DNA of 64,000 bases from Candidatus Dojkabacteria bacterium (GTDB lineage: Bacteria; Patescibacteriota; Dojkabacteria; B142; OLB20), in the NCBI GenBank assembly GCA_030583785.1, contig CP129475.1, positions 351,559 through 415,558 on the forward strand. The letters are read 5' to 3'. The notes beneath the pieces were generated by a model. That model saw only the letters and a list, made by a program, of their open reading frames with translations. It was not told the origin of the DNA and made no database searches. Both the position numbers and the translations under genes were made by a program. Shown here one piece after another: positions 1 through 64,000 of the stretch; position 1 is the first letter of the stretch, and every line of letters starts with the position of its first letter.

Positions 1-1
1 A

Positions 2-442
2 GCTCTCGATATAGCCCGCGAAAGTGAACTTGATCTGATAGAGGTTTCACCTACAGCAGATCCACCTGTTGCAAGAATATACGATTGGTCAAAATTCAAG
101 TACCAACAAGAAAAGAAACGAAAAGAGAACAAAGGGAAAGCAGCAGAACAGAAAGAAATGTGGTTTAAAAGTTTTATTGACAAAGGAGACTTAAACCACA
201 AAATAAAAAAGGTTATCGAGTTTCTAGAAAAGAAACATCCGGTAAAACTTACAATAAGAGGTAAGGGTAGAGTCACAAGTGATCATATGTATCAAGTTAT
301 GGACAATATACTTTCCGAACTTGAAGGACATATAAAATACGAAGAAAGACCAAAAATGTATGGCAGAAACCTAAGCCTGATTGTAAGACCATTTAAACAA
401 AAAAGCGAACAAAAAAATGAAGAACAAAATAAAAACTCATAA
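2..442 (+). CDS. infC: Translation initiation factor IF-3, C-terminal part (5' end lies outside the window)
   Basis: The frame is open from base 2. The translation (...ALDIARE..DLIEVSPTADPPVARIYDWSKFKYQQEKK...LTIRGKGRVTSDHMYQVMDNILSELEG...) matches the conserved IF-3 C-terminal domain. It sits in the conserved infC-rpmI-rplT gene order. Confidence 0.85.
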   Translation, partial: ALDIARESELDLIEVSPTADPPVARIYDWSKFKYQQEKKRKENKGKAAEQKEMWFKSFIDKGDLNHKIKKVIEFLEKKHPVKLTIRGKGRVTSDHMYQVMDNILSELEGHIKYEERPKMYGRNLSLIVRPFKQKSEQKNEEQNKNS

Positions 443-614
443 AGCATCTGCTAAGCGGTTTAAGCTAACAGCTACCGGCAAAGTTAAGCACAACAGGCAA
501 GGTAATAACCACCTTAAAGCAAACAAAAACAGAGCTCAAAAAAAGAGAAGCAGTGGTTCTAAAATGCTAAATAGTAAAACCCAAGCAAAAAAAATAATTA
601 GTTTAATAAGTTAG
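417..614 (+). CDS. rpmI: 50S ribosomal protein L35
   Basis: 65-aa basic protein (MKNKIKTHKASAKRFKLTATGKVKHNRQG...) that follows infC and precedes rplT. Confidence 0.85.
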   Translation: MKNKIKTHKASAKRFKLTATGKVKHNRQGNNHLKANKNRAQKKRSSGSKMLNSKTQAKKIISLIS

Positions 615-618
615 TAAA

Positions 619-960
619 ATGAGAGTAAAAAGAGGAGCAGAGAAAAACAGAAAGCATAAAAAGGTACTAGAACAAACAAAAGGTTTTAGACTTAGCTATA
701 GCAAATTGTACAGACGAGCCCGAGAGGCACTTCTGCATGCTAAGCAATACTCATACGGACACAGACGAAAAAGACAAGGACAATTCAGAAGACTCTGGAT
801 ACAAAGAATAAACGCAGGTCTTTCGGAACACGAAATGTCATACAGTACATTTATCAATGTATTAAAGACAAAGAATATCGAAATCAATCGTAAAATCCTT
901 GCTGACTTAGCTTTAAACAACAGCGAAGCTTTCGCAGAGATTGTAAAATCTGTAAAATAA
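619..960 (+). CDS. rplT: 50S ribosomal protein L20
   Basis: 113 aa: MRVKRGAEKNRKHKKVLEQTKGFRLSYSKLYRRAREALLHA... The L20 signature is clear. Confidence 0.9.
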   Translation: MRVKRGAEKNRKHKKVLEQTKGFRLSYSKLYRRAREALLHAKQYSYGHRRKRQGQFRRLWIQRINAGLSEHEMSYSTFINVLKTKNIEINRKILADLALNNSEAFAEIVKSVK

Positions 961-987
961 ACCAAAGCACAAATTATTCAAGAGCCA

Positions 988-2037
988 ATGGCTAATAAGT
1001 CTTCTACAGATACAGATGAGTTGTTATCAAAATTAGACGATCTTTTTACCAAAGCCAAGGCCAATATCAAGAGTATTTCCTCTAAAGAAGAGCTTGAACT
1101 GGAAAGGATCAGATATACTGGCAGAAAGTCCGAACTGACCTCAATACTTAGAGGCATCAAAGACCTTAGCCCAGAAGGAAAACAAGCAGTAGGTAGCAGA
1201 GCCAACGAAATCAGAATTCAAGTTGATCAACTTATTGACCAAAAAAGAGATCAGTTGATTCAAGAGAACATCGAAAAGCTGTCAAATGCAGAAAAAATTG
1301 ATGTAACAGTCCCAAGCCAGCTTAAGAATGGACACCAGCATATTATTTCACAGATGCAGGCAAAGATAGAGGATATCTTCCAAAGAATGGGTTTTCAAGT
1401 TGTTTATCCATACGAAATCGACACAGATTATAACAACTTTCAAGCTGTAAATATTCCAGAAGGACACCCCGCTCGTGACAGTTGGGATACTTTCTGGACA
1501 GAAGACGATCACATAGCGGTGACACATACATCGTCCATGCAAAATAGAGTTCTAAAATCATCAGAACCACCAATTAGAGTTATTGTCCCAGGAAGGACTT
1601 TTAGACACGAAGCTACAGACGCAAGGCACGAGCATACCTTTACACAGGTAGAAGGCGTTTATGTAGATAAGGGAATAACCTTTGCAGACATGCTTGGCAC
1701 ACTAAAAGCTTTCTTTTCCGAATTCTTTGAGAAAGACATACAAATCAAGTTTTCTCCGGACTTCTTTCCATTCGTCGAACCAGGGGGAATGATATCAATC
1801 GATGTTTCAGACTTTGGAGACACTTTTAAAGAAGTGACAAAAGGAACAGGCTGGTTGGAAATCTTGGGTTGTGGCATGATTCATCCGAAAGTTCTAGAAA
1901 TGGGGGGTATTGATCCAAATGTATACAGCGGATTTGCTTGGGGCTTTGGCTTAGAAAGACTTGTGATGCCAAAATTCGGTATAGAAGATGTAAGACATTT
2001 CTATAAAGGAGACTTAGCTTTTATTAGACAGTTTTAA
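988..2037 (+). CDS. pheS: Phenylalanine--tRNA ligase alpha subunit
   Basis: 349 aa. Class II aaRS motifs are present (FRHEATDARHEHTFTQVEG, GFAWGFGLERLVM). The ATG is confirmed at 988 and the stop overlaps the pheT ATG (TAATG). Confidence 0.9.
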   Translation: MANKSSTDTDELLSKLDDLFTKAKANIKSISSKEELELERIRYTGRKSELTSILRGIKDLSPEGKQAVGSRANEIRIQVDQLIDQKRDQLIQENIEKLSNAEKIDVTVPSQLKNGHQHIISQMQAKIEDIFQRMGFQVVYPYEIDTDYNNFQAVNIPEGHPARDSWDTFWTEDDHIAVTHTSSMQNRVLKSSEPPIRVIVPGRTFRHEATDARHEHTFTQVEGVYVDKGITFADMLGTLKAFFSEFFEKDIQIKFSPDFFPFVEPGGMISIDVSDFGDTFKEVTKGTGWLEILGCGMIHPKVLEMGGIDPNVYSGFAWGFGLERLVMPKFGIEDVRHFYKGDLAFIRQF

Positions 2038-4475
2038 TGTATATCTCATATAAATGGCTGTTAAGTTATCTGCCTGATTTAGATAACTTTGAGCCACAAA
2101 CAATCGCAGTTGCCCTTACCGACTCATTGGCCGAGGTCGAGGGAATCACATATATCAGAAATGGACTCAAGAATATTGTCAGTGCAGAGGTTAAATCAAA
2201 AGAACCACACCCTAGTAACGATAAACTAAGTGTATGTGTTGTTTACGATGGCAGAGAAGAAAGAACCATAATATGCGGTGCAGCTAATGTCAGAATGGGG
2301 CAAACTGTGGCAGTCTGCTTACCTGGTGGATCAGTGTTTAATCCATCAGAAGAACTAGGCAAGCAAAGCATTATAAAAATTGAAGAGAAAAAGATTGGAA
2401 GCGTAGCTTCGTTTGGAATGATATGCTCTGCAAAAGAGCTGGGACTTGCAGATGACCATGACAGTATTCTAGAACTTGAACCAGAAATCCAAGTCGGCAA
2501 CGAACTCGTAAGCACTCTAACAGATATTGTTTTCGAAATTGAAAACAAATCAATTAGCCATCGCCCTGACTGCTTCTGCCATAAGGGGATCGCCAGAGAA
2601 CTATCTGCTATATTAAAAATTGACTTTGTTGATGTAAAGCACGAGGTATCGCTTATTCCAACGGCCGACATGCCATTAGATGTTTCTGTAAAGGTAACAG
2701 AAAGTCTTTGTTCAAGGTTCTGTGCTATCACACTCAGCGATGTAGTCGTTAAAGATTCTCCTTTATGGTTAAAATCAAGACTTACAGCAGTTGGGATTAG
2801 AAGTGTCAACAATATTGTTGACCTTACTAATTTTGTCATGCTTGATAAGGGGCAACCGATGCATGCTTTTGACTATGACAAACTATCGAATAATGAAGTT
2901 ACGGTGCGTACAGCCAAAAAAGATGAACAGCTAAATGCACTTGATAACGCAACCTACACCCTAGACGAATCAATGGTTGTTATAACTGATGCATCTAATA
3001 AGCCAAAGAGTATTGCCGGTCTTATTGGTGGACTTGACAGCGAAATATCCAACGAAACAAAAAATATTGTCTTAGAAGCAGCAACTTGGGAGATGTATAA
3101 CATTCGTCGCACTTCAAGGCAACTTGGTGTTCGTACAGAAGCAAGTATGCGCTTTGAAAAGGGCCTAGATCCAAATAACGCACTAGATTCACTAAAGAGT
3201 GCTTTGTTCTATGTACAAGATCTTGCCGGCGGAGAAGTTGCTTCTCCAATTATTGATGTGTATCCTAAGCCTAGAGAAGAACACAAGATATCTCTTCCAA
3301 TGCCTATGATCAAGCGTTTTATCGGCATAGACATCAGTAAGGACAACGCAATCGAGATGCTTGAACTACTTGGTCTTACACACCTAGAAGAAGAAAGCTC
3401 TTCTGGTGAAACCGAATTAGATACCGAAATCTTTGAGATTCCAACATTCAGAAACGACTTAAAGATACCACAAGATTTACTAGAAGAAATTGCCAGACTC
3501 TATGGCTACGACAATATTAAACCAACTCTGCCTGAAAAAGACCTGAAACCTTCCCCAACAAACAAAGTTAGTAAATTAAACTCAAAGATAAGATCTATAC
3601 TCACATCAACTGGTATGGATGAAGTTATTACTTATAGCTTTGTTAATGAAAAACAATACAAAGTATTGAATTTGTCGGCTAATAGTTGTCTGAAGATAAA
3701 GAATCCAATATCTCCTGAATTGTCTTTACTTAGAACCAGTCTAATTCCTGGGTTGATATCTAAACTAGACTATAACACTAGTCAATTCGATGAGTTTGCT
3801 TTATTCGAAATCGGTCGAATCATTCAAAAAGAACTAGACGAAGAGGGGATTCATAAGCAACCGTATAAAGTATCAGGAGTCTACTATAGTAAAGACTCAG
3901 AAGAAGCCTTCTCTAAAATCAAATACTATGTCGAATCTCTACTTACAAAATTAAACATCCCAAATATCTCGTTCTCCAACGAAAAATTACAAGATAATAG
4001 TGGTCTCATCAAAGCAATGCACCCAGGAAGATTCTGCAATGTTTACTCCGGAACTACCCAAATCGGTGTTTTAGGAGAACTTAATCTTGCGGCGGCTCAC
4101 AGGCTCGAATTAGACGGTAGATCATCGCTATTCGAACTTGATCACCAACAATTATTAGAATTATCATCAGACTTCGCTCAGTACAAACGAATCTCTGAAT
4201 ATCAGTTTGTTGATCGAGATTTAAGCTTCTGGTTAGCGGATTCCATCAAATTCGACGAAATATTAACAGTTATTAATGACCAGAAGGATTCTCTTATACA
4301 AAGAGTCGAGCTTCTAGATTTGTTTACCTCAGAGAAAAACGCAGGTAAAAAAAGCTACACTATCTCTGTAAGGCTTCAGAGTTACGAAAAAACGCTGACA
4401 GAAGAGGAGATCAACAAATCAATCGAACAGATAACTGCAAGTCTAATTAAAAAGCTAAAAGCTGAAATCCGCTAG
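2037..4475 (+). CDS. pheT: Phenylalanine--tRNA ligase beta subunit
   Basis: 812 aa. It has an N-terminal tRNA-binding domain, a B3/4 domain (NNIVDLTNFVMLDKGQPMHAFDYDKL), B5 and a C-terminal FDX-ACB region. It is translationally coupled to pheS. Confidence 0.9.
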   Translation: MYISYKWLLSYLPDLDNFEPQTIAVALTDSLAEVEGITYIRNGLKNIVSAEVKSKEPHPSNDKLSVCVVYDGREERTIICGAANVRMGQTVAVCLPGGSVFNPSEELGKQSIIKIEEKKIGSVASFGMICSAKELGLADDHDSILELEPEIQVGNELVSTLTDIVFEIENKSISHRPDCFCHKGIARELSAILKIDFVDVKHEVSLIPTADMPLDVSVKVTESLCSRFCAITLSDVVVKDSPLWLKSRLTAVGIRSVNNIVDLTNFVMLDKGQPMHAFDYDKLSNNEVTVRTAKKDEQLNALDNATYTLDESMVVITDASNKPKSIAGLIGGLDSEISNETKNIVLEAATWEMYNIRRTSRQLGVRTEASMRFEKGLDPNNALDSLKSALFYVQDLAGGEVASPIIDVYPKPREEHKISLPMPMIKRFIGIDISKDNAIEMLELLGLTHLEEESSSGETELDTEIFEIPTFRNDLKIPQDLLEEIARLYGYDNIKPTLPEKDLKPSPTNKVSKLNSKIRSILTSTGMDEVITYSFVNEKQYKVLNLSANSCLKIKNPISPELSLLRTSLIPGLISKLDYNTSQFDEFALFEIGRIIQKELDEEGIHKQPYKVSGVYYSKDSEEAFSKIKYYVESLLTKLNIPNISFSNEKLQDNSGLIKAMHPGRFCNVYSGTTQIGVLGELNLAAAHRLELDGRSSLFELDHQQLLELSSDFAQYKRISEYQFVDRDLSFWLADSIKFDEILTVINDQKDSLIQRVELLDLFTSEKNAGKKSYTISVRLQSYEKTLTEEEINKSIEQITASLIKKLKAEIR

Positions 4476-4485
4476 ATTTTTTATT

Positions 4486-7467
4486 CTAAATTACTGTGAC
4501 TGTAATTTGACCTGAGTCAATCGTTACACCTTTTCTTTGACCTCTTATTTGCAATATATAACTTCCAGGAGAGGTGGGAACAGACCATACGCAATCAGAA
4601 GAATTACATGTTGAACCCGAATTGCTGCCATTAACAAGAAGTTGTACCTGATTTAGCTGAGTTCCCGAATAACTATATGACACATTAGTAATTCCTCCAC
4701 CAGCAATGTTTGCACCGCTAGAGGGCGAAGTTATCGAAATTGTACCGAGTTTCTCAACAGAGATCGTACTGGTTCCAGTTGCTCCAGATGAATCTGTCAA
4801 TTTAACGCTAACAGAATATGTACCTGGCGACACACTACCTAAATCGTATACGGCAGAGTGGGGAAGGGAATCTACTGTTTGGAGCAAGTTCCCGTTGAAG
4901 AATATTTCTGCTTTATTAACTTTTCCATTTGTAGAGAACCCATTAAAACTGATTGTTAGACTGTTTGATTCTAGTAACTGACCATCGCTTGGAGAAGTGA
5001 AGGCCGCCCATGGTTCGTTTCCTCCACCAGGGCTCCGATTTATGTCGCAGGGCTGAGTAGGCAAGGATGAAACACCAACTTCTGGGTGAGCACTCAACCA
5101 TTCATCGAGAAAACCCTGCATTCTGCTATCAGGCATTCTATATATTCTGTAACTTAAAGTTTCTGCCATGCCAACAGCAATATCAATATCTCGTGCTAGA
5201 CGGTCTTTTTGATCTTTACAAACGGTAGCACTTTGCACACTAACATAAGATGGAACTCGGATTCCTGCTATACCTAGATCAGATCCAGCTACTCCTTGGC
5301 AAGATGCACCTTCCTCTGCACTACATGTTCCTGCTGAAATAACGCCCTCTGGTCTTGTGAAAGGAGTCTTTGGTATCGAACCACCTATTCTTCTAACAAA
5401 CTCAGCTATCCAAGGACGAGCAGTTCTAAATCCAGAAGCACCTGGTCTCATGCTTGAGTTGTCATTATTTCCAATCCAGCCAACGACCACAATTTCAGGA
5501 GTATATGTGGCAAACAGTGTTTCTCTCTGAGATTCGGAGGTTCCTGTCTTACCAGAAATATCTCTTCCGTCCCAGCTATCGCCTGGGCCACCGGTTCTAC
5601 CATTAAGTATGTCGTTAATAATATATACGCCCCTTGGATCAGCAACCCTTTCTGGTTGAGGTTCGTACTCGTAAATGATATTGCCGTTTCTATCTTCAAT
5701 CTTAAGAACGACCTCATGTCTGGTAAGATCTCCACCACTAGCAAAAACTCCATAGGCTTGAGCGAGTTCAATAAGTTTGACATCTGCACCTCCGACCGAG
5801 ATTGAAGGACCATATCCTGCAGGATTATTAAATGTCGTATATCCCCATTTTTGCATTTCTTTAACAAAATTTTCGACACCAAGTTGATTAACTAAATAGA
5901 TTGCCGGTATGTTTCTGGATTCTACTAATTGCCATCTAACGCTATTAATTCCGGTGAAGCCACCCTCGTAGTTTTTTGGCTGGTAATTACCAATCTTAAT
6001 CGGAACATCGGCTAATAATGAACCCGCATTGATAATACCGTTCATGACAGCCTGATAGTAAACCATTGGTTTCATAGACGATCCAAAGGACTGTAAAGTA
6101 TCAGTAATATTCACATTAGGTTCAAATTTACAGCTAACACCAAGAGTACAGCCTTCCGGACTTGGATCTGCAAAGTAATTTTTCGAGCCAACCATAGCCA
6201 GAATTTCTCCGTTCTTCGGATTTAGCGCGACTATAGCAGCATTCTCTGCACCAAATTGTTTACCTTGAACATCGACACCTTTCTGCACCTGCTCTTGTGC
6301 TATCTCCTGATATTCAAGATCTAAGGTTGTATATATTCGATATCCACCGGTTTCTATGTCTGATAGAGCAAACGGTTCGCCATTGTTATAAGGCCTTTGC
6401 TGTAATAGCTTCTGCACATAGAAAACAAAATGCGGAGCATTAATCTGGAATCTAGGTTTTTCGTAAACCAACTCAAATTCTCTGGCTTCTTCAATCATTT
6501 CTTTGGTTAACAACTGTGCGTCTTCACCTTCAGCTTCCTTGATTCTTTCGTTGATCGTATCCATATACCTTTCCATTTGACCAAGCACATACATTTGTCT
6601 GCCTTTTACAAGCTCTTGAGCTCTTTCCGGATTTGCAGATTTTGTTGGAGAAAGTCGAGTAGGGTCTTGTGGTATTGCTGCCAGAATTGACATTTCTGCC
6701 AAATTTAGATCTTTAAGATCTTTTCCAAAATATACCTTAGCAGCGCTAGTTACTCCATAAATATTACTTCCCTCTGGTGCAACTGTAAGATACATTTCTA
6801 GAATTTCTTCTTTGCTTCTTTCGCGTTCTATTTGTAAGGCCAGTATCACTTCTTTTATTTTTCTCTCTAATTTTCTTTCGTTTGTGAGAGCTGTCTGCTT
6901 GATTAGCTGCTGAGTTATTGTGCTACCGCCACAAGCGGATTCGCCTTCGCGCAAGAACACGAATCCGCAACGAATAATTGCAGTTAAGTCGACACCAGGG
7001 TGAGAGTAGAAGTCAATATCTTCTGCTGCCAGAAAGGCCCATTGCAGTAGCTGAGGTACCTCGCTGAGTGCAACCGGATCACGATTTTCATCACCAAAAA
7101 CTCTATATAGTTCTTTGCCGTTACGATCATAAATAACACTGGCAGCACTTTTGTTACCAAAAGGCTTATCTCTACTTGGTAGATCTTCGGTAATTGATTG
7201 TACATAGGCTAATCCAAAGATCAGTCCTACAGTAATAATTATTAACATAACAGCTCCAAAGCTGTAGAGAAACTTTCTTACCTTTTCTTGTTTGAGCTTT
7301 GCTGCTATTCTGGCACGAATGCCTTTTTTGCCAGCCTTATTTCCTGAAGAACGGCTCCACTTGCGAGAAGAGAAGTTTCTTGAAGACCTAGTCTTAAACC
7401 TTTTATTATCTTTACCTGCTGACAATTTGATTTTCGTAGAATAACCCATTTTTGTTGATATCTTCAA
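4486..7467 (-). CDS. Class A penicillin-binding protein (PBP1A-type transglycosylase/transpeptidase) with a C-terminal Ig-like extension
   Basis: 993 aa. It has an N-terminal TM anchor, GT51 motifs (RIAAKLKQE, FLAAEDIDFYSHPGVD, GGSTITQQLIK), a transpeptidase core (SxxK-type SSMKP, SGK(T)G) and an extra C-terminal segment of roughly 250 aa rich in S/T/G that is predicted beta/Ig-like. Confidence 0.85.
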   Translation of the reverse strand: MKISTKMGYSTKIKLSAGKDNKRFKTRSSRNFSSRKWSRSSGNKAGKKGIRARIAAKLKQEKVRKFLYSFGAVMLIIITVGLIFGLAYVQSITEDLPSRDKPFGNKSAASVIYDRNGKELYRVFGDENRDPVALSEVPQLLQWAFLAAEDIDFYSHPGVDLTAIIRCGFVFLREGESACGGSTITQQLIKQTALTNERKLERKIKEVILALQIERERSKEEILEMYLTVAPEGSNIYGVTSAAKVYFGKDLKDLNLAEMSILAAIPQDPTRLSPTKSANPERAQELVKGRQMYVLGQMERYMDTINERIKEAEGEDAQLLTKEMIEEAREFELVYEKPRFQINAPHFVFYVQKLLQQRPYNNGEPFALSDIETGGYRIYTTLDLEYQEIAQEQVQKGVDVQGKQFGAENAAIVALNPKNGEILAMVGSKNYFADPSPEGCTLGVSCKFEPNVNITDTLQSFGSSMKPMVYYQAVMNGIINAGSLLADVPIKIGNYQPKNYEGGFTGINSVRWQLVESRNIPAIYLVNQLGVENFVKEMQKWGYTTFNNPAGYGPSISVGGADVKLIELAQAYGVFASGGDLTRHEVVLKIEDRNGNIIYEYEPQPERVADPRGVYIINDILNGRTGGPGDSWDGRDISGKTGTSESQRETLFATYTPEIVVVGWIGNNDNSSMRPGASGFRTARPWIAEFVRRIGGSIPKTPFTRPEGVISAGTCSAEEGASCQGVAGSDLGIAGIRVPSYVSVQSATVCKDQKDRLARDIDIAVGMAETLSYRIYRMPDSRMQGFLDEWLSAHPEVGVSSLPTQPCDINRSPGGGNEPWAAFTSPSDGQLLESNSLTISFNGFSTNGKVNKAEIFFNGNLLQTVDSLPHSAVYDLGSVSPGTYSVSVKLTDSSGATGTSTISVEKLGTISITSPSSGANIAGGGITNVSYSYSGTQLNQVQLLVNGSNSGSTCNSSDCVWSVPTSPGSYILQIRGQRKGVTIDSGQITVTVI

Positions 7468-7552
7468 TAATTATAACAAAATCGACAATAAGTCATGAGT
7501 CTAATATATGAGTAACTCTATGTTACAGTCTTTGGCTTAATATTTGAACTAT

Positions 7553-8419
7553 CTAGAAGATATTTGTAGGACGATTAAATAATCCTTTTTGTTCAACTGC
7601 TTCAATTGCGCGGTCAACTTCATCTTTATCTGGCAATCCCTCAGGAGCAGAGTATAATATAACCCTATCTCTATGCTTTCCCTCCTCAAGTGTTGCTACT
7701 AAGAAAAGCCTAGCTACTCCATTGTCTGAAGATTCATAAGTAGCTACAGCATCTGGTCTGAAACTACAAAAATCCAAATTTGTTAGCATAGGGTAACCAT
7801 TTGTTCCTAAACCTAACGAATCTGCAAAAAAAACACCTTTTACTTCATGTTGCGATCTATGTTCTATCGGTTCTGGAAAACTTACAGTATAACCAGATAT
7901 AACTGGCCAGGAAACTGTTAGATTATTATCTTGTCGAAATGCACCTACTAGTCCGTATATTTCGCTATGCCCCGCAAAGGCATCGATATCATTACTGCCA
8001 TTAAATAATCTATGACTCACAGGATCAAATAACGCTAAATTTACTCTAGGTTCACAATTAAATATTTGCGAAAACTCAACTCTCTCAACATTATTAAGAG
8101 CATGCATGCGATAGCGATGCTGATTATAAAAACTCACAGCCTTAATGTATTTGGGTGCAATATCCTCAGTTATACACCTATATGTCCTAAAAGGATCGAC
8201 CAAGACTTCATCAGCGTATCTACTTATGAGGGGCCAACAATTATCTTGGTTGCCCATTATGGCCTCAAGTGTAAGTATCCTTCGAGATAAAATTTGAATT
8301 CCTAAGTCTTGCCAATGCCTTCTAGTAGTATCTTTCCGCCTTTCAAGAAGATCTGCAAGCTTCTCAAGGTTTTGATCAAGCTCTGCTTGGTAATGATGGA
8401 TCGGACTTTGCTCAGGCAT
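7553..8419 (-). CDS. Hypothetical protein, last gene of the four-gene operon
   Basis: 288-aa ORF that overlaps the upstream M20 gene by 8 nt. I recognised no confident family. Confidence 0.55.
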   Translation of the reverse strand: MPEQSPIHHYQAELDQNLEKLADLLERRKDTTRRHWQDLGIQILSRRILTLEAIMGNQDNCWPLISRYADEVLVDPFRTYRCITEDIAPKYIKAVSFYNQHRYRMHALNNVERVEFSQIFNCEPRVNLALFDPVSHRLFNGSNDIDAFAGHSEIYGLVGAFRQDNNLTVSWPVISGYTVSFPEPIEHRSQHEVKGVFFADSLGLGTNGYPMLTNLDFCSFRPDAVATYESSDNGVARLFLVATLEEGKHRDRVILYSAPEGLPDKDEVDRAIEAVEQKGLFNRPTNIF

Positions 8420-9527
8420 TTTTCAGAACAAATTCAAAGATTAAATCAGCATATTCTTCTAAGCTATGCATATCTATCCATTCATTCTCCGAGTGATCTC
8501 CACCACAAACAGGCTTATGTAAAAGAACAGGAATATCATATTTACTGAAGAAGCGAGCATCAGAAGAGCCAGTGTCAATTACAAAACGAAAATCAATTTT
8601 CTTAACAGTTAATAACTCAAGATAATTTTCAACGAATGTATTTTTTAAATCTAGTTCATAAGGCTCACCATAGACAAGAGCCTTTGATTCTATACCGTCG
8701 GAACACACGCTATCTATAAGTGACTGCAATTCTTTGTAATCAGCGTGCTTTAAGAAGCGAAAGTCTAATTTCATGCTAGCTGAATCTGGTACGGAATTGG
8801 CTGCTGTACCACCGTTAATCTGCCCTAAATTACAACTTATTGGTTCTTGTTCACGATTAAAGATTTCGTCTTGTTTTAGACACGAGTAAAAATCTAGCAA
8901 TTTGTCTATGGCATTCACTCCCTCCCATGGCCTTGAGCCATGTGCAGAAATGCCTGTAGCTTGAATATCAACATGGAGAACTCCTTTTGCAGCTTTGGTA
9001 ACTGCATGGTTGTTTGATCCATCTGGAAGAATGCAGAAATTGCATCGTAAGCTTTGATCATCAAGAAGGTATCTTACGCCATCACTACTACCAATCTCTT
9101 CGTCAGAGGTTAACCAAAGAGCTATATCATGCTTACCTGCGTCAAGCTTGAGTAGGGTATAGATAAAGGCCGCTGTTGCATACTTCATATCTGAAGCACC
9201 TCTAGCTTGAAGTTTGTTGTCAATAATATCTGCCTTAAACATGCTATCAGGCCCTGGAACGACATCTATATGTGACTGCAAGACAATTTTTGGAGACTTC
9301 AAAGATTTTGAGTAAACCACTAAGGATTCTTGTCCGTTACTCAGATATCTTTGAAATTTATATTTATCTGCAAGCAGATTCTCGACATAATCATACAAGG
9401 AGCTGACTTCAAGAGCCTTGCTTGGATAGCCCTCGTAAGTTCGAAAGGAAACTAGTTTCTTTAGAATTTCTATCGCACTAATTTGTTGCATCGAGAAGGA
9501 AGGTTTTAATAATTTCATAATAATCAT
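8412..9527 (-). CDS. M20 family metallopeptidase (ArgE/DapE/ACY1-like), paralog B
   Basis: 371 aa. M20 metal-binding motifs are present (HIDVVP, ARGASDMK, TSDEEIGS). An ATG is confirmed at 9527. Alternative ATGs at 9518 and 9491 would shorten the overlap with the upstream gene. Confidence 0.8.
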   Translation of the reverse strand: MIIMKLLKPSFSMQQISAIEILKKLVSFRTYEGYPSKALEVSSLYDYVENLLADKYKFQRYLSNGQESLVVYSKSLKSPKIVLQSHIDVVPGPDSMFKADIIDNKLQARGASDMKYATAAFIYTLLKLDAGKHDIALWLTSDEEIGSSDGVRYLLDDQSLRCNFCILPDGSNNHAVTKAAKGVLHVDIQATGISAHGSRPWEGVNAIDKLLDFYSCLKQDEIFNREQEPISCNLGQINGGTAANSVPDSASMKLDFRFLKHADYKELQSLIDSVCSDGIESKALVYGEPYELDLKNTFVENYLELLTVKKIDFRFVIDTGSSDARFFSKYDIPVLLHKPVCGGDHSENEWIDMHSLEEYADLIFEFVLKNA

Positions 9528-10560
9528 CTAGACTGGAAATACTTACCCATTCCTCATCGCTACCAATGCCTCCACCCACGGGACCAAATTCAACCCCAGG
9601 CATACCGAGCTTTACAAAATGCCTGACATCTGAAGACCCTTGAGCTGCGTACAATTTACATTTCTTATTGGTTATCGATTTTGTAATCCTCTGCAGAGAT
9701 TTTATGTGCATATTCTCTGGATCAACATCCATGGCAGGCTCATTAGTTAGTATGTTCAACTTTGCTCCTTTGGGTAAGAGCTTTTTGATCACTTTTAAAA
9801 TCCGGTCGTGATCACCAGGGACGAATCTAATGTCCATGCCAAGACAGGCATGGTCCGGAACTTTATTGAAAGCTTTATTCACAGTATTTAGTTTAGAAAA
9901 ATTGATTGTTGTGATCCAATCTTTCTTTACTGGATTTTTTATCTTACCTGATAACTTAGTTATAAAATCAGACGCTTGAAAGAGGGCATTATTTCCTTTC
10001 CATGGGTATGCTCCATGTGCGGATTTGCCTTTAAATTCAACCTCAAGCCACATTATTCCTTTTGCCTGATTGACGATATCCAGATTTGTAGGTTCTGATG
10101 AAATAACAAATTCAGCCGTTAAACCATTCTTTAACTGATAAGCAGTTCCATCAAAGCCACCTATTTCTTCATCTGTTGTAACCTGCAAAGCAAGAGGGTA
10201 GTCAAGATTTTTTGCATACTCCTTAAATACAAGGACACAACAAGCGGCATTTGCCTTCATGTCCATAGCACCAGCTCCGTAAAGTTTGTCTCCGATAATT
10301 TTCGGACTGTATTGATTATCCTTTGCCGGAATAATATCTAAATGGATATTAAGAACAAATTTAAAGTTTCTAAAACCCTTTGCCTGATTATGAATAAGTG
10401 AACTTATTTGTCCATTGGCAAAAAAATCTTCAATTGTATATTCGGCTAAAGATGACTTTACAAGGTTTAGAGCCTGTTTAAGATGGACTTTAGAATTAGG
10501 AATCGTTGGAATCCTAATCAGTTCTCTAGCTAGTTTTAAAATGTCATGCTGCTTTCGCAT
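9478..10560 (-). CDS. M20 family metallopeptidase (ArgE/DapE-like), paralog A
   Basis: 360 aa: HLDIIPAKD, GAGAMDMKANAA, TTDEEIGG. The ATG at 10560 overlaps the end of the 690-aa gene. Confidence 0.8.
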   Translation of the reverse strand: MRKQHDILKLARELIRIPTIPNSKVHLKQALNLVKSSLAEYTIEDFFANGQISSLIHNQAKGFRNFKFVLNIHLDIIPAKDNQYSPKIIGDKLYGAGAMDMKANAACCVLVFKEYAKNLDYPLALQVTTDEEIGGFDGTAYQLKNGLTAEFVISSEPTNLDIVNQAKGIMWLEVEFKGKSAHGAYPWKGNNALFQASDFITKLSGKIKNPVKKDWITTINFSKLNTVNKAFNKVPDHACLGMDIRFVPGDHDRILKVIKKLLPKGAKLNILTNEPAMDVDPENMHIKSLQRITKSITNKKCKLYAAQGSSDVRHFVKLGMPGVEFGPVGGGIGSDEEWVSISSLDDYYEIIKTFLLDATN

Positions 10561-12616
10561 TTCGTGAAGAACTTACAATTATTATGTAGAATGCGTCGCC
10601 ATTTCCATGAATTGTATTCTTTTTTGCTTCTTGATGGTCCATTTCCAAATGGTTAGCAAATCCTGATGCGAACTCGTATTCTCTAATATTTGGATTATAC
10701 AAGAAAAACAGCCTGTCTATACGACCATATTCTATTGGTGAAAGTATAGGTGATTCATTTTCATCTAATTCACCTCTCAATACTGGTCCACTATCTAGAA
10801 TCCTTAAGGCAGGTACTTCATTCTGCAACACATATATTCCGCGTTCTTGCAAACTGGTCAATAAGTCTCGTAATACTTTTGGACTTGTTATAGAACCTCT
10901 AATATGGCCATATGCTCCATATGAAAGTACCATCGGCTTCAGACGTAGATTAAGATTATTCGGGTCATCAATATTTTGACCCTTGCTTGCTAGGTAATTT
11001 CTTAACTTATCCGTAAAAATAGATGCCAAATCTTCTTGTTCTAGGCCTTCTATTACCTGTGCAATGCTATCGGCTATACTGATAGATTCTGTTTTTGTAA
11101 CCAAATCTAAAAGATCATCAATTTGTTTGATAATAGCTAATCTGTCTGAGTCATCCGTCACATCAGTACGATCCAAGAAATAATTCATGGCGTCCTTAAA
11201 AGAAGTTCCAATATTTCTATGCGCAATTGCCTTGAAAACGCTTAGCAGATTTGCAGCATTAGGAAACCTTCCCTGCAATTCATCTAATGAATAGCCCGCC
11301 TTTTCTAATGCAGGATTTGGTTTTCCGCTTTTAACTGCACCTAACAGGTTTTTTACTCTTACAATTTTTCTATCAAGTAAGTTGGTTTCTGCAATTGTAA
11401 GAAGTTCCTCAGAGAACAAATCGTCTAAACCTCTGACAATAACAGCCATTCCTAGCTCTTCCATGTATTCCTTTGTATCATTAAGCGGTAGAGCTTCGCT
11501 TCCTGGAAGATCAACATTTGGTGTTAATGATCTTTCTCTCAACAAACGGAGCAACTTCTCTTGTTGATAAATATCTGGAAGATCGAGTTCGGCATTCGGA
11601 TTAATGAGCTTACTTACAGGAAGAGAAGAGCGCACATAAAAGATTGTATCATCGGCTTCCGCAAGCTTTCTTTCGGCTTCCTCTATTGCACTAATATCAC
11701 CATCAAAACGAGCAAGATCTAAGATAATTTTGCATTTCTGAATATTTCTAAGATGCGCTTCTAAATCAGAAGGGCTCATTACCTGATCAAATCCTATTCT
11801 TTCTCGCGTAAGCTCCTCAGAGGCAAGTTCACCTGGTTGCAACATCATTTCTTCTGCTCGAATTGCATTGTATTTTTTTTCTGTAAGGGTAGCTACGGCA
11901 ATCTTTTTACCAGTGTATTCTCTAATACACTCCAGACTGCCATCAAACGCAGCCATCATTTCAGAATTCCCGTTTTCATCCATAAAAATCATGCGCATGA
12001 AATTGTACCTAGCAAGAGAGTTTTCAAACTCAAAAACTCTTTCCATCAGCACTTGGTCAAGAACATCTTCTGGTAGCTGATCAGCAATATCTAAAAATGC
12101 ATCAGGTAAAGCAGCCATATCAATCTGCAATCCCCAGTTGACAAAATTACCCTCTGGATCATTGCCTGCTGCATATGCCATATCTTGTCCACTAACTTCT
12201 CGCTCTCTTTGAACCAAACGGTTGTAAGCCCGGGCATAACGGTTAATAGACCTTGTTATCGAAGACAGCACGCTTTCTGGGTACTCGACTACACCTTTAC
12301 CTGACTCTCTGTCCTCTTGCTCATGTTTGAAAGAATCTGGAACAAGATCCCCATTTTTTAGCATTTTATATGCTGGTATTCTGTCATTAGTAACAATTGG
12401 ATTTAATACAACCGCTTGAACTCTATTCGCCTCAAGGAATGCTCGAGCATGTTCAATTGTGAATTCTGCGGGCTGAAGAGGTTCATTACCTGCTAATAGT
12501 CTTTCGTCTAACATTGATTCTTCATAAAAAATAAAAAACCTCCCTTGCGGGAGGTTGATTTGTAAAACATATTTCTTTGAACTAATTAACCTCCCGTGCA
12601 GAATTAGCCCATACAA
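10544..12616 (-). CDS. Large conserved protein of unknown function, first gene of the operon. The track start is a TTG; ATG 12514 (MLDERLL...) is the more probable start.
   Basis: 690-aa ORF with no recognisable catalytic signature. The first 34 codons overlap a hairpin and T-run structure, so they are more likely 5' leader than coding. Confidence 0.7.
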   Translation of the reverse strand: MYGLILHGRLISSKKYVLQINLPQGRFFIFYEESMLDERLLAGNEPLQPAEFTIEHARAFLEANRVQAVVLNPIVTNDRIPAYKMLKNGDLVPDSFKHEQEDRESGKGVVEYPESVLSSITRSINRYARAYNRLVQREREVSGQDMAYAAGNDPEGNFVNWGLQIDMAALPDAFLDIADQLPEDVLDQVLMERVFEFENSLARYNFMRMIFMDENGNSEMMAAFDGSLECIREYTGKKIAVATLTEKKYNAIRAEEMMLQPGELASEELTRERIGFDQVMSPSDLEAHLRNIQKCKIILDLARFDGDISAIEEAERKLAEADDTIFYVRSSLPVSKLINPNAELDLPDIYQQEKLLRLLRERSLTPNVDLPGSEALPLNDTKEYMEELGMAVIVRGLDDLFSEELLTIAETNLLDRKIVRVKNLLGAVKSGKPNPALEKAGYSLDELQGRFPNAANLLSVFKAIAHRNIGTSFKDAMNYFLDRTDVTDDSDRLAIIKQIDDLLDLVTKTESISIADSIAQVIEGLEQEDLASIFTDKLRNYLASKGQNIDDPNNLNLRLKPMVLSYGAYGHIRGSITSPKVLRDLLTSLQERGIYVLQNEVPALRILDSGPVLRGELDENESPILSPIEYGRIDRLFFLYNPNIREYEFASGFANHLEMDHQEAKKNTIHGNGDAFYIIIVSSSRNAKAA
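12515..12600 (-). promoter_or_regulatory. Candidate transcription attenuator or leader (terminator/antiterminator)
   Basis: The minus strand reads ...ACGGGAGGTTAATT...(about 34 nt)...AACCTCCC GCAA GGGAGGTT TTTTATTTTTT, followed by ATG 12514. The middle segment can pair with either flanking GGGAGGTT copy. The 3' pairing, followed by the U-run, forms an intrinsic terminator. Confidence 0.45.
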
Positions 12617-12812
12617 AAATGAGCATAAAAATATAAAAGAGGTTTTGGTTCACAGAAATTTTAGACATGCGGTTTTTATAACACAGATATATTTATATGG
12701 CAAGAAAAAAAGTAAAAAATCCAAAGTGGAGTAGGGTAGAACATGCCAATACTAACCGAAACATAACCGAATAAAATCCTCCCCGTACGACGACCTATAA
12801 TTATCAATATCC

Positions 12813-12846
12813 TTGATGTATTTTTTATCGTGATTTTTGTTATAAT
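12813..12846 (+). promoter_or_regulatory. Putative promoter of tRNA-Ser
   Basis: An extended -10 (TGtTATAAT) lies at 12838-12846, about 19 nt upstream of the mature tRNA 5' end. A TTGATG -35-like element lies at 12813-12818, with a long spacer. Confidence 0.35.
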
Positions 12847-12864
12847 TCATAACCTACTTAAAAA

Positions 12865-12954
<90 letters not shown>

Positions 12955-13006
12955 TAACTATTTTGCAGAAGCTACTTTCTGTTCTCAGATTTTTAGATTT
13001 ATATTT

Positions 13007-13669
13007 ATGAATAAGGCTACTAAAGGCATAGTAACCAGAGTTAGAAATACATTTTCACCTGAGTCACTAATATTTCTTTCGATAATCTTCGTTCTCGCAC
13101 TTTTACATTATTTTTATCATGACATTTTTGTTCTTGGTCATAGCAACAGCATTTTCTACCTCGACGAAGAGTTTTCTCTAGGTACGCTTTTTTCATGCAT
13201 ATTTGCATCATTCGGCGCCTTACTCGCCTTAAAACACTTTAGACACACTAAAGCAATAAGTAGCCTAGTCTGGTCAATTTTATTATTTGGGTTGTGCCTA
13301 GATGAATATCTTTCTATTCACGAGTATCTCAACGAGCTTATAAAACGAATCAGCAATCAAGAGTCCCTGTTTGTAAACATGGCGCATTATTCTTGGGTAA
13401 TCAGTTTTGGAATAGGACTTGCTGGAATTTTGTTTATATTCTTTATACAGCAACTTCGCTCAACAAAATCCAGAGCACACAAAAATCTGCTTATTGCAGC
13501 TGTAATTTGTTACAGTTTGGTTTTACCTCTAGAGGTTTTTGGTGGTCAAAGGTTTGGTAGAGAATCATACATTTATTTCATTCTAGTTGAAGAAGTTCTA
13601 GAAATGCTTGGTACCGTATTTCTGGTTGAGTTATTCATTCGTAAAAATGCAGAAGAAAGCATCGCTTAA
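13007..13669 (+). CDS. Hypothetical polytopic membrane protein
   Basis: 220 aa with several hydrophobic helices (LIFLSIIFVLALL, LFSCIFASFGALLAL, VISFGIGLAGILFIFFI...). Confidence 0.6.
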   Translation: MNKATKGIVTRVRNTFSPESLIFLSIIFVLALLHYFYHDIFVLGHSNSIFYLDEEFSLGTLFSCIFASFGALLALKHFRHTKAISSLVWSILLFGLCLDEYLSIHEYLNELIKRISNQESLFVNMAHYSWVISFGIGLAGILFIFFIQQLRSTKSRAHKNLLIAAVICYSLVLPLEVFGGQRFGRESYIYFILVEEVLEMLGTVFLVELFIRKNAEESIA

Positions 13670-14027
13670 CGATATTGTTGCTATTATTCATAACTTCAAT
13701 GAAAAGAGAGGTTGGGAATCAAACGATCCAAACCAACTAATTAGTTCTATCCTAATTGAACTTGCAGAGCTTGCAGAACATTTCCAATGGAAGGACCATT
13801 ATCCAGAATTATCAAAAGAAGAAAGGGTAAGCCTTGGATACGAATTTGTTGATGTAATCTTTTACCTATTTCGCTTGGCAGACAAAGCAGGTGTTGATAT
13901 TGAAGCAAGTTTCTTTTCCAAATTGCCTCTACTTGAAAAAAAGTTCCCCATTGGTCAGACAGATGATGAGCATTTCAAGATCAAGAAAGATTACCGCCAA
14001 ACCGGAAAGAACCGTCTCTACAGGTAG
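13647..14027 (+). CDS. MazG-like nucleotide pyrophosphohydrolase (small all-alpha NTP-PPase)
   Basis: MQKKASLNDIV...ERGWESNDPNQLISSILIELAELAEHFQWK...EFVDVIFYLFRLADKAGVDIE. The EExxE/D motif pattern is typical of the MazG/dCTPase-like family. The track ORF starts upstream at 13608 and overlaps the previous gene. Confidence 0.6.
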   Translation: MQKKASLNDIVAIIHNFNEKRGWESNDPNQLISSILIELAELAEHFQWKDHYPELSKEERVSLGYEFVDVIFYLFRLADKAGVDIEASFFSKLPLLEKKFPIGQTDDEHFKIKKDYRQTGKNRLYR

Positions 14028-14115
14028 ATTCAATAGTTACTCTCACAATATCACTTGATAAAATCGGATATTAAAGGTAGAGTAGTATTACTCCCCAGTT
14101 TAAAACGCACATATC

Positions 14116-15009
14116 TTGTCTGTTCCAGATCTACAAAAGTTTACGGCAAAGATGATCAATTCGCTGCAATTACTAACCGCGATTCTAGATTCATTGCCTC
14201 AATGTGTTCGAATTAAAATGGATGGCAAAGAAATATATAAGAATAGTCATCCACATAAAGATAAAACTACATTTATTACAAGAACTATTCCTGATTTTCC
14301 AGAACTAACCCTAGAGATTGAGGATTTTACAAAAATTGATTCCATAATTGACAAACGAATTTTTGACATTTTGAGTCATCAACTAAGAACGCCCCTAACT
14401 TCAATTAACTGGTACAGCGAGATACTAAATGAAAAAGAGCACAACTCACAGGAGGCTCAAGAAATACAAAAATCCGCCAGAAACATGACACGAATCGTTG
14501 CAGATCTACTCTTATCTATAGACCTTGAATTAGGGACATATAGGGTAGAGAACACGAAGAATAATTTGAGAGATTCGATATTATTGGCAATCAGGAATCT
14601 AGACTACAAAGATAAGATCGTTAATATCAGGATGAGTTCAAAAAAATCCGAGAACTACTTTGTCAACTGCGATAAAAAACTTCTTGAAGCGAGTTTATAC
14701 CACATAATGCAGAATTCAATTGATCATTCGACAAAAAATAAGGTGGAGATTCGGCTTGACCTTCATAAAGAAAGTAACAACTGCGCATCACTCACAATCA
14801 AAGATGATGGTACACCTCTCACATCAATGGACTTGCAGACCCTGTCGAGTAGATATTCTAGAGGAGAGGAGTCTAGGTTCTCTGTTCCGAATGGTAGCGG
14901 ACTAGGGCTATATATCGTTTCCAACTTTATGCGCCTTTCACAAGGCAAGCTTGAAATTTCAGCAAACAAAGAAATTGGATGGAGCGTTACACTTTCCTTT
15001 ACAACTTGA
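14116..15009 (+). CDS. Sensor histidine kinase, soluble with no TM segment
   Basis: 297 aa. It has an H-box (SHQLRTPLTSINWYSEIL), an N-box (YHIMQNSIDHS) and a G-box (NGSGLGLYIVSNFMRLSQGKLEI). No hydrophobic helices are visible. Confidence 0.8.
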   Translation: MSVPDLQKFTAKMINSLQLLTAILDSLPQCVRIKMDGKEIYKNSHPHKDKTTFITRTIPDFPELTLEIEDFTKIDSIIDKRIFDILSHQLRTPLTSINWYSEILNEKEHNSQEAQEIQKSARNMTRIVADLLLSIDLELGTYRVENTKNNLRDSILLAIRNLDYKDKIVNIRMSSKKSENYFVNCDKKLLEASLYHIMQNSIDHSTKNKVEIRLDLHKESNNCASLTIKDDGTPLTSMDLQTLSSRYSRGEESRFSVPNGSGLGLYIVSNFMRLSQGKLEISANKEIGWSVTLSFTT

Positions 15010-15048
15010 ACTTGTCAGAATTTATCTAAGTGTGTAGTATGAATTTAT

Positions 15049-15459
15049 ATGAAACCCTATTCAATATTAATAGTCGAAGATGAAGCTCCATTAAACAAGG
15101 CTCTGGTTTCCAGATTCTTAAATCTTGGTTATACAGTTTATGAATCAAATAATGGAACAGACGCTCTTAAACTAGCCTTTGAACACAAACCCACAGTTAT
15201 TCTTCTTGATCTTAATATGCCTAAAATGGATGGGGTAACTTTCCTAGAATATCTTCGCGAAGACAGTTGGGGGAAAACCGCCTTGGTTCTTGTCTTAACC
15301 AATTTAGATCCAGCTCCAGAAATGATTGAAAGTCTCTCTGTAACTAAGCCAGCCTACTACTTGGTAAAAGCAGAGTGGGAACTCACTGATATCGTCACAA
15401 AGGTCGAAGAAATAATATCTACGAACTTAGATTCACCCGAAACAGAACCCCAAGTCTAG
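15049..15459 (+). CDS. Single-domain response regulator (CheY-like receiver only)
   Basis: 136 aa: ILIVEDEAPLNKAL...ILLDLNMPKMDG...LVLVLTN. There is no output domain. Confidence 0.8.
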   Translation: MKPYSILIVEDEAPLNKALVSRFLNLGYTVYESNNGTDALKLAFEHKPTVILLDLNMPKMDGVTFLEYLREDSWGKTALVLVLTNLDPAPEMIESLSVTKPAYYLVKAEWELTDIVTKVEEIISTNLDSPETEPQV

Positions 15460-15521
15460 TAAGTGCGAGAGACCAAAAAACCCCCAATAGTGCTATAATA
15501 TCACAGATATATATTGCGGTT

Positions 15522-17234
15522 ATGGCTGAACCTTTAACAGATCAAAATACTAACCATCAAGAACATTTATTTGCACCAAGAAACATTAGGGAGCTTATCG
15601 ATCATTTCCTAGAAGCAGGCAAAACCATTACATCTGCAGACTCCATTTACAGTGTGTATGACCATGCCCAAGTGATGATTAATTTCATCAAAACTAATGA
15701 CGGGAAAATAATCGAGGCGGAGGAGCTGGCAATAGTCATATCTGGTATTATAAAACTTAATAGTGAACGAACCCAAAATAATGATTCAGATTCTTGGATC
15801 CAGAATTATATCCATTCGGTAGGTTCTCTCAGAGATGAAGATTCAAAACATACTGCATATTATGCTCTGGGGATTGCACTTGCGAAAGAACAGGCCAAGT
15901 TATGTGTTGAAGGATGGAAATGCAAGTATCTTGATCCTCAAATTCCCCTAGCTGAACACAATTCTCGTCTTGGTATTACACAACAAGAGGTATCTGATCT
16001 GATATTAGGCCAAGTTCCAATCCCAAATGAGAAACTAATGGATTTCAGATTGCCAGTGTTTGCAGACATAATATTACAGGTATTAAACGAAAATGATCTT
16101 GAGGCAATTCGTCTTCTTGCTCTCGAGAATCTAGCATCGCTTACTCTTGCAGACGAAAGGAATCCTAGACTTAACTGGATGAATGCACAAGAGGCACTCG
16201 GCATGCATTCAACTATGATGGAGATGCTCGGCGAGGATGGTTTAGCCATGGAACTTAGAAACAGAGCTCTCATGCAACTCGTACCAGAGCATTTCTTGCA
16301 AAAAGCTTTAGATCATATTTCTTCTGTAGAAGAACTTTACCAAAAATCGAATAGAATTAACGCCATTTTGAAAGATTCATGGAAAAAGACTATGAACAGG
16401 TTACAACTAACAGAAGCTGGAATTCACATACAAACCAGAATCAAAACAGTTGGCTCCATTGCAGAGAAACTTAGGACAGGCAGACATATTTCTGATCTAA
16501 TTGCATCTCGTGTTATTGTACCTGAACATAACGAACCAGCTCTTCTTGTAGCAGATTATGTTATGAGTTTAATTAGTTCAATAAATCGAATACCAGATCT
16601 AAGAGAGCAAGTTGAGTTCGAACATCCAAAAGGCGAGGCTCCCATTACTATCAATTACGGAAGTCGGTTAGATATTGAAAGAGCACTAGAACATATCAAG
16701 AGTTATTTTTATATTCGTAAAGAATCAATCCAACAAACTGAAACAGGCTTTAGAATTGAGTATCAAGCAAGAGGCAGAACCATTATAATCGAGTTATCTA
16801 CGGCCAGAACACCTAGAATACCAGGTTACGAAGACCAAATTGGTTACCAAGCTGCGCATATAGTTACAAAATTTGCTGATCAAAAGTGTTTCGAAATGCA
16901 AGTAGTCGATAGATTTGCACATGATAACAATACACATGGCTATCCTTCACATGCATTATATAAAGCAGCACTTTCAGCTGGAACAACTGGTGATAAGTCA
17001 GAAACGCAAAGTTTCGTAGATGAATTTCTAGAAAGAACGAAAGATATCAATCAAAGAAAAGCAATGCTTTATACTGAGGATTCAGGTAATAGGCGTAACC
17101 CACGATGGCTAAGAGTTGTTACTCTACAACAATTACAAAGCTTATTATTGGAGCACAATTCTCAAATTCCAAACTCAGTAATTGCAAGACTTTGTCCAGC
17201 TGATTATCAAATAATCACAGGGCAACAACTATAA
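15522..17234 (+). CDS. RelA/SpoT-homologue (RSH) protein with a (p)ppGpp-synthetase-type nucleotidyltransferase domain and a divergent N-terminal region; it lacks the TGS/ACT C-terminal domains
   Basis: 570 aa. The SYNTH G-loop is RIKTVGSIAEKLRTGR, followed by DLIASRVIV. A ...CFEMQVVDRFAHDNNTHGYPSHALYKAA segment aligns to the EIQIRT...MH..AE.G.AAHW.YK motif of Rel/RelA. An unusually long insertion of about 100 aa lies between these motifs. Confidence 0.6.
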   Translation: MAEPLTDQNTNHQEHLFAPRNIRELIDHFLEAGKTITSADSIYSVYDHAQVMINFIKTNDGKIIEAEELAIVISGIIKLNSERTQNNDSDSWIQNYIHSVGSLRDEDSKHTAYYALGIALAKEQAKLCVEGWKCKYLDPQIPLAEHNSRLGITQQEVSDLILGQVPIPNEKLMDFRLPVFADIILQVLNENDLEAIRLLALENLASLTLADERNPRLNWMNAQEALGMHSTMMEMLGEDGLAMELRNRALMQLVPEHFLQKALDHISSVEELYQKSNRINAILKDSWKKTMNRLQLTEAGIHIQTRIKTVGSIAEKLRTGRHISDLIASRVIVPEHNEPALLVADYVMSLISSINRIPDLREQVEFEHPKGEAPITINYGSRLDIERALEHIKSYFYIRKESIQQTETGFRIEYQARGRTIIIELSTARTPRIPGYEDQIGYQAAHIVTKFADQKCFEMQVVDRFAHDNNTHGYPSHALYKAALSAGTTGDKSETQSFVDEFLERTKDINQRKAMLYTEDSGNRRNPRWLRVVTLQQLQSLLLEHNSQIPNSVIARLCPADYQIITGQQL

Positions 17235-17309
17235 GATACACAATCTCAAGCTGCATAATGTCCCCTAGTAATTACGGGGCGTTGTAAAATCTCTTGAAAA
17301 AGGATAATC

Positions 17310-18569
17310 TTGTATAAGATCAAGTTTAATACTATGCGTAAACCTAGCAAAATTATCCTGCTCCTATTACTCAGTTTTCTAATTGCATCACCAGTATTTG
17401 CGCAGAGTTTGGATTCAAGTAATTATTCTATATTGGATGCCACGGTTGATAGTGGAGGAGGTCAAATGACAAGCACAAATTATGCTGGTGTAATTTCTGT
17501 AGGCAACCCAACGGCAGACACTAGAATGACAAGTGGTAGTTATGCCTTGGGCTCTGGATTTCCAAATGGCATACAAGCAAATGTTCCAGAACTGATCTGT
17601 TTTGAAACCGACACTGATTCAAACTCAACCTTATGTCAAAGCTTTCCAAATGCAAATGGAGCACAAGGAGAATGCGGTTATCCGGGCTGTTACGATCGAG
17701 CAAAATTAGAAATCGACCCCTCAGCCAATCCTGTTGACACATTATATTTAATAAGAATCGAAGACCTTGAAACCAACACAATTTATTATCTACAAAGTGA
17801 TCACACTCTCGATACAACATACGAAATTGCCGACTTTTTTACTAAATGTTCCCTTGAAGGTTTTGATGCCAACGACCCTGACTGCGATGAAGATACTGAT
17901 CCCAACTGGGACGAAACCCTGCAAAGATACAATGTTTTTGGTTTAGAACCAGACAGAGAGTATTCTGTATCTGTAAGTGCACTAAGCGGAGACTACACTG
18001 GCTCTGCATTCAGCGAACCTCTTAACTCAACAACAGAAAGCCCTTCCATACTATTTGACCTTGATGTGTCCGAAACTGATTCCAATTCGGACAGCCCTTA
18101 CGAGCTTGATCTGGGCGAGTTAATATATGTAGCAGTGACTACTGCACCGGCTAGGATCTGGGTGGATCTAAATACCAATGCAGTGAATGGTGCAAATATC
18201 TATATAAGAAGTGCCAATGGTGCACTTGTATCCAACCAAACAGGAGAAACTATTCCTTCAGAGACAGAAGACCTCGCCCTCGATAGTAATGCGAACGGAG
18301 GTTATGGAATTAAAGTCGATTCTGTCACGCAGACAGAACTCGGCCCATTGCTTGCAAATAGTTTATACGATACAACTGGTGCCCAAGAAGTGGGTGTATT
18401 ATCAATCAATAATACATTACTATTCTACACAGAAAGCTTGAACAACAACTCTGGTCCCATTCTTCAAGGAAGAGGTGGAGTTGCAGTTAAAGCCAGATCG
18501 TCCATTACCGACATTGCATCTGGTGATCTTAACGATCAATTGACTTTTATTTGCATAGGAAACTATTGA
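17310..18569 (+). CDS. Secreted protein, hypothetical
   Basis: 419 aa. There is a signal peptide after an internal Met (MRKPSKIILLLLLSFLIASPVFAQS), so the probable start is ATG 17334. It is Cys-containing and rich in D/N/T. Confidence 0.6.
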   Translation: MYKIKFNTMRKPSKIILLLLLSFLIASPVFAQSLDSSNYSILDATVDSGGGQMTSTNYAGVISVGNPTADTRMTSGSYALGSGFPNGIQANVPELICFETDTDSNSTLCQSFPNANGAQGECGYPGCYDRAKLEIDPSANPVDTLYLIRIEDLETNTIYYLQSDHTLDTTYEIADFFTKCSLEGFDANDPDCDEDTDPNWDETLQRYNVFGLEPDREYSVSVSALSGDYTGSAFSEPLNSTTESPSILFDLDVSETDSNSDSPYELDLGELIYVAVTTAPARIWVDLNTNAVNGANIYIRSANGALVSNQTGETIPSETEDLALDSNANGGYGIKVDSVTQTELGPLLANSLYDTTGAQEVGVLSINNTLLFYTESLNNNSGPILQGRGGVAVKARSSITDIASGDLNDQLTFICIGNY

Positions 18570-18570
18570 T

Positions 18571-19449
18571 ATGAACAAACTGACGATTGTTTTTTCTGTT
18601 CTTGCCTTGCTTTTTTCGAGTTTCGCTACAAAAGCTACTGCTCAAGAAGTAAGCGGTCTTCTTGTTTCGCCTGCTGTAACAATTGTTCAAGAGGAGGATC
18701 TTGGAAGCACAGTCGGCATCAAACTAGTTAATAATAGCTCAAGCGAAGTAACAATCAAGCCGACAATTAAGACTGTCGAAAGAGGAGAGGACGGAAAAGT
18801 AATCAACATTGAAGACGGTAGTCAAGACTCAATACTTGATTTCTCAACTGAAATAATAACCCTTACCCCTTCTGGTGAATATACTCTTCCTGTCAGAATT
18901 AAAATCGAAGAATACTCAGGTTCTGGATATCCTGCAGTTGCATTTACCTTGCTTTCAGAAAAGGGTGACCAAACTGTTGACATAACAAAAGAGTTGTATA
19001 GCGTTTTTCTTATCCAGAATATTAAGGGGAACCTAGGGATAGATAGTTCCATAGAAGTCAACTCAAAACCCATTTTAATCTCTCCCGAACTCACTATTTC
19101 GGGTCAAGTAATCAACTCTGGTACGAAATTCTTTAACCCTAGCGGGACCATGCGATTGTATAAAGGAAAGACATTAATCAACGAGCAGCAGATAACGACT
19201 CAAATTGAAGGTCTATTATTTGCTTCGCAACAGAAACCATTTAGTTCAGTAATACAGTTACCAGGAAACATTTTAGAAAGGCTAGGTGAGTATACACTAG
19301 AAACCAGAATCCAGCCGTCACCTTTTGATCAAACTCATGTTACAAAGGTTCATTTCTACCATGTACCGGTTGAATATTTTGCAATTATTATCCCCATTCT
19401 GTTAATTACCATTCTTTCTGTAAGCTTACTAAAAGGTAAAAAAAGATAG
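18571..19449 (+). CDS. Secreted protein with a C-terminal TM anchor and basic tail, hypothetical
   Basis: 292 aa. N-terminal signal MNKLTIVFSVLALLFSSFATKATA and a C-terminal AIIIPILLITILSVSLLKGKKR. Confidence 0.6.
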   Translation: MNKLTIVFSVLALLFSSFATKATAQEVSGLLVSPAVTIVQEEDLGSTVGIKLVNNSSSEVTIKPTIKTVERGEDGKVINIEDGSQDSILDFSTEIITLTPSGEYTLPVRIKIEEYSGSGYPAVAFTLLSEKGDQTVDITKELYSVFLIQNIKGNLGIDSSIEVNSKPILISPELTISGQVINSGTKFFNPSGTMRLYKGKTLINEQQITTQIEGLLFASQQKPFSSVIQLPGNILERLGEYTLETRIQPSPFDQTHVTKVHFYHVPVEYFAIIIPILLITILSVSLLKGKKR

Positions 19450-19528
19450 CCAATAACCTCTAAAAACTTGACCAGTGTTCAGGTTTTCTCTACACTTTTA
19501 ACAAGCACTACTATTATTTAGAAGCCTT

Positions 19529-27756: not shown

Positions 27757-29742
27757 TTGTTCCAATATTTTCAGCCTTGTTTATTTAGTTCATTGCTGTT
27801 AAATAGCCCAATAACAAACATTCCCTATATCGGAGAGAGGAACGCAATTAAACTCTCAAAATTGGGAATATTTACAGTAAAAGATCTTCTGAACTATCCA
27901 CCAACAAGATACTTCGACTCAACCGAAGTGATTCCTTTAAGAAATACAGGATTGTTTCAATCCTACCTAACAACAGTTGGCGTGGTTCATAAACTGCGTT
28001 CAATAAAACTAAAAGGGAAAAGAACGATTCAAAAAGGTTATTTAATCGACGATTACGGTGATAAAGCTGATATCACCTGGTTTAACCAACCCTACTTAAC
28101 TAAAATATTTGATGAGAATCTAAAGGTCTATATTTCTGGAAAAATATCTACGAGCTCAACAGGGAAAATCATATTTCTAAACCCACAATTTGAGCCGGTT
28201 AAACCCGAGCAAGTGAGTCTTGGCAGAATATCTCCGATCTATCCACTAACCGATGGAATTAACCAGAACTGGCTAAGAAAAAGGATTAAATACATAATTG
28301 ATAATATCAACCAAATAGAAGATTTATTCGATGATTTAAGCACTAGAATTCGTAACAAATACGAATTATTAGATTTAAAGGATGCATACAAAAGCATTCA
28401 TTTCCCAACTAGTTTTGCTGAAGCAAAGAAAGGTAGAGATCGATTAGGCTTTGATGAATTATTTGCAATATACAGCAGGATCATAAGGGCTAAGAATAAG
28501 CGTAAGAAAAACCTAGGCTTCTCAAAAACAATTGATGCCTTTGCGGTGAGGAAATTGATTGAAAGTTTACCAATCAATCTTACAACAAGCCAAATCAAAA
28601 GTTACAAAGAAGTTTTACGGGATTTAAGCTCTGAGCAACAGATGCGCAGGCTAATCCAAGGAGATGTTGGCAGCGGAAAAACAATAATTGCAGTTATATC
28701 TGCCTACGCAACTCTGACGGCTGGGCAATCTGTTATAGTACTTGCACCTACAACAATTCTAGCAACCCAGCTTTACGACAATTTTCGTAAATATTTACCA
28801 ACAAATATTAAATTTGACCTCATTACTTCGGATACTGTCAAAAAGGATAAAGAATCGAAAGCAGACCTAATTATCGGAACACACGCACTTTTCTCTATTA
28901 AACGAAAGAGTAAAAGTAAACTAGGGTTGGTAATAATCGACGAACAGCATAAGTTTGGGGTTGAACAACGCACAAAACTGTTAAAACTCTGGAAAGATGA
29001 CAGCAAAATCGACATTCTTCAAATGACGGCCACTCCAATACCTAGAACAATTGCCCAGGTTCTCTTTGCAGATATTGATATCAGTAGATTAGAGAAAAGA
29101 ACAACTGTTAATAACATTGAGACTTTTGTTGTGCCAGAGTACAAGAGAGAGAGCTTCCTCGATTGGTTGCGAATCAAACTGCTAGAAGGGAACAAGGCTT
29201 TCTGGGTATTTCCCAGGGTAGAATCCGAGGATGATACAGGTCTTAAACATGCTTATAATAAACTACAAGAATCCTTAAAGGAATTTAGTCCAAGCCTTCT
29301 TTATGGAAAGATAAAAGAACAGGAAAAGAATAAAATCATCAATGAATTTCGCTTGAATAAGAGTAAAATATTGTTTAGTACAACTGTAATTGAAGTTGGG
29401 ATAGATATTCCTGATGCATCAATAATAATTATTGAAGAAGCAAACATGTTCGGACTAGCTCAGTTGCATCAGTTAAGAGGTAGGGTCGGAAGGGCTGGAC
29501 AAGCCTCGTGGTGTCTGCTATTTACAACAAAGAACGACGACGAAAGACTGAAAAGGTTCAGTATCTTAAATGATGGTAACGATATAGCCGACTATGATCT
29601 AGAATATAGAGGACCGGGAGAAGTCTATGGAACAATGCAATCGGGTCTTCCGAATCTGAAGTTTGCAAAATTTAGTAACAACAAACTTATGCAGCAAGTT
29701 AAAGAGGCGGTAGAGATTAATAATTCAGAGCTAGATCAATGA
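27757..29742 (+). CDS. recG: ATP-dependent DNA helicase RecG
   Basis: 661 aa. It has an N-terminal wedge/OB region, helicase motif I (GDVGSGKT), motif II (DEQHKFG) and motif VI (QLHQLRGRVGR). The exact start is uncertain. Confidence 0.85.
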   Translation: MFQYFQPCLFSSLLLNSPITNIPYIGERNAIKLSKLGIFTVKDLLNYPPTRYFDSTEVIPLRNTGLFQSYLTTVGVVHKLRSIKLKGKRTIQKGYLIDDYGDKADITWFNQPYLTKIFDENLKVYISGKISTSSTGKIIFLNPQFEPVKPEQVSLGRISPIYPLTDGINQNWLRKRIKYIIDNINQIEDLFDDLSTRIRNKYELLDLKDAYKSIHFPTSFAEAKKGRDRLGFDELFAIYSRIIRAKNKRKKNLGFSKTIDAFAVRKLIESLPINLTTSQIKSYKEVLRDLSSEQQMRRLIQGDVGSGKTIIAVISAYATLTAGQSVIVLAPTTILATQLYDNFRKYLPTNIKFDLITSDTVKKDKESKADLIIGTHALFSIKRKSKSKLGLVIIDEQHKFGVEQRTKLLKLWKDDSKIDILQMTATPIPRTIAQVLFADIDISRLEKRTTVNNIETFVVPEYKRESFLDWLRIKLLEGNKAFWVFPRVESEDDTGLKHAYNKLQESLKEFSPSLLYGKIKEQEKNKIINEFRLNKSKILFSTTVIEVGIDIPDASIIIIEEANMFGLAQLHQLRGRVGRAGQASWCLLFTTKNDDERLKRFSILNDGNDIADYDLEYRGPGEVYGTMQSGLPNLKFAKFSNNKLMQQVKEAVEINNSELDQ

Positions 29743-30539
29743 CAATATTACAATCAATAGTACTTGGAATAGTCCAAGGCATAACTGAGTTTTTACCAAT
29801 ATCAAGTTCAGCGCACTTAGTTATAGTGCCAAGCATCTTTGGCTGGGAACAACAATCAATTCTTTTCGACATAATAATTCATTTAGCAACACTAACCGCC
29901 ATAATATATTTCTACCGCAAAAAATTATTAAACCTGGGCACCACTATACTTTCCATAGAGCCGAACTCTAGCACAAAAGCACGAAGAATCCTACTAAACA
30001 TTTCACTTACTACAATCCCTTTAGTCCTTTCCGCAGTCGTTTTCAAGAGTGCTATCGATAACTGGGCTGAGAGCATCTACTTGATTTCTTTTGCACTCAT
30101 TGTAATTGGTATGTTCCTAGTTAACGATAAACTCTTTTTTAAAGATACGCTAGAAATCAGCCAGCTTACCAAGAAGAGTGCTTTTCTTATTGGTTTGGCC
30201 CAGGCTTTTGCTCTTCTTAGAGGTGTATCAAGATCAGGGGCTACAATACTTGCTGGAGGACTTATGGGACTTTCAAAAAAGGAAGCCATTGATTACGCCT
30301 TTTTAGCATCAATACCTGCAATTCTAGCTAGCTTCTTTTACCTTCTGATTCAACTCACAAACTCGAACACATTTATCGAGAATCCATTAAGTCTTATAGC
30401 CGGATTTATTTCTGCACTCATAAGTAGTTATCTGGCAATAAGCTTTCTATTAAAATTTATCCAAAGACACGACTTCAAGCTTTTCGGTTACTATAGAATC
30501 GTTTTGGGAATATTCTTAATTATATCGATATCATTATGA
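29739..30539 (+). CDS. uppP: Undecaprenyl-diphosphatase (BacA/UppP)
   Basis: 266 aa: MTILQSIVLGIVQGITEFLPISSSAHL...LLRGVSRSGATI. Confidence 0.85.
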   Translation: MTILQSIVLGIVQGITEFLPISSSAHLVIVPSIFGWEQQSILFDIIIHLATLTAIIYFYRKKLLNLGTTILSIEPNSSTKARRILLNISLTTIPLVLSAVVFKSAIDNWAESIYLISFALIVIGMFLVNDKLFFKDTLEISQLTKKSAFLIGLAQAFALLRGVSRSGATILAGGLMGLSKKEAIDYAFLASIPAILASFFYLLIQLTNSNTFIENPLSLIAGFISALISSYLAISFLLKFIQRHDFKLFGYYRIVLGIFLIISISL

Positions 30540-31006
30540 GCAAAAAGCATAATATTATTGCAATCTTGGAGGATATTCGTTCTGCACATAATGTTGGAGC
30601 AATGTTTAGAACATCAGAAGGAGCAGGAATCTCCGAACTTATCCTTACCGGAATCACACCATATCCACCACATAACCGAATTCCCAAAACAGCACTTGGT
30701 TCAATTGAAAATGTTAACTGGAAACATAATCCCGATAAACAATCCGTTTATGAAGATCTGAAGCTAAAAAATATTCCACTGGTTGTTATCGAGATCAACA
30801 ACAAATCTAAACCCTACACAGAGTATAGTTTCACTGAGCCTATCGCTGTTGTCTTCGGTAACGAGATACAAGGAGTCTCAGAATTAGCCACAAGTTATGC
30901 AGATGCAACTCTTCATGTACCAATGTTTGGAAAAAAAGAATCACTAAATGTGGCAACAGTTTTTGGTATAATCGTCTACGAGATCATAAGACAATATCAT
31001 GCTTAG
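30536..31006 (+). CDS. SpoU/TrmL-family RNA 2'-O-methyltransferase (minimal SPOUT fold)
   Basis: 156 aa: NVGAMFRTSEGAGI...VVFGNEIQGVS...ESLNVATVFGIIVYEI. Confidence 0.7.
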   Translation: MSKKHNIIAILEDIRSAHNVGAMFRTSEGAGISELILTGITPYPPHNRIPKTALGSIENVNWKHNPDKQSVYEDLKLKNIPLVVIEINNKSKPYTEYSFTEPIAVVFGNEIQGVSELATSYADATLHVPMFGKKESLNVATVFGIIVYEIIRQYHA

Positions 31007-31544
31007 AATCATTTCCGGAAAAGAAAAGGGTAGAAAACTTTTGTCACCAATTCGCTCTAGTAGACCTTTAACGGATAGAATAAAAACAGTTATCTTTGAT
31101 CTAATCAAAGATTATATTCCCAAAGCAGAAGTATTAGATATTTTTGCGGGCAGCGGTTCCTTTGGTTTTGAAAGTTTGAGTAGGGGAGCTGATTCCGCAA
31201 CATTTGTAGATGCATCGTCAGAGAGTATAACGATACTTCATAAAAACAAAAAGTTTTTCGCTGACTACAATGTCAATATACACAGGTCTTTGTCCGAATT
31301 ATTCCTTAAAAAATGTCCGAATAAATATGATCTGATTTTTCTTGATCCCCCTTTTCCAATGGAACAAAGCGAGGTATTAAATAATGTTAACTTAACAATA
31401 AGGCTTCTAAAAGAAGATGGTGTAATCATCATCCGCCTTCCTGTTGAAAAAAAGCTTCCACAGTCATTAACTCTGAATAGTCAGAAAGCGACAAAAGTAT
31501 ACGAAACCATCCTTGGTAAGAGTCGAGTTTGCTTTTTTAAGTAG
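30999..31544 (+). CDS. rsmD: 16S rRNA (guanine966-N2)-methyltransferase RsmD
   Basis: 181 aa: RPLTDRIKTVIFDLI, DIFAGSGSFGFESLSRGA, LIFLDPPF. Confidence 0.8.
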   Translation: MLRIISGKEKGRKLLSPIRSSRPLTDRIKTVIFDLIKDYIPKAEVLDIFAGSGSFGFESLSRGADSATFVDASSESITILHKNKKFFADYNVNIHRSLSELFLKKCPNKYDLIFLDPPFPMEQSEVLNNVNLTIRLLKEDGVIIIRLPVEKKLPQSLTLNSQKATKVYETILGKSRVCFFK

Positions 31545-31612
31545 TTGGCATCTTTGATACGAGCAACATTTGTGATAGAATCAATCCGTTAAATATTGTA
31601 TTATTTATTGAA

Positions 31613-31789
31613 ATGGGAGCACTTCCAAAAAGAAAAATTTCGAAGCAGCGTAAGAACCAGAGAAGATCTCACGATAAGCTTGATTCCCCAACACTAGGGC
31701 AATGTCCAGAGTGTAAAGCCAAAACAAGAGCTCATCATGTTTGCATGAGCTGTGGAATGTATAAAGGGGTTCAGGTTGTAAAGGTTTAA
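31613..31789 (+). CDS. rpmF: 50S ribosomal protein L32
   Basis: 58 aa and absent from the ORF track (below its size cut-off): MGALPKRKISKQRKNQRRSHDKLDSPTLGQCPECKAKTRAHHVCMSCGMYKGVQVVKV. It has the L32 N-terminus and a C4 zinc ribbon. Confidence 0.85.
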   Translation: MGALPKRKISKQRKNQRRSHDKLDSPTLGQCPECKAKTRAHHVCMSCGMYKGVQVVKV

Positions 31790-31792
31790 TTC

Positions 31793-32242
31793 ATGGCTTC
31801 ATCTGACCCGCGCCATAATGCTCGTGTCGTAGCTTTACAAAAACTCTTCAATGAGTCTTTTTTCGATGTTAGCCTTGTTAACTCAAAGAGCACCTCTTTT
31901 GATGACTCAAGCCTAAACTCAATCAACGAGATACCAGACGAAGAAGTCGATTATAAACTTTTAGAAAGTATTTACTCTGGTGTTTCTAGAAACCTTACAG
32001 AAATTGACTCAATAATTTCAAAGCTTGCGCCACAATGGCCGATTGATCATATCGCCAAGACAGACTTACAAATTCTTCGAATTGCAATATACGAAGGATT
32101 TATTGCTAAACTAACTCCAGAGAAAGTTGCAGTAGACGAAGCAATAGAGCTGGCTAAAGAATTTTCCAATGAAAAAAGTCGTATGTTCATTAATGGTGCC
32201 CTCGGTAACTTAATTGTTAATAAAAGTGATTTTGGGTTCTGA
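31793..32242 (+). CDS. nusB: Transcription antitermination factor NusB
   Basis: 149 aa: ARVVALQKLFN...LQILRIAIYEG...DEAIELAKEFSNEKSRMFINGALGNL. Confidence 0.8.
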   Translation: MASSDPRHNARVVALQKLFNESFFDVSLVNSKSTSFDDSSLNSINEIPDEEVDYKLLESIYSGVSRNLTEIDSIISKLAPQWPIDHIAKTDLQILRIAIYEGFIAKLTPEKVAVDEAIELAKEFSNEKSRMFINGALGNLIVNKSDFGF

Positions 32243-32960
32243 TGACATTCTAGAAAAACTAAATACTTTACAAACGAAGATAAAGGTCAATTTTAGGAAT
32301 CCTGAACTTCTTAAACAAGCCCTAACCCACAGATCCTTCATAAACGAAGTCAGAGAAGCGAAGCCGCACCACAACGAGAAGTTGGAATTCCTCGGCGATG
32401 CGGTTTTAGAACTACTTGTTACGCAAAAGTTATATGATGAGTATCCAGAAAGATCTGAAGGAGAACTAACAAGTTTTCGCGCCGCCACAGTAAAAACCGA
32501 AAGCCTGGCAGAATCTGCAGCAGAAATTTCTTTAGGAGAATATATCCTCATGAGCAGAGGAGAAGAATCAACAGGAGGAAGAAGAAGACCGTACATTCTG
32601 GCCAACACATTTGAGGCACTGATCGGAGCCATATATCTTGATTTAGGATTATCCACAGCCAATAATTTCTTAGAAGAGTTTCTGTTCAAAAAAATACCTA
32701 CAATAGTAGAACAACGATTAGATATCGATAATAAATCTAGATTACAAGAAATATCACAAGACCAATTAAACATCACTCCTGTTTATGAATTTGTCTCAGC
32801 TGTGGGACCAGATCACAATAAGACATTTACCATGGCGGTATACATAAACGGAAAGAAATTTGGGGTAGGAAAGGGAAAGAGTAAACAAGAAGCAGAACAA
32901 CAGGCGGCGAATGATGCGGTAAATAACTGGGAATCCTTAATTAAAGACTATCAGAATTAA
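32214..32960 (+). CDS. rnc: Ribonuclease III
   Basis: RNase III signature (NEKLEFLGDAVLEL) and a C-terminal dsRBD (KQEAEQQAANDA). The track start is a TTG that overlaps nusB; other in-frame candidates are GTG 32226 and TTG 32232. Confidence 0.85.
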   Translation: MLIKVILGSDDILEKLNTLQTKIKVNFRNPELLKQALTHRSFINEVREAKPHHNEKLEFLGDAVLELLVTQKLYDEYPERSEGELTSFRAATVKTESLAESAAEISLGEYILMSRGEESTGGRRRPYILANTFEALIGAIYLDLGLSTANNFLEEFLFKKIPTIVEQRLDIDNKSRLQEISQDQLNITPVYEFVSAVGPDHNKTFTMAVYINGKKFGVGKGKSKQEAEQQAANDAVNNWESLIKDYQN

Positions 32961-32976
32961 CTTTTTTACTGAAATC

Positions 32977-32985
32977 TGCTACAAT
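32977..32985 (+). promoter_or_regulatory. Extended -10 promoter element upstream of rpsP
   Basis: TGcTACAAT lies about 33 nt upstream of the rpsP ATG. Confidence 0.3.
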
Positions 32986-33017
32986 CAGTCCGTTATTTCA
33001 ATTTGTATTATATTGGT

Positions 33018-33335
33018 ATGGTAAAACTAAGACTCACAAGAACTGGTAAAAAACACGCTCCTTCGTATAGAGTTGTTGCTATTCAAGCAAGAACAAAAAG
33101 AGAAGGTATGGCTCTAGAAGTCCTCGGACATTACAATCCTAGGTCTAATCCTTCTGTTATCGAGATCGATGCAGAAAGGGTAAAATTCTGGTTAAATCAA
33201 GGGGCACAGCCATCAGACACAGTAAAGAATCTGTTGGTAAAAAAGGGAATAATCGAAGCTTCAAAAGAAAAGAAGCAGTTCACAAAGCAACCTGGTACCA
33301 AAAACGCAGAGCGCAAAGCTAAAAAAAGTAAATAA
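33018..33335 (+). CDS. rpsP: 30S ribosomal protein S16
   Basis: MVKLRLTRTGKKHAPSYRVVA... The track begins at an upstream TTG (33003); the ATG is at 33018. Confidence 0.9.
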   Translation: MVKLRLTRTGKKHAPSYRVVAIQARTKREGMALEVLGHYNPRSNPSVIEIDAERVKFWLNQGAQPSDTVKNLLVKKGIIEASKEKKQFTKQPGTKNAERKAKKSK

Positions 33336-33352
33336 TATCTGTTAATCAATAC

Positions 33353-33586
33353 ATGAAAGAAGTTCTCCATTATATTCTTGCCAATATATTAGGTAATCCT
33401 GAAGCTCTCAGCATAGACCAGCAAGTTGAAGAAGATGGAACCATTGTCTTTGTTCTAAACATGGACGATGCAGATAAAGGGTTAGTTATCGGTAAAGGCG
33501 GAATGAATATTAAGTCGATTCGCAACATTATCTCAATAATTGCCAGAAGAGAGAATAAGAAAGTCTATATCAAGATTACTGATTAA
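33353..33586 (+). CDS. KH-domain RNA-binding protein (YlqC/UPF0109-like), conserved partner of rpsP
   Basis: 77 aa: LVIGKGGMNIKSIRNIISIIARR. Confidence 0.75.
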   Translation: MKEVLHYILANILGNPEALSIDQQVEEDGTIVFVLNMDDADKGLVIGKGGMNIKSIRNIISIIARRENKKVYIKITD

Positions 33587-34412
33587 TATCCGTAATTTCA
33601 TCACTACTTTCGACCTCCGAAACGCCTCCTAAAAATCTGTTTTGAAGAAAATCAACAACAACCTTACTTGGGATTACCTGCTCAGAAACGCTATTGTATG
33701 CTTGTATAGGGTCGAATGTATCACTGGTAAAAAACTGGTATTTGACTAAATTCATTTGGGCTGACCAAGACTCAAAACCTTCTTCTGTTTCCAACCTTCT
33801 GAGATTTAGTTCGTTAACAACAAAAAAATCTTCTCCTAGATAGAGGCTGGATAAGAACCTTCTAAATCCATCAATCTGACCACTTAAAGTAAACTCTGAA
33901 GGGATTCTTACTAAGAATAGCCCCGGAGCAATAGACTCTGTATTATCCGAATCTTGTTCGATTAAGACTTCTCCAAGAACTGCCGAGTCAAGTTTAACCG
34001 ACTGGTTTGCCGCCGTGTCTATGACTCTTTGTCTGAAGGTTACAACCTGAGACTGACTTGTTGGTACTATCTCGTTTATTTTAGCTAGAAGCACATCTCT
34101 TTGTGCCTGCTGTGCAGCCAAATTAGCCAATCTAGTTAACCTTTGCGACAACTTGGTATCTTTCTCTCGAAGAATATTGATTTCATCAATCTTGTAGAAT
34201 ACAGCCGAAATGTTTGGAAGAACCGTACCGACAACGATCAACAAAAATAAAAGAAAGCTTATTAAGGGTAGGGCATAGAATCTAACAGATTTCCATGTCT
34301 CCGCCCAATCAATTCGTGAGGCATCTTCATCGAAGCTAATCTCGACAAATTCGGTCTGCAGTTCACTATTGCTAGAATTTATTGAATTTTGTTCAGATTC
34401 ATTTGCTGTCAT
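33576..34412 (-). CDS. PilO-like type IV pilus assembly membrane protein
   Basis: 278 aa with a single TM helix (ALPLISFLLFLLIVVGTVL) followed by a coiled-coil. It sits immediately downstream of pilM-pilN. Confidence 0.5.
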   Translation of the reverse strand: MTANESEQNSINSSNSELQTEFVEISFDEDASRIDWAETWKSVRFYALPLISFLLFLLIVVGTVLPNISAVFYKIDEINILREKDTKLSQRLTRLANLAAQQAQRDVLLAKINEIVPTSQSQVVTFRQRVIDTAANQSVKLDSAVLGEVLIEQDSDNTESIAPGLFLVRIPSEFTLSGQIDGFRRFLSSLYLGEDFFVVNELNLRRLETEEGFESWSAQMNLVKYQFFTSDTFDPIQAYNSVSEQVIPSKVVVDFLQNRFLGGVSEVESSDEITDINQ

Positions 34413-34418
34413 GCGTGC

Positions 34419-35021
34419 TTATAAATCTTGACTAATATCTGTCTCTACGAAATTAAACCTGATCCTTCCAGAAATCTCTCTTGCTTGATCTAGAAGAGTT
34501 GGATTCTGATTAGCTACAACCATAGAAACACTTGAAACATAAACATCTTTTATGCTTTCGTTAGAAGTAAATCTTCGAGCGACCCTACTAAATGTAAACA
34601 GATCAGGGGTTCTGATCGTTACATTAAAAGTTCCATCTCTCTCTCTACCATAACCATCAATGACAATTCCTTGCTCAGGAAAAGGAAATATTTCCTCTTT
34701 TAACTGAAACAATCTGTCTGGGTTAATATCAAGTTGGACGACACTTTCAAGTGCCTGTGTTTTCTTTACTAGCTCACCGTTCTGACGAAGAATTGCAGAA
34801 TATTCAGATTCAATCCTTTTCTCCTTTTTATCGATTGCGTCTTGCCAGTTTGCTTTTACTCTGTCGACAACAAGTCCATTAAACAAAATCAATGCTAACC
34901 ACATGCACACTGCAAACAGAGGAAGGATTCCAGTATAAATGGCACTTTGATCTCTTTCTTCTTCTTTCTGAACTTCTTCTTTAGTTTTCTTTGGAAGAAG
35001 ATTGAATGTAAATGACTTCAT
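34419..35021 (-). CDS. pilN: PilN-like type IV pilus assembly protein
   Basis: 200 aa with an N-terminal TM (ILPLFAVCMWLALILFNGLVV) and a periplasmic domain. It follows pilM. Confidence 0.55.
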   Translation of the reverse strand: MKSFTFNLLPKKTKEEVQKEEERDQSAIYTGILPLFAVCMWLALILFNGLVVDRVKANWQDAIDKKEKRIESEYSAILRQNGELVKKTQALESVVQLDINPDRLFQLKEEIFPFPEQGIVIDGYGRERDGTFNVTIRTPDLFTFSRVARRFTSNESIKDVYVSSVSMVVANQNPTLLDQAREISGRIRFNFVETDISQDL

Positions 35022-35023
35022 AT

Positions 35024-36064
35024 TTATTGATTCTTAAGTGCTAGGCCGACACTAACAGAGAAGCCCACGGTTGATAATTGTGATACTTCATTAGCGATCC
35101 TGCCTGAGATCTTTAATCCAGCAATTGGATCTGTAACCTCTGCTGTAATTCCCAGATTTGTAGTCAAGAATTCTGATAGCCCTGGTAGTTTAGCGCCATC
35201 ACCTACAATATAAATTTGTCGAGGAGAGCTTTCTTGCAGATGTGCTCGAAAGTAGTTGAGAGTCTTATTAATCTCGTTGATAATAATCTGCATTACAGGG
35301 GTAAGGGACTGCAGAATTTTACCTTCGGCAACATTCGCTTGTATACCATAGGTTCTTTTATACTGCTCTGCCTGTGAATATTCTAGATTGAAATCAGAAG
35401 CGATAGCTTTTGTTAAGGCATCAGAACCTGTTCCCAAGCTTTGAGAGAAGATTGGATACTGACCTTTGATCACGCTTAAATCAGTACCTCCAGAACCAAA
35501 ATCTATAACAAGAATACTGTCTTGTCCAGGTCTATTAAAGGTTAAGGCCCTTGCTGTGGCCATTGTTTCTGTCTCAAGGGCGATCAGTTCCAAGCCTGCC
35601 AAAGAGAGAATATCCATGTACTTGGCTACAATATTTTTGGGGGCCGCCACCAGCAAAGCTTGAATTAAATCTCTACCTTCGACATTCTTTTTTGCTATGG
35701 GAATATAATCCAACTGCACTTCGTTTGGTGGAATAGGAAGGTACTGCTTGGCTTCATAAAAAAGTGATTGTTCAAGTTGATCTTCTGGTAAATCTGGGAG
35801 AAGAATCAGCCGAGTAAATATTGAAGCTTCTGGCATAGCAGCAACTACATATTTTGTCTCGATCTTGGCAGCTTCTCGGGCTTGTTTAATCTTTTCTACA
35901 AGTTGTTTTTTTGTATTATCATCTTGTACACCAGCCATTCCCAATGGGGTATCAATGCTTCCTATAGAGACTAGTTCGGCATCGCTAACGCCTTTAACTT
36001 TAGCTTGCGCAATCTTGATTGTATGATTTCCAATATCCAGTCCAAAAAATTCAGGCAGATTCAT
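35024..36064 (-). CDS. pilM: Type IV pilus assembly protein PilM (actin-like ATPase fold)
   Basis: MNLPEFFGLDIGNHTIKIAQA...ILVIDFGSGGTDLSV...QIYIVGDGAKLPGL. The ATG is at 36064; the track ORF extends to a TTG at 36118. Confidence 0.8.
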   Translation of the reverse strand: MNLPEFFGLDIGNHTIKIAQAKVKGVSDAELVSIGSIDTPLGMAGVQDDNTKKQLVEKIKQAREAAKIETKYVVAAMPEASIFTRLILLPDLPEDQLEQSLFYEAKQYLPIPPNEVQLDYIPIAKKNVEGRDLIQALLVAAPKNIVAKYMDILSLAGLELIALETETMATARALTFNRPGQDSILVIDFGSGGTDLSVIKGQYPIFSQSLGTGSDALTKAIASDFNLEYSQAEQYKRTYGIQANVAEGKILQSLTPVMQIIINEINKTLNYFRAHLQESSPRQIYIVGDGAKLPGLSEFLTTNLGITAEVTDPIAGLKISGRIANEVSQLSTVGFSVSVGLALKNQ

Positions 36065-36183
36065 GAGCAGTTTATTAACTTCATAACTAATAATAAGTAC
36101 AGTCAGAATATTTCGCAAGTTTATTCAAACTTATTATCATGGTATTAACTTGCAAGCTTGCTAACAATCGACAATAATGTGTT

Positions 36184-36768
36184 ATGCGAAATCAATCTGC
36201 TCCAATAATTGCATTTGTCCTAAGCCTAATACTTGCGATTTACGCAGTTACGAGCTACATAATTGCTCTCGAAAACCAGAACCTGGCCGACAGAATAGCA
36301 GGAGATAATAACAACTCTAGTGAAAAGCTGATTAATTCGAATGCGGAAGAATCTGTCTTTTATCATTCTCTCTCAGGTAAAGTCATCTCGATTTCCAGCA
36401 ACTCAGATTTGCTTTCCAAGAGTTCCGACCCGGATAAAATAGACCAAGCAGAAGCCATCTTCACTGATCTTACAATTGAATCAGAAGATGGTTTAGAGAC
36501 AATAAAAGTTGAAAAGAATAATCCAGATAGTTTAGGGAACCTGTACATAATCGATTGTGCTCAAGTCGAAAAAGAGAATTGTGAATTTTCAGAGCAAATT
36601 ATTAATGCCAGTGAACAAACTCTTGTCGAAATGCGTCTTGGTGTTTTCCCTGGTATCAGGTTAGCATCCGTAGACGAACTCAAAATCGGAGAACATCTAT
36701 TAGTTATTGTTTCAAGAAAAGAAACCCTAAATATGAACGATTACAAATTCATAATTAAAAGATCATGA
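36184..36768 (+). CDS. Hypothetical protein with an N-terminal TM helix, possibly pilus-associated
   Basis: 194 aa: MRNQSAPIIAFVLSLILAIYAVTSYIIALENQ. It lies divergent from pilM, inside the T4P locus. Confidence 0.5.
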   Translation: MRNQSAPIIAFVLSLILAIYAVTSYIIALENQNLADRIAGDNNNSSEKLINSNAEESVFYHSLSGKVISISSNSDLLSKSSDPDKIDQAEAIFTDLTIESEDGLETIKVEKNNPDSLGNLYIIDCAQVEKENCEFSEQIINASEQTLVEMRLGVFPGIRLASVDELKIGEHLLVIVSRKETLNMNDYKFIIKRS

Positions 36769-37307
36769 ACAAACTATTTCTGTTGATAACACTAATTCTA
36801 ACGGTTTTTTCCGTAGCAGTATTAGTCTATACGAGACAATTAGTTTTTAACACCGACTCAGAACCAAAATTTAATGCAGGTTTTTGCTTAAGTAGTATTC
36901 CAGAAAGCTGTATCGCGAAATATTCCAGCAAGGGAATTATTAGAAACGACAAGTTAGTTATTAATAATCAAGAACTCACAATCAGCTCAACAGAAAACCC
37001 TTTTCTTGGTAAGCTAGAAGAGAACTCATTCGTCAAAGTACTCATGAACACAACAACAGAAGATCAGGATGAGATTCTACAAGAAGTAGATATTCGCTCA
37101 TTAAATACAGTTGCGAATTTTGAAAAGTGCGTAGACATTACTGCTAGCTATTATAAAAAAGGATCTTTTTCTATCGCAATCGGTGACTCAATTGCAGAAC
37201 AGATTAATTCCTTAATCATTCTGACAGAGTGTGATCAATTAGAAACCGATCTGTCTTTAAATCTTGAAGAATTTGTATCTATTACTAAAGTTCTAAATGA
37301 AGATTAG
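36765..37307 (+). CDS. Hypothetical protein with an N-terminal TM helix, possibly pilus-associated
   Basis: 180 aa: MNKLFLLITLILTVFSVAVLVYTRQ. It overlaps its neighbours by 4 and 11 nt. Confidence 0.5.
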   Translation: MNKLFLLITLILTVFSVAVLVYTRQLVFNTDSEPKFNAGFCLSSIPESCIAKYSSKGIIRNDKLVINNQELTISSTENPFLGKLEENSFVKVLMNTTTEDQDEILQEVDIRSLNTVANFEKCVDITASYYKKGSFSIAIGDSIAEQINSLIILTECDQLETDLSLNLEEFVSITKVLNED

Positions 37308-39903
37308 ATTCATTGCTCTAATCATTGTCTCAATATTCTTTTTCCTTTATCAAACAGAAGATGTAGAGGCTGCAATATCATATAACGGTGGTTGGTATAC
37401 AAACCTCTGTGGAACTGGCAGTGCAGCTACAGCCTATTCATGTCCAGCAAGTTGTAACCCCAATAGTGGTAGCTGTTCTGGAACATGGGTAGTAAAATTC
37501 ACATGCGGTGGAAGTGTCACCGAGTGTAGGAGTAATGAAAGCGATGGTTCAACATTCCATTCATTTGACGCCTTAAATAACCAGACACAACAAATTGATG
37601 TATTTGATAGAAACTGCAGACCAAATGGTAGAGGCAATGCCCCTTGGGCGTGTGGACCAGAAGCACTTAGAGGTTACATGGTCTGGTATCATCCCTCAAG
37701 GTGTACTAATAGCTGTACAAATTCTAATCCAACTGCACCCTCACTCGGTTCTCCGGCAAATAATGCGAGACTTGCTACTAATACTGTAACCCTTACATGG
37801 TCACATAGCAACTGGGGAGGTTGTGGAGGTAACAGCTGTGCTGGAGGATGTTCGGCTACAACACCAGGAAGATACAGGCTAAGAATTTATGGGCCCGACC
37901 CTCGTGATGTTTACCTTGCAGGGAATGTCAGATCTTATACTGTAGTTCTTAGCGGTCAAAGTCATAGCTGGACGGTTCAAGCAATAAACAGATGCAGCAG
38001 AACTGCTACCTCTGGAGTTCGTTCTTTTACTATTAATAGACCGCCAACAACAACCGCCAACATCGTAAGTAATGAATTATGTTTAAGTAATAATTTGTCT
38101 TCTGGCTGGTCTGGAATTCATGAAACAAGAGCCCTTGAAGGTAGAAAGGGGATCAATAATCCGTTGCGTGTTAATGCTATCTATAGCGATGCCGACGGAG
38201 CATCGACACTTCAATACATGCTTATCCGTTATGGTAATACTGCTAATTCGACTGCCTCCAAGCTTGCTTCTGCCGATTTAATTAGACAAGGAGCATTAGG
38301 CACTATATGGCAAAATTCAGGTATTTATCGACTTTATTACCAAGGAGGAACCAACAACAATAATAATGCTCAAATCGGTAATGGAGATGCGATATGCACT
38401 ATGGCAGGTAGTGCGATCCAAGTTCCTTGCAATGTCGCAAACATACCCGACCAAGCAATAGCATATGCCTATCCCAGAATAATTCGACCTGCAACTGCAG
38501 CAGAAACGAGTCAACCAGGGTCTTTGTTTGTGGAATGGGAATTAGGTTTCTTAAACAATTCTGTATTCAACGGCAATGGAATCCTTCATAGTTACGCAGC
38601 AGACAACCTAAGCGTTAATAGTGGTTATGTAGCTCAGGGGAACTGGAGAACAGACCTTATTGCACCTTCTTCAACAACTAATAGCCAAATAATATCGAGA
38701 ACAGCAATAAGTGTGGGTTATCAAGCCACAGATAATAACTCGATACTTGCAAATCAAAAGACATGTAGAACCAATATCAATCAAGGGAATCAAATCATTC
38801 GTTTGACTCAAACAAATCCATTAATACCAACACCACTCGAATTCCCAACGGCGAACACAAGCTTTACGCCATGTTTTGATAATAATTTAGGAAACTACAA
38901 TTATTCGCTGAATGAACCCCCAAATGACGGAACACTCGAATTTCTAGTCGAATCAACAGATATAGCTTGCAATTCAACGCTGTCAAACACTTCATCGATA
39001 CGACTGAAACAACCTTGGATGGTATCTTTTGAAGGAGATCTTTACTCAAGGAATGGCTTAAGGCAAACATCGATATCAGATATTAATGAAATGCGAAGCA
39101 CATACCTTGCAGAATATAACGGTCAGATACCATACATTTCTGGCTATAGTTTCATGCAAAGGTTAAATTCGAATGTTAGTCGCGCATCCAAATTAAACTT
39201 TAGGTTGAATAATTACGAAGATCTAAACTCGAAACCAAGAGCAACAACAGGATTTGCAAATTGGTTCGATTATGTTTCCGCATCAGTTGATGCTATTTCA
39301 GCTAATCGAACAACATCGTTTAACGGAGATCAAAGTTTTACAGGCTCTACAAATCTAGTAGGCGAGACTCCAACTAATGGTTTCCCTGGCAGTCTTCCAT
39401 CTGAGAGAGTAAACCTTGTCCGAGTAAATGGGGATTTAACTATCAGCAATCTTGTATGTAATACCAAAACAATCTTTCTAATTAACGGAAACTTGCAGGT
39501 GGAACCTAATGTGACAATACAAGACAACCCCATTAGCGGAATAGTAAATGGTTGTATGTTTGTTGCCAGTGGCAGTATAAATGTATTAGAAGGAAACGAC
39601 GCAGCAGGTGGAGCCGACACGGGCACAAACACCGCCTACGATGATGTTTACGGCTTCTTTCTAGGTGAGAGTTTTACCACTCAGGCAGATACGAACTTTA
39701 ATGGTTTACGGATTAAAGGTTCAGTTATTGCGGAACTAGAAAATAATTTAAACAGAAGCAACGGAATAGTTCTCAATCAATTTGCGCCTGCAGAAATATT
39801 TATTTATGATGGCGGTAGATACATAGGCTTATTCGGAGATATTCTAAGTTCTCCACTTAATTATAATATTGCAGAGAAAGGATTCCTTGATGCCCTTGAT
39901 TAA
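37297..39903 (+). CDS. Large secreted Cys-rich protein, paralog 1; candidate pilus-associated adhesin
   Basis: 868 aa. It has a signal peptide (MKIRFIALIIVSIFFFLYQTEDVEA) and an N-terminal Cys-rich module of about 200 aa. The C-terminal half is collinear with the next gene (GINNPLRVN; EWELGFLNN; NLVCNTKTIFLINGNLQVEPNVTIQDNPISGIVNGCMFVASG; IYDGGRYIGLFG). Confidence 0.7.
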   Translation: MKIRFIALIIVSIFFFLYQTEDVEAAISYNGGWYTNLCGTGSAATAYSCPASCNPNSGSCSGTWVVKFTCGGSVTECRSNESDGSTFHSFDALNNQTQQIDVFDRNCRPNGRGNAPWACGPEALRGYMVWYHPSRCTNSCTNSNPTAPSLGSPANNARLATNTVTLTWSHSNWGGCGGNSCAGGCSATTPGRYRLRIYGPDPRDVYLAGNVRSYTVVLSGQSHSWTVQAINRCSRTATSGVRSFTINRPPTTTANIVSNELCLSNNLSSGWSGIHETRALEGRKGINNPLRVNAIYSDADGASTLQYMLIRYGNTANSTASKLASADLIRQGALGTIWQNSGIYRLYYQGGTNNNNNAQIGNGDAICTMAGSAIQVPCNVANIPDQAIAYAYPRIIRPATAAETSQPGSLFVEWELGFLNNSVFNGNGILHSYAADNLSVNSGYVAQGNWRTDLIAPSSTTNSQIISRTAISVGYQATDNNSILANQKTCRTNINQGNQIIRLTQTNPLIPTPLEFPTANTSFTPCFDNNLGNYNYSLNEPPNDGTLEFLVESTDIACNSTLSNTSSIRLKQPWMVSFEGDLYSRNGLRQTSISDINEMRSTYLAEYNGQIPYISGYSFMQRLNSNVSRASKLNFRLNNYEDLNSKPRATTGFANWFDYVSASVDAISANRTTSFNGDQSFTGSTNLVGETPTNGFPGSLPSERVNLVRVNGDLTISNLVCNTKTIFLINGNLQVEPNVTIQDNPISGIVNGCMFVASGSINVLEGNDAAGGADTGTNTAYDDVYGFFLGESFTTQADTNFNGLRIKGSVIAELENNLNRSNGIVLNQFAPAEIFIYDGGRYIGLFGDILSSPLNYNIAEKGFLDALD

Positions 39904-42379
39904 AAGATCAAGCCATAACAGTCCGATAAAAGTTCTTCTTGGCCTTGGACTTTTTGCACTTTTGCATTTTCTATTAGTTCAGTTAGCGTTCACAGAATAT
40001 CCGGATCCACTGCAGGCAAAATTTAACGAACCTCTAGGGAACAAGAATGAACCGTCTGTATTGAGTGGATCACTCTCGATTTGTGGAGGAACATGTGTAA
40101 CTAATCAAGATTGCAGGCCCTCGACTGGTGGTGCACCGGTTATTTGTCATAATGGCAGATGCGCAAATGTCAATTGTCCAAATAACACAACAGCTGGGAC
40201 AATCTGTTATTGTGGCAATACTCGAGGATGCGGTCAGAGATGTGGAAAAAACCAACTTCCACTGTGTGGCGATGGGGTAAGTGAATGTGGATTTATTTTT
40301 ACTCAACCCGGATCATTCTGCAATGAGTCATATAACCCTGGTGTAAGTGACCCAAACTATAATCAATACTGTCTACCAACAGATCCAAAAAATGGTTATT
40401 CACGAACAAGATGCCCAGCTAATTTAATTGCTGCCTCATATTTGGTTAAACCTGATGGCACTCAGGCGAGAACTCAGGCCGAGGTAGTCGAATCTTGTGT
40501 GGAAGCAAATTCAGCTCCAACCACATCTGGAATAGTAGTTAGCAACCAAATTTGTCAGAATGGGGCAGTAATTTCTGGACCTGGAGCAAGCTGGAGTGGA
40601 ATCCATAGCGGTAGTGCTTCGTCTGGAATCAATAATCCGTTAAGAGTTAGAGTAACTTATTCAGACAATAACGGGATTAATGACCTGCGTTTCTTACAAA
40701 TATTTCTAGCAGAAACATCAAGAGGCACAAACCCAGATACAATAAATCTTGCCTTTGCAGCTCATGGAACAATTGATTACCAGTCTGGTTCACCTAGGAT
40801 AGTGGCAAGAACTTCTGGAACTAGCGTTCCGGTAGTTGGAAACAGCAGAACTGCCGTCTGTTCAGGTACTAACCAGATCCTCTGTAATATCGATAATCTG
40901 CCTTCGGCTGTTAATGCCTACGCCCATCCTGTAAGTATTAATACACTTAACGAGAACAATCTCTCAGTAGAGTGGGACTTAGGTTTTAAAAGTAACTTCA
41001 ACGGTCCCGTCCGACTTTATGCAAGAGTTACCGACAGTAGGGGATCAGCCAGCAGTTGGGTAACTATTGCCAATTGGAATATTGATCTGCAAGCTCCAAA
41101 TACTACCATTACTTCAAGTTTGCAGAATGCCCAAGCTGTTGTAGTAAATTATCAAGCTAGCGACAACAACGGAACAGTAACCTCAATTCGGAAAGAATGT
41201 GCAAGCAATCTATTGCCAGAGGAAAGCATTACCCTTCAACAGGTTTTTCCTGCCATTGCTGGAACAAATAGCAGAACATTCACCGGAAATTCAACTTATA
41301 CTCCTTGCTTTGATTCACAATCTGGTCAGACTTTTTATCAGGTTAACGATGTTTCGAGAAATGGAATGATAACCTTTCGAATGACCGCCAGCGATATTGC
41401 CTGCAATTACTCTCCGTCAACTTCTGCAAACTTGTCTTTAAAAAGCCCTTGGTTTACGACTTTGTCGGGCGATGCATATGCAAATCAAGGATACAGACAA
41501 ACTACGCTGGCCGATATAAATGAAATAAATAATGCATTACTTCCAACTCTACACCAAAAAATTCCATACATCGCTCAATACAGCTTGATGCAAGGTATAA
41601 ATAGTACTTACGCTAAACCCTCACAGTTCAACTTCTTGCTCAACAACTATCAAGACGATAACGACAAACCGAGAGCAAGCACTAACTTTCCAGATTGGTA
41701 CACTTATATTTCTAATAGGGTAGACAATGTATTATCCGCTTCTCAGATTAAAACAGTTAGTGAATCTTCTACATTTGCTGACCTGACTACCGAGTCACTG
41801 GCAAAGCAACTTGAAATTGACCTAGTATCGGGTGGTTTCCCTGGGGCTACAGTTAAAGACCGGGTAAATGTTATCAGGTTTCAAAACAACTTATCACTCA
41901 CTAACATTACCTGTAATACAAAAACTATCTTTATAGTTGAAGGCGATTTATCGCTGAATCCTAACTTATCAATCAACGACAATCCCTTAAGCGGGATTAT
42001 TAATGGCTGTATGTTCGTGGTTAAAGGAAAAACTATTATCCTACAAAGCTACCCAAGAACGGTAAATCCAAGAACACTTTCTGCAACTCCGCCTCCTTTG
42101 AATACAGCAACCAGATACGATAGCGTAAATGCATTTATTGTAACTGATGAATTTGAATCCCCATTTGATGCTCAGTTCGAAGGGCTTATTATTAACGGAT
42201 CAGTAATCGCTAACAAGTCAATTAATTTTAATCGGGATAACGGTGTTTTCTTAAACAGCAGGACACCGGCAGAAATAATTACATACGAGGGAGGAAGATA
42301 TATTAATTTATTTGGAAGCATTATTCAGGCACCGCAAGACTTTAATATTAGCGAGAAAGCTTTTCTTGAATCATTTTAA
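39869..42379 (+). CDS. Large secreted Cys-rich protein, paralog 2; candidate pilus-associated adhesin
   Basis: 836 aa with a signal/TM segment (VLLGLGLFALLHFLLVQLAFT) and a Cys-rich N-terminal module (CGGTCVTNQDCRP...CHNGRCANVNCPNN). It shares conserved blocks with paralog 1 (NITCNTKTIFIVEGDLSLNPNLSINDNPLSGIINGCMFVVKG; ITYEGGRYINLFG). Confidence 0.7.
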   Translation: MQRKDSLMPLIKRSSHNSPIKVLLGLGLFALLHFLLVQLAFTEYPDPLQAKFNEPLGNKNEPSVLSGSLSICGGTCVTNQDCRPSTGGAPVICHNGRCANVNCPNNTTAGTICYCGNTRGCGQRCGKNQLPLCGDGVSECGFIFTQPGSFCNESYNPGVSDPNYNQYCLPTDPKNGYSRTRCPANLIAASYLVKPDGTQARTQAEVVESCVEANSAPTTSGIVVSNQICQNGAVISGPGASWSGIHSGSASSGINNPLRVRVTYSDNNGINDLRFLQIFLAETSRGTNPDTINLAFAAHGTIDYQSGSPRIVARTSGTSVPVVGNSRTAVCSGTNQILCNIDNLPSAVNAYAHPVSINTLNENNLSVEWDLGFKSNFNGPVRLYARVTDSRGSASSWVTIANWNIDLQAPNTTITSSLQNAQAVVVNYQASDNNGTVTSIRKECASNLLPEESITLQQVFPAIAGTNSRTFTGNSTYTPCFDSQSGQTFYQVNDVSRNGMITFRMTASDIACNYSPSTSANLSLKSPWFTTLSGDAYANQGYRQTTLADINEINNALLPTLHQKIPYIAQYSLMQGINSTYAKPSQFNFLLNNYQDDNDKPRASTNFPDWYTYISNRVDNVLSASQIKTVSESSTFADLTTESLAKQLEIDLVSGGFPGATVKDRVNVIRFQNNLSLTNITCNTKTIFIVEGDLSLNPNLSINDNPLSGIINGCMFVVKGKTIILQSYPRTVNPRTLSATPPPLNTATRYDSVNAFIVTDEFESPFDAQFEGLIINGSVIANKSINFNRDNGVFLNSRTPAEIITYEGGRYINLFGSIIQAPQDFNISEKAFLESF

Positions 42380-42399
42380 ATAATTTATCAGAATATATT

Positions 42400-43317
42400 A
42401 TGAAAAATAGGCGCTTAAAAGGACAAATATTGGTTATTGTCCTACTTGTTCTTTCAATTCTAGGAATCTTCGTAGTAGCAATCGCTTCAAACACCAGAAG
42501 AGATGTTGCTGAAAGAGTAAGAAACGAAAAATATGAACAGTATTACTCTTTAACAGAAAGAAGAATCCTACAACTTGTACAATCCACAAATGAACTTGAT
42601 ACACTTTCTGAAATTGTTCAAGCCACCGATGAATGCATTAGTGGAGTCTCTTCTGGAACTTATGTCTGCAGCTATCTAGATAGTTCGCAAGATGAATCAG
42701 ATGACACAGTAAGCATTCGGGTTAATGTACAAGATACTAATCGAGTAGAGTCTTTACAGGTAGAAAAGGATCAAACCTTTAAAGTTGATTTGAATATCGG
42801 TGAAAGAGGTTACAAAGACATAATCAGAATGAAATGGACTGGCTCAAGTGTAGCTTGGATTATTTCTTTAGATTATCTTGATCTGACAGATGGAATGTAT
42901 AAAGTTTTAAAAGGAGTCTATGATGGTAGCGGGAATGTATATGTACAAGGTATCACCACAAATAGTTTTACTTTCAATCAATTAGTGGAGAATGACACAC
43001 CACTAGACAGAGCAAATGCAGTTGAGTTCAGCATCGGATCGGCAACAATAACAAACGACTACAAAGCAATCGCCCTTCGTCTAAAGCCGATAATAACAGG
43101 AGGTGAAAGACTAACCCAATTAAGCCTAACTGGAACATCGAGCCTCCCGAATCAAGTTAGAAAATATATCGGGGAGGGGATATCTGCAAGCGAGAGTAAT
43201 ACAGGAGCAGATTCACCCACAGCAATTCTTGAAGCACAAATTCCATTACACCCAGCTCCTGCAGAATTCTTTGATTATGTCCTTAGAACTGAAGAATCAG
43301 TTGTAAAGCCTATGTAA
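42400..43317 (+). CDS. Hypothetical secreted or membrane-anchored protein
   Basis: 305 aa with an N-terminal hydrophobic segment (ILVIVLLVLSILGIFVVAIAS). There is no canonical prepilin motif. Confidence 0.55.
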   Translation: MKNRRLKGQILVIVLLVLSILGIFVVAIASNTRRDVAERVRNEKYEQYYSLTERRILQLVQSTNELDTLSEIVQATDECISGVSSGTYVCSYLDSSQDESDDTVSIRVNVQDTNRVESLQVEKDQTFKVDLNIGERGYKDIIRMKWTGSSVAWIISLDYLDLTDGMYKVLKGVYDGSGNVYVQGITTNSFTFNQLVENDTPLDRANAVEFSIGSATITNDYKAIALRLKPIITGGERLTQLSLTGTSSLPNQVRKYIGEGISASESNTGADSPTAILEAQIPLHPAPAEFFDYVLRTEESVVKPM

Positions 43318-43323
43318 TAGCAA

Positions 43324-43953
43324 TTACCTACCAGGTATTGTTGGAGTAGTCTGAGTTGGGGAAGAGGTTGGTCTAGGCTCTTCTGTTTCTGGTTCAACAA
43401 AAAAATCACCCAAGGTGAAGTTTCTGGTTGATACAGCAATCTGTCTAACTTGATTGTTTACATCGAAGTTCGGATTTGAAGCAGAAGAGTAAAGCGTAAC
43501 AAGTATTGTTGATCTTGTTCCGTCTGTACCTGAACTTAAGTTTACTTCGAAGTTTAACCTTTCAAAGGTTATCAAGTCTGATGATTCAAATAGTAGTTGT
43601 TCATCTGGCACAGATTTTTTACAGATTTTTTTTATGCCTTCAGAAGAGCCGGGGCAATCATCAGTCCACACAAATTCTTCGATATGAGACATCAGGCATC
43701 GATTAATTGTTCTATTTTCTAGACTTGTTTCTCCACATTCTCCGATGAGTCTTGCATTCCTGACATCTCGTTGTATTAGGGTTCCAATCTCTGCAAGTTC
43801 CTCTCTAATTTGACTCCTAATAAATGTCTTTCTGCTGACTTGTATATTGATTAGTATAACCTGGCTGATCATAGCAATTAAAATGCCAAATATGGCGATC
43901 GTTATTAACATTTCGACTAAAGAAAAGGCTTTTATTGTTTTTCTGTTCCTCAT
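43324..43953 (-). CDS. Type IV prepilin-like minor pilin or pseudopilin
   Basis: 209 aa: MRNRKTIKA|FSLVEMLITIAIFGILIAMI. It has an F at +1, an E at +5 and a hydrophobic helix. Confidence 0.7.
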   Translation of the reverse strand: MRNRKTIKAFSLVEMLITIAIFGILIAMISQVILINIQVSRKTFIRSQIREELAEIGTLIQRDVRNARLIGECGETSLENRTINRCLMSHIEEFVWTDDCPGSSEGIKKICKKSVPDEQLLFESSDLITFERLNFEVNLSSGTDGTRSTILVTLYSSASNPNFDVNNQVRQIAVSTRNFTLGDFFVEPETEEPRPTSSPTQTTPTIPGR

Positions 43954-44513
43954 TGACTTGATCCTCCGGTATTTCGATAACCAATAATTTCGTTTCTACT
44001 GATTCCTTTTGATGTCTGGTAGTAAATAATTGAGCGAATCTCAAAGCTGTTTCCTGCAGTTTGCTGTAAAAGTATTTGATTACATACCAAAAAGTCTGGG
44101 AAATCCCTTAATACAACACGGTACTCAGAAGAATCGCTGCAAGTATCAATGACATCAGCCTGATCCATTTGTCTTAGAGTTGTGAGATTTGGGTTCTCGG
44201 TGTCAATCTCTGAACTTACCGAGAAAGCAAACTCTCTTCTGCCTGCGGTAAGCTGATTCAGCACAGGAACTGCAGCAGGGGATTTCATGTATTCCATCGA
44301 TCCTACCATCACTGCATTTGCCGTATCGGCCAGCTCATTATCTTTTACTGTTCTTAGAGAACCTATGGCCAAAGACACTGTAGCAATCATTGCTGTTGCA
44401 AAAATAGCAATTGCCACAATAATCTCAACGAGACCAAACGCATTTCTAGATTGTTGGTTGTTATATTCTTTATTCATTCTCAACGATACCAAATGAATTC
44501 TGGACTGATTCAA
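43950..44513 (-). CDS. Type IV prepilin-like minor pilin
   Basis: ...NKEYNNQQSRNA|FGLVEIIVAIAIFATAMIA. The second Met (position 44477) would give a 13-aa leader. Confidence 0.65.
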   Translation of the reverse strand: MNQSRIHLVSLRMNKEYNNQQSRNAFGLVEIIVAIAIFATAMIATVSLAIGSLRTVKDNELADTANAVMVGSMEYMKSPAAVPVLNQLTAGRREFAFSVSSEIDTENPNLTTLRQMDQADVIDTCSDSSEYRVVLRDFPDFLVCNQILLQQTAGNSFEIRSIIYYQTSKGISRNEIIGYRNTGGSSQ

Positions 44514-45078
44514 CCTTAATAGTATTCTCGGCTCCGGACTGTTTATGTCTAACCTTTAGAACACAATCATCTTCAAAAAAAGTAATGTTATTTGAATTAG
44601 CAGTTCCGGTTGCTACCTTTATGTCTCCAGTTAAATTTTCAAAAAGGACATTCCTACAAATTGGGTTTGCTCCACCTTGAAGTACATATTCTATTTGCGT
44701 TGAAATGGCTGGAGATTTTAGAGATACACGAGTGTCAATTGTTCCATTGGAGCCATCATTACATATCCAGTTTGAATTCGAGCTAGATGTGCTTCGAGAG
44801 CATAAAGTGCGAACCATATCGTCTTCTAAAAATGTGATATTGTAGGCGTAGATTGTTTGTTGACCAGGAGAGCTTCCAAGAATTAAGTCTTTTGGCAATG
44901 TATTGTTTTTAGCTAAACTTCGAGTTTCTTTCATAATGATAATAACCTCGTTTACTGATTGTCCGAATTCGATACTTCTTCGAAATGACAGAAAGCCCCA
45001 GATTCCCAAGGTAGCCGTGATACCTACGATCGCCATAATTACAATCAATTCAATCAGACTAAATCCAGATCTTTTCAA
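44470..45078 (-). CDS. Type IV prepilin-like minor pilin
   Basis: 202 aa: MKRSG|FSLIELIVIMAIVGITATL, a canonical G-F-x-L-I-E class III signal. Confidence 0.75.
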   Translation of the reverse strand: MKRSGFSLIELIVIMAIVGITATLGIWGFLSFRRSIEFGQSVNEVIIIMKETRSLAKNNTLPKDLILGSSPGQQTIYAYNITFLEDDMVRTLCSRSTSSSNSNWICNDGSNGTIDTRVSLKSPAISTQIEYVLQGGANPICRNVLFENLTGDIKVATGTANSNNITFFEDDCVLKVRHKQSGAENTIKVESVQNSFGIVENE

Positions 45079-45130
45079 GATTAATTACCTAAGTTATCTA
45101 ATACTAGATAGTGCAAGTTAGCATGTCAAA

Positions 45131-45901
45131 TTAGCTCAACTGAAGTATTTCGATAAAGAGAAAAGCAACGGACCCGAAGTAAAGAATTGTTGCTAAAGGA
45201 ACAATTGTGCTTAATCCACCACCTTTAATCATTTTAATTGCTCCCCAGCACAGACCAACAACACAACTAATAAAAAACACTTCGAGAAGTCTTGATGAGA
45301 AAACTAGGGCTAAAGAAGCAACAATTAATACATCAAGCGAACCGACCTTTGTTATTGGAATCCGGGATAAAACAAATGTTCCAATTGAAGCTATTAACAA
45401 AGTGATAACCATTTGATCGACAGAGCCTATAGGATTATTTGATCCAAAAAAGTTAATTACTGCAGCAAGACCCGCAATGAATAGAATCACAATTGTTAAG
45501 TTCTTTGGAATGCTGAAGTATAAGTAGTCATAAACTGCTATGGCAAGAAAGAGAGTGAAGTAACTTGTGTAGACGATAAAAGGTAGCCAAATATGAGGCT
45601 CTGTGGGATCGTAGAATCGCCAAGATATAATAAGTAGACCACTTGCACTTAATAACTCAATAATGGGGTAGAGGATCGACAACTTCTCTCCATTTGTTCG
45701 ACTTCTGCCATGAAAAATCACAAAAGAAATGATTGGAATTAAATCTATTGCTGCTAATGGCTTGCCCGTGGCATCAGCAAAAGACCTGCCCCCCAAGGGT
45801 ATATTATGCCGAACTCTATACACCAGCATATTTACAAAGCTCCCAAGACAAGCACCTAAACCAAATATCAGTAGATTAAGGATGATTAGATAGAGCTGCA
45901 T
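45131..45901 (-). CDS. pilD: Prepilin peptidase (A24 family, PilD/GspO)
   Basis: 256-aa polytopic protein: LGACLGSFVNMLVYRV... and multiple TM helices. It is adjacent to the pilins. Confidence 0.7.
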   Translation of the reverse strand: MQLYLIILNLLIFGLGACLGSFVNMLVYRVRHNIPLGGRSFADATGKPLAAIDLIPIISFVIFHGRSRTNGEKLSILYPIIELLSASGLLIISWRFYDPTEPHIWLPFIVYTSYFTLFLAIAVYDYLYFSIPKNLTIVILFIAGLAAVINFFGSNNPIGSVDQMVITLLIASIGTFVLSRIPITKVGSLDVLIVASLALVFSSRLLEVFFISCVVGLCWGAIKMIKGGGLSTIVPLATILYFGSVAFLFIEILQLS

Positions 45902-45968
45902 AAGGCTTGATATACAAATAAAATAACAAAACTGGGGCCATTAGCCCCAGTTAAATCTTCTGTTAGTC

Positions 45969-46466
45969 TTAGTTTGATCTTGGTTCACAGGTTGTTGTTG
46001 ATGTACCAGCCTGATGAACATCACCATTTTCAAGTCTTACCGCTAACGAGTAACCATCTGTCTGCGACTCAAAACACCATTGGCTACTGTCTGTAGAGGT
46101 TGTGTTTCCGGCTAATAAAACTCCAGAACTTCCTCCGGAAGCAACAGGACCATCAATAACTGCTGCACCTTTTAGAGGTATAAGAACACATTTATCAGCT
46201 GCTGTGCAATTTGCCTTTGATTGTGCCAAAGTAGGGGATATAATTACGGAATCATCTTCAAATTTGATCGACCTTGGAAAAGCTTGTGTAAGATTTAAAT
46301 AATCAGCGATCCCGGCATTAATATCCTCTGCCGCAGCTCTTCTGGCAACATCGCGTGCATTTCTTTGTGCAGCTGCTATACCAAAAAGAGACAACCCGAT
46401 CAGAATTCCAATGATTGCCATCGCAACTAAAAGCTCAACAAGGGTGAAAGCCTTCTTTTTTTGCAT
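45969..46466 (-). CDS. pilA: Type IV major pilin (PilA-like)
   Basis: 165 aa: MQKKKA|FTLVELLVAMAIIGILIGL, with a C-terminal Cys pair (CTAADKC...CFESQ...CEP). Confidence 0.75.
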   Translation of the reverse strand: MQKKKAFTLVELLVAMAIIGILIGLSLFGIAAAQRNARDVARRAAAEDINAGIADYLNLTQAFPRSIKFEDDSVIISPTLAQSKANCTAADKCVLIPLKGAAVIDGPVASGGSSGVLLAGNTTSTDSSQWCFESQTDGYSLAVRLENGDVHQAGTSTTTCEPRSN

Positions 46467-46485
46467 GATTTAAATTATGAAATAA

Positions 46486-47703
46486 TTAAACTATGTTTGC
46501 TACATTATAGATTGGCAGATAAACAGCCACAGCTAATAATGCAACTAAACCACCTACTATTAAAAGAATAAGAGGTTCCATAAGCTTTGTCAAATTGCTT
46601 GTGATTTCTTCAACCTGATCTTCGTAAAATCTAGCTAAATCACCCAATATCTTATCTAAAGCTCCTGTCTGTTCACCTGTTGAGATCATTTTTAGAACTA
46701 TTAGCGGCACTACTTTGTTTCTGCCTAATGGTCCTGCAATTTGTTGTCCTTTCGATACTTCTTGAGCAGCATAGAACAAAGCCAATTTGAAGTGAATGTT
46801 TTTTAGTGCCTTACCAGTCGCTGTCAAGGCATCAATTATTGGAACTCCGCTTTTAATCAACATCTGTAATAATCTGACCATTTGTAAGACTTGTGATTTT
46901 GCTTGCAGGTCGCCAAAGACTGGAACTTGCAGAAGCAGTTTGTCAATAAATTTCCGTCCTGAATCGGTTTTATAATAAGCACGAAATCCGAGAATCGTGC
47001 TGGTGACGGTTACAAAAGTTATTAATAATCCTAACGGATCGCTAAAGAAATTACTTATTGTAACCAAGGCCTGAGTTATTGCAGGTAAATCACCACCGCC
47101 TAGATCGGCGTAGAGATCTTCAACCGCAGGAATCATAAACACTACCAGTACTAACACAACAATGATTATTGCCAGAAATATTACAGCCGGATAGATCATC
47201 GCCCCACGAATTTTTCCGTTTATTTGTGCCGTTTTTTGTAAATCCTCGGCAATCTGCTGAATAATCTCGACTAGATTTCCCGATTTCTCTCCGGCATCAA
47301 TAAGACTCAGCTGTAGATCGTCAAATATTGCCTTGTTTCTTCCGAAGGAGGTCGCCAAAGGCAGTCCTGATTGAATATCTTTATAAACTTGAGTAAGTTG
47401 TTTTTTTAATCCAGTGTATTTTGTTTGCTCTACTAGAATTTCTAGCGAACTTGCAACTGGCAGACCAGCAGAGAGCATTGTTGCTAACTGCCTTGCGAAA
47501 ACAACTTTTTCGTTAAGCGGAATTCCTCCAATCTGGATATCGTTTAAGTTGCCAAGATTTAAACCAATCTTTTGATTAATGGAGATAATAATTAACCCCT
47601 GTTCGTGAAGAAACGAAGCAACATCTTCTCTGGTTTGAGCCTGCCTTTCGCCAGTTACTTGTTCACCAGTAGCCTTTGTTGCTGTATATGTGAAGACTGC
47701 CAT
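46486..47703 (-). CDS. pilC: Type IV pilus platform protein PilC (GspF family)
   Basis: 405 aa with two GspF-type repeats and three TM segments. Confidence 0.8.
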   Translation of the reverse strand: MAVFTYTATKATGEQVTGERQAQTREDVASFLHEQGLIIISINQKIGLNLGNLNDIQIGGIPLNEKVVFARQLATMLSAGLPVASSLEILVEQTKYTGLKKQLTQVYKDIQSGLPLATSFGRNKAIFDDLQLSLIDAGEKSGNLVEIIQQIAEDLQKTAQINGKIRGAMIYPAVIFLAIIIVVLVLVVFMIPAVEDLYADLGGGDLPAITQALVTISNFFSDPLGLLITFVTVTSTILGFRAYYKTDSGRKFIDKLLLQVPVFGDLQAKSQVLQMVRLLQMLIKSGVPIIDALTATGKALKNIHFKLALFYAAQEVSKGQQIAGPLGRNKVVPLIVLKMISTGEQTGALDKILGDLARFYEDQVEEITSNLTKLMEPLILLIVGGLVALLAVAVYLPIYNVANIV

Positions 47704-49496
47704 TAATTAGATTTTAACAAACTTAATAACTCATCGGGTTTAGCTGTATAGTTTTGAGCAGCCTCTACAGTCAAGTCGCCTGAGCGAATTAGTTTAACCA
47801 AGGATTTTTCAAGTGTGATCATCCCAAGTTCAGCACTGGTTTGAATCATATTGTCTATCTGATAAGTTTTCCCCTCTCTAATTGCATTCTTTATTGCTGC
47901 ATTGGCAATCATGATCTCTAAAACTGCTTTTCTACCTCCTCTTTGAACCGGTACCAATCTTTGTGCCACAACTGCCGAAATAACATTCGCAAGCTGGGCC
48001 CTAATTTGCGCCTGCTGTGCATCTGGAAAGACATCAATCATTCTGTCTATACTTTGCGCAGCAGAATTGGTATGTAGGGTAGAGAAGACTAAATGACCTG
48101 TTTCAGCGACTGTAATAGCCGAAGCAATTGTTTCGAAATCTCTCATCTCACCAACAAGAACAACATCAGGGTCTTCACGAAGAGCTGCACGGAGTGCTCT
48201 GCTGAAACTTTTAACATCTGTTCCGACTTCTCTTTGATCAACTAGTGATTTTGCTCTTGGAAATACATATTCGATAGGGTCTTCAATTGTAATTATATGT
48301 TTTGCCTCGTTAATATTTATCTCCTGAATTATCGAAGCTAGAGTTGTACTTTTACCATGTCCAGTTGGACCAGTAACTAACACAAGACCATGAGGTAGTT
48401 TGGCAAAATCATAGATAACATCTGGAAGACCAAGCTCAGCAATAGTTCTAATTCTGGAAGGAATTAATCTAAATGCTCCAGCAAGTTGTTCCTTTTTATG
48501 ATAAATGTTAACTCTAAACCTGGTTCCGCTCTGAATACTATGCGAGAAATCAATATCTAGATCTGCCTTCAAGGCTTCTTGCTGTTCTGGTGTCAAAATC
48601 GACTCAAAAAGCTCTCTAACTCTTTCGAGTTGCATAATCTGATTACCGATAGAAATCAGTTTGCCGTCAACCCTAAGCATTGGTGGATAACCGGTTGAAA
48701 TGTGCAAATCAGAAGCATTTTTTTCTTCGGCATAGGCAAGAAAATCGTCCATCTTAGCTTTCTGAGCATAGTAATTCTCGCTTGCATCTGCAGGTTTAAG
48801 TGAATCAATTTGTGGAGAAGGTGTTGGAACCGCCTGCTTAGACTCTACAAGTTCATCAGCTTTCTTAAATATTTCCTCAACTGTCTCAGTCTGCTTTGCG
48901 GCACTCCCTGTAAGCTCTATGCCTCCCTGATTTAGGCTTGGAAGTGATTCCTTTATTTCCGGTTGCGGTGATGGGACTGTCACATTTGTCGATTCAGTAT
49001 TATCTGACATTTGATTCAAATTAGCAGGAGCTTCTATGGGTTTAAGTTGTTCAGGCACCTCGTTTTTAATTGTTGGAACTTGAGGGACTACTGGACTGGT
49101 AGAAGAGAAAGGTGATGTTGATGAACTCTGTGCAGTTTCTACAGGTGCCTCGGTTTTATTGACATTGCTATCTAAAGGTTTTGCTAGGTTCAACTCGCCC
49201 ATACCCAGGTTTTGAGTTTCTGCTTGTGGAATTTCTCCTGGTTGCATACTGGGAGCGGGAGTATCATTAAATTGAAACACTGTCTCTTTTGGTAGTTCTG
49301 TAAGAATCTCTGGGGCTGCCGATAATAAATTATTTGTAGTACTTGTATTGTTTAAACCTGGCTGATTTGGTTGCTGTACCGGTTGCACAGGCATACTTGC
49401 TGCTGTTGAAGGTGGCAAATTTGGCATTTGCCCAGCAGGGGGCTGAGTAGGATTTGAATTTGGTTGCTGCGGACTACTTAAATCAATGAAGGGCAT
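47703..49496 (-). CDS. pilT: PilT-type retraction ATPase with an N-terminal low-complexity extension of about 250 aa
   Basis: 597 aa. The C-terminal 340 aa is a PilT core (MDDFLAYAEEKNASDLHISTGYPPMLRVDGKL; VTGPTGHGKSTTLASI; LREDPDVVLVGEMRDFETI...TGHLVFSTLHTNSAAQSIDRMIDVFP). The N-terminal segment is rich in P/Q/S/T/N. Confidence 0.8.
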   Translation of the reverse strand: MPFIDLSSPQQPNSNPTQPPAGQMPNLPPSTAASMPVQPVQQPNQPGLNNTSTTNNLLSAAPEILTELPKETVFQFNDTPAPSMQPGEIPQAETQNLGMGELNLAKPLDSNVNKTEAPVETAQSSSTSPFSSTSPVVPQVPTIKNEVPEQLKPIEAPANLNQMSDNTESTNVTVPSPQPEIKESLPSLNQGGIELTGSAAKQTETVEEIFKKADELVESKQAVPTPSPQIDSLKPADASENYYAQKAKMDDFLAYAEEKNASDLHISTGYPPMLRVDGKLISIGNQIMQLERVRELFESILTPEQQEALKADLDIDFSHSIQSGTRFRVNIYHKKEQLAGAFRLIPSRIRTIAELGLPDVIYDFAKLPHGLVLVTGPTGHGKSTTLASIIQEININEAKHIITIEDPIEYVFPRAKSLVDQREVGTDVKSFSRALRAALREDPDVVLVGEMRDFETIASAITVAETGHLVFSTLHTNSAAQSIDRMIDVFPDAQQAQIRAQLANVISAVVAQRLVPVQRGGRKAVLEIMIANAAIKNAIREGKTYQIDNMIQTSAELGMITLEKSLVKLIRSGDLTVEAAQNYTAKPDELLSLLKSN

Positions 49497-49520
49497 AGTT
49501 TTATATTAAAAAAATTATAT

Positions 49521-51326
49521 TTAACTGACAACTCTAAGTACTTCTTCGATAGTTGTTACACCTTCCATAGCTTTCAAGTAACCATCTTGCATCATGGTGA
49601 TCATTCCTTCTTTTACGGCAATCTTTTCTATCTCTTGTGCTGATGAATCTACAACCGTTAAAGAAGCAATACCTTCTGACATTTTCATTACTTCAAAGAT
49701 TCCGATTCTGCCTTTATAACCACTGTCACCACATTGAGGACAACCTTTCCCTTTGTTTAAAAATATCTTACCACCATTTTTTTGCAAGATCGAGTCAATA
49801 CTAAAACCGTTAATCTGTTCCAAAACTGTTTTAAGTTTATTAATTTCTTCTGGACTAGCTTCATATGAATATCTGCAGTTATCGCAGATTGTTCGAACTA
49901 ATCTTTGTCCGGCAGCTAGTTCAAGAGTAGAGGAGAGTAAGAAGGGCTCAATACCCATATCTTTAAGTCTTGGGATTGCTCCAGCAGCAGAATTGGTATG
50001 CAAAGTGGCAAGCACAAGATGCCCTGTAAGCGATGCCTGCACAGCTAATTCTGCAGTTTCTTTGTCACGAATTTCTCCAACGAGTATGACATCTGGGTCT
50101 TGTCTCAGAAAGGCCCGAAGTCCTTTGGCGAAGGTTAAGCCAACTTCGCTATTAACTTGAACTTGAGTGACTCCATCGATACGAATCTCGACTGGGTCTT
50201 CGAGTGTCATAATATTGATTTCGGGACTATTAATAATTTTAAGAGCACTGGCAAGAGTCTGGGTTTTTCCACTTCCTGTAGGACCTGTTACAAGCAAGAT
50301 ACCTTGTGATTTTTTAATTGCCTGCTGAAATAGTGCAAGACCTCTGCCTCGCATACCTGTTTTATCAAGCGTTAGGGTTCCTCCTCCTTTTGCAAGAAGC
50401 CTAATCACAACTTTTTCTCCATAGACCGATGGCATTACAGAAACACGGAGGTCAATTAATTCATTCTCTACTTTAATTTGAAATCTGCCGTCCTGAGGAA
50501 CACGATGTTCATCTATTTTTAGATTAGATAAGATTTTAATTCTTGAAACAACAGGACCAGCAAGCTTAACCGGTAGAGTTAGCTTCTCTTGCAAAACACC
50601 ACTAACACGATACCTAACTACTACTTTGTTTTCTCTAGGTTCAATATGAACATCAGAAGCCTTGTATTTTGCAGCGTATTCAAGAATCATATTCACAATT
50701 CTTGCAACAGGTGCTGCAGCAATATCACCTTGAATTTCTGCAGAGGCTATCGTGCCGGTAATTTCGACTACATCTCCAACATCTTGTAGTGCCTGGGTAA
50801 CTTCTGACCCGATCTGAGCACCATACTTGGTATCGATTATGCTTTTTATAATGCTTGGATCAGCAAAATAAGGTTCGATTCTTTTTCCAACTACTGTCGA
50901 CAAGAAACGGATTTTTTGCAGATCTAAAGGATCTGCCATAGCTACCTTAAGCCCAACTTCAGTGTTCTCAAAAGCGACAGCAGAGTTTTGCTTGGCAAGT
51001 TTTTGATTTAAGAGGTTGAGAGTTTCGATGTCAATTCTTTGCGCGGCAAGGTCTACGAAAGGGATTTGAAACAACTTTGATTTCGCTTTAGCTAAATCAA
51101 GTTCAGAAATATACCCACCCTGAAGTAGAATCTGCTCAATGGGCTTGCCTGTATTCACAGATTCAAATTTTACCTTCTTTAAAGATTCGGTGTTTAGAAG
51201 CCCGAGTGAAAACAATGAATCGGCCAGATTCACCTGTTGTGATGTATTAAGAGCATTGTTGTTTACGGGAGGCGCTTGTTGCTGTAATATATTACCACCT
51301 ATAGCCCCATTATCTGAATTTGCCAT
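49521..51326 (-). CDS. pilB: Type IV pilus assembly ATPase PilB (GspE family)
   Basis: 601 aa with an N-terminal GSPII_E N domain, Walker A (LVTGPTGSGKTQTL), GEIRDKETAELAVQASLTGHLVLATLHTN, and a tetracysteine motif (CDNC...CPQC). Confidence 0.85.
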   Translation of the reverse strand: MANSDNGAIGGNILQQQAPPVNNNALNTSQQVNLADSLFSLGLLNTESLKKVKFESVNTGKPIEQILLQGGYISELDLAKAKSKLFQIPFVDLAAQRIDIETLNLLNQKLAKQNSAVAFENTEVGLKVAMADPLDLQKIRFLSTVVGKRIEPYFADPSIIKSIIDTKYGAQIGSEVTQALQDVGDVVEITGTIASAEIQGDIAAAPVARIVNMILEYAAKYKASDVHIEPRENKVVVRYRVSGVLQEKLTLPVKLAGPVVSRIKILSNLKIDEHRVPQDGRFQIKVENELIDLRVSVMPSVYGEKVVIRLLAKGGGTLTLDKTGMRGRGLALFQQAIKKSQGILLVTGPTGSGKTQTLASALKIINSPEINIMTLEDPVEIRIDGVTQVQVNSEVGLTFAKGLRAFLRQDPDVILVGEIRDKETAELAVQASLTGHLVLATLHTNSAAGAIPRLKDMGIEPFLLSSTLELAAGQRLVRTICDNCRYSYEASPEEINKLKTVLEQINGFSIDSILQKNGGKIFLNKGKGCPQCGDSGYKGRIGIFEVMKMSEGIASLTVVDSSAQEIEKIAVKEGMITMMQDGYLKAMEGVTTIEEVLRVVS

Positions 51327-51398
51327 TGGACAGTTTTGGACAGTATCATGAACTCGGAATTAGCTTAAATACTAAGTAAAAGAACAAGGGATGTCAAT

Positions 51399-52055
51399 AT
51401 GGGCAAATCACACCTAATAGTCACCAACAATCTAGAATTTGCAGAAAACGCAATCTCTGAAATAAAAGAGAGATTCGATATCAAAATCGACGATCCAGCA
51501 GATCTCTTGTCTATCCGTGGCAAATCGGAATCAAATACGATAGGAATCGAAGAGATCAGACAATTAAAGTCTTGGGCTTTGCTCAAACCTAGAAACGGAA
51601 ACAATAAACTAGCAATCATCTACCAAGCAGAACTGCTTAGCGTTCAAGCTCAAAACACATTGCTGAAAACGCTCGAAGAACCTAACACCTTTACATCAAT
51701 AATATTAATAACAAACTCAATCGGTAGCTTACTAGATACAATAAAATCCAGATGCATGGCTTACGAAGACCCAAGCATTCATAACTCAGAAGGTAATTAT
51801 GAATTATCCTTTATGGAGAGTATGAGAAGAATAGAGGAGATAACCAAAGAGAAGGATAAAAACATTCAAAGACAAAAGATTCGGTTCTTCCTTGTAAGTA
51901 TTCTTAATAATGAACGAACAGCTTTAAAAAATGGGGCAAGTATTCAGTCTAAGCTAAAGCGCATTGAAACGATTAATAAAACAACCAAAATGATATATAG
52001 TAATGTTAGCGTAAAGATTGCTCTAGAGAATTTAATTTTTCAACTCTATCAATGA
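51399..52055 (+). CDS. holB: DNA polymerase III delta' (HolB)-like clamp-loader subunit, short form
   Basis: 218 aa: LLKTLEEPNTFTSIILITN...LDTIKSRC matches the sensor-1/SRC region. There is no P-loop and no zinc module. Confidence 0.55.
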   Translation: MGKSHLIVTNNLEFAENAISEIKERFDIKIDDPADLLSIRGKSESNTIGIEEIRQLKSWALLKPRNGNNKLAIIYQAELLSVQAQNTLLKTLEEPNTFTSIILITNSIGSLLDTIKSRCMAYEDPSIHNSEGNYELSFMESMRRIEEITKEKDKNIQRQKIRFFLVSILNNERTALKNGASIQSKLKRIETINKTTKMIYSNVSVKIALENLIFQLYQ

Positions 52056-52531
52056 ACAACAAATTATTCTTGACATATTGCTGGATCACTTCATTTGCTT
52101 GGTTTGGACTAATCCTAATCTTAAGCACGATCCCAGATTTGGACACTAAAGGGAATCAAATAGATTGGCTGGTTCGTGGAGTCGGTTATGCGCTGATGTA
52201 TGCTATCATGTTCTTGTTGATTTTAAGGTCCTTGCTTGCAAGTGCTCGTTCTAAGGTAAAAAGACTGGCATACTATAAATCACGCCGAGAAAGGTCAGAA
52301 GATGTCGAATTTGCCCTCCTGACAGAATTTCTGTTATTCGTAATTGCAGTATTGATTACTATAATCCTATCAGTAATTGACGAATATCTACAATCTCAAG
52401 TAGTAGGTCGGGTAGCAGCAGTATCCGATATTTTAATCAATATTCTTGGGATTGTTATTGCCTCAACACTAGTCTATAAGATACCATTACTTACTGAAGC
52501 AGAAGATATCTTACTTAAGAAACACAAGTAG
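52052..52531 (+). CDS. Small membrane protein, possibly VanZ-like
   Basis: 159 aa with four hydrophobic helices. It overlaps holB by 4 nt. Confidence 0.45.
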   Translation: MNNKLFLTYCWITSFAWFGLILILSTIPDLDTKGNQIDWLVRGVGYALMYAIMFLLILRSLLASARSKVKRLAYYKSRRERSEDVEFALLTEFLLFVIAVLITIILSVIDEYLQSQVVGRVAAVSDILINILGIVIASTLVYKIPLLTEAEDILLKKHK

Positions 52532-52603
52532 GTAATCTTCTTCTTTGTTGACTCAAAAGTATCTATGCTAGAATTGAGTGCAAAATTTCCTTTTCTTACC
52601 TGA

Positions 52604-54547
<1,944 letters not shown>

Positions 54548-54573
54548 TTTATCTAACTAGCACATAACTAGAG

Positions 54574-55434
54574 ATGTCAAACTCAGCAAGCCAAATCAAG
54601 GAAGTCAAGAAATCTGAATTTATTAATAAAACAGAGAAGAACTCAAAAGGGGTAAGTTATTCAACAATTGGGACAACGCTTCAAGCGCTTAGTGTTCAAC
54701 TCGACGAAGGAGAAAAGATTAATTCCGAAGCTGGAAAAATGTCTTGGATGACAAGCAATATCAAAATGAAAACAAAAGGGCAGGGGATTGGCAAAATCGT
54801 TTCTAGAGTTCTCGCCAACGAATCGTTCTTTATTAACGAATTTACCAGCGAAGCCGGAACCGGAATAGTAACTTTTTCTACAGACGAAGCAGGTAAAATT
54901 GTTCCTGTTGAACTTGCTTCAGACAAACCGGGTATCGTATTTCAAAGAGGTTCATACCTTTGCTCAGAAATTGGAGTAGAAAGATCAACAGTACTAATTA
55001 AACGCTTAACAGCAGGAATATTTGGTGGGAAAGGTTTTATACTGCAAAAAGTTAAAGGAGAAGGCTCTGCTCATCTTATCGCAGATGGAGAAGTAGTTAT
55101 GTACGAACTTTCCGCAGGAGAGCAAATGCTTGTAGATCAGGGAAACCTCCTTGCCTTTGAAGACACAGTAGATTTCGATATTCAAACCGTAAAAGGTGGA
55201 GCTATGAATTGGTTCTTCGGAGGGGAAGGTATTTTCCTAGGGTCACTTAAAGGTCCTGGCAAAGTATGGATGCAAACTCGAAAAATATCCGTGCACGGAG
55301 CAGCAGTTGCTGCTTCAGCTGCAAACAACTACTCTGGAGCCAGTCAAAATCCTTTAGGATGTATTTTCGGTTTAATAATTAGTGGCGTAATTTTTGGATG
55401 TGTAATTGCTTCTTCACTAATTATGAATATTTAA
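54574..55434 (+). CDS. AIM24/DUF124-like protein with a C-terminal hydrophobic tail
   Basis: 286 aa. It has the pattern GGEGIFLGSLKGPGKVWMQT, which I recall as typical of the TIGR00266/AIM24 family, and a C-terminal IFGLIISGVIFGCVIASSLI. Confidence 0.45.
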   Translation: MSNSASQIKEVKKSEFINKTEKNSKGVSYSTIGTTLQALSVQLDEGEKINSEAGKMSWMTSNIKMKTKGQGIGKIVSRVLANESFFINEFTSEAGTGIVTFSTDEAGKIVPVELASDKPGIVFQRGSYLCSEIGVERSTVLIKRLTAGIFGGKGFILQKVKGEGSAHLIADGEVVMYELSAGEQMLVDQGNLLAFEDTVDFDIQTVKGGAMNWFFGGEGIFLGSLKGPGKVWMQTRKISVHGAAVAASAANNYSGASQNPLGCIFGLIISGVIFGCVIASSLIMNI

Positions 55435-55450
55435 TTATTAATAACCTAGT

Positions 55451-55597
55451 ATGGAACTACTGCTTATTATCGTCTGTACAATAACAGTATTCATGCTAAT
55501 AACTCTATTCGTAGCTGCTGTTGCAATCAGCAAAAAAGACGAAAGCCCAACGAAGGCCCAAAAGTTTACATTAGACAGACAAAAGGAAATTAAATAA
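55451..55597 (+). CDS. Small single-pass membrane peptide (48 aa), translationally coupled to gyrA
   Basis: [48 protein letters not shown]. Its TAA stop overlaps the gyrA ATG (TAATG at 55595-55599). It is not in the ORF track. Confidence 0.4.
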
Positions 55598-58200
55598 TGC
55601 CTGACGAATCACAATTAACAATTACAGATAAGCGAATCAAGGAGCAAAACATTACCGAAGAAATGCGCTCCAGCTATATCAATTATGCCATGAGTGTTAT
55701 TGTGGCTAGGGCACTGCCAGATGTTAAAGACGGACTAAAGCCTGTTCAGCGAAGAATACTTTATGCAATGTATAAACAGGGCTTTCTTCCTTCATCCTCT
55801 TACAAAAAGTCTGCCAGAACAGTTGGAGAGGTTATCGGTAAGTATCACCCTCATGGTGATACGGCAGTCTACGATGCTATGGTCAGAATGGCTCAAGATT
55901 TCAGTTACAGATATATTCTTATCGACGGTCAAGGAAACTTTGGCTCAATCGACGGAGACAGCGCCGCTGCCATGAGGTATACAGAATCAAGACTGCACAA
56001 AAATGCTATTCGCATTCTTACAGATTTAGAGAAAAAAACAGTTGATTTCGTATCTACATACGACGGAACTCATAATGAACCAGTAATTCTGCCATCTCTC
56101 TTACCAAATCTACTTCTAAACGGAGCAGAAGGAATTGCAGTGGGAATGGCAACAAAAATTCCACCTCACAATCTTGGAGAACTTGTTGATGCGATGGTTG
56201 AAATGATCAACAAAGGCGAGGCAACAACCACAGATGAGATTGATTACTCATATCTTGATACCATAAAAACCGTTGCCGATATTGATAATCTCAGCAATGA
56301 AAGATTTCCGCACTTTAATTCCGAAGTAGAGATTTCAGAAATTCTAAAACACATACCTGGACCAGATTTCCCCACAGGTGCAGAGATTTACGACCAAGAA
56401 GAAATAAAGCGAGCATATATGACCGGCAGAGGTCGAATTCTAATGCGGGCAATCGCAAAGATCGAAGAAAATAAAAGTGGAAAGTTCCAAATCATTATCA
56501 CAGCGCTTCCATATCAGGTAAATAAGGCAAATCTAGTAAGTAAAATCGCAGAACTTGTTAAAGATAAAAAGATTGAAGGAATTTCTGACATCCGAGACGA
56601 ATCAAACAAACTTGGAATTAGAATTGTTATTGATCTAAAACGAGACAGTAAGCCAAAAACATTGCTCAACAAGCTGTATAAATATACAGAAATGCAAAAG
56701 GCATTTAATGCCAACATGCTGGCACTTGTAAATGGAGAGCCAAAACTGCTCAACCTCAAAAGAATCCTTGAACTTTTTATTGAACACAGGCAAGAAATAA
56801 TTATTCGCAGAAGTGAATATGATTTGGCACGAGCACGCGAAAGAGAACATATCCTAGAAGGATTGATGATCGCACTTGATAACCTAGACGAAGTTATTAA
56901 TACAATTCGCTCATCAAAAGATGTAGATATCGCCAAAGAGAACTTGATGAAAAAGTTCAAATTAAGCGAAATTCAATCACAGGCAATCCTAGATATGCAA
57001 CTTAGAAGACTTGCTGCCCTTGAAAGACAAAAGATAGAAGAGGAATACAAACAAATTAAAATCACTATTGCAGATCTTCTGGCTTTGTTAAGCTCTGCAA
57101 GCACTATCCTCAAAACCATTGTTGACGAACTTACAGAGCTTAAAGAAAAATCGGGTGATATTCGCCGAACAAAGGTTCACAAAGGCAAAGTAGGAGAATT
57201 CAATGAAGAGGACCTTATTGCCAAAGAAGAGGTTATTGTAACAATCAGTGAACAAGGTTACATCAAACGCATGAAGCAAGATACCTATACCTTGCAAAAG
57301 CGAGGAGGAGTGGGCAAAAAGGGAATGACAACCAAAGAAGATGACGGTGTAGCTCACATATTGAGCTGTAATACTCACGACGAGATATTATTCTTCACTA
57401 GCAAAGGAAGAATGTTTAATCTTCGAGTTTATGATATCCCAGAATTTGGTAGAACAGCTCGAGGACAAGCAGTTATTAATCTAATTAATATTGAACAAGA
57501 CGAAACCATTCAAAGTGTTTTAACCAGAAATCCTGATGGTCGAATATACGACGAAGATATCACCCAAGAAGGGGAAACGAAAACAGAATCTGGGAAATAC
57601 AAATTCTTGTTTATGGCAACAAGACATGGCATTGTTAAGAAAACATCACTCGAAGAATTTGCAAATATTCGAGCAAATGGACTGATTGCAATTAAGCTCT
57701 CCGACGGTGACGAGCTTGCCTGGGTTAAACCAACAACTGGTAAAGATGAAATCATGTTAATTACCAGAAAGGCTAGGTGCATTCGCTTTAAAGAAGCCGA
57801 TGTCCGCGAAACGGGTAGGGCAACTATGGGAGTAAAGGGTATAACCTTCAAGTTCAAAGAAGATGAAGTAATTGTCATGGATGTTATTCGTAAGCTCGAA
57901 GAATTTGTTCTAAGTGTTTCAGAGCTTGGATACGGTAAAGTCACCGATCTTTCAGAATTTCCAACCCAAAACAGAGGTGGTATGGGAGTATTTACTGCCA
58001 GGGTAAATAAGAAAACTGGCGATCTTGCATCGGCCAGAATAATAGATCATCCCGATCTTGAATTATTAATAATAACTCAAAGTGGACTTGCCGTTCGTAT
58101 ACCAACAAATGAATTACCAAAGCGCAGTAGGCAAACAGCCGGTGTAAGGCTAATGAAAATGAAATCTGATGATACGGTTACAGCTATTGCAATTATTTAA
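55597..58200 (+). CDS. gyrA: DNA gyrase subunit A
   Basis: 867 aa: [38 protein letters not shown], an active-site Tyr region (AAMRYTE), and a C-terminal beta-pinwheel. Confidence 0.95.
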
Positions 58201-58305
58201 TGATTTGTTGTAACATTGATTCGGATAGTTCGTTAATGTATATAAGAAAACCAGTTATATAATGAGAAATTGTTGTCTCACAAATAAGATGATTTTTATC
58301 AACAA

Positions 58306-58367
58306 GACCGGCTAAGGGAGAGGTTTAGCATGTTTACAAAACCTCTCAATTTTGAGAGGTTTTTAAT
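58306..58367 (+). promoter_or_regulatory. Three-segment terminator/antiterminator element with an embedded 15-codon uORF upstream of greA
   Basis: GAGAGGTTT (58308-16), AAACCTCTC (58329-37) and GAGAGGTTTTTAATTTTT (58344-61). The middle segment can pair with either flank; the 3' pairing plus the U-run forms an intrinsic terminator. The uORF is ATG 58320..TAA 58367, encoding MFTKPLNFERFLIFN. It is preceded by GGGAGAGG with a 6-nt spacer and its codons span the terminator. Confidence 0.5.
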
Positions 58368-58382
58368 TTTTAATTAAATTAA

Positions 58383-58814
58383 ATGCAGGATAACTCAAGA
58401 AAAAATCGAATAATTAACAAGATCAATGACCTAAAGGCTCAAATTCTTGAGCTAGGATCGCAGATTGAGCAAGAAAGAAATGAAAACAACGAAGAAGATA
58501 CAGCTATCAGACAAGAGCTGCTTGATAAACGCGAAATTCTTGAGCAGCAAATCTTAGAATTACAAAACGGCTTAACCTTAGCAAGTAATTCAGCTGAACT
58601 TCCTGCTGACCTTGGCAAGACATTTACAATAGATATGAACGGATCAAGTAGAGAATTAACAATTGTACTTCCAGACGAGGCAAACCCTTCAATGGGCAGT
58701 ATCTCTATTGATTCACCTATAGCTAAAGCGTTGTTAGGTAAAAAACAAGGAGAGATTGCTAGCGTTTCAACACCTATGGGAAATCAGCAATATCTGATCA
58801 AAAAAGTTGTATAA
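58383..58814 (+). CDS. greA: Transcription elongation factor GreA-like (short)
   Basis: 143 aa with an N-terminal coiled-coil and a C-terminal FKBP-like domain (ISIDSPIAKALLGKKQGEIASVSTPMGNQQYLIKKV). Confidence 0.7.
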   Translation: MQDNSRKNRIINKINDLKAQILELGSQIEQERNENNEEDTAIRQELLDKREILEQQILELQNGLTLASNSAELPADLGKTFTIDMNGSSRELTIVLPDEANPSMGSISIDSPIAKALLGKKQGEIASVSTPMGNQQYLIKKVV

Positions 58815-58844
58815 CTCCTGACAAGATGAGATAAAAACATGAAC

Positions 58845-58866
58845 AGAGTAGGGGATCCCCTACTCT
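58845..58866. repeat. Perfect 22-bp palindrome at the convergent greA/xer junction
   Basis: AGAGTAGGGGATCCCCTACTCT. It overlaps the last codons of the recombinase gene. There is no U-run on either side. Confidence 0.6.
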
Positions 58867-60038
58867 GAAAGATCCTTTAATGGATGATGCTTCTGATGCG
58901 TCTGTTCTGCAACCTTATCGCTCGAATGAACATACTTACTTGTAGTTGATAATGACGCGTGTCCTAAAAGCCTTTGAATTACTGCAGGATTAGCTCCATT
59001 CTCAGCTATATAGGTAGCGAATCCATGCCTTAGACTATGCGCACTGGTAGGAACAATGATCCCAAGGTAAGTGCGATACTCCTTGATCTTAGATTGAAGA
59101 TAATTTACGGATATTCTTACCACATAAGGATCTTGGGTTGAATGTCTCAGGCCTCGATAAGGAATGAATAGTGCCGGGAAATCGTCATCTCTGGTCTGTA
59201 GATACCTTTCTATATAGAAACTGCATCTAGGAGTTAGGTATACAAATCTTTGCTTTCTGCCTTTACCTATTATATATATTTTTGAATCTCCAAGATGTGA
59301 ATTGTCAGTAAGTTTTAGATCGTGTCTATCAAGGTTAATTAATTCAGAGATTCGCATACCTGTAGAAAAAAGCATTTCAAGCATGGCTCGGTTTCTAAAA
59401 CGGATTTTCCTTTTCTTTTCATAAGTTTCGGGAGCTTCGACTAAACGGACAAGTTCTTCAAATTCTGCGACTTGAGTTTCTTTCTTTTCACTTTTAATTA
59501 GTTTTATTGAATCAGGAGGTAAAGGAACTTGATGATCGATATCGATCAAAAATCTCAAATACGAGCGAATAGCTGATAACATGCGATTTACACTACGACT
59601 ACTTAGTCGTCCAGAATACATTGAAAGCCTTCTAGAGGCACTAGAGCTCGATTTCTTCTTTTCGCTTGTCCCATGTGCTTTTCCGTAGACATTAGTGGGT
59701 TTATACTTTTTAAGTACGGTCAAATACCTACCAGTCCTTAAAAATTCAACATACCTACTGATATCTAGTTTTTTTAAAGATACAAATGCAAGTTTATTGC
59801 TAAGTATGAACGCTGCCAGTATTTCGAGGTCTCGTTTATAGTTATCAACCGTCTCCTGGCTATAATTCGTATTAACCAGATCTAAGAAAAACTCAGTCTG
59901 CATAGGTAGGACATCTAATAATTTGGTACCTTTGTCAACCATATCACTAGAGAGGGCCTCTGAGCCTGTCTCAGTAGCACTCTCGTTATTCGCACTATCC
60001 TGACTAATTAACGGGGTAGTGGTATCCATATTTATCAA
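58860..60038 (-). CDS. Tyrosine recombinase (XerC/XerD-like, phage-integrase family) with an S/T-rich N-terminal extension
   Basis: 392 aa. The C-terminal catalytic motifs are HSLRHGFATYIAENGANPAVIQRLLGHASLSTTSKYVH (the catalytic Y is in KYVH) and the R...H..R pattern. Confidence 0.8.
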   Translation of the reverse strand: MINMDTTTPLISQDSANNESATETGSEALSSDMVDKGTKLLDVLPMQTEFFLDLVNTNYSQETVDNYKRDLEILAAFILSNKLAFVSLKKLDISRYVEFLRTGRYLTVLKKYKPTNVYGKAHGTSEKKKSSSSASRRLSMYSGRLSSRSVNRMLSAIRSYLRFLIDIDHQVPLPPDSIKLIKSEKKETQVAEFEELVRLVEAPETYEKKRKIRFRNRAMLEMLFSTGMRISELINLDRHDLKLTDNSHLGDSKIYIIGKGRKQRFVYLTPRCSFYIERYLQTRDDDFPALFIPYRGLRHSTQDPYVVRISVNYLQSKIKEYRTYLGIIVPTSAHSLRHGFATYIAENGANPAVIQRLLGHASLSTTSKYVHSSDKVAEQTHQKHHPLKDLSE

Positions 60039-60488
60039 GGCAATTGAAGGTAAGTAAAGAATTTATTTTTCAGCAAAGGTTTAAGGAACAATAATTAATT
60101 TAATTATTATCAGTATAAAGAAAATAAAAATAATTAACAGAAATTTATATTAAAGGCTTCTCCCCTTAGCTTATTCTCTCGGTTACTAAATATAAGGGTG
60201 ATTATACTCAGTTAAAGAATATATGATTTAACTCCCCTTGTAAAGGGTAATAAGCTGAAAAATTATCGTCTAAATATTTGAGTTAATACTACTTTAGGAG
60301 CTAGAAATGATTCACTATTCCTTATATTAATATCAGTTTCTCTGAAACTGCCTCTAAGTGGTAATACTAAGCAGAAGGTTATCCACAAATCGTAACATTA
60401 TCGTATCCCCTACGCTGAAGAATTTAGCAATTAATAACTTATAGTGATTACCATTGTGAAACTATGGGCTATTCTACACAAAGAAGCA

Positions 60489-61316
60489 TTATAAAAGCGT
60501 ACCGTTTATCCCCCACTCTGCTACTAGAGCAAGCATTATGACAATCAACACAAACAGTGAAAGATATTCAATCCATATCCATTTACTGATAATATCTCTA
60601 ACCTCGAGTGATATTCCAAGACATATGTACAGCACAATACTCTGAGCAAGTGCCAGATATGGAGCCGATACCGGCCATATACTCACTATGGCAGCAGCAA
60701 ATGATGTTATTGTGCCCATTGCTAAGCTGACAGTTAGTCTCTGATAAAAAAACAGGTCAAGAGACCATAAAGTAATATATACAAGTAACCCGCTAATAAG
60801 GTGAATCGCAATCAATCTGAACGGCAGGAAGATATCATTGCTGAAAAGCAGGAAGAAGAAGAAATACGAAATAACAAGAGTTAGGACAAACTGCGCAGCA
60901 CGAGCAGCTTGCAGTAAGGGTATTGGATTGTTATAGGCAGCATTAAGAATATTTACGGTCAGTAAAATTATGTATGAGAATAGCCAAAAGAATACAGCAG
61001 ATACCAGAATTAGACTTAATTGACCCAACTCGGAAAAGACAGTTAGAATGATTAATTCCGCAAAAAGACTAATGGAAAAGACTCCTATTGCAGGGAATAG
61101 CAAGATAGTAATGAATCGCTCTCCCCTAACCTTAAAGAATAATGCCCAGTAAGCACCAAGATAAATCAGAATCGCAAGTAAAACTGGCTTTATAGGATCA
61201 AATGGAAAATCAATATCTAGTAATACTCTAAAATCTCTCTGCTGCAATAGAACATAAGCCACTGTAAGTAGCGATGAAATAACTGCGATTCTTGTTCTAG
61301 TACTAATCTTTGACAT
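60489..61316 (-). CDS. Hypothetical polytopic membrane protein
   Basis: 275 aa with at least 7 hydrophobic helices. It overlaps the ruvB start by 14 nt. Confidence 0.6.
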   Translation of the reverse strand: MSKISTRTRIAVISSLLTVAYVLLQQRDFRVLLDIDFPFDPIKPVLLAILIYLGAYWALFFKVRGERFITILLFPAIGVFSISLFAELIILTVFSELGQLSLILVSAVFFWLFSYIILLTVNILNAAYNNPIPLLQAARAAQFVLTLVISYFFFFLLFSNDIFLPFRLIAIHLISGLLVYITLWSLDLFFYQRLTVSLAMGTITSFAAAIVSIWPVSAPYLALAQSIVLYICLGISLEVRDIISKWIWIEYLSLFVLIVIMLALVAEWGINGTLL

Positions 61317-62310
61317 TATTCTTATGATAATATCTCAATCCTTTATCTGTCACCACCCTGCCCCTTGGAGTTCTTGCTAAAAATCCTTCTTGCAAAAGAA
61401 ATGGCTCGTATACATCTTGTAGGGTAACCAGATCTTCTGAAAGTGCAGCAGCTAATGCTTGGAGTCCTATCGGACCTCCTTTGTAATGTTCAATGATGTA
61501 ATTAATGATTTTTCTATCCAACCCATCTAGACCAAACTCATCTACGCCAATTAGTTCTAACGCTTGAAGTGCTCTATCCCTTGTAATGCTCATATCCCCT
61601 GACACTTGGGCATAATCTCGGACACGCTTCAGCAATCGAATAGCTATCCTTGGTGTTTTTCTTGATCTGGCAGCAATCTCGGCAATGGCTTCTGACTCTA
61701 GTTGAGTATCTAGCACAGCTGCCTTCTGAATCAACAATTCCGAAATTTCTGAAATTGAGTAATAATCTAGGCGCAGATCAAGTCCAAAACGATCTCTGAG
61801 AGGTGAACTTAGCGAACCTGCCCTAGTAGTTGCACCGATAATTGTAAGCGGATTAAGGTCTAGACGGATACTTCTTGCTGCTGGTCCCTTTCCGAGAATA
61901 ATATCTATTGCCCTATCCTCCATAGCAGAATACAGTACCTCTTCAACAGCACGGTTGAGTCTATGGATTTCGTCTATAAACAAAATGCCGTTTGGTTCAA
62001 TATTCGTAAGTATAGAAGCCAAATCACCTTTTCTTTCAATAGCTGGACCAGAAGTAATATACAACTGCACTCCGGCTTCTGATGCAATAACATGAGCAAG
62101 CGATGTTTTACCAAGCCCTGGAGGACCATGTAGAAGTATATGATCGATAGGCTCAAGTCTAGTCTTAGCGGCAGAAATAAGTATTTGTAAACTCTCTTTT
62201 TCTCTAGCTCGACCAATGATTTCTGCAAACGACTTAGGACGAAGTGTCTTTTCGTAAAGTTCTATCTCTTCTTCGTTTGTTGTATCTGGATCTAAGATTC
62301 TATCTGCCAT
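61303..62310 (-). CDS. ruvB: Holliday junction branch migration ATPase RuvB
   Basis: 335 aa: LLHGPPGLGKTSLA, ILFIDEIHRL, and a winged-helix C-terminus. Confidence 0.95.
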   Translation of the reverse strand: MADRILDPDTTNEEEIELYEKTLRPKSFAEIIGRAREKESLQILISAAKTRLEPIDHILLHGPPGLGKTSLAHVIASEAGVQLYITSGPAIERKGDLASILTNIEPNGILFIDEIHRLNRAVEEVLYSAMEDRAIDIILGKGPAARSIRLDLNPLTIIGATTRAGSLSSPLRDRFGLDLRLDYYSISEISELLIQKAAVLDTQLESEAIAEIAARSRKTPRIAIRLLKRVRDYAQVSGDMSITRDRALQALELIGVDEFGLDGLDRKIINYIIEHYKGGPIGLQALAAALSEDLVTLQDVYEPFLLQEGFLARTPRGRVVTDKGLRYYHKNNVKD

Positions 62311-62312
62311 TA

Positions 62313-62894
62313 CTAATTATTTGATTTATTTCTTATTACTTTTAAAGCCTCTTTAATCAAATTACCTGCATCTAGTTGAGGATCTATGCTTTCTAACGCC
62401 TTGGAGATTTCTGTTTCAGAGAAACCAAGTCCAATTAAAGCATCATGCACCTCGTCTTGAGCAGGATTTGCCGTTTTTCTGCCATTAAGCACACCTTGAT
62501 GAGCAGATTGCTTAAGTTTTGACTTCAGATCTATTATAATCCTTTCAGCTGTTTTTTGTCCTATTCCGGGGCTTTTTAGCAATTTTGGTTGACCTTCAAT
62601 AATCGCAGAGACAATTTCGTCATATCCTAAAGAAGATACTAATGCCATTGCAAGTTTTGGTCCTACTCCCGAAACTGTAATAAGCATTTCGAATAAACCC
62701 AATTCTTGCTTTGTTGCGAAACCAAACAATTTAAGTTCTTGCTCACGAACATGAGTATGGATATACAAACTGATTTCTTCGTTGATTGATAACTTTGAAG
62801 CCTTCGTATCTACTCGATACCCTACTCCATTGGTACCGATGATAATAGTATCGTGCATAATATCGATTATCACACCTTGCAGATATCCTATCAT
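62313..62894 (-). CDS. ruvA: Holliday junction DNA helicase RuvA
   Basis: 193 aa: MIGYLQG...GVGYRV; HhH motifs (GVGPKLAMALV, GIGQKTAERII). Confidence 0.9.
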   Translation of the reverse strand: MIGYLQGVIIDIMHDTIIIGTNGVGYRVDTKASKLSINEEISLYIHTHVREQELKLFGFATKQELGLFEMLITVSGVGPKLAMALVSSLGYDEIVSAIIEGQPKLLKSPGIGQKTAERIIIDLKSKLKQSAHQGVLNGRKTANPAQDEVHDALIGLGFSETEISKALESIDPQLDAGNLIKEALKVIRNKSNN

Positions 62895-63388
62895 TAAATT
62901 TTTAATAACATCTTATTTAGTTGACTAGCTTGTAAATGGCAGATAGCAACTGCCAAGGCGTCTGCAACATCATCTGGTTTTGGAATCTCATGAAGACCAA
63001 GTAGTCTTTTTACCATATATTGTACCTGAGATTTATCTGCTTTTCCGTAGCCCGTAACGGCTTGTTTTACCTGCAAGGGCGAATAACTGAAGACCGGAAG
63101 ATCATTCATTGCCCCTGCCAGCAATATAACTCCTCTGGCCTGACTAACAGGAACAATGGTTGTTTTATTTCGGAAAAAGAATAATGATTCTACTGCAAGC
63201 ACATCCGGTTTATTGACTTTAATGAGATTCATCATCTGTTCATACAGAATTTTAAGTCTCATTTCTATAACATCTTTCTTATTCGTGAGGATTGCTCCCG
63301 AATCTTCATGAACAAATTTGTTACCCATTAAGGTTACAACGCCCCATCCAGCAATTGCGCTCCCACCATCAACTCCGAGTACCCTCAA
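62894..63388 (-). CDS. ruvC: Crossover junction endodeoxyribonuclease RuvC
   Basis: 164 aa: MRVLGVDGGSAIAGWGVV... The start overlaps the ruvA stop. Confidence 0.9.
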   Translation of the reverse strand: MRVLGVDGGSAIAGWGVVTLMGNKFVHEDSGAILTNKKDVIEMRLKILYEQMMNLIKVNKPDVLAVESLFFFRNKTTIVPVSQARGVILLAGAMNDLPVFSYSPLQVKQAVTGYGKADKSQVQYMVKRLLGLHEIPKPDDVADALAVAICHLQASQLNKMLLKI

Positions 63389-63424
63389 AGTATGAATAAT
63401 AATAAGAAAATAATATGTGGACTA

Positions 63425-64000
63425 CTAGTTTGAGTTTGTCCAAACCGAGTCAACATCGTCGTGATCATCGACCGACTCGATCAAGCTCGTCAATTTTGAC
63501 ATATCTTCTGCAGAAACATTAACACTTTCTTTAGGCTCTTTAATTAATTCTGCAGAAACTAATCTGTAAGAAAGATCTTCAATAGCTTTTAAAACATTTG
63601 AAAAATCAACTTTATCAGTTGTAACCTCTAGAGCTTCTAGCTGATTTCCATCAATTTCGTGTTCGACGATGTTGATATCTAATATCCCTTCGATATCAAG
63701 TAATGACATTTGAACCTCGTCAATCGAGACATCTTCGTATGTATCTTCTGCGCCGAACTTCTCTGCCTTTTTTGAGACGGCCGGAAGTATTGTTATCAGT
63801 CCTCTTTCAACAAATTGCCAGGCTATGCTTCCACCGGGAACCATTTTACCACCATGGTTTTCGATTAGTTTTCTTACTTCAGAAACAGTTCTATTTGTGT
63901 TGTCTGTCTGACAATCGATTATTAGGGACACACCACCTGGTCCGAGAGCTTCGTAGCTAATCCTTTGTATTTGAACTTTCTCCCCTTCTCCGGTGCCCTT
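63425..64000 (-). CDS. yebC: YebC/PmpR-family transcriptional regulator (N-terminus lies beyond the window end)
   Basis: The frame stays open past 63931 to the window edge (...KGTGEGEKVQIQRISYEALGPGGVSLIIDCQTDNTNRTVSEVR...). Confidence 0.8.
   Translation of the reverse strand, partial: KGTGEGEKVQIQRISYEALGPGGVSLIIDCQTDNTNRTVSEVRKLIENHGGKMVPGGSIAWQFVERGLITILPAVSKKAEKFGAEDTYEDVSIDEVQMSLLDIEGILDINIVEHEIDGNQLEALEVTTDKVDFSNVLKAIEDLSYRLVSAELIKEPKESVNVSAEDMSKLTSLIESVDDHDDVDSVWTNSN

What the first reader, a model, noticed from the sequence alone, without database searches (positions are those of the whole stretch)
33576..51326. Complete type IV pilus locus split by a plus-strand insert of five exported proteins, including two ~850-aa Cys-rich paralogs
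The minus-strand T4P genes are pilB, pilT, pilC, pilA, pilD and three minor pilins (45078-43324), plus pilM-pilN-pilO-like (36064-33576). They flank five co-directional plus-strand genes (36184-43317). All five have N-terminal hydrophobic segments but lack class III prepilin motifs. The two big paralogs share long collinear C-terminal blocks (for example CNTKTIF..G.L...PN..I.DNP.SGI.NGCMFV) and have N-terminal Cys-rich modules that differ. This location is where PilY1/PilC-type tip adhesins sit in other systems, so these are candidate pilus-tip or host-binding proteins of a new family.
Basis: partly seen in the sequence, partly recalled or inferred. Interest (0 to 1): 0.65.

Follow-up and report, generated by a model that had tools for sequence, protein, structure and literature searches.

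The report
Pilus-locus adhesin family in an ultrasmall bacterium
[quoted passage not shown] This makes them good but unproven candidates for how these epibionts grip their hosts.

Summary
The genes are real and sit at the stated coordinates. The window comes from a Candidatus Dojkabacteria (WS6, CPR) genome.

PilM, PilB, PilT, PilC, PilD, PilA and three GspH/I/J-like minor pilins were confirmed with profile searches. PilN and PilO are assigned only by position, topology and one weak GspM hit.

The plus-strand block is not an insert. The same arrangement recurs in 8 further independent loci.

Its last gene (305 aa) is not a plain exported protein. It has an invariant "G|QIL…" N-terminus without Glu5. 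In one relative it follows minH-minI-minJ on the same strand. It is therefore most likely the GspK/PilX-type cap pilin.

The two paralogs of about 850 aa (35% identical, E=7e-134) share one architecture:
- a Sec signal peptide
- a variable Cys-rich head
- an FN3/Ig stalk
- a constant C-terminal domain of about 300 aa with no Pfam, NCBIfam or PDB sequence match

That C-terminal domain defines a family of about 416 clusters. Heads in other members are lectins, CBM60, VWA or Kelch domains. The model (pLDDT 83.5) is a β-solenoid. Its best, weak, matches are the tip pilin ComZ and ice-binding proteins.

The adhesin reading is well supported. The pilus-tip reading is plausible but unproven, because 6 of 15 family contexts show no pilus genes nearby.

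The parts
33576..34412 (-). PilO-like bitopic protein (278 aa)
   Evidence: Lies last after pilM and pilN and has a single TM segment. It gives a weak GspM hit, E=9.6e-4. Homologs sit at the same position in L001, L002 and L007.
34419..35021 (-). PilN-like bitopic protein (200 aa)
   Evidence: Assigned by position and topology only, with no family hit. It is conserved in L001, L002 and L007.
35024..36118 (-). PilM (the likely true start is the ATG at 36064)
   Evidence: Pfam PilM_2, E=4.9e-44, covering the full profile.
36184..36768 (+). s1: small bitopic membrane protein (194 aa), function unknown. First gene of the plus-strand operon.
   Evidence: Has one N-terminal hydrophobic segment and 2 Cys. 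No family hit. Weakly conserved counterparts occur in L001, L002 and L007. It is not PilN- or PilO-like by hhalign.
36765..37307 (+). s2: small bitopic membrane protein (180 aa), function unknown. It overlaps s1 by 4 nt and the first large paralog by 11 nt.
   Evidence: No family hit at a curated threshold.
37297..39903 (+). First large paralog (868 aa, 'BIG1'). Signal peptide (aa 1-25), Cys-rich head (about aa 26-140), FN3/Ig-like stalk (about aa 145-560) and constant C-terminal domain (aa 570-868).
   Evidence: Identical to NCBI QY330_01860 of Candidatus Dojkabacteria. The head is shared with PKD/DUF11 surface proteins P0004 to P0006. The stalk matches FN3 arrays with Foldseek E down to 1e-8.
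39004..39900 (+). Constant C-terminal domain of the first large paralog (aa 570-868). Predicted β-solenoid with flanking helices and a conserved tail that is predicted disordered.
   Evidence: AF2 model from 24 sequences: pLDDT 83.5, pTM 0.85. It defines a family of 416 clusters. No Pfam or PDB sequence hit. The best Foldseek hits are ComZ (6qvi) and DUF3494 ice-binding proteins, all with E>0.05.
39869..42379 (+). Second large paralog (836 aa from the TTG; the more likely start is the ATG at 39890, giving 829 aa = P0007, 'BIG2'). It has a different Cys-rich head and the same stalk and C-terminal domain (about 41438-42376).
   Evidence: 35% identical to the first paralog, E=7e-134. It matches the C-terminal profile with E=1.4e-86.
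42400..43317 (+). Probable GspK/PilX-type cap minor pilin (305 aa, 'K-like')
   Evidence: N-terminus with invariant G-Q-I-L and no Glu5. It is 59% identical to its OLB20 homolog, whereas the large proteins are only about 37% identical. Three of 5 family members give weak ComGE minor-pilin hits. In L014 the homolog (E=1e-50) follows minH-minI-minJ on the same strand. There is no Pfam PilX_N hit.
43324..43953 (-). Minor pilin, GspJ/PilW-like
   Evidence: N_methyl E=9.4e-7. Best-scoring named pseudopilin model is gspJ.
43950..44513 (-). Minor pilin, GspI/PilV-like
   Evidence: gspI E=1.7e-4 and a weak PilV hit. Weak N_methyl hit.
44470..45078 (-). Minor pilin, GspH/FimU-like
   Evidence: N_methyl E=1.5e-5. 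gspH E=1.6e-4.
45131..45901 (-). Prepilin peptidase PilD (divergent)
   Evidence: A24_N_bact E=1.2e-17. The Peptidase_A24 domain itself is not detected.
45969..46466 (-). Major pilin PilA
   Evidence: N_methyl E=9.6e-9. A strong hairpin with a T tract follows at 45952-45930.
46486..47703 (-). Platform protein PilC
   Evidence: T2SSF domain twice, E=6.5e-53.
47703..49496 (-). PilT-type ATPase with a long low-complexity N-terminal extension
   Evidence: T2SSE E=2.5e-46, confined to the C-terminal part.
49521..51326 (-). Extension ATPase PilB
   Evidence: T2SSE E=1e-130 plus MshEN.

Best explanation
The region is one vertically inherited type IV pilus locus of a monoderm-like CPR bacterium. It is organised as three transcription blocks: pilM-N-O on the minus strand, s1-s2-BIG1-BIG2-K on the plus strand, and pilB-T-C-A-D-minH-minI-minJ on the minus strand. 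BIG1 and BIG2 are the two large paralogs, and K is the 305-aa protein.

K is the fourth core minor pilin, the equivalent of GspK or PilX. It lacks Glu5, so it would cap the filament. Together with the H-, I- and J-like pilins it would form the priming or tip complex.

BIG1 and BIG2 are exported by Sec, and their signal peptides are removed by signal peptidase I. They are oxidatively folded, modular adhesins. A variable Cys-rich ligand-binding head sits on a stalk of FN3/Ig-like domains. A constant C-terminal β-solenoid domain of about 300 aa follows. Its conserved, disordered tail ends in 'YD-x-RY…SIRE'.

My inference is that this constant domain docks onto the K-capped minor-pilin complex, much as PilY1/PilC docks on PilX and PilW, or as the solenoid of ComZ and cyanobacterial PilX sits on the tip. 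The pilus would then present one of several interchangeable heads to the host cell surface, and PilT-driven retraction would pull the epibiont onto its host. Copies encoded elsewhere in related genomes ('orphans') would be alternative tips.

Shown here: gene identities, paralogy, domain architecture, family size, conserved adjacency to K, and the solenoid prediction.
Inferred: export route, disulfides, docking on the tip, host binding, and the role of s1 and s2 (possibly membrane-bound assembly or holding factors).
For: Conserved arrangement. The order s-s-BIG-K followed by the convergent minor pilins, PilD, PilA, PilC, PilT and PilB is seen in the window and in L001/L003, L002, L004, L005, L007, L008, L012 and L014. 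It is flanked by the same housekeeping genes: rnc and rpsP on one side, holB and gyrB on the other. The base composition shows no anomaly.

K as cap pilin. The N-terminus 'G|QIL' is invariant and has no Glu5. There are weak ComGE and PilV hits. L014 shows a co-directional H-I-J-K order. K is conserved more strongly than the large proteins, 59% against about 37% identity.

The large proteins as adhesins. In homologs, AxA-type cleavage sites lie directly before the conserved head module. The stalk is FN3/Ig-like. Heads in 51 relatives include CBM60, C-type lectin, Laminin_G_3, Kelch, VWA and Toxin_R_bind_N. The BIG1 head is shared with unrelated PKD/DUF11 surface proteins.

The constant domain. 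The profile search found 416 clusters, and the match reaches the protein C-terminus in 125 of the 150 listed. The model has pLDDT 83.5. The top Foldseek matches are ComZ and DUF3494 β-solenoids. That fold is described at pilus tips in Thermus (PMC6561018) and cyanobacteria (bioRxiv 10.64898/2026.02.12.705559).

The large gene is adjacent to K even where K has moved to the other strand (L014). Pilus-embedded and orphan copies intermix in a rough tree. Large non-canonical tip adhesins are documented in another CPR lineage (PMC11623550).
Against: - No direct evidence ties the large proteins to the pilus.
- Six of 15 contexts have a family member with no pilus gene and no K-like gene within up to 10 kb: L006, L009, L010, L011, L013 and the P0132 locus. 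Two of those contigs are only 6-7 kb long.
- The structural similarity to ComZ and ice-binding proteins is weak (E 0.06-1, TM about 0.3). It may reflect only a generic β-solenoid.
- There is no sequence similarity to any solved structure.
- K has no PilX_N or GspK profile hit, and its fold was not predicted.
- The full-length model is poor (pLDDT 54).
- The tree has no support values.
Confidence: 0.5

Rival explanations
1. The large proteins are cell-envelope adhesins, not pilus-borne ones. After Sec export they stay on the cell surface, held by the constant C-terminal domain (binding to the wall or S-layer) or by the small bitopic partners s1 and s2. They are merely co-located and co-regulated with the pilus genes, as proposed for the tāpirins of Caldicellulosiruptor.
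For: Family members occur without nearby pilus genes in 6 of 15 contexts. There they still travel with a small bitopic membrane protein encoded just upstream: the L009 and L011 pairs, with a tandem small-large-small-large arrangement in L011. The large proteins lack any pilin segment. Tāpirins are β-helix adhesins encoded beside a pilus locus (bioRxiv 10.1101/359786).
Against: Adjacency to the cap-pilin gene holds in 9 of 9 pilus-embedded loci, including one where K lies on the other strand. There is no recognisable wall-binding, sortase or membrane-anchor signal in the constant domain. One relative carries a separate SLH domain, which suggests the constant domain is not itself the wall anchor. 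The small proteins are poorly conserved and are not homologous between the two context classes.
Confidence: 0.3
2. The proteins are pilus-tip DNA receptors for natural competence. In this reading the C-terminal β-solenoid binds DNA, as reported for ComZ, and the pilus mainly serves DNA uptake in this reduced genome.
For: ComZ is the top structural match, and it binds DNA at the tip of the competence pilus (PMC6561018). CPR pili are discussed in connection with DNA uptake (PMC6744442).
Against: The match is weak. Variable lectin, CBM, VWA and Cys-rich heads and tandem paralogs with different heads fit recognition of diverse surface ligands better than recognition of one invariant ligand, DNA. 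No competence genes (comEA, comEC) were seen in the stretch examined.
Confidence: 0.08
3. The proteins are secreted enzymes. In this reading the β-solenoid is a polysaccharide lyase or depolymerase that attacks the host envelope, targeted by the N-terminal binding modules.
For: β-helices are common in lyases and tailspikes. The domain has conserved acidic and basic residues (Y212-D213, R251, D269, E291). One member gave a marginal K1-lyase_C hit, E=0.014.
Against: Pectate lyase and tailspike structures match far worse than ice-binding-type solenoids (E>1.8, TM about 0.14). There was no meaningful match in the viral library. No catalytic family was detected in any of the 24 members scanned.
Confidence: 0.07
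4. The plus-strand block is a horizontally acquired insert or mobile island, unrelated to pilus function, that happened to land in the pilus locus.
For: It has the opposite orientation to both flanks, and none of its genes has an annotated function.
Against: G+C is 0.37-0.41, like its surroundings. No integrase, transposase or repeat signature was noted in the ORF lists. The same arrangement is present in at least 8 other, divergent loci. It contains the cap-pilin-like gene that completes the H-I-J-K set.
Confidence: 0.03

Closest known systems
PilY1 (Pseudomonas, Myxococcus) and PilC1/PilC2 (Neisseria): non-pilin tip adhesins of type IVa pili
   Same: A large Sec-exported non-pilin protein, encoded next to the PilX-type cap pilin. 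It has a variable N-terminal binding region (VWA in PilY1, and VWA in one family member here) and a constant C-terminal domain thought to dock on the minor-pilin complex. There are multiple paralogs with different heads, some encoded away from the pilus genes, as with Neisseria pilC (my own knowledge).
   Different: No PF05567 hit was found. The constant domain is predicted to be a β-solenoid, not a seven-bladed β-propeller. The stalk is made of FN3/Ig domains, and the heads are disulfide-rich.
ComZ (Thermus thermophilus) and cyanobacterial PilX: cap pilins with an inserted ice-binding-protein-like β-solenoid
   Same: A β-solenoid of the ice-binding type associated with the tip of a type IV pilus in an organism that lacks PilY1. 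ComZ is the top Foldseek hit for the C-terminal domain. The literature is PMC6561018 and bioRxiv 10.64898/2026.02.12.705559.
   Different: In ComZ and PilX the solenoid is inserted into the pilin fold of a single polypeptide. Here the pilin-like part (K, 305 aa) and the solenoid (the C-terminus of a Sec-exported adhesin) are separate gene products. The similarity is weak (E=0.06, TM about 0.3) and there is no sequence similarity.
Tāpirins of Caldicellulosiruptor
   Same: Secreted proteins with a β-helix C-terminal domain and no family annotation, encoded beside the type IV pilus locus of a monoderm, mediating attachment (bioRxiv 10.1101/359786).
   Different: The structural match to tāpirin 4wa0 is negligible (E=3.9, TM 0.13). 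In tāpirins the β-helix itself binds cellulose. Here the β-solenoid is the constant part and the heads vary.
PilX1 and PilX2 of Nanosynbacter lyticus TM7x (Saccharibacteria)
   Same: A CPR lineage whose pilus loci encode large proteins with non-canonical signal peptides and accessory domains (jelly-roll, β-propeller). These are proposed, and for PilX2 shown, to promote host binding (PMC11623550).
   Different: Those proteins are described as pilin-like, with a 'lollipop' architecture. The large proteins here have no pilin helix. Homology was not tested because no TM7x sequences were available to me.
GspK, PilX and ComGG: cap pseudopilins that lack Glu5 (relevant to the 305-aa protein)
   Same: Gly at position -1, a hydrophobic N-terminal helix without Glu5, a size of about 300 aa, and a position after H-I-J in L014.
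   Different: No GspK or PilX_N profile hit. It has Gln at +1, which is unusual in bacteria. In most loci it is transcribed with the adhesin genes rather than with H-I-J.

Membership tests
PilY1/PilC (Pfam PF05567, Neisseria_PilC) | C-terminal PilY1-type β-propeller domain detectable by profile search | tested here: not met
   No PF05567 hit at E<=0.1. The model of the C-terminal domain is a β-solenoid with flanking helices, and no propeller appears among the Foldseek hits.
PilY1/PilC (Pfam PF05567, Neisseria_PilC) | Non-pilin protein with a Sec signal peptide, encoded beside the core minor pilins | tested here: met
   No N_methyl motif. A single N-terminal hydrophobic segment is followed by AxA-type sites in homologs. 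The gene is adjacent to the K-like gene in 9 loci.
PilY1/PilC (Pfam PF05567, Neisseria_PilC) | Physical presence at the pilus tip, or a requirement for piliation or adhesion | not testable with these tools
   Needs proteomics, imaging or genetics.
ComZ / cyanobacterial PilX (solenoid-bearing cap pilins) | Type IV pilin fold with an N-terminal hydrophobic α1 helix in the same polypeptide as the solenoid | tested here: not met
   The large proteins have a short signal-peptide-like segment followed directly by a Cys-rich module. They have no pilin motif.
ComZ / cyanobacterial PilX (solenoid-bearing cap pilins) | Triangular β-solenoid of the ice-binding-protein type | tested here: inconclusive
DUF3494 / ice-binding proteins (Pfam) | Profile match to the family | tested here: not met
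   None of the 24 C-terminal domains hit it at E<=1.
Tāpirins | Structural similarity to the tāpirin C-terminal β-helix (PDB 4wa0) | tested here: not met
   4wa0 ranks 33rd, with E=3.9 and TM 0.13.
Type IV pilins (class III signal peptide; Pfam N_methyl / TIGR02532) | G/A|F-x-x-x-E motif, tested for s1, s2 and the two large paralogs | tested here: not met
   No hit, and the sequences lack the motif.
GspK/PilX/ComGG-type cap minor pilin (for 42400-43317) | Prepilin-like N-terminus with Gly at -1, a hydrophobic helix and no Glu5 | tested here: met
   'KG|QILVIVLLVLSILG' is present, with G, Q, I and L invariant in 5 homologs and no acidic residue at +5.
GspK/PilX/ComGG-type cap minor pilin (for 42400-43317) | Encoded as the fourth gene after the H-, I- and J-type minor pilins | tested here: met
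   This holds in L014. In the window and 7 other loci it is convergent with, and abuts, the J-like gene.
GspK/PilX/ComGG-type cap minor pilin (for 42400-43317) | Profile match to GspK, PilX_N or ComGG models | tested here: not met
   No such hit. There are only weak ComGE hits (3 of 5 members, best E=0.006) and one weak PilV hit.
GspK/PilX/ComGG-type cap minor pilin (for 42400-43317) | Pilin fold of the globular part | not tested

The most novel reading that the evidence does not exclude
Dojkabacteria, and probably other CPR lineages, use a two-piece pilus tip. A dedicated Glu5-less cap pilin (with Gln at +1) forms one piece. The other piece is a family of Sec-exported adhesins whose constant ice-binding-protein-like β-solenoid plugs onto that cap. 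In other words, the ComZ/PilX architecture would be split into two genes. The solenoid-bearing partner could then be swapped among tandem and orphan paralogs that carry different lectin, VWA or Cys-knot heads. These paralogs would be the host-range determinants of the epibionts.
Probability: 0.3. Interest if true: 0.75.

Novelty: new variant of a known kind. Interest (0 to 1): 0.55.

Why it matters
CPR/Patescibacteria are a large share of bacterial diversity and live attached to other microbes. Outside a few Saccharibacteria, how they recognise and hold their hosts is largely unknown.

This locus offers concrete candidates:
- A previously unannotated family of about 400 sequence clusters of modular exoproteins, with interchangeable binding heads and one constant domain.
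- A missing cap pilin that completes the core minor-pilin set in this class.

If the constant domain docks on the pilus tip, the family would be a direct handle on host specificity. Head type could be compared with host type across metagenomes. It would also show a third structural solution for a pilus tip adhesin, beside the PilY1 propeller and the solenoid inserted in ComZ and PilX.

If the proteins are instead wall-bound adhesins, they still mark the host-contact surface. Either way the annotation of these loci improves.

Tried and rejected
- A word-indexed homolog search with the 24-sequence C-terminal profile returned only one weak hit. A single-sequence search found only 6 proteins. The exhaustive profile search was what revealed the family.
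- Pattern-based locus searches found only 2 loci among reference genomes and 1 among metagenome contigs. The 24-sequence alignment was too diverse to give search patterns. Contexts therefore came from exact-protein look-ups, and all 12 were used.
- The full-length model from 4 sequences was poor (pLDDT 54). It was used only for the FN3/Ig stalk.
- I asked whether s1 and s2 are extra PilN- or PilO-like proteins, are related to each other, or are related to the small partners of orphan copies. hhalign probabilities were at most 13%, so this was rejected.
- Promoter and terminator scans were not above chance.
- Taxon names for distant family members were mostly unavailable. I therefore cannot state how far beyond Dojkabacteria the family extends.
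- The mobile-insert reading was rejected on synteny and base composition.


Full report
**What is there**

The window belongs to a Candidatus Dojkabacteria (WS6, CPR/Patescibacteria) genome. The 868-aa protein is identical to NCBI QY330_01860, from a 1.17-Mb contig.

All ORFs in the finding exist at the stated coordinates. On the minus strand:
- Pfam identifies PilM, PilB (T2SSE plus MshEN), a PilT-type ATPase, PilC and PilD.
- Pfam also identifies prepilin motifs in PilA and three minor pilins.
- NCBIfam ranks the three minor pilins as GspH-, GspI- and GspJ-like, in that gene order.
- The two genes after pilM are bitopic proteins assigned as PilN and PilO by position. One of them has a weak GspM hit.
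- There is no secretin, as expected for CPR (PMC6744442).

The locus lies among housekeeping genes: rnc on one side, and holB, gyrB and gyrA on the other. The base composition is flat across it.

**The plus-strand block**

Five genes run from 36184 to 43317. The first four overlap each other's ends, and the fifth follows after a 20-nt gap, so they look like one operon. Each product has a single N-terminal hydrophobic segment. None reaches a curated threshold in Pfam or NCBIfam.

The two large proteins are clear paralogs: 35% identity over 807 residues, E=7e-134. The quoted CNTKTIF…NGCMFV block is present in both. The first 210-250 residues are unrelated between them. They have 22 and 24 cysteines, concentrated in those heads.

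**Correction 1: it is not an insert**

Exact-protein look-ups and locus searches recovered the same arrangement in eight further independent loci: L001/L003 (WS6 OLB20), L002, L004, L005, L007, L008, L012 and L014. The arrangement is pilO-N-M on one strand, then small-small-large-(about 300 aa) on the other, then convergent minor pilins, PilD, PilA, PilC, PilT and PilB. Where the flanks are visible they carry the same housekeeping genes. This is an inherited operon layout.

**Correction 2: the fifth gene is a pilin**

The N-terminus of the 305-aa product, 'KG|QILVIVLLVLSILG', has G, Q, I and L invariant in five homologs and no acidic residue at +5. The protein is conserved much more strongly than the large proteins: 59% against about 37% identity to the OLB20 homologs. 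Three of five family members give weak hits to the ComGE minor pilin, and one to PilV.

The strongest evidence comes from L014. There the homolog (E=1e-50 to the family profile) lies on the same strand directly after the H-, I- and J-like genes. This reproduces the canonical GspH-I-J-K and FimU-PilV-PilW-PilX order.

I therefore read it as the Glu5-less cap pilin. There are caveats. It has no PilX_N or GspK profile hit, no PDB sequence hit, and its fold was not predicted.

**What the large proteins are**

An exhaustive profile search with the shared core found 416 clusters at 50% identity (252 with E<=1e-10). The last 300 residues or so, and above all the last 165, are the universal part. In 125 of the 150 listed proteins the match ends at the C-terminus.

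N-termini across the family are signal-peptide-like, followed by variable and mostly Cys-rich regions. In relatives of the first paralog, AxA-type sites sit immediately before the conserved 'SY-x-GG-x-YTN-x-CG' head. That same head also occurs on unrelated PKD/DUF11 surface proteins with C-terminal anchors.

A scan of 51 full-length members found CBM60, C-type lectin, Laminin_G_3, Kelch propeller, VWA, Big_7, fn3, SLH and a toxin receptor-binding domain in the variable parts. The middle of the first paralog is predicted as tandem β-sandwiches that match FN3 arrays and the adhesin SiiE.

This is the architecture of a modular adhesin: interchangeable head, stalk and constant base.

**The constant domain**

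A model built from 24 diverse sequences is confident (pLDDT 83.5, pTM 0.85). It shows a run of short parallel strands forming a solenoid, flanking helices, and a strongly conserved C-terminal tail that is predicted disordered.

No member hits any Pfam family, and the profile hits no PDB sequence. Foldseek against PDB gives no significant match. The list is, however, headed by ComZ of Thermus thermophilus and by about fifteen DUF3494 ice-binding β-solenoids. Pectate lyases, tailspikes and the tāpirin 4wa0 score far worse. The viral library adds nothing.

ComZ is a GspK-like tip pilin with an inserted solenoid of the ice-binding type (PMC6561018). Cyanobacterial PilX proteins have the same design and are proposed to replace PilY1 as a tip plug (bioRxiv 10.64898/2026.02.12.705559). 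The resemblance is suggestive but weak, and I treat it as a lead.

**Linkage to the pilus**

Of 15 family contexts examined, nine are pilus-embedded. In all nine the large gene abuts the K-like gene, including L014, where K is on the other strand.

Six contexts show no pilus gene within the available flanks: L006, L009, L010, L011, L013 and the P0132 locus. Two of those contigs are only 6-7 kb long.
- L006 and L009 follow rplS-rnhB.
- L009 and L011 pair each large gene with a bitopic protein of 222-237 aa, and end with a cupredoxin-like protein.
- At least one orphan cluster is also labelled Dojkabacteria.
- In a rough neighbour-joining tree, orphan and embedded copies intermix.

It is also what one would expect of alternative tip adhesins encoded elsewhere, as with Neisseria pilC (my own knowledge). 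The data do not decide between these.

**Most likely mechanism (confidence about 0.5)**

The H, I, J and K pilins form the priming or tip complex. The large proteins are Sec-exported, disulfide-stabilised adhesins whose constant solenoid domain docks on that complex and presents a variable head. Retraction by PilT then pulls the cell onto its host. CPR enrichment for extracytoplasmic thiol-disulfide oxidoreductases fits the Cys-rich heads (PMC6744442).

The small proteins s1 and s2 are poorly conserved bitopic proteins. They are not related to PilN or PilO, to each other, or to the small partners of the orphans. Their role is unknown, and a membrane-bound holding or assembly function is a guess.

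**Rivals**
- Envelope-bound adhesins that are only co-located with the pilus genes, like tāpirins (0.3).
- A ComZ-like DNA receptor (0.08).
- A β-helix depolymerase (0.07).
- A foreign insert (0.03, effectively refuted).

**Comparison with known systems**

Functionally the closest are PilY1/PilC. However, the defining β-propeller and PF05567 match are absent, so these proteins are not members of that family. They are not ComZ/PilX-type pilins either, because the solenoid protein has no pilin segment. They are not tāpirin homologs. In Saccharibacteria, large non-canonical pilus proteins (PilX1 and PilX2) are the candidate host adhesins (PMC11623550), but those are described as pilin-like.

I class the finding as a new variant of a known kind: an undescribed adhesin family linked to the type IV pilus, together with an unrecognised cap pilin.

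**Limits**

Noticed in passing
window 25674-27665 (+); also L007 1-1096: A tyrosyl-tRNA synthetase (tRNA-synt_1b, aa 287-575) carries an N-terminal B3_4 domain (aa 67-191). That domain type forms the editing site in the PheRS β subunit. The same fusion appears in a second Dojkabacteria-like contig.
   Followed up: no
window 45969-46466, 43950-44513 and 43324-43953 (all -): PilA and two minor pilins have Ala, not Gly, at position -1 of the prepilin cleavage site (KKA|FTLVELL, RNA|FGLVEII, IKA|FSLVEML). Only the GspH-like pilin and the K-like protein have Gly.
   Followed up: no
window 45131-45901 (-): The prepilin peptidase matches only the N-terminal A24_N_bact domain. The catalytic Peptidase_A24 domain is not detected at E<0.01, although relatives in L008 and L014 show it at least weakly.
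   Followed up: no
window 47703-49496 (-): The PilT-type ATPase has a low-complexity N-terminal extension of about 240 aa, rich in Pro, Gln, Ser and Thr, ahead of the ATPase core.
   Followed up: no
window 45952-45930 (-): A 10-bp GC-rich hairpin followed by a T tract lies directly after pilA and before pilD. This would fit attenuation after the major pilin gene. Overall terminator counts in the region are not above chance.
   Followed up: no
window 20861-25438 (+) and 10544-12616 (-): Two large ORFs (1525 aa and 690 aa) have no Pfam match at E<=1e-5.
   Followed up: no
L001 5258-7848 and 10001-14350: In WS6 OLB20 a second copy of the large gene is split into a 302-aa ORF (the Cys-rich head) and a 531-aa ORF (the core). 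This could be a frameshift, a pseudogene or an assembly error. The intact copy (P0003, 1449 aa) has an insertion of about 460 aa inside the C-terminal domain.
   Followed up: partly
L009 13177-13581 and L011 5709-6116: Orphan copies of the large gene are followed by a conserved protein of 134-135 aa with a weak cupredoxin hit (58% identical between the two loci). They are preceded by homologous bitopic proteins of 222-237 aa. L011 has a tandem small-large-small-large arrangement.
   Followed up: partly
window 37372-37716 (aa 26-140 of the 868-aa protein): The Cys-rich head module ('SY-x-GG-x-YTN-x-CG…') also forms the N-terminus of otherwise unrelated CPR surface proteins with PKD or DUF11 repeats and C-terminal membrane anchors. 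One of these is labelled Pacebacteria. This indicates module shuffling.
   Followed up: partly

What the first reader, a model, noticed from the sequence alone, without database searches (positions are those of the whole stretch)
58306..58382. gyrA-greA intergenic attenuator with a Phe-rich 15-codon uORF and strong Shine-Dalgarno
Three segments, GAGAGGTTT / AAACCTCTC / GAGAGGTTT+TTTAATTTTT, allow alternative A:B or B:C (terminator) pairing. The architecture matches the leader found upstream of the unknown operon at 12515-12600. A uORF (MFTKPLNFERFLIFN) starts 6 nt after GGGAGAGG. This is one of the very few strong SDs in the window; most genes here lack one. Its codons run through both the B segment and the terminator stem, so ribosome occupancy would melt the terminator. 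Four of its 15 codons are Phe. This could be a transcription-translation coupled attenuator controlling greA, or a programmed partial terminator for gyrBA.
Basis: seen in the sequence. Interest (0 to 1): 0.6.

Follow-up and report, generated by a model that had tools for sequence, protein, structure and literature searches.

The report
Leader-ORF attenuator upstream of greA

Summary
The sequence is exactly as described. A is GAGAGGTTT at 58318-26, B is AAACCTCTC at 58339-47, C is GAGAGGTTT plus a T-run at 58354-71, and a 15-codon uORF runs 58330-77.

The three-segment layout is not chance. All six known lineages of this gyrA-greA locus have it, with compensatory changes in both helices. So do three lineages of a second operon (window 12703-12526, minus strand). 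None of 28 other terminator-like hairpins has it.

- The uORF is 15, 3 or 1 codons, or absent, in relatives. The equivalent ATG is lost in a 95% relative of the second locus.
- The genome does not use SD sequences (5 of 53 genes, background 11%).
- Three of the four Phe codons come from the terminator loop and T-run.

What is conserved is a different ORF upstream (58262-58315, MRNCCLTNKMIFINKTG*; 15-19 codons in every lineage). Its stop codon lies within 4 nt of A.

Best model is ribosome-mediated attenuation. A ribosome finishing the leader ORF masks A, so the B:C terminator forms. A lagging or absent ribosome leaves A:B, which allows read-through into greA.

greA leader attenuators are known elsewhere (Rfam RF01769, not matched here). 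This is a new variant of a known kind. The mechanism is inferred, not shown.

The parts
58239..58261 (+). TATATA-N11-TATATA double box, 39 nt after the gyrA stop. Candidate promoter or operator of the greA leader; function inferred only.
   Evidence: The two TATATA boxes are exactly 17 nt apart start-to-start in all six lineages. This is the only perfect match in the 64 kb window. No consistent -35/-10 consensus was found across lineages.
58262..58315 (+). Conserved leader ORF MRNCCLTNKMIFINKTG*, stop TAA at 58313-58315. An alternative in-frame start at ATG 58289 gives MIFINKTG*.
   Evidence: Every lineage has one ATG ORF of 15-19 codons ending -4 to +3 nt from segment A. It is the only ATG ORF of 2 or more codons in the spacer in L002, L012, L009 and L017. 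Chance per lineage is 5-7%, giving a product of 8e-7 over five. L002 and L012 share IKVILTG* through 5 synonymous nucleotide changes and different stop codons.
58318..58326 (+). Segment A (GAGAGGTTT), the 5' arm of the antiterminator. It starts 2 nt after the leader ORF stop.
   Evidence: The A:B duplex is -14.1 kcal/mol, with 0 of 2000 shuffles as good. Before C is transcribed, A:B is the MFE fold in all lineages.
58339..58347 (+). Segment B (AAACCTCTC), the shared arm that pairs with either A or C.
58354..58371 (+). Segment C (GAGAGGTTT, 58354-58362) plus the T-run TTTTTAATTTTT (58360-58371). Together with B this forms the intrinsic terminator.
   Evidence: Terminator scan gives 58338-58363, 11 pairs. 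The MFE fold agrees. It is conserved in six lineages with differing loops.
58330..58377 (+). It is present but not conserved, and is probably incidental to the A-B loop, B, C and the T-run.
58383..58814 (+). Regulated gene: a 143-aa GreA/GreB-family factor.
   Evidence: Pfam PF01272, 4.6e-18. Best PDB matches are GreA 1grj at 2e-5 and Gfh1 at 3e-5. Named GreA/GreB family in Candidatus Dojkabacteria.
55597..58200 (+). gyrA, the upstream gene. Its transcript also reaches the B:C terminator.
   Evidence: Pfam. The order gyrB-(AIM24)-gyrA-greA-xerC-like(-) holds in all lineages.
12526..12703 (-). Second attenuator of the same design. TTGCCA (12703-12698), N17, TATAAA (12680-12675), 6 nt, then leader ORF 12668-12582 (MSKISVNQNLFYIFMLIFVWANSAREVN*) running through A (GGGAGGTT, 12595-12588). 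B is AACCTCCC (12556-12549), C is GGGAGGTT (12544-12537), and the T-run reaches 12526. The gene ATG is at 12514.
   Evidence: Orthologous leaders L014 and L018 keep the design with different stems. Downstream lie an unknown 656-aa protein and two M20 peptidases.

Best explanation
This is a ribosome-mediated (leader-ORF) transcription attenuator in front of the Gre-factor gene.

Transcripts entering the spacer come from gyrBA read-through, from a promoter at the conserved double TATATA box, or from both. They carry a short ORF (58262 or 58289 to 58315) whose stop codon sits 2 nt before segment A.

As RNA polymerase moves on, B (58339-47) emerges before C. B therefore pairs with A if A is free. 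That A:B hairpin prevents the B:C terminator from forming, and polymerase reads into greA.

If a ribosome is translating closely behind and is on the last codons or the stop codon of the leader ORF, its footprint (about 13 nt past the stop, to about 58326) covers A. B then stays free and pairs with C. With the T-run, transcription ends at about 58364-58371.

greA would therefore be turned down when translation keeps pace with transcription, and turned up when ribosomes lag, stall or are absent.

Shown by sequence and comparison: the three arms, their alternative pairings, their covariation, the conserved ORF and the fixed position of its stop.

Inferred: that the ORF is translated, where transcripts start, the direction of the response, and the physiological signal.
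For: (1) Terminator. B:C is the MFE fold, z = -3.9, and a terminator-scan hit.

(2) Conservation of all three arms. They occur in six lineages whose Gre proteins are 53-66% identical to the window's, while the rest of the spacer has diverged. Arms as A / B / C:
- window: GAGAGGTTT / AAACCTCTC / GAGAGGTTT
- L012: TGAGAGGTT / AAAGCCTCTC / GAGAGGCTTT
- L017: GGAGGCTT / AAGCCTCTCC / AGAGGTTT
- L009: TTAGAGGGG / ATCCCCTCTAA / AGAGGGAT

(3) Covariation on a hand-anchored alignment of 8 leaders.
- A:B: 83.8% of cells paired, 6 of 10 pairs changed on both sides (2 of 500 shuffles reach this), score 0.364 (0 of 500); all slid registers are 57.5% or lower.
- B:C: 86.3% paired, 3 of 10 pairs changed on both sides, score 0.286 (0 of 500).

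(4) Specificity. No other terminator-like hairpin in the window or related loci has an upstream A-like complement.

(5) Leader ORF. There is one ATG ORF of 15-19 codons per lineage. Its stop lies -4 to +3 nt from A (directly before A in L017) and 24-34 nt before B. Chance is 5-7% per lineage. Synonymous-only divergence is seen between L002 and L012: GTG/GTC, TTG/CTC, ACT/ACC, GGC/GGG, with stops TAG/TGA.

(6) Folding. Before C exists, A:B is the MFE in all lineages (-9.5 to -15.8 kcal/mol). With 16 nt masked from the last sense codon (a ribosome on the stop), B:C forms in all. In L009, L017, the window's second locus and L018, A:B remains the MFE even with C present, so something must mask A for termination to occur.

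(7) Independent replicate. The second gene family has the same layout in three lineages with unrelated stem sequences (GGGAGGTT / AACCTCCC; GGGAGT / GGCTCCC; GGCGGGAG / CTCCCGCC). Their stops are +3 nt after A, overlapping A, and 4 nt before A. No co-directional upstream gene is present, so those terminators can only be leader terminators.

(8) Lack of an SD on the leader ORF is normal for this genome.

(9) Precedent. The greA/rnk family ranks seventh among gene families predicted to be controlled by 5' terminators, with antiterminators, in Proteobacteria, bacilli and clostridia (PMC2965389). The E. coli greA leader terminates two-thirds of transcripts (PMC2836576).
Against: - There are no expression data of any kind.
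- No consistent sigma-70-type promoter is found upstream of the leader ORF across lineages, so the transcription start is unknown. The window's long ORF start (58262) abuts the second TATATA box and might lie outside a transcript started there. The ORF would then be 8 codons (58289).
- The peptide is poorly conserved overall. Only K(AAG)-[M/V]-[I/V/N] and a T/S-G end recur. There is no run of codons for one amino acid, so no obvious signal.
- An ORF in the right place arises by chance in 5-7% of shuffles per lineage, and the lineages are not independent.
- A:B is weak in L001 (16% of shuffles as good) and marginal in L002, L014 and L017 (3-5%).
- In the window itself B:C is thermodynamically preferred even without a ribosome, so the default state rests on co-transcriptional kinetics.
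- The covariation alignment was anchored by hand on the complementary cores, which favours the structure.
- Transcription-translation coupling has not been shown in candidate phyla radiation bacteria.
Confidence: 0.6

Rival explanations
1. The same A:B / B:C switch operates, but it is set without ribosomes. Candidates are the Gre factor itself acting on polymerase at the leader terminator (autoregulation, as at the E. coli greA leader GraL), polymerase speed or NTP level, or another RNA-binding protein. On this view the upstream ORF is incidental, or only modulates the switch.
For: The switch itself is well supported. In E. coli, GreA represses its own gene through the leader terminator region in cis and needs an unidentified extra factor (PMC6829880). 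Known greA leaders have terminator/antiterminator pairs with no reported leader peptide (PMC2965389). The invariant AAG-[A/G]T and GGCTA nucleotides could be a protein or RNA contact rather than codons. No amino-acid-specific codon run is present.
Against: It does not explain why all six lineages keep an open frame of 15-19 codons with the stop within 4 nt of A, nor why three lineages of an unrelated operon do the same. It also does not explain the synonymous-only changes between L002 and L012. The second operon (peptidases) has no reason to respond to a Gre factor.
Confidence: 0.22
2. The uORF at 58330-58377, driven by the GGGAGAGG Shine-Dalgarno sequence, is translated through B and C. Ribosome occupancy melts the terminator, in the manner of pyrBI, and the Phe codons act as the sensor.
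For: The uORF, the 6-nt spacing and the four Phe codons exist. SD-like sequence plus ATG TTT is shared by the window and its closest distinct relative L001. The Rfam Phe_leader model gives a weak hit (21.5 bits, E = 0.17).
Against: The uORF is 3 codons in L001 and ends before B. In L009 it is ATG-TAA, and it is absent in L002, L012 and L017. The equivalent ATG in the paralogous leader is ACG in a 95% relative. The genome shows no SD usage. Phe codons at uORF positions 8, 11 and 14 are the loop and T-run in frame. The Phe_leader hit is far below its gathering score (55), and a similar hit occurs on the opposite strand (23 bits). greA has no link to Phe supply.
Confidence: 0.06
3. B:C is a plain, unregulated intrinsic terminator of the gyrBA operon. 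Segment A and the upstream ORF are chance features of a purine-rich, AT-rich spacer, and greA has its own start downstream.
For: B:C is the first terminator after gyrA. A weak promoter-like match (TTGAGA-17-TAAATT, 58352-58380) overlaps it.
Against: A is conserved and covaries with B. In several lineages A:B is more stable than B:C, which would be harmful for a plain terminator. Only 11 nt separate the T-run (ending 58371) from the greA ATG (58383) in the window, and the promoter-like match would start transcription at or beyond the ATG. The same design occurs where no upstream co-directional gene exists. Ordinary terminators in the same sequences lack an A-like arm.
Confidence: 0.05

Closest known systems
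Enterobacterial greA leader / GraL (Rfam RF01769; PMC2836576, PMC6829880)
   Same: An intrinsic terminator sits in the region just upstream of a Gre-factor gene and limits how many transcripts reach the gene. AT-rich, closely spaced promoter-like boxes lie upstream; E. coli has two overlapping promoters.
   Different: There is no sequence or structure similarity. RF01769 scores 127.5 bits on E. coli but gives no hit here even at E up to 10. GraL has only 19 nt before its terminator, and the papers read here describe no leader ORF. It is regulated by GreA itself, and the short RNA also acts in trans.
greA- and rnk-leaders predicted in Proteobacteria, bacilli and clostridia (Naville and Gautheret 2010, PMC2965389)
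   Same: A 5' terminator with a clear alternative antiterminator lies upstream of greA-family genes. These leaders were noted as a recurrent but sequence-diverse solution.
   Different: Those leaders were defined by the terminator, with an antiterminator then detected in each cluster. No leader peptide ending at the antiterminator arm is mentioned in the passage read. None came from the candidate phyla radiation.
Classical leader-peptide attenuators of amino-acid operons (trp, his, phe, thr, leu, ilv; general knowledge; PMC1183508)
   Same: There is a short leader ORF, mutually exclusive antiterminator and terminator hairpins, and a ribosome at the leader stop codon that masks the antiterminator's 5' arm so the terminator forms.
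   Different: There is no run of codons for a cognate amino acid. No conserved 1:2 (anti-antiterminator or pause) hairpin is present, so an untranslated leader should read through rather than super-attenuate. The regulated gene is a transcription factor, not a biosynthetic operon. The Rfam Phe_leader model is not matched (21.5 bits against a cut-off of 55).
Ribosome-mediated attenuators that sense general translation inhibition (bmrB-bmrCD, PMC4191407; yxjB, PMC6851288; vmlR-type, general knowledge)
   Same: A short uORF without amino-acid-specific codon runs lies upstream of an antiterminator/terminator pair. Slowed or stalled ribosomes on the uORF favour the antiterminator and induce the downstream gene.
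   Different: Those elements control antibiotic-resistance genes in Firmicutes and respond to ribosome-targeting drugs. Here the targets are a Gre factor and a peptidase operon, the inducer is unknown, and there is no sequence relationship.
pyrBI attenuator of E. coli (general knowledge)
   Same: The outcome depends on how closely the ribosome follows the polymerase.
   Different: In pyrBI the leader ORF runs through the terminator, and a close ribosome prevents termination. Here the conserved ORF stops before the antiterminator arm, so a close ribosome should cause termination.

Membership tests
Rfam RF01769 Enterobacteria greA leader (GraL) | Covariance-model score at or above the gathering score (60 bits) | tested here: not met
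   There is no RF01769 hit in the window at the gathering threshold, nor in 58180-58420 at E up to 10. As a positive control, the E. coli K-12 greA leader scores 127.5 bits.
Rfam RF01769 Enterobacteria greA leader (GraL) | Intrinsic terminator between the promoter region and the greA start | tested here: inconclusive
   The terminator at 58338-58363 plus T-run ends 11 nt before the greA ATG. The promoter is only inferred from the conserved double TATATA box.
Rfam RF01769 Enterobacteria greA leader (GraL) | Read-through repressed by catalytically active GreA, acting in cis through the leader | not testable with these tools
   This needs in vivo reporter assays (PMC6829880).
Leader-peptide (ribosome-mediated) transcription attenuators | Short ORF in the leader, conserved as an ORF | tested here: met
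   An ORF of 15-19 codons is present in six of six greA lineages, and of 17-28 codons in three of three lineages of the second operon. Actual translation was not tested.
Leader-peptide (ribosome-mediated) transcription attenuators | Mutually exclusive antiterminator and terminator hairpins sharing one arm | tested here: met
   Shuffle tests are.
Leader-peptide (ribosome-mediated) transcription attenuators | The leader stop codon is placed so that a terminating ribosome covers the antiterminator's 5' arm | tested here: met
   Stop-to-A distance is -4 to +3 nt in all six greA lineages (directly before A in L017). In the second family the stop overlaps A or lies within 4 nt of either end of it.
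Leader-peptide (ribosome-mediated) transcription attenuators | Tandem regulatory codons for the amino acid made by the operon | tested here: not met
   No single-amino-acid run appears in any of the six peptides. The downstream gene is a Gre factor.
Leader-peptide (ribosome-mediated) transcription attenuators | Upstream 1:2 hairpin (pause / anti-antiterminator) | tested here: inconclusive
   A small hairpin (GCTAAG/TTTAGC) enclosing A appears in the terminator-state folds of the window, L001 and L002 only. It is not seen in L012, L009 or L017.
Leader-peptide (ribosome-mediated) transcription attenuators | Promoter upstream of the leader ORF | tested here: inconclusive
   For greA there is no consistent consensus promoter, only the conserved TATATA-N11-TATATA. 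For the second family, L014 has TTTACA-18-TAAAAT at 10 of 12 matches, followed 6 nt later by the leader ORF ATG. L018 has TTGAAT-16-TATAAT. The window has TTGCCA-17-TATAAA, read by eye and not called by the tool.
Rfam RF01859 Phe_leader | Score at or above the gathering score (55 bits) | tested here: not met
   The score is 21.5 bits on the + strand and 23 bits on the - strand. This is a generic hairpin plus T-run resemblance.
Translation-inhibition-sensing attenuators (bmrCD, yxjB, vmlR type) | Induction by ribosome-targeting antibiotics, with a resistance gene downstream | not testable with these tools
   The downstream genes are a Gre factor and peptidases. Inducibility needs an experiment.

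The most novel reading that the evidence does not exclude
The leader ORF acts as a gauge of transcription-translation coupling that feeds back on the factor repairing its failure. When ribosomes keep up with RNA polymerase, they mask A and greA is attenuated. When ribosomes lag (starvation, translation stress), polymerase runs uncoupled and is prone to backtracking. A:B then forms and the anti-backtracking Gre factor is induced.

A parallel attenuator with a hydrophobic, signal-peptide-like leader controls a peptidase operon. Together they would be a small translation-status regulon in a reduced, SD-less candidate phyla radiation genome. They would also be the first evidence that such bacteria use coupled transcription-translation for regulation.
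Probability: 0.25. Interest if true: 0.75.

Novelty: new variant of a known kind. Interest (0 to 1): 0.5.

Why it matters
Attenuators in front of greA are known from Proteobacteria and Firmicutes, but how they are set is still unclear, even in E. coli. Here the anatomy points to a concrete input, the position of a ribosome on a leader ORF. That links expression of the factor rescuing backtracked polymerase to how well translation follows transcription.

It would also document leader-ORF attenuation, and hence functional transcription-translation coupling, in candidate phyla radiation bacteria. The papers searched held nothing on this. The genome starts translation without Shine-Dalgarno sequences.

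In practical terms, this gives two small, comparably built elements that can be tested in heterologous or cell-free systems. They also provide a search pattern (an ORF stop abutting a direct repeat of a terminator's 3' arm) for annotating such genomes.

Tried and rejected
- An Rfam scan of the whole window found only tRNA-Ser. A permissive scan of the spacer gave sub-threshold noise on both strands.
- A search of species-representative genomes with the Gre protein alignment found only two lineages that were already in hand. The first metagenome scan found nothing. The second, with a wider alignment, added one new lineage, L017.
- I looked for a consistent sigma-70 promoter upstream of the leader ORF in six lineages. 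None was found, so the promoter claim was downgraded to an inference.
- I considered an extended -10 and a leaderless start for the greA leader ORF by eye. Neither is consistent across lineages. A leaderless start is plausible only for the second family.
- I considered the GGGAGAGG stretch as a true SD. This was rejected on the genome-wide SD census.
- I considered Phe sensing. This was rejected because the Phe codons are by-products of the loop and T-run, and the uORF is not conserved.
- I considered a riboswitch or protein-binding aptamer upstream of A. No conserved helix was found by eye, and the conservation there follows the reading frame. No consensus fold of the region upstream of A was run.
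- I considered Cys enrichment in the leader peptides (7 of 99 residues against 0.8% in the proteome) as a signal. It is not convincing: I estimated about 3% Cys codons for random sequence of this composition, a rough figure worked out by hand, not run as a test.
- Two searches, one for leader-peptide attenuation in the candidate phyla radiation and one for SD usage in Patescibacteria, returned nothing.
Full report
**Source and context**

The window comes from a Candidatus Dojkabacteria (WS6, candidate phyla radiation) genome. The 143-aa protein encoded at 58383-58814 is 100% identical to a protein that NCBI names GreA/GreB family elongation factor of that group. GC content is 38%.

Local gene order is gyrB (52610-54547), an AIM24-family gene, a 48-codon ORF, gyrA (55597-58200), a 182-nt spacer, and the Gre-family gene. 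A convergent XerC-like recombinase gene follows. The Gre protein matches only the C-terminal Pfam domain. Its best solved relatives are E. coli GreA (2e-5) and Thermus Gfh1 (3e-5).

**Check of the observation**

All stated sequence features are present at the stated positions:
- A: GAGAGGTTT, 58318-58326
- B: AAACCTCTC, 58339-58347
- C: GAGAGGTTT, 58354-58362, running into TTTTTAATTTTT (to 58371)
- uORF: ATG 58330, 6 nt after GGGAGAGG, encoding MFTKPLNFERFLIFN*

B:C is the minimum-free-energy fold of 58300-58385 (-22.6 kcal/mol, z = -3.9). It is also a terminator-scan hit.

Among 19 terminator-like hairpins in the window, only this one and the one at 12556-12537 (minus strand) have any upstream repeat of 6 nt or more. 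Across the window and related loci, 36 hairpins were examined. Only the leader terminators have an upstream complement to the 5' arm at -10 kcal/mol or better, while the other 28 are -7.5 or weaker.

Five of 53 genes have a 4-mer SD core at -20 to -4, against 10.8% of random positions.

**Relatives**

Protein searches found only five further lineages of this Gre protein, at 53-66% identity. All carry it directly downstream of gyrA. Strains at 99% identity have an identical spacer.

In the five diverged lineages most of the spacer is unalignable, but the three arms are always there. Arms are given as A / B / C:

| Lineage | A | B | C |
|---|---|---|---|
| L001 | GGGAGAG | AAACCTCTCTC | GAGAGGTTT |
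| L002 | GAGAGGCT | AGACCTCTC | GAGAGGTTT |
| L012 | TGAGAGGTT | AAAGCCTCTC | GAGAGGCTTT |
| L017 | GGAGGCTT | AAGCCTCTCC | AGAGGTTT |
| L009 | TTAGAGGGG | ATCCCCTCTAA | AGAGGGAT |

When B changes, A and C change with it. On a hand-anchored alignment of eight leaders (six greA, two from the second operon):
- A:B has 83.8% of cells paired and 6 of 10 pairs with changes on both sides (reached by 2 of 500 shuffles). Its covariation score is 0.364 (0 of 500), and all slid registers are 57.5% or lower.
- B:C has 86.3% paired, 3 of 10 pairs changed on both sides, and a score of 0.286 (0 of 500).

The alignment was anchored on the complementary cores, which favours the structure. The independent shuffle test of the best upstream duplex to B gives these fractions of shuffles as good as observed:

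| Leader | Fraction |
|---|---|
| window | 0 of 2000 |
| window second locus | 0.002 |
| L012 | 0.002 |
| L009 | 0.0045 |
| L017 | 0.03 |
| L002 | 0.04 |
| L014 | 0.05 |
| L001 | 0.16 |

The ORF starting in the A-B loop varies widely:
- 15 codons in the window
- 3 codons in L001, ending before B
- ATG-TAA in L009, 14 nt after the G-run
- absent in L002, L012 and L017

In the paralogous leader at about 12.5 kb, the equivalent ATG is ACG in a relative whose downstream protein is 95% identical. The Phe codons at uORF positions 8, 11 and 14 are simply the hairpin loop and the T-run read in frame. GGGAGAGG is the A arm, and an SD function is unlikely in a genome without SD enrichment.

**A different conserved ORF ends at A**

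In every lineage there is one ATG ORF of 15-19 codons upstream of A. Its stop codon lies -4 to +3 nt from the start of A (directly before A in L017):

| Lineage | Leader peptide |
|---|---|
| window | MRNCCLTNKMIFINKTG* (58262-58315) |
| L001 | MQNTHLCKMVIKATSG* |
| L002 | MDHSCFKTIKVILTG* |
| L012 | MGCKSSMYKMNFIKVILTG* |
| L009 | MKIQDFMLIIKVNLTT* |
| L017 | MRVQTGNILKMICSSC* |

In L002, L012, L009 and L017 it is the only ATG ORF of 2 or more codons in the whole spacer. Shuffling gives such an ORF in 5-7% of trials per lineage. The product over five lineages is 8e-7, which overstates significance because the lineages are related.

L002 and L012 encode the same IKVILTG* through five nucleotide differences that are all synonymous, and they use different stop codons. 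That is what selection on a translated frame looks like. Elsewhere the peptide is loosely conserved as K-[M/V]-[I/V/N]...T/S-G. The Lys codon is AAG in six of six lineages, although AAG makes up only 31% of Lys codons in the window's genes. This is unexplained.

The stop lies 24-34 nt before B in all lineages.

**Folding**

- Transcripts ending before C fold into A:B in all six lineages (-9.5 to -15.8 kcal/mol).
- With C present, B:C is the MFE in four lineages, and A:B remains the MFE in L009 and L017.
- With 16 nt masked from the last sense codon (the reach of a ribosome on the stop codon), B:C forms in all.

**The second locus**

On the minus strand the layout is as follows:
- TTGCCA (12703-12698), N17, TATAAA (12680-12675), then 6 nt
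- ATG 12668, opening a 28-codon ORF (MSKISVNQNLFYIFMLIFVWANSAREVN*)
- the ORF runs through A (12595-12588) and stops 3 nt after it
- B (12556-12549), C (12544-12537), the T-run, and the gene ATG at 12514

The operon encodes an unknown 656-aa protein and two M20 peptidases.

Two diverged orthologous loci keep the design with unrelated stems:
- L014: TTTACA-18-TAAAAT, called by the scan tool at 10 of 12 matches. Six nt later comes ATG, opening MTNLSIIFVIFLSLIRA*. Its stop TAG overlaps A (GGGAGT). B is GGCTCCC and C is GGGAGCC.
- L018: TTGAAT-16-TATAAT, then MKTKVLSIIFVLFILITRV*. Its stop TGA is 4 nt before A (GGCGGGAG). B is CTCCCGCC and C is GGCGGG.

In all three the upstream neighbour is divergent or absent, so the terminator can only act on its own leader. 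In the window's copy and in L018, A:B is the MFE even with C present, and masking A gives the terminator. This is an independent replicate of the architecture. It supports reading the greA element the same way.

**Mechanism proposed**

The classical logic of leader-peptide attenuation fits (general knowledge; PMC1183508). A ribosome that reaches the end of the leader ORF while polymerase is transcribing B and C covers A, so B pairs with C and transcription stops in the T-run. A ribosome that lags, stalls more than about four codons before the stop, or is absent leaves A free. A:B then forms first and polymerase continues into greA.

There are two differences from the textbook cases:
- There is no amino-acid-specific codon run.
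- There is no conserved 1:2 hairpin. A small hairpin enclosing A appears only in the window, L001 and L002.

The element therefore looks like a sensor of general translation pace. In that respect it resembles the bmrB-bmrCD and yxjB leaders (PMC4191407, PMC6851288).

Shown: the anatomy, its conservation and its covariation. Inferred: translation of the ORF, the transcription start, the sign of the response and the signal.

**Open points**

- The two TATATA boxes 17 nt apart (58239, 58256) are conserved in all six lineages and unique in the window. They do not form a standard -35/-10 pair, and no consistent consensus promoter is found.
- greA may be fed by a promoter there, by gyrBA read-through, or by both. 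Either way the switch gates entry into greA.
- If the second box is a -10 element, the window's and L001's leader ORF would start at the inner ATG (58289, 8 codons).

**Comparison with known systems**

- The greA/rnk family is already known as one of the gene families most often preceded by 5' terminators with antiterminators (PMC2965389).
- The E. coli greA leader terminates two-thirds of transcripts, yields the small RNA GraL and mediates GreA autoregulation with an unknown cofactor (PMC2836576, PMC6829880).
- Rfam holds that leader as RF01769. It scores 127.5 bits on E. coli and nothing here, even at E up to 10. This element is therefore not a member of that family, although it does the same kind of job.
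- The weak Phe_leader hits (21.5 and 23 bits on opposite strands, cut-off 55) are generic.
- The one full-text search on leader-peptide attenuation in the candidate phyla radiation found nothing.

**Verdict**

It is a new variant of a known kind. It is of moderate interest, mainly for the link it suggests between translation pace and a Gre factor, and for showing this type of control in a candidate phyla radiation genome.

Noticed in passing
window 12526-12703 (minus strand); L014 1313-1480; L018 1200-1375: The leader peptides of the second attenuator family are hydrophobic and look like signal peptides or transmembrane segments. L014 is MTNLSIIFVIFLSLIRA and L018 is MKTKVLSIIFVLFILITRV, sharing LSIIFV; the window's is MSKISVNQNLFYIFMLIFVWANSAREVN. 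In L014 and the window the ORF ATG sits 6 nt after the -10 box, suggesting a leaderless message. The operon encodes an unknown 656-aa protein and two M20 peptidases.
   Followed up: partly
whole window (53 gene starts): There is no Shine-Dalgarno enrichment upstream of genes: 5 of 53 have one, against 10.8% at random positions. Upstream regions are A/T-rich instead. The 16S rRNA 3' end is not in the window, so the anti-SD tail could not be read.
   Followed up: partly
window 58239-58261; the same element in L001, L002, L009, L012, L017: TATATA-N11-TATATA has an invariant 17-nt start-to-start spacing in six lineages and is unique in the window. It is partly palindromic (TATATAA-N9-TTATATA) and is not a standard -35/-10 pair. 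It could be a pair of overlapping -10 boxes or an operator.
   Followed up: partly
window 58286-58291 and the equivalent leader-ORF codons in five other lineages: The Lys codon before the conserved M/V is AAG in six of six lineages, although AAG makes up only 31% of Lys codons here. The last-sense-codon-plus-stop motif GGCTA(A/G) is also conserved in three lineages. This hints at a nucleotide-level constraint on top of coding.
   Followed up: no
window 55451-55597: A 48-codon ORF sits between the AIM24-family gene and gyrA, ending where gyrA starts. It is also called as a gene in relatives (48 aa in L003, L005 and L006; 55 aa in L001) and has no Pfam hit on record.
   Followed up: no
window 54574-55434; L009 1-3742: An AIM24-family gene is inserted between gyrB and gyrA in most lineages. 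It is absent in the L009 lineage, where gyrB is followed directly by gyrA.
   Followed up: no
window 58844-58867: A perfect 10-bp palindromic hairpin (CAGAGTAGGG GATC CCCTACTCTG) lies between the convergent Gre-factor and XerC-like recombinase genes, overlapping the recombinase stop. It is probably a shared terminator.
   Followed up: no
L003 (GCA_019454465.1) 1392-4001 and 4478-5470: In this 99%-identical assembly no gyrA gene is called, and the recombinase is split into 45-aa and 251-aa pieces. This suggests frameshift errors or pseudogenes in that assembly.
   Followed up: no
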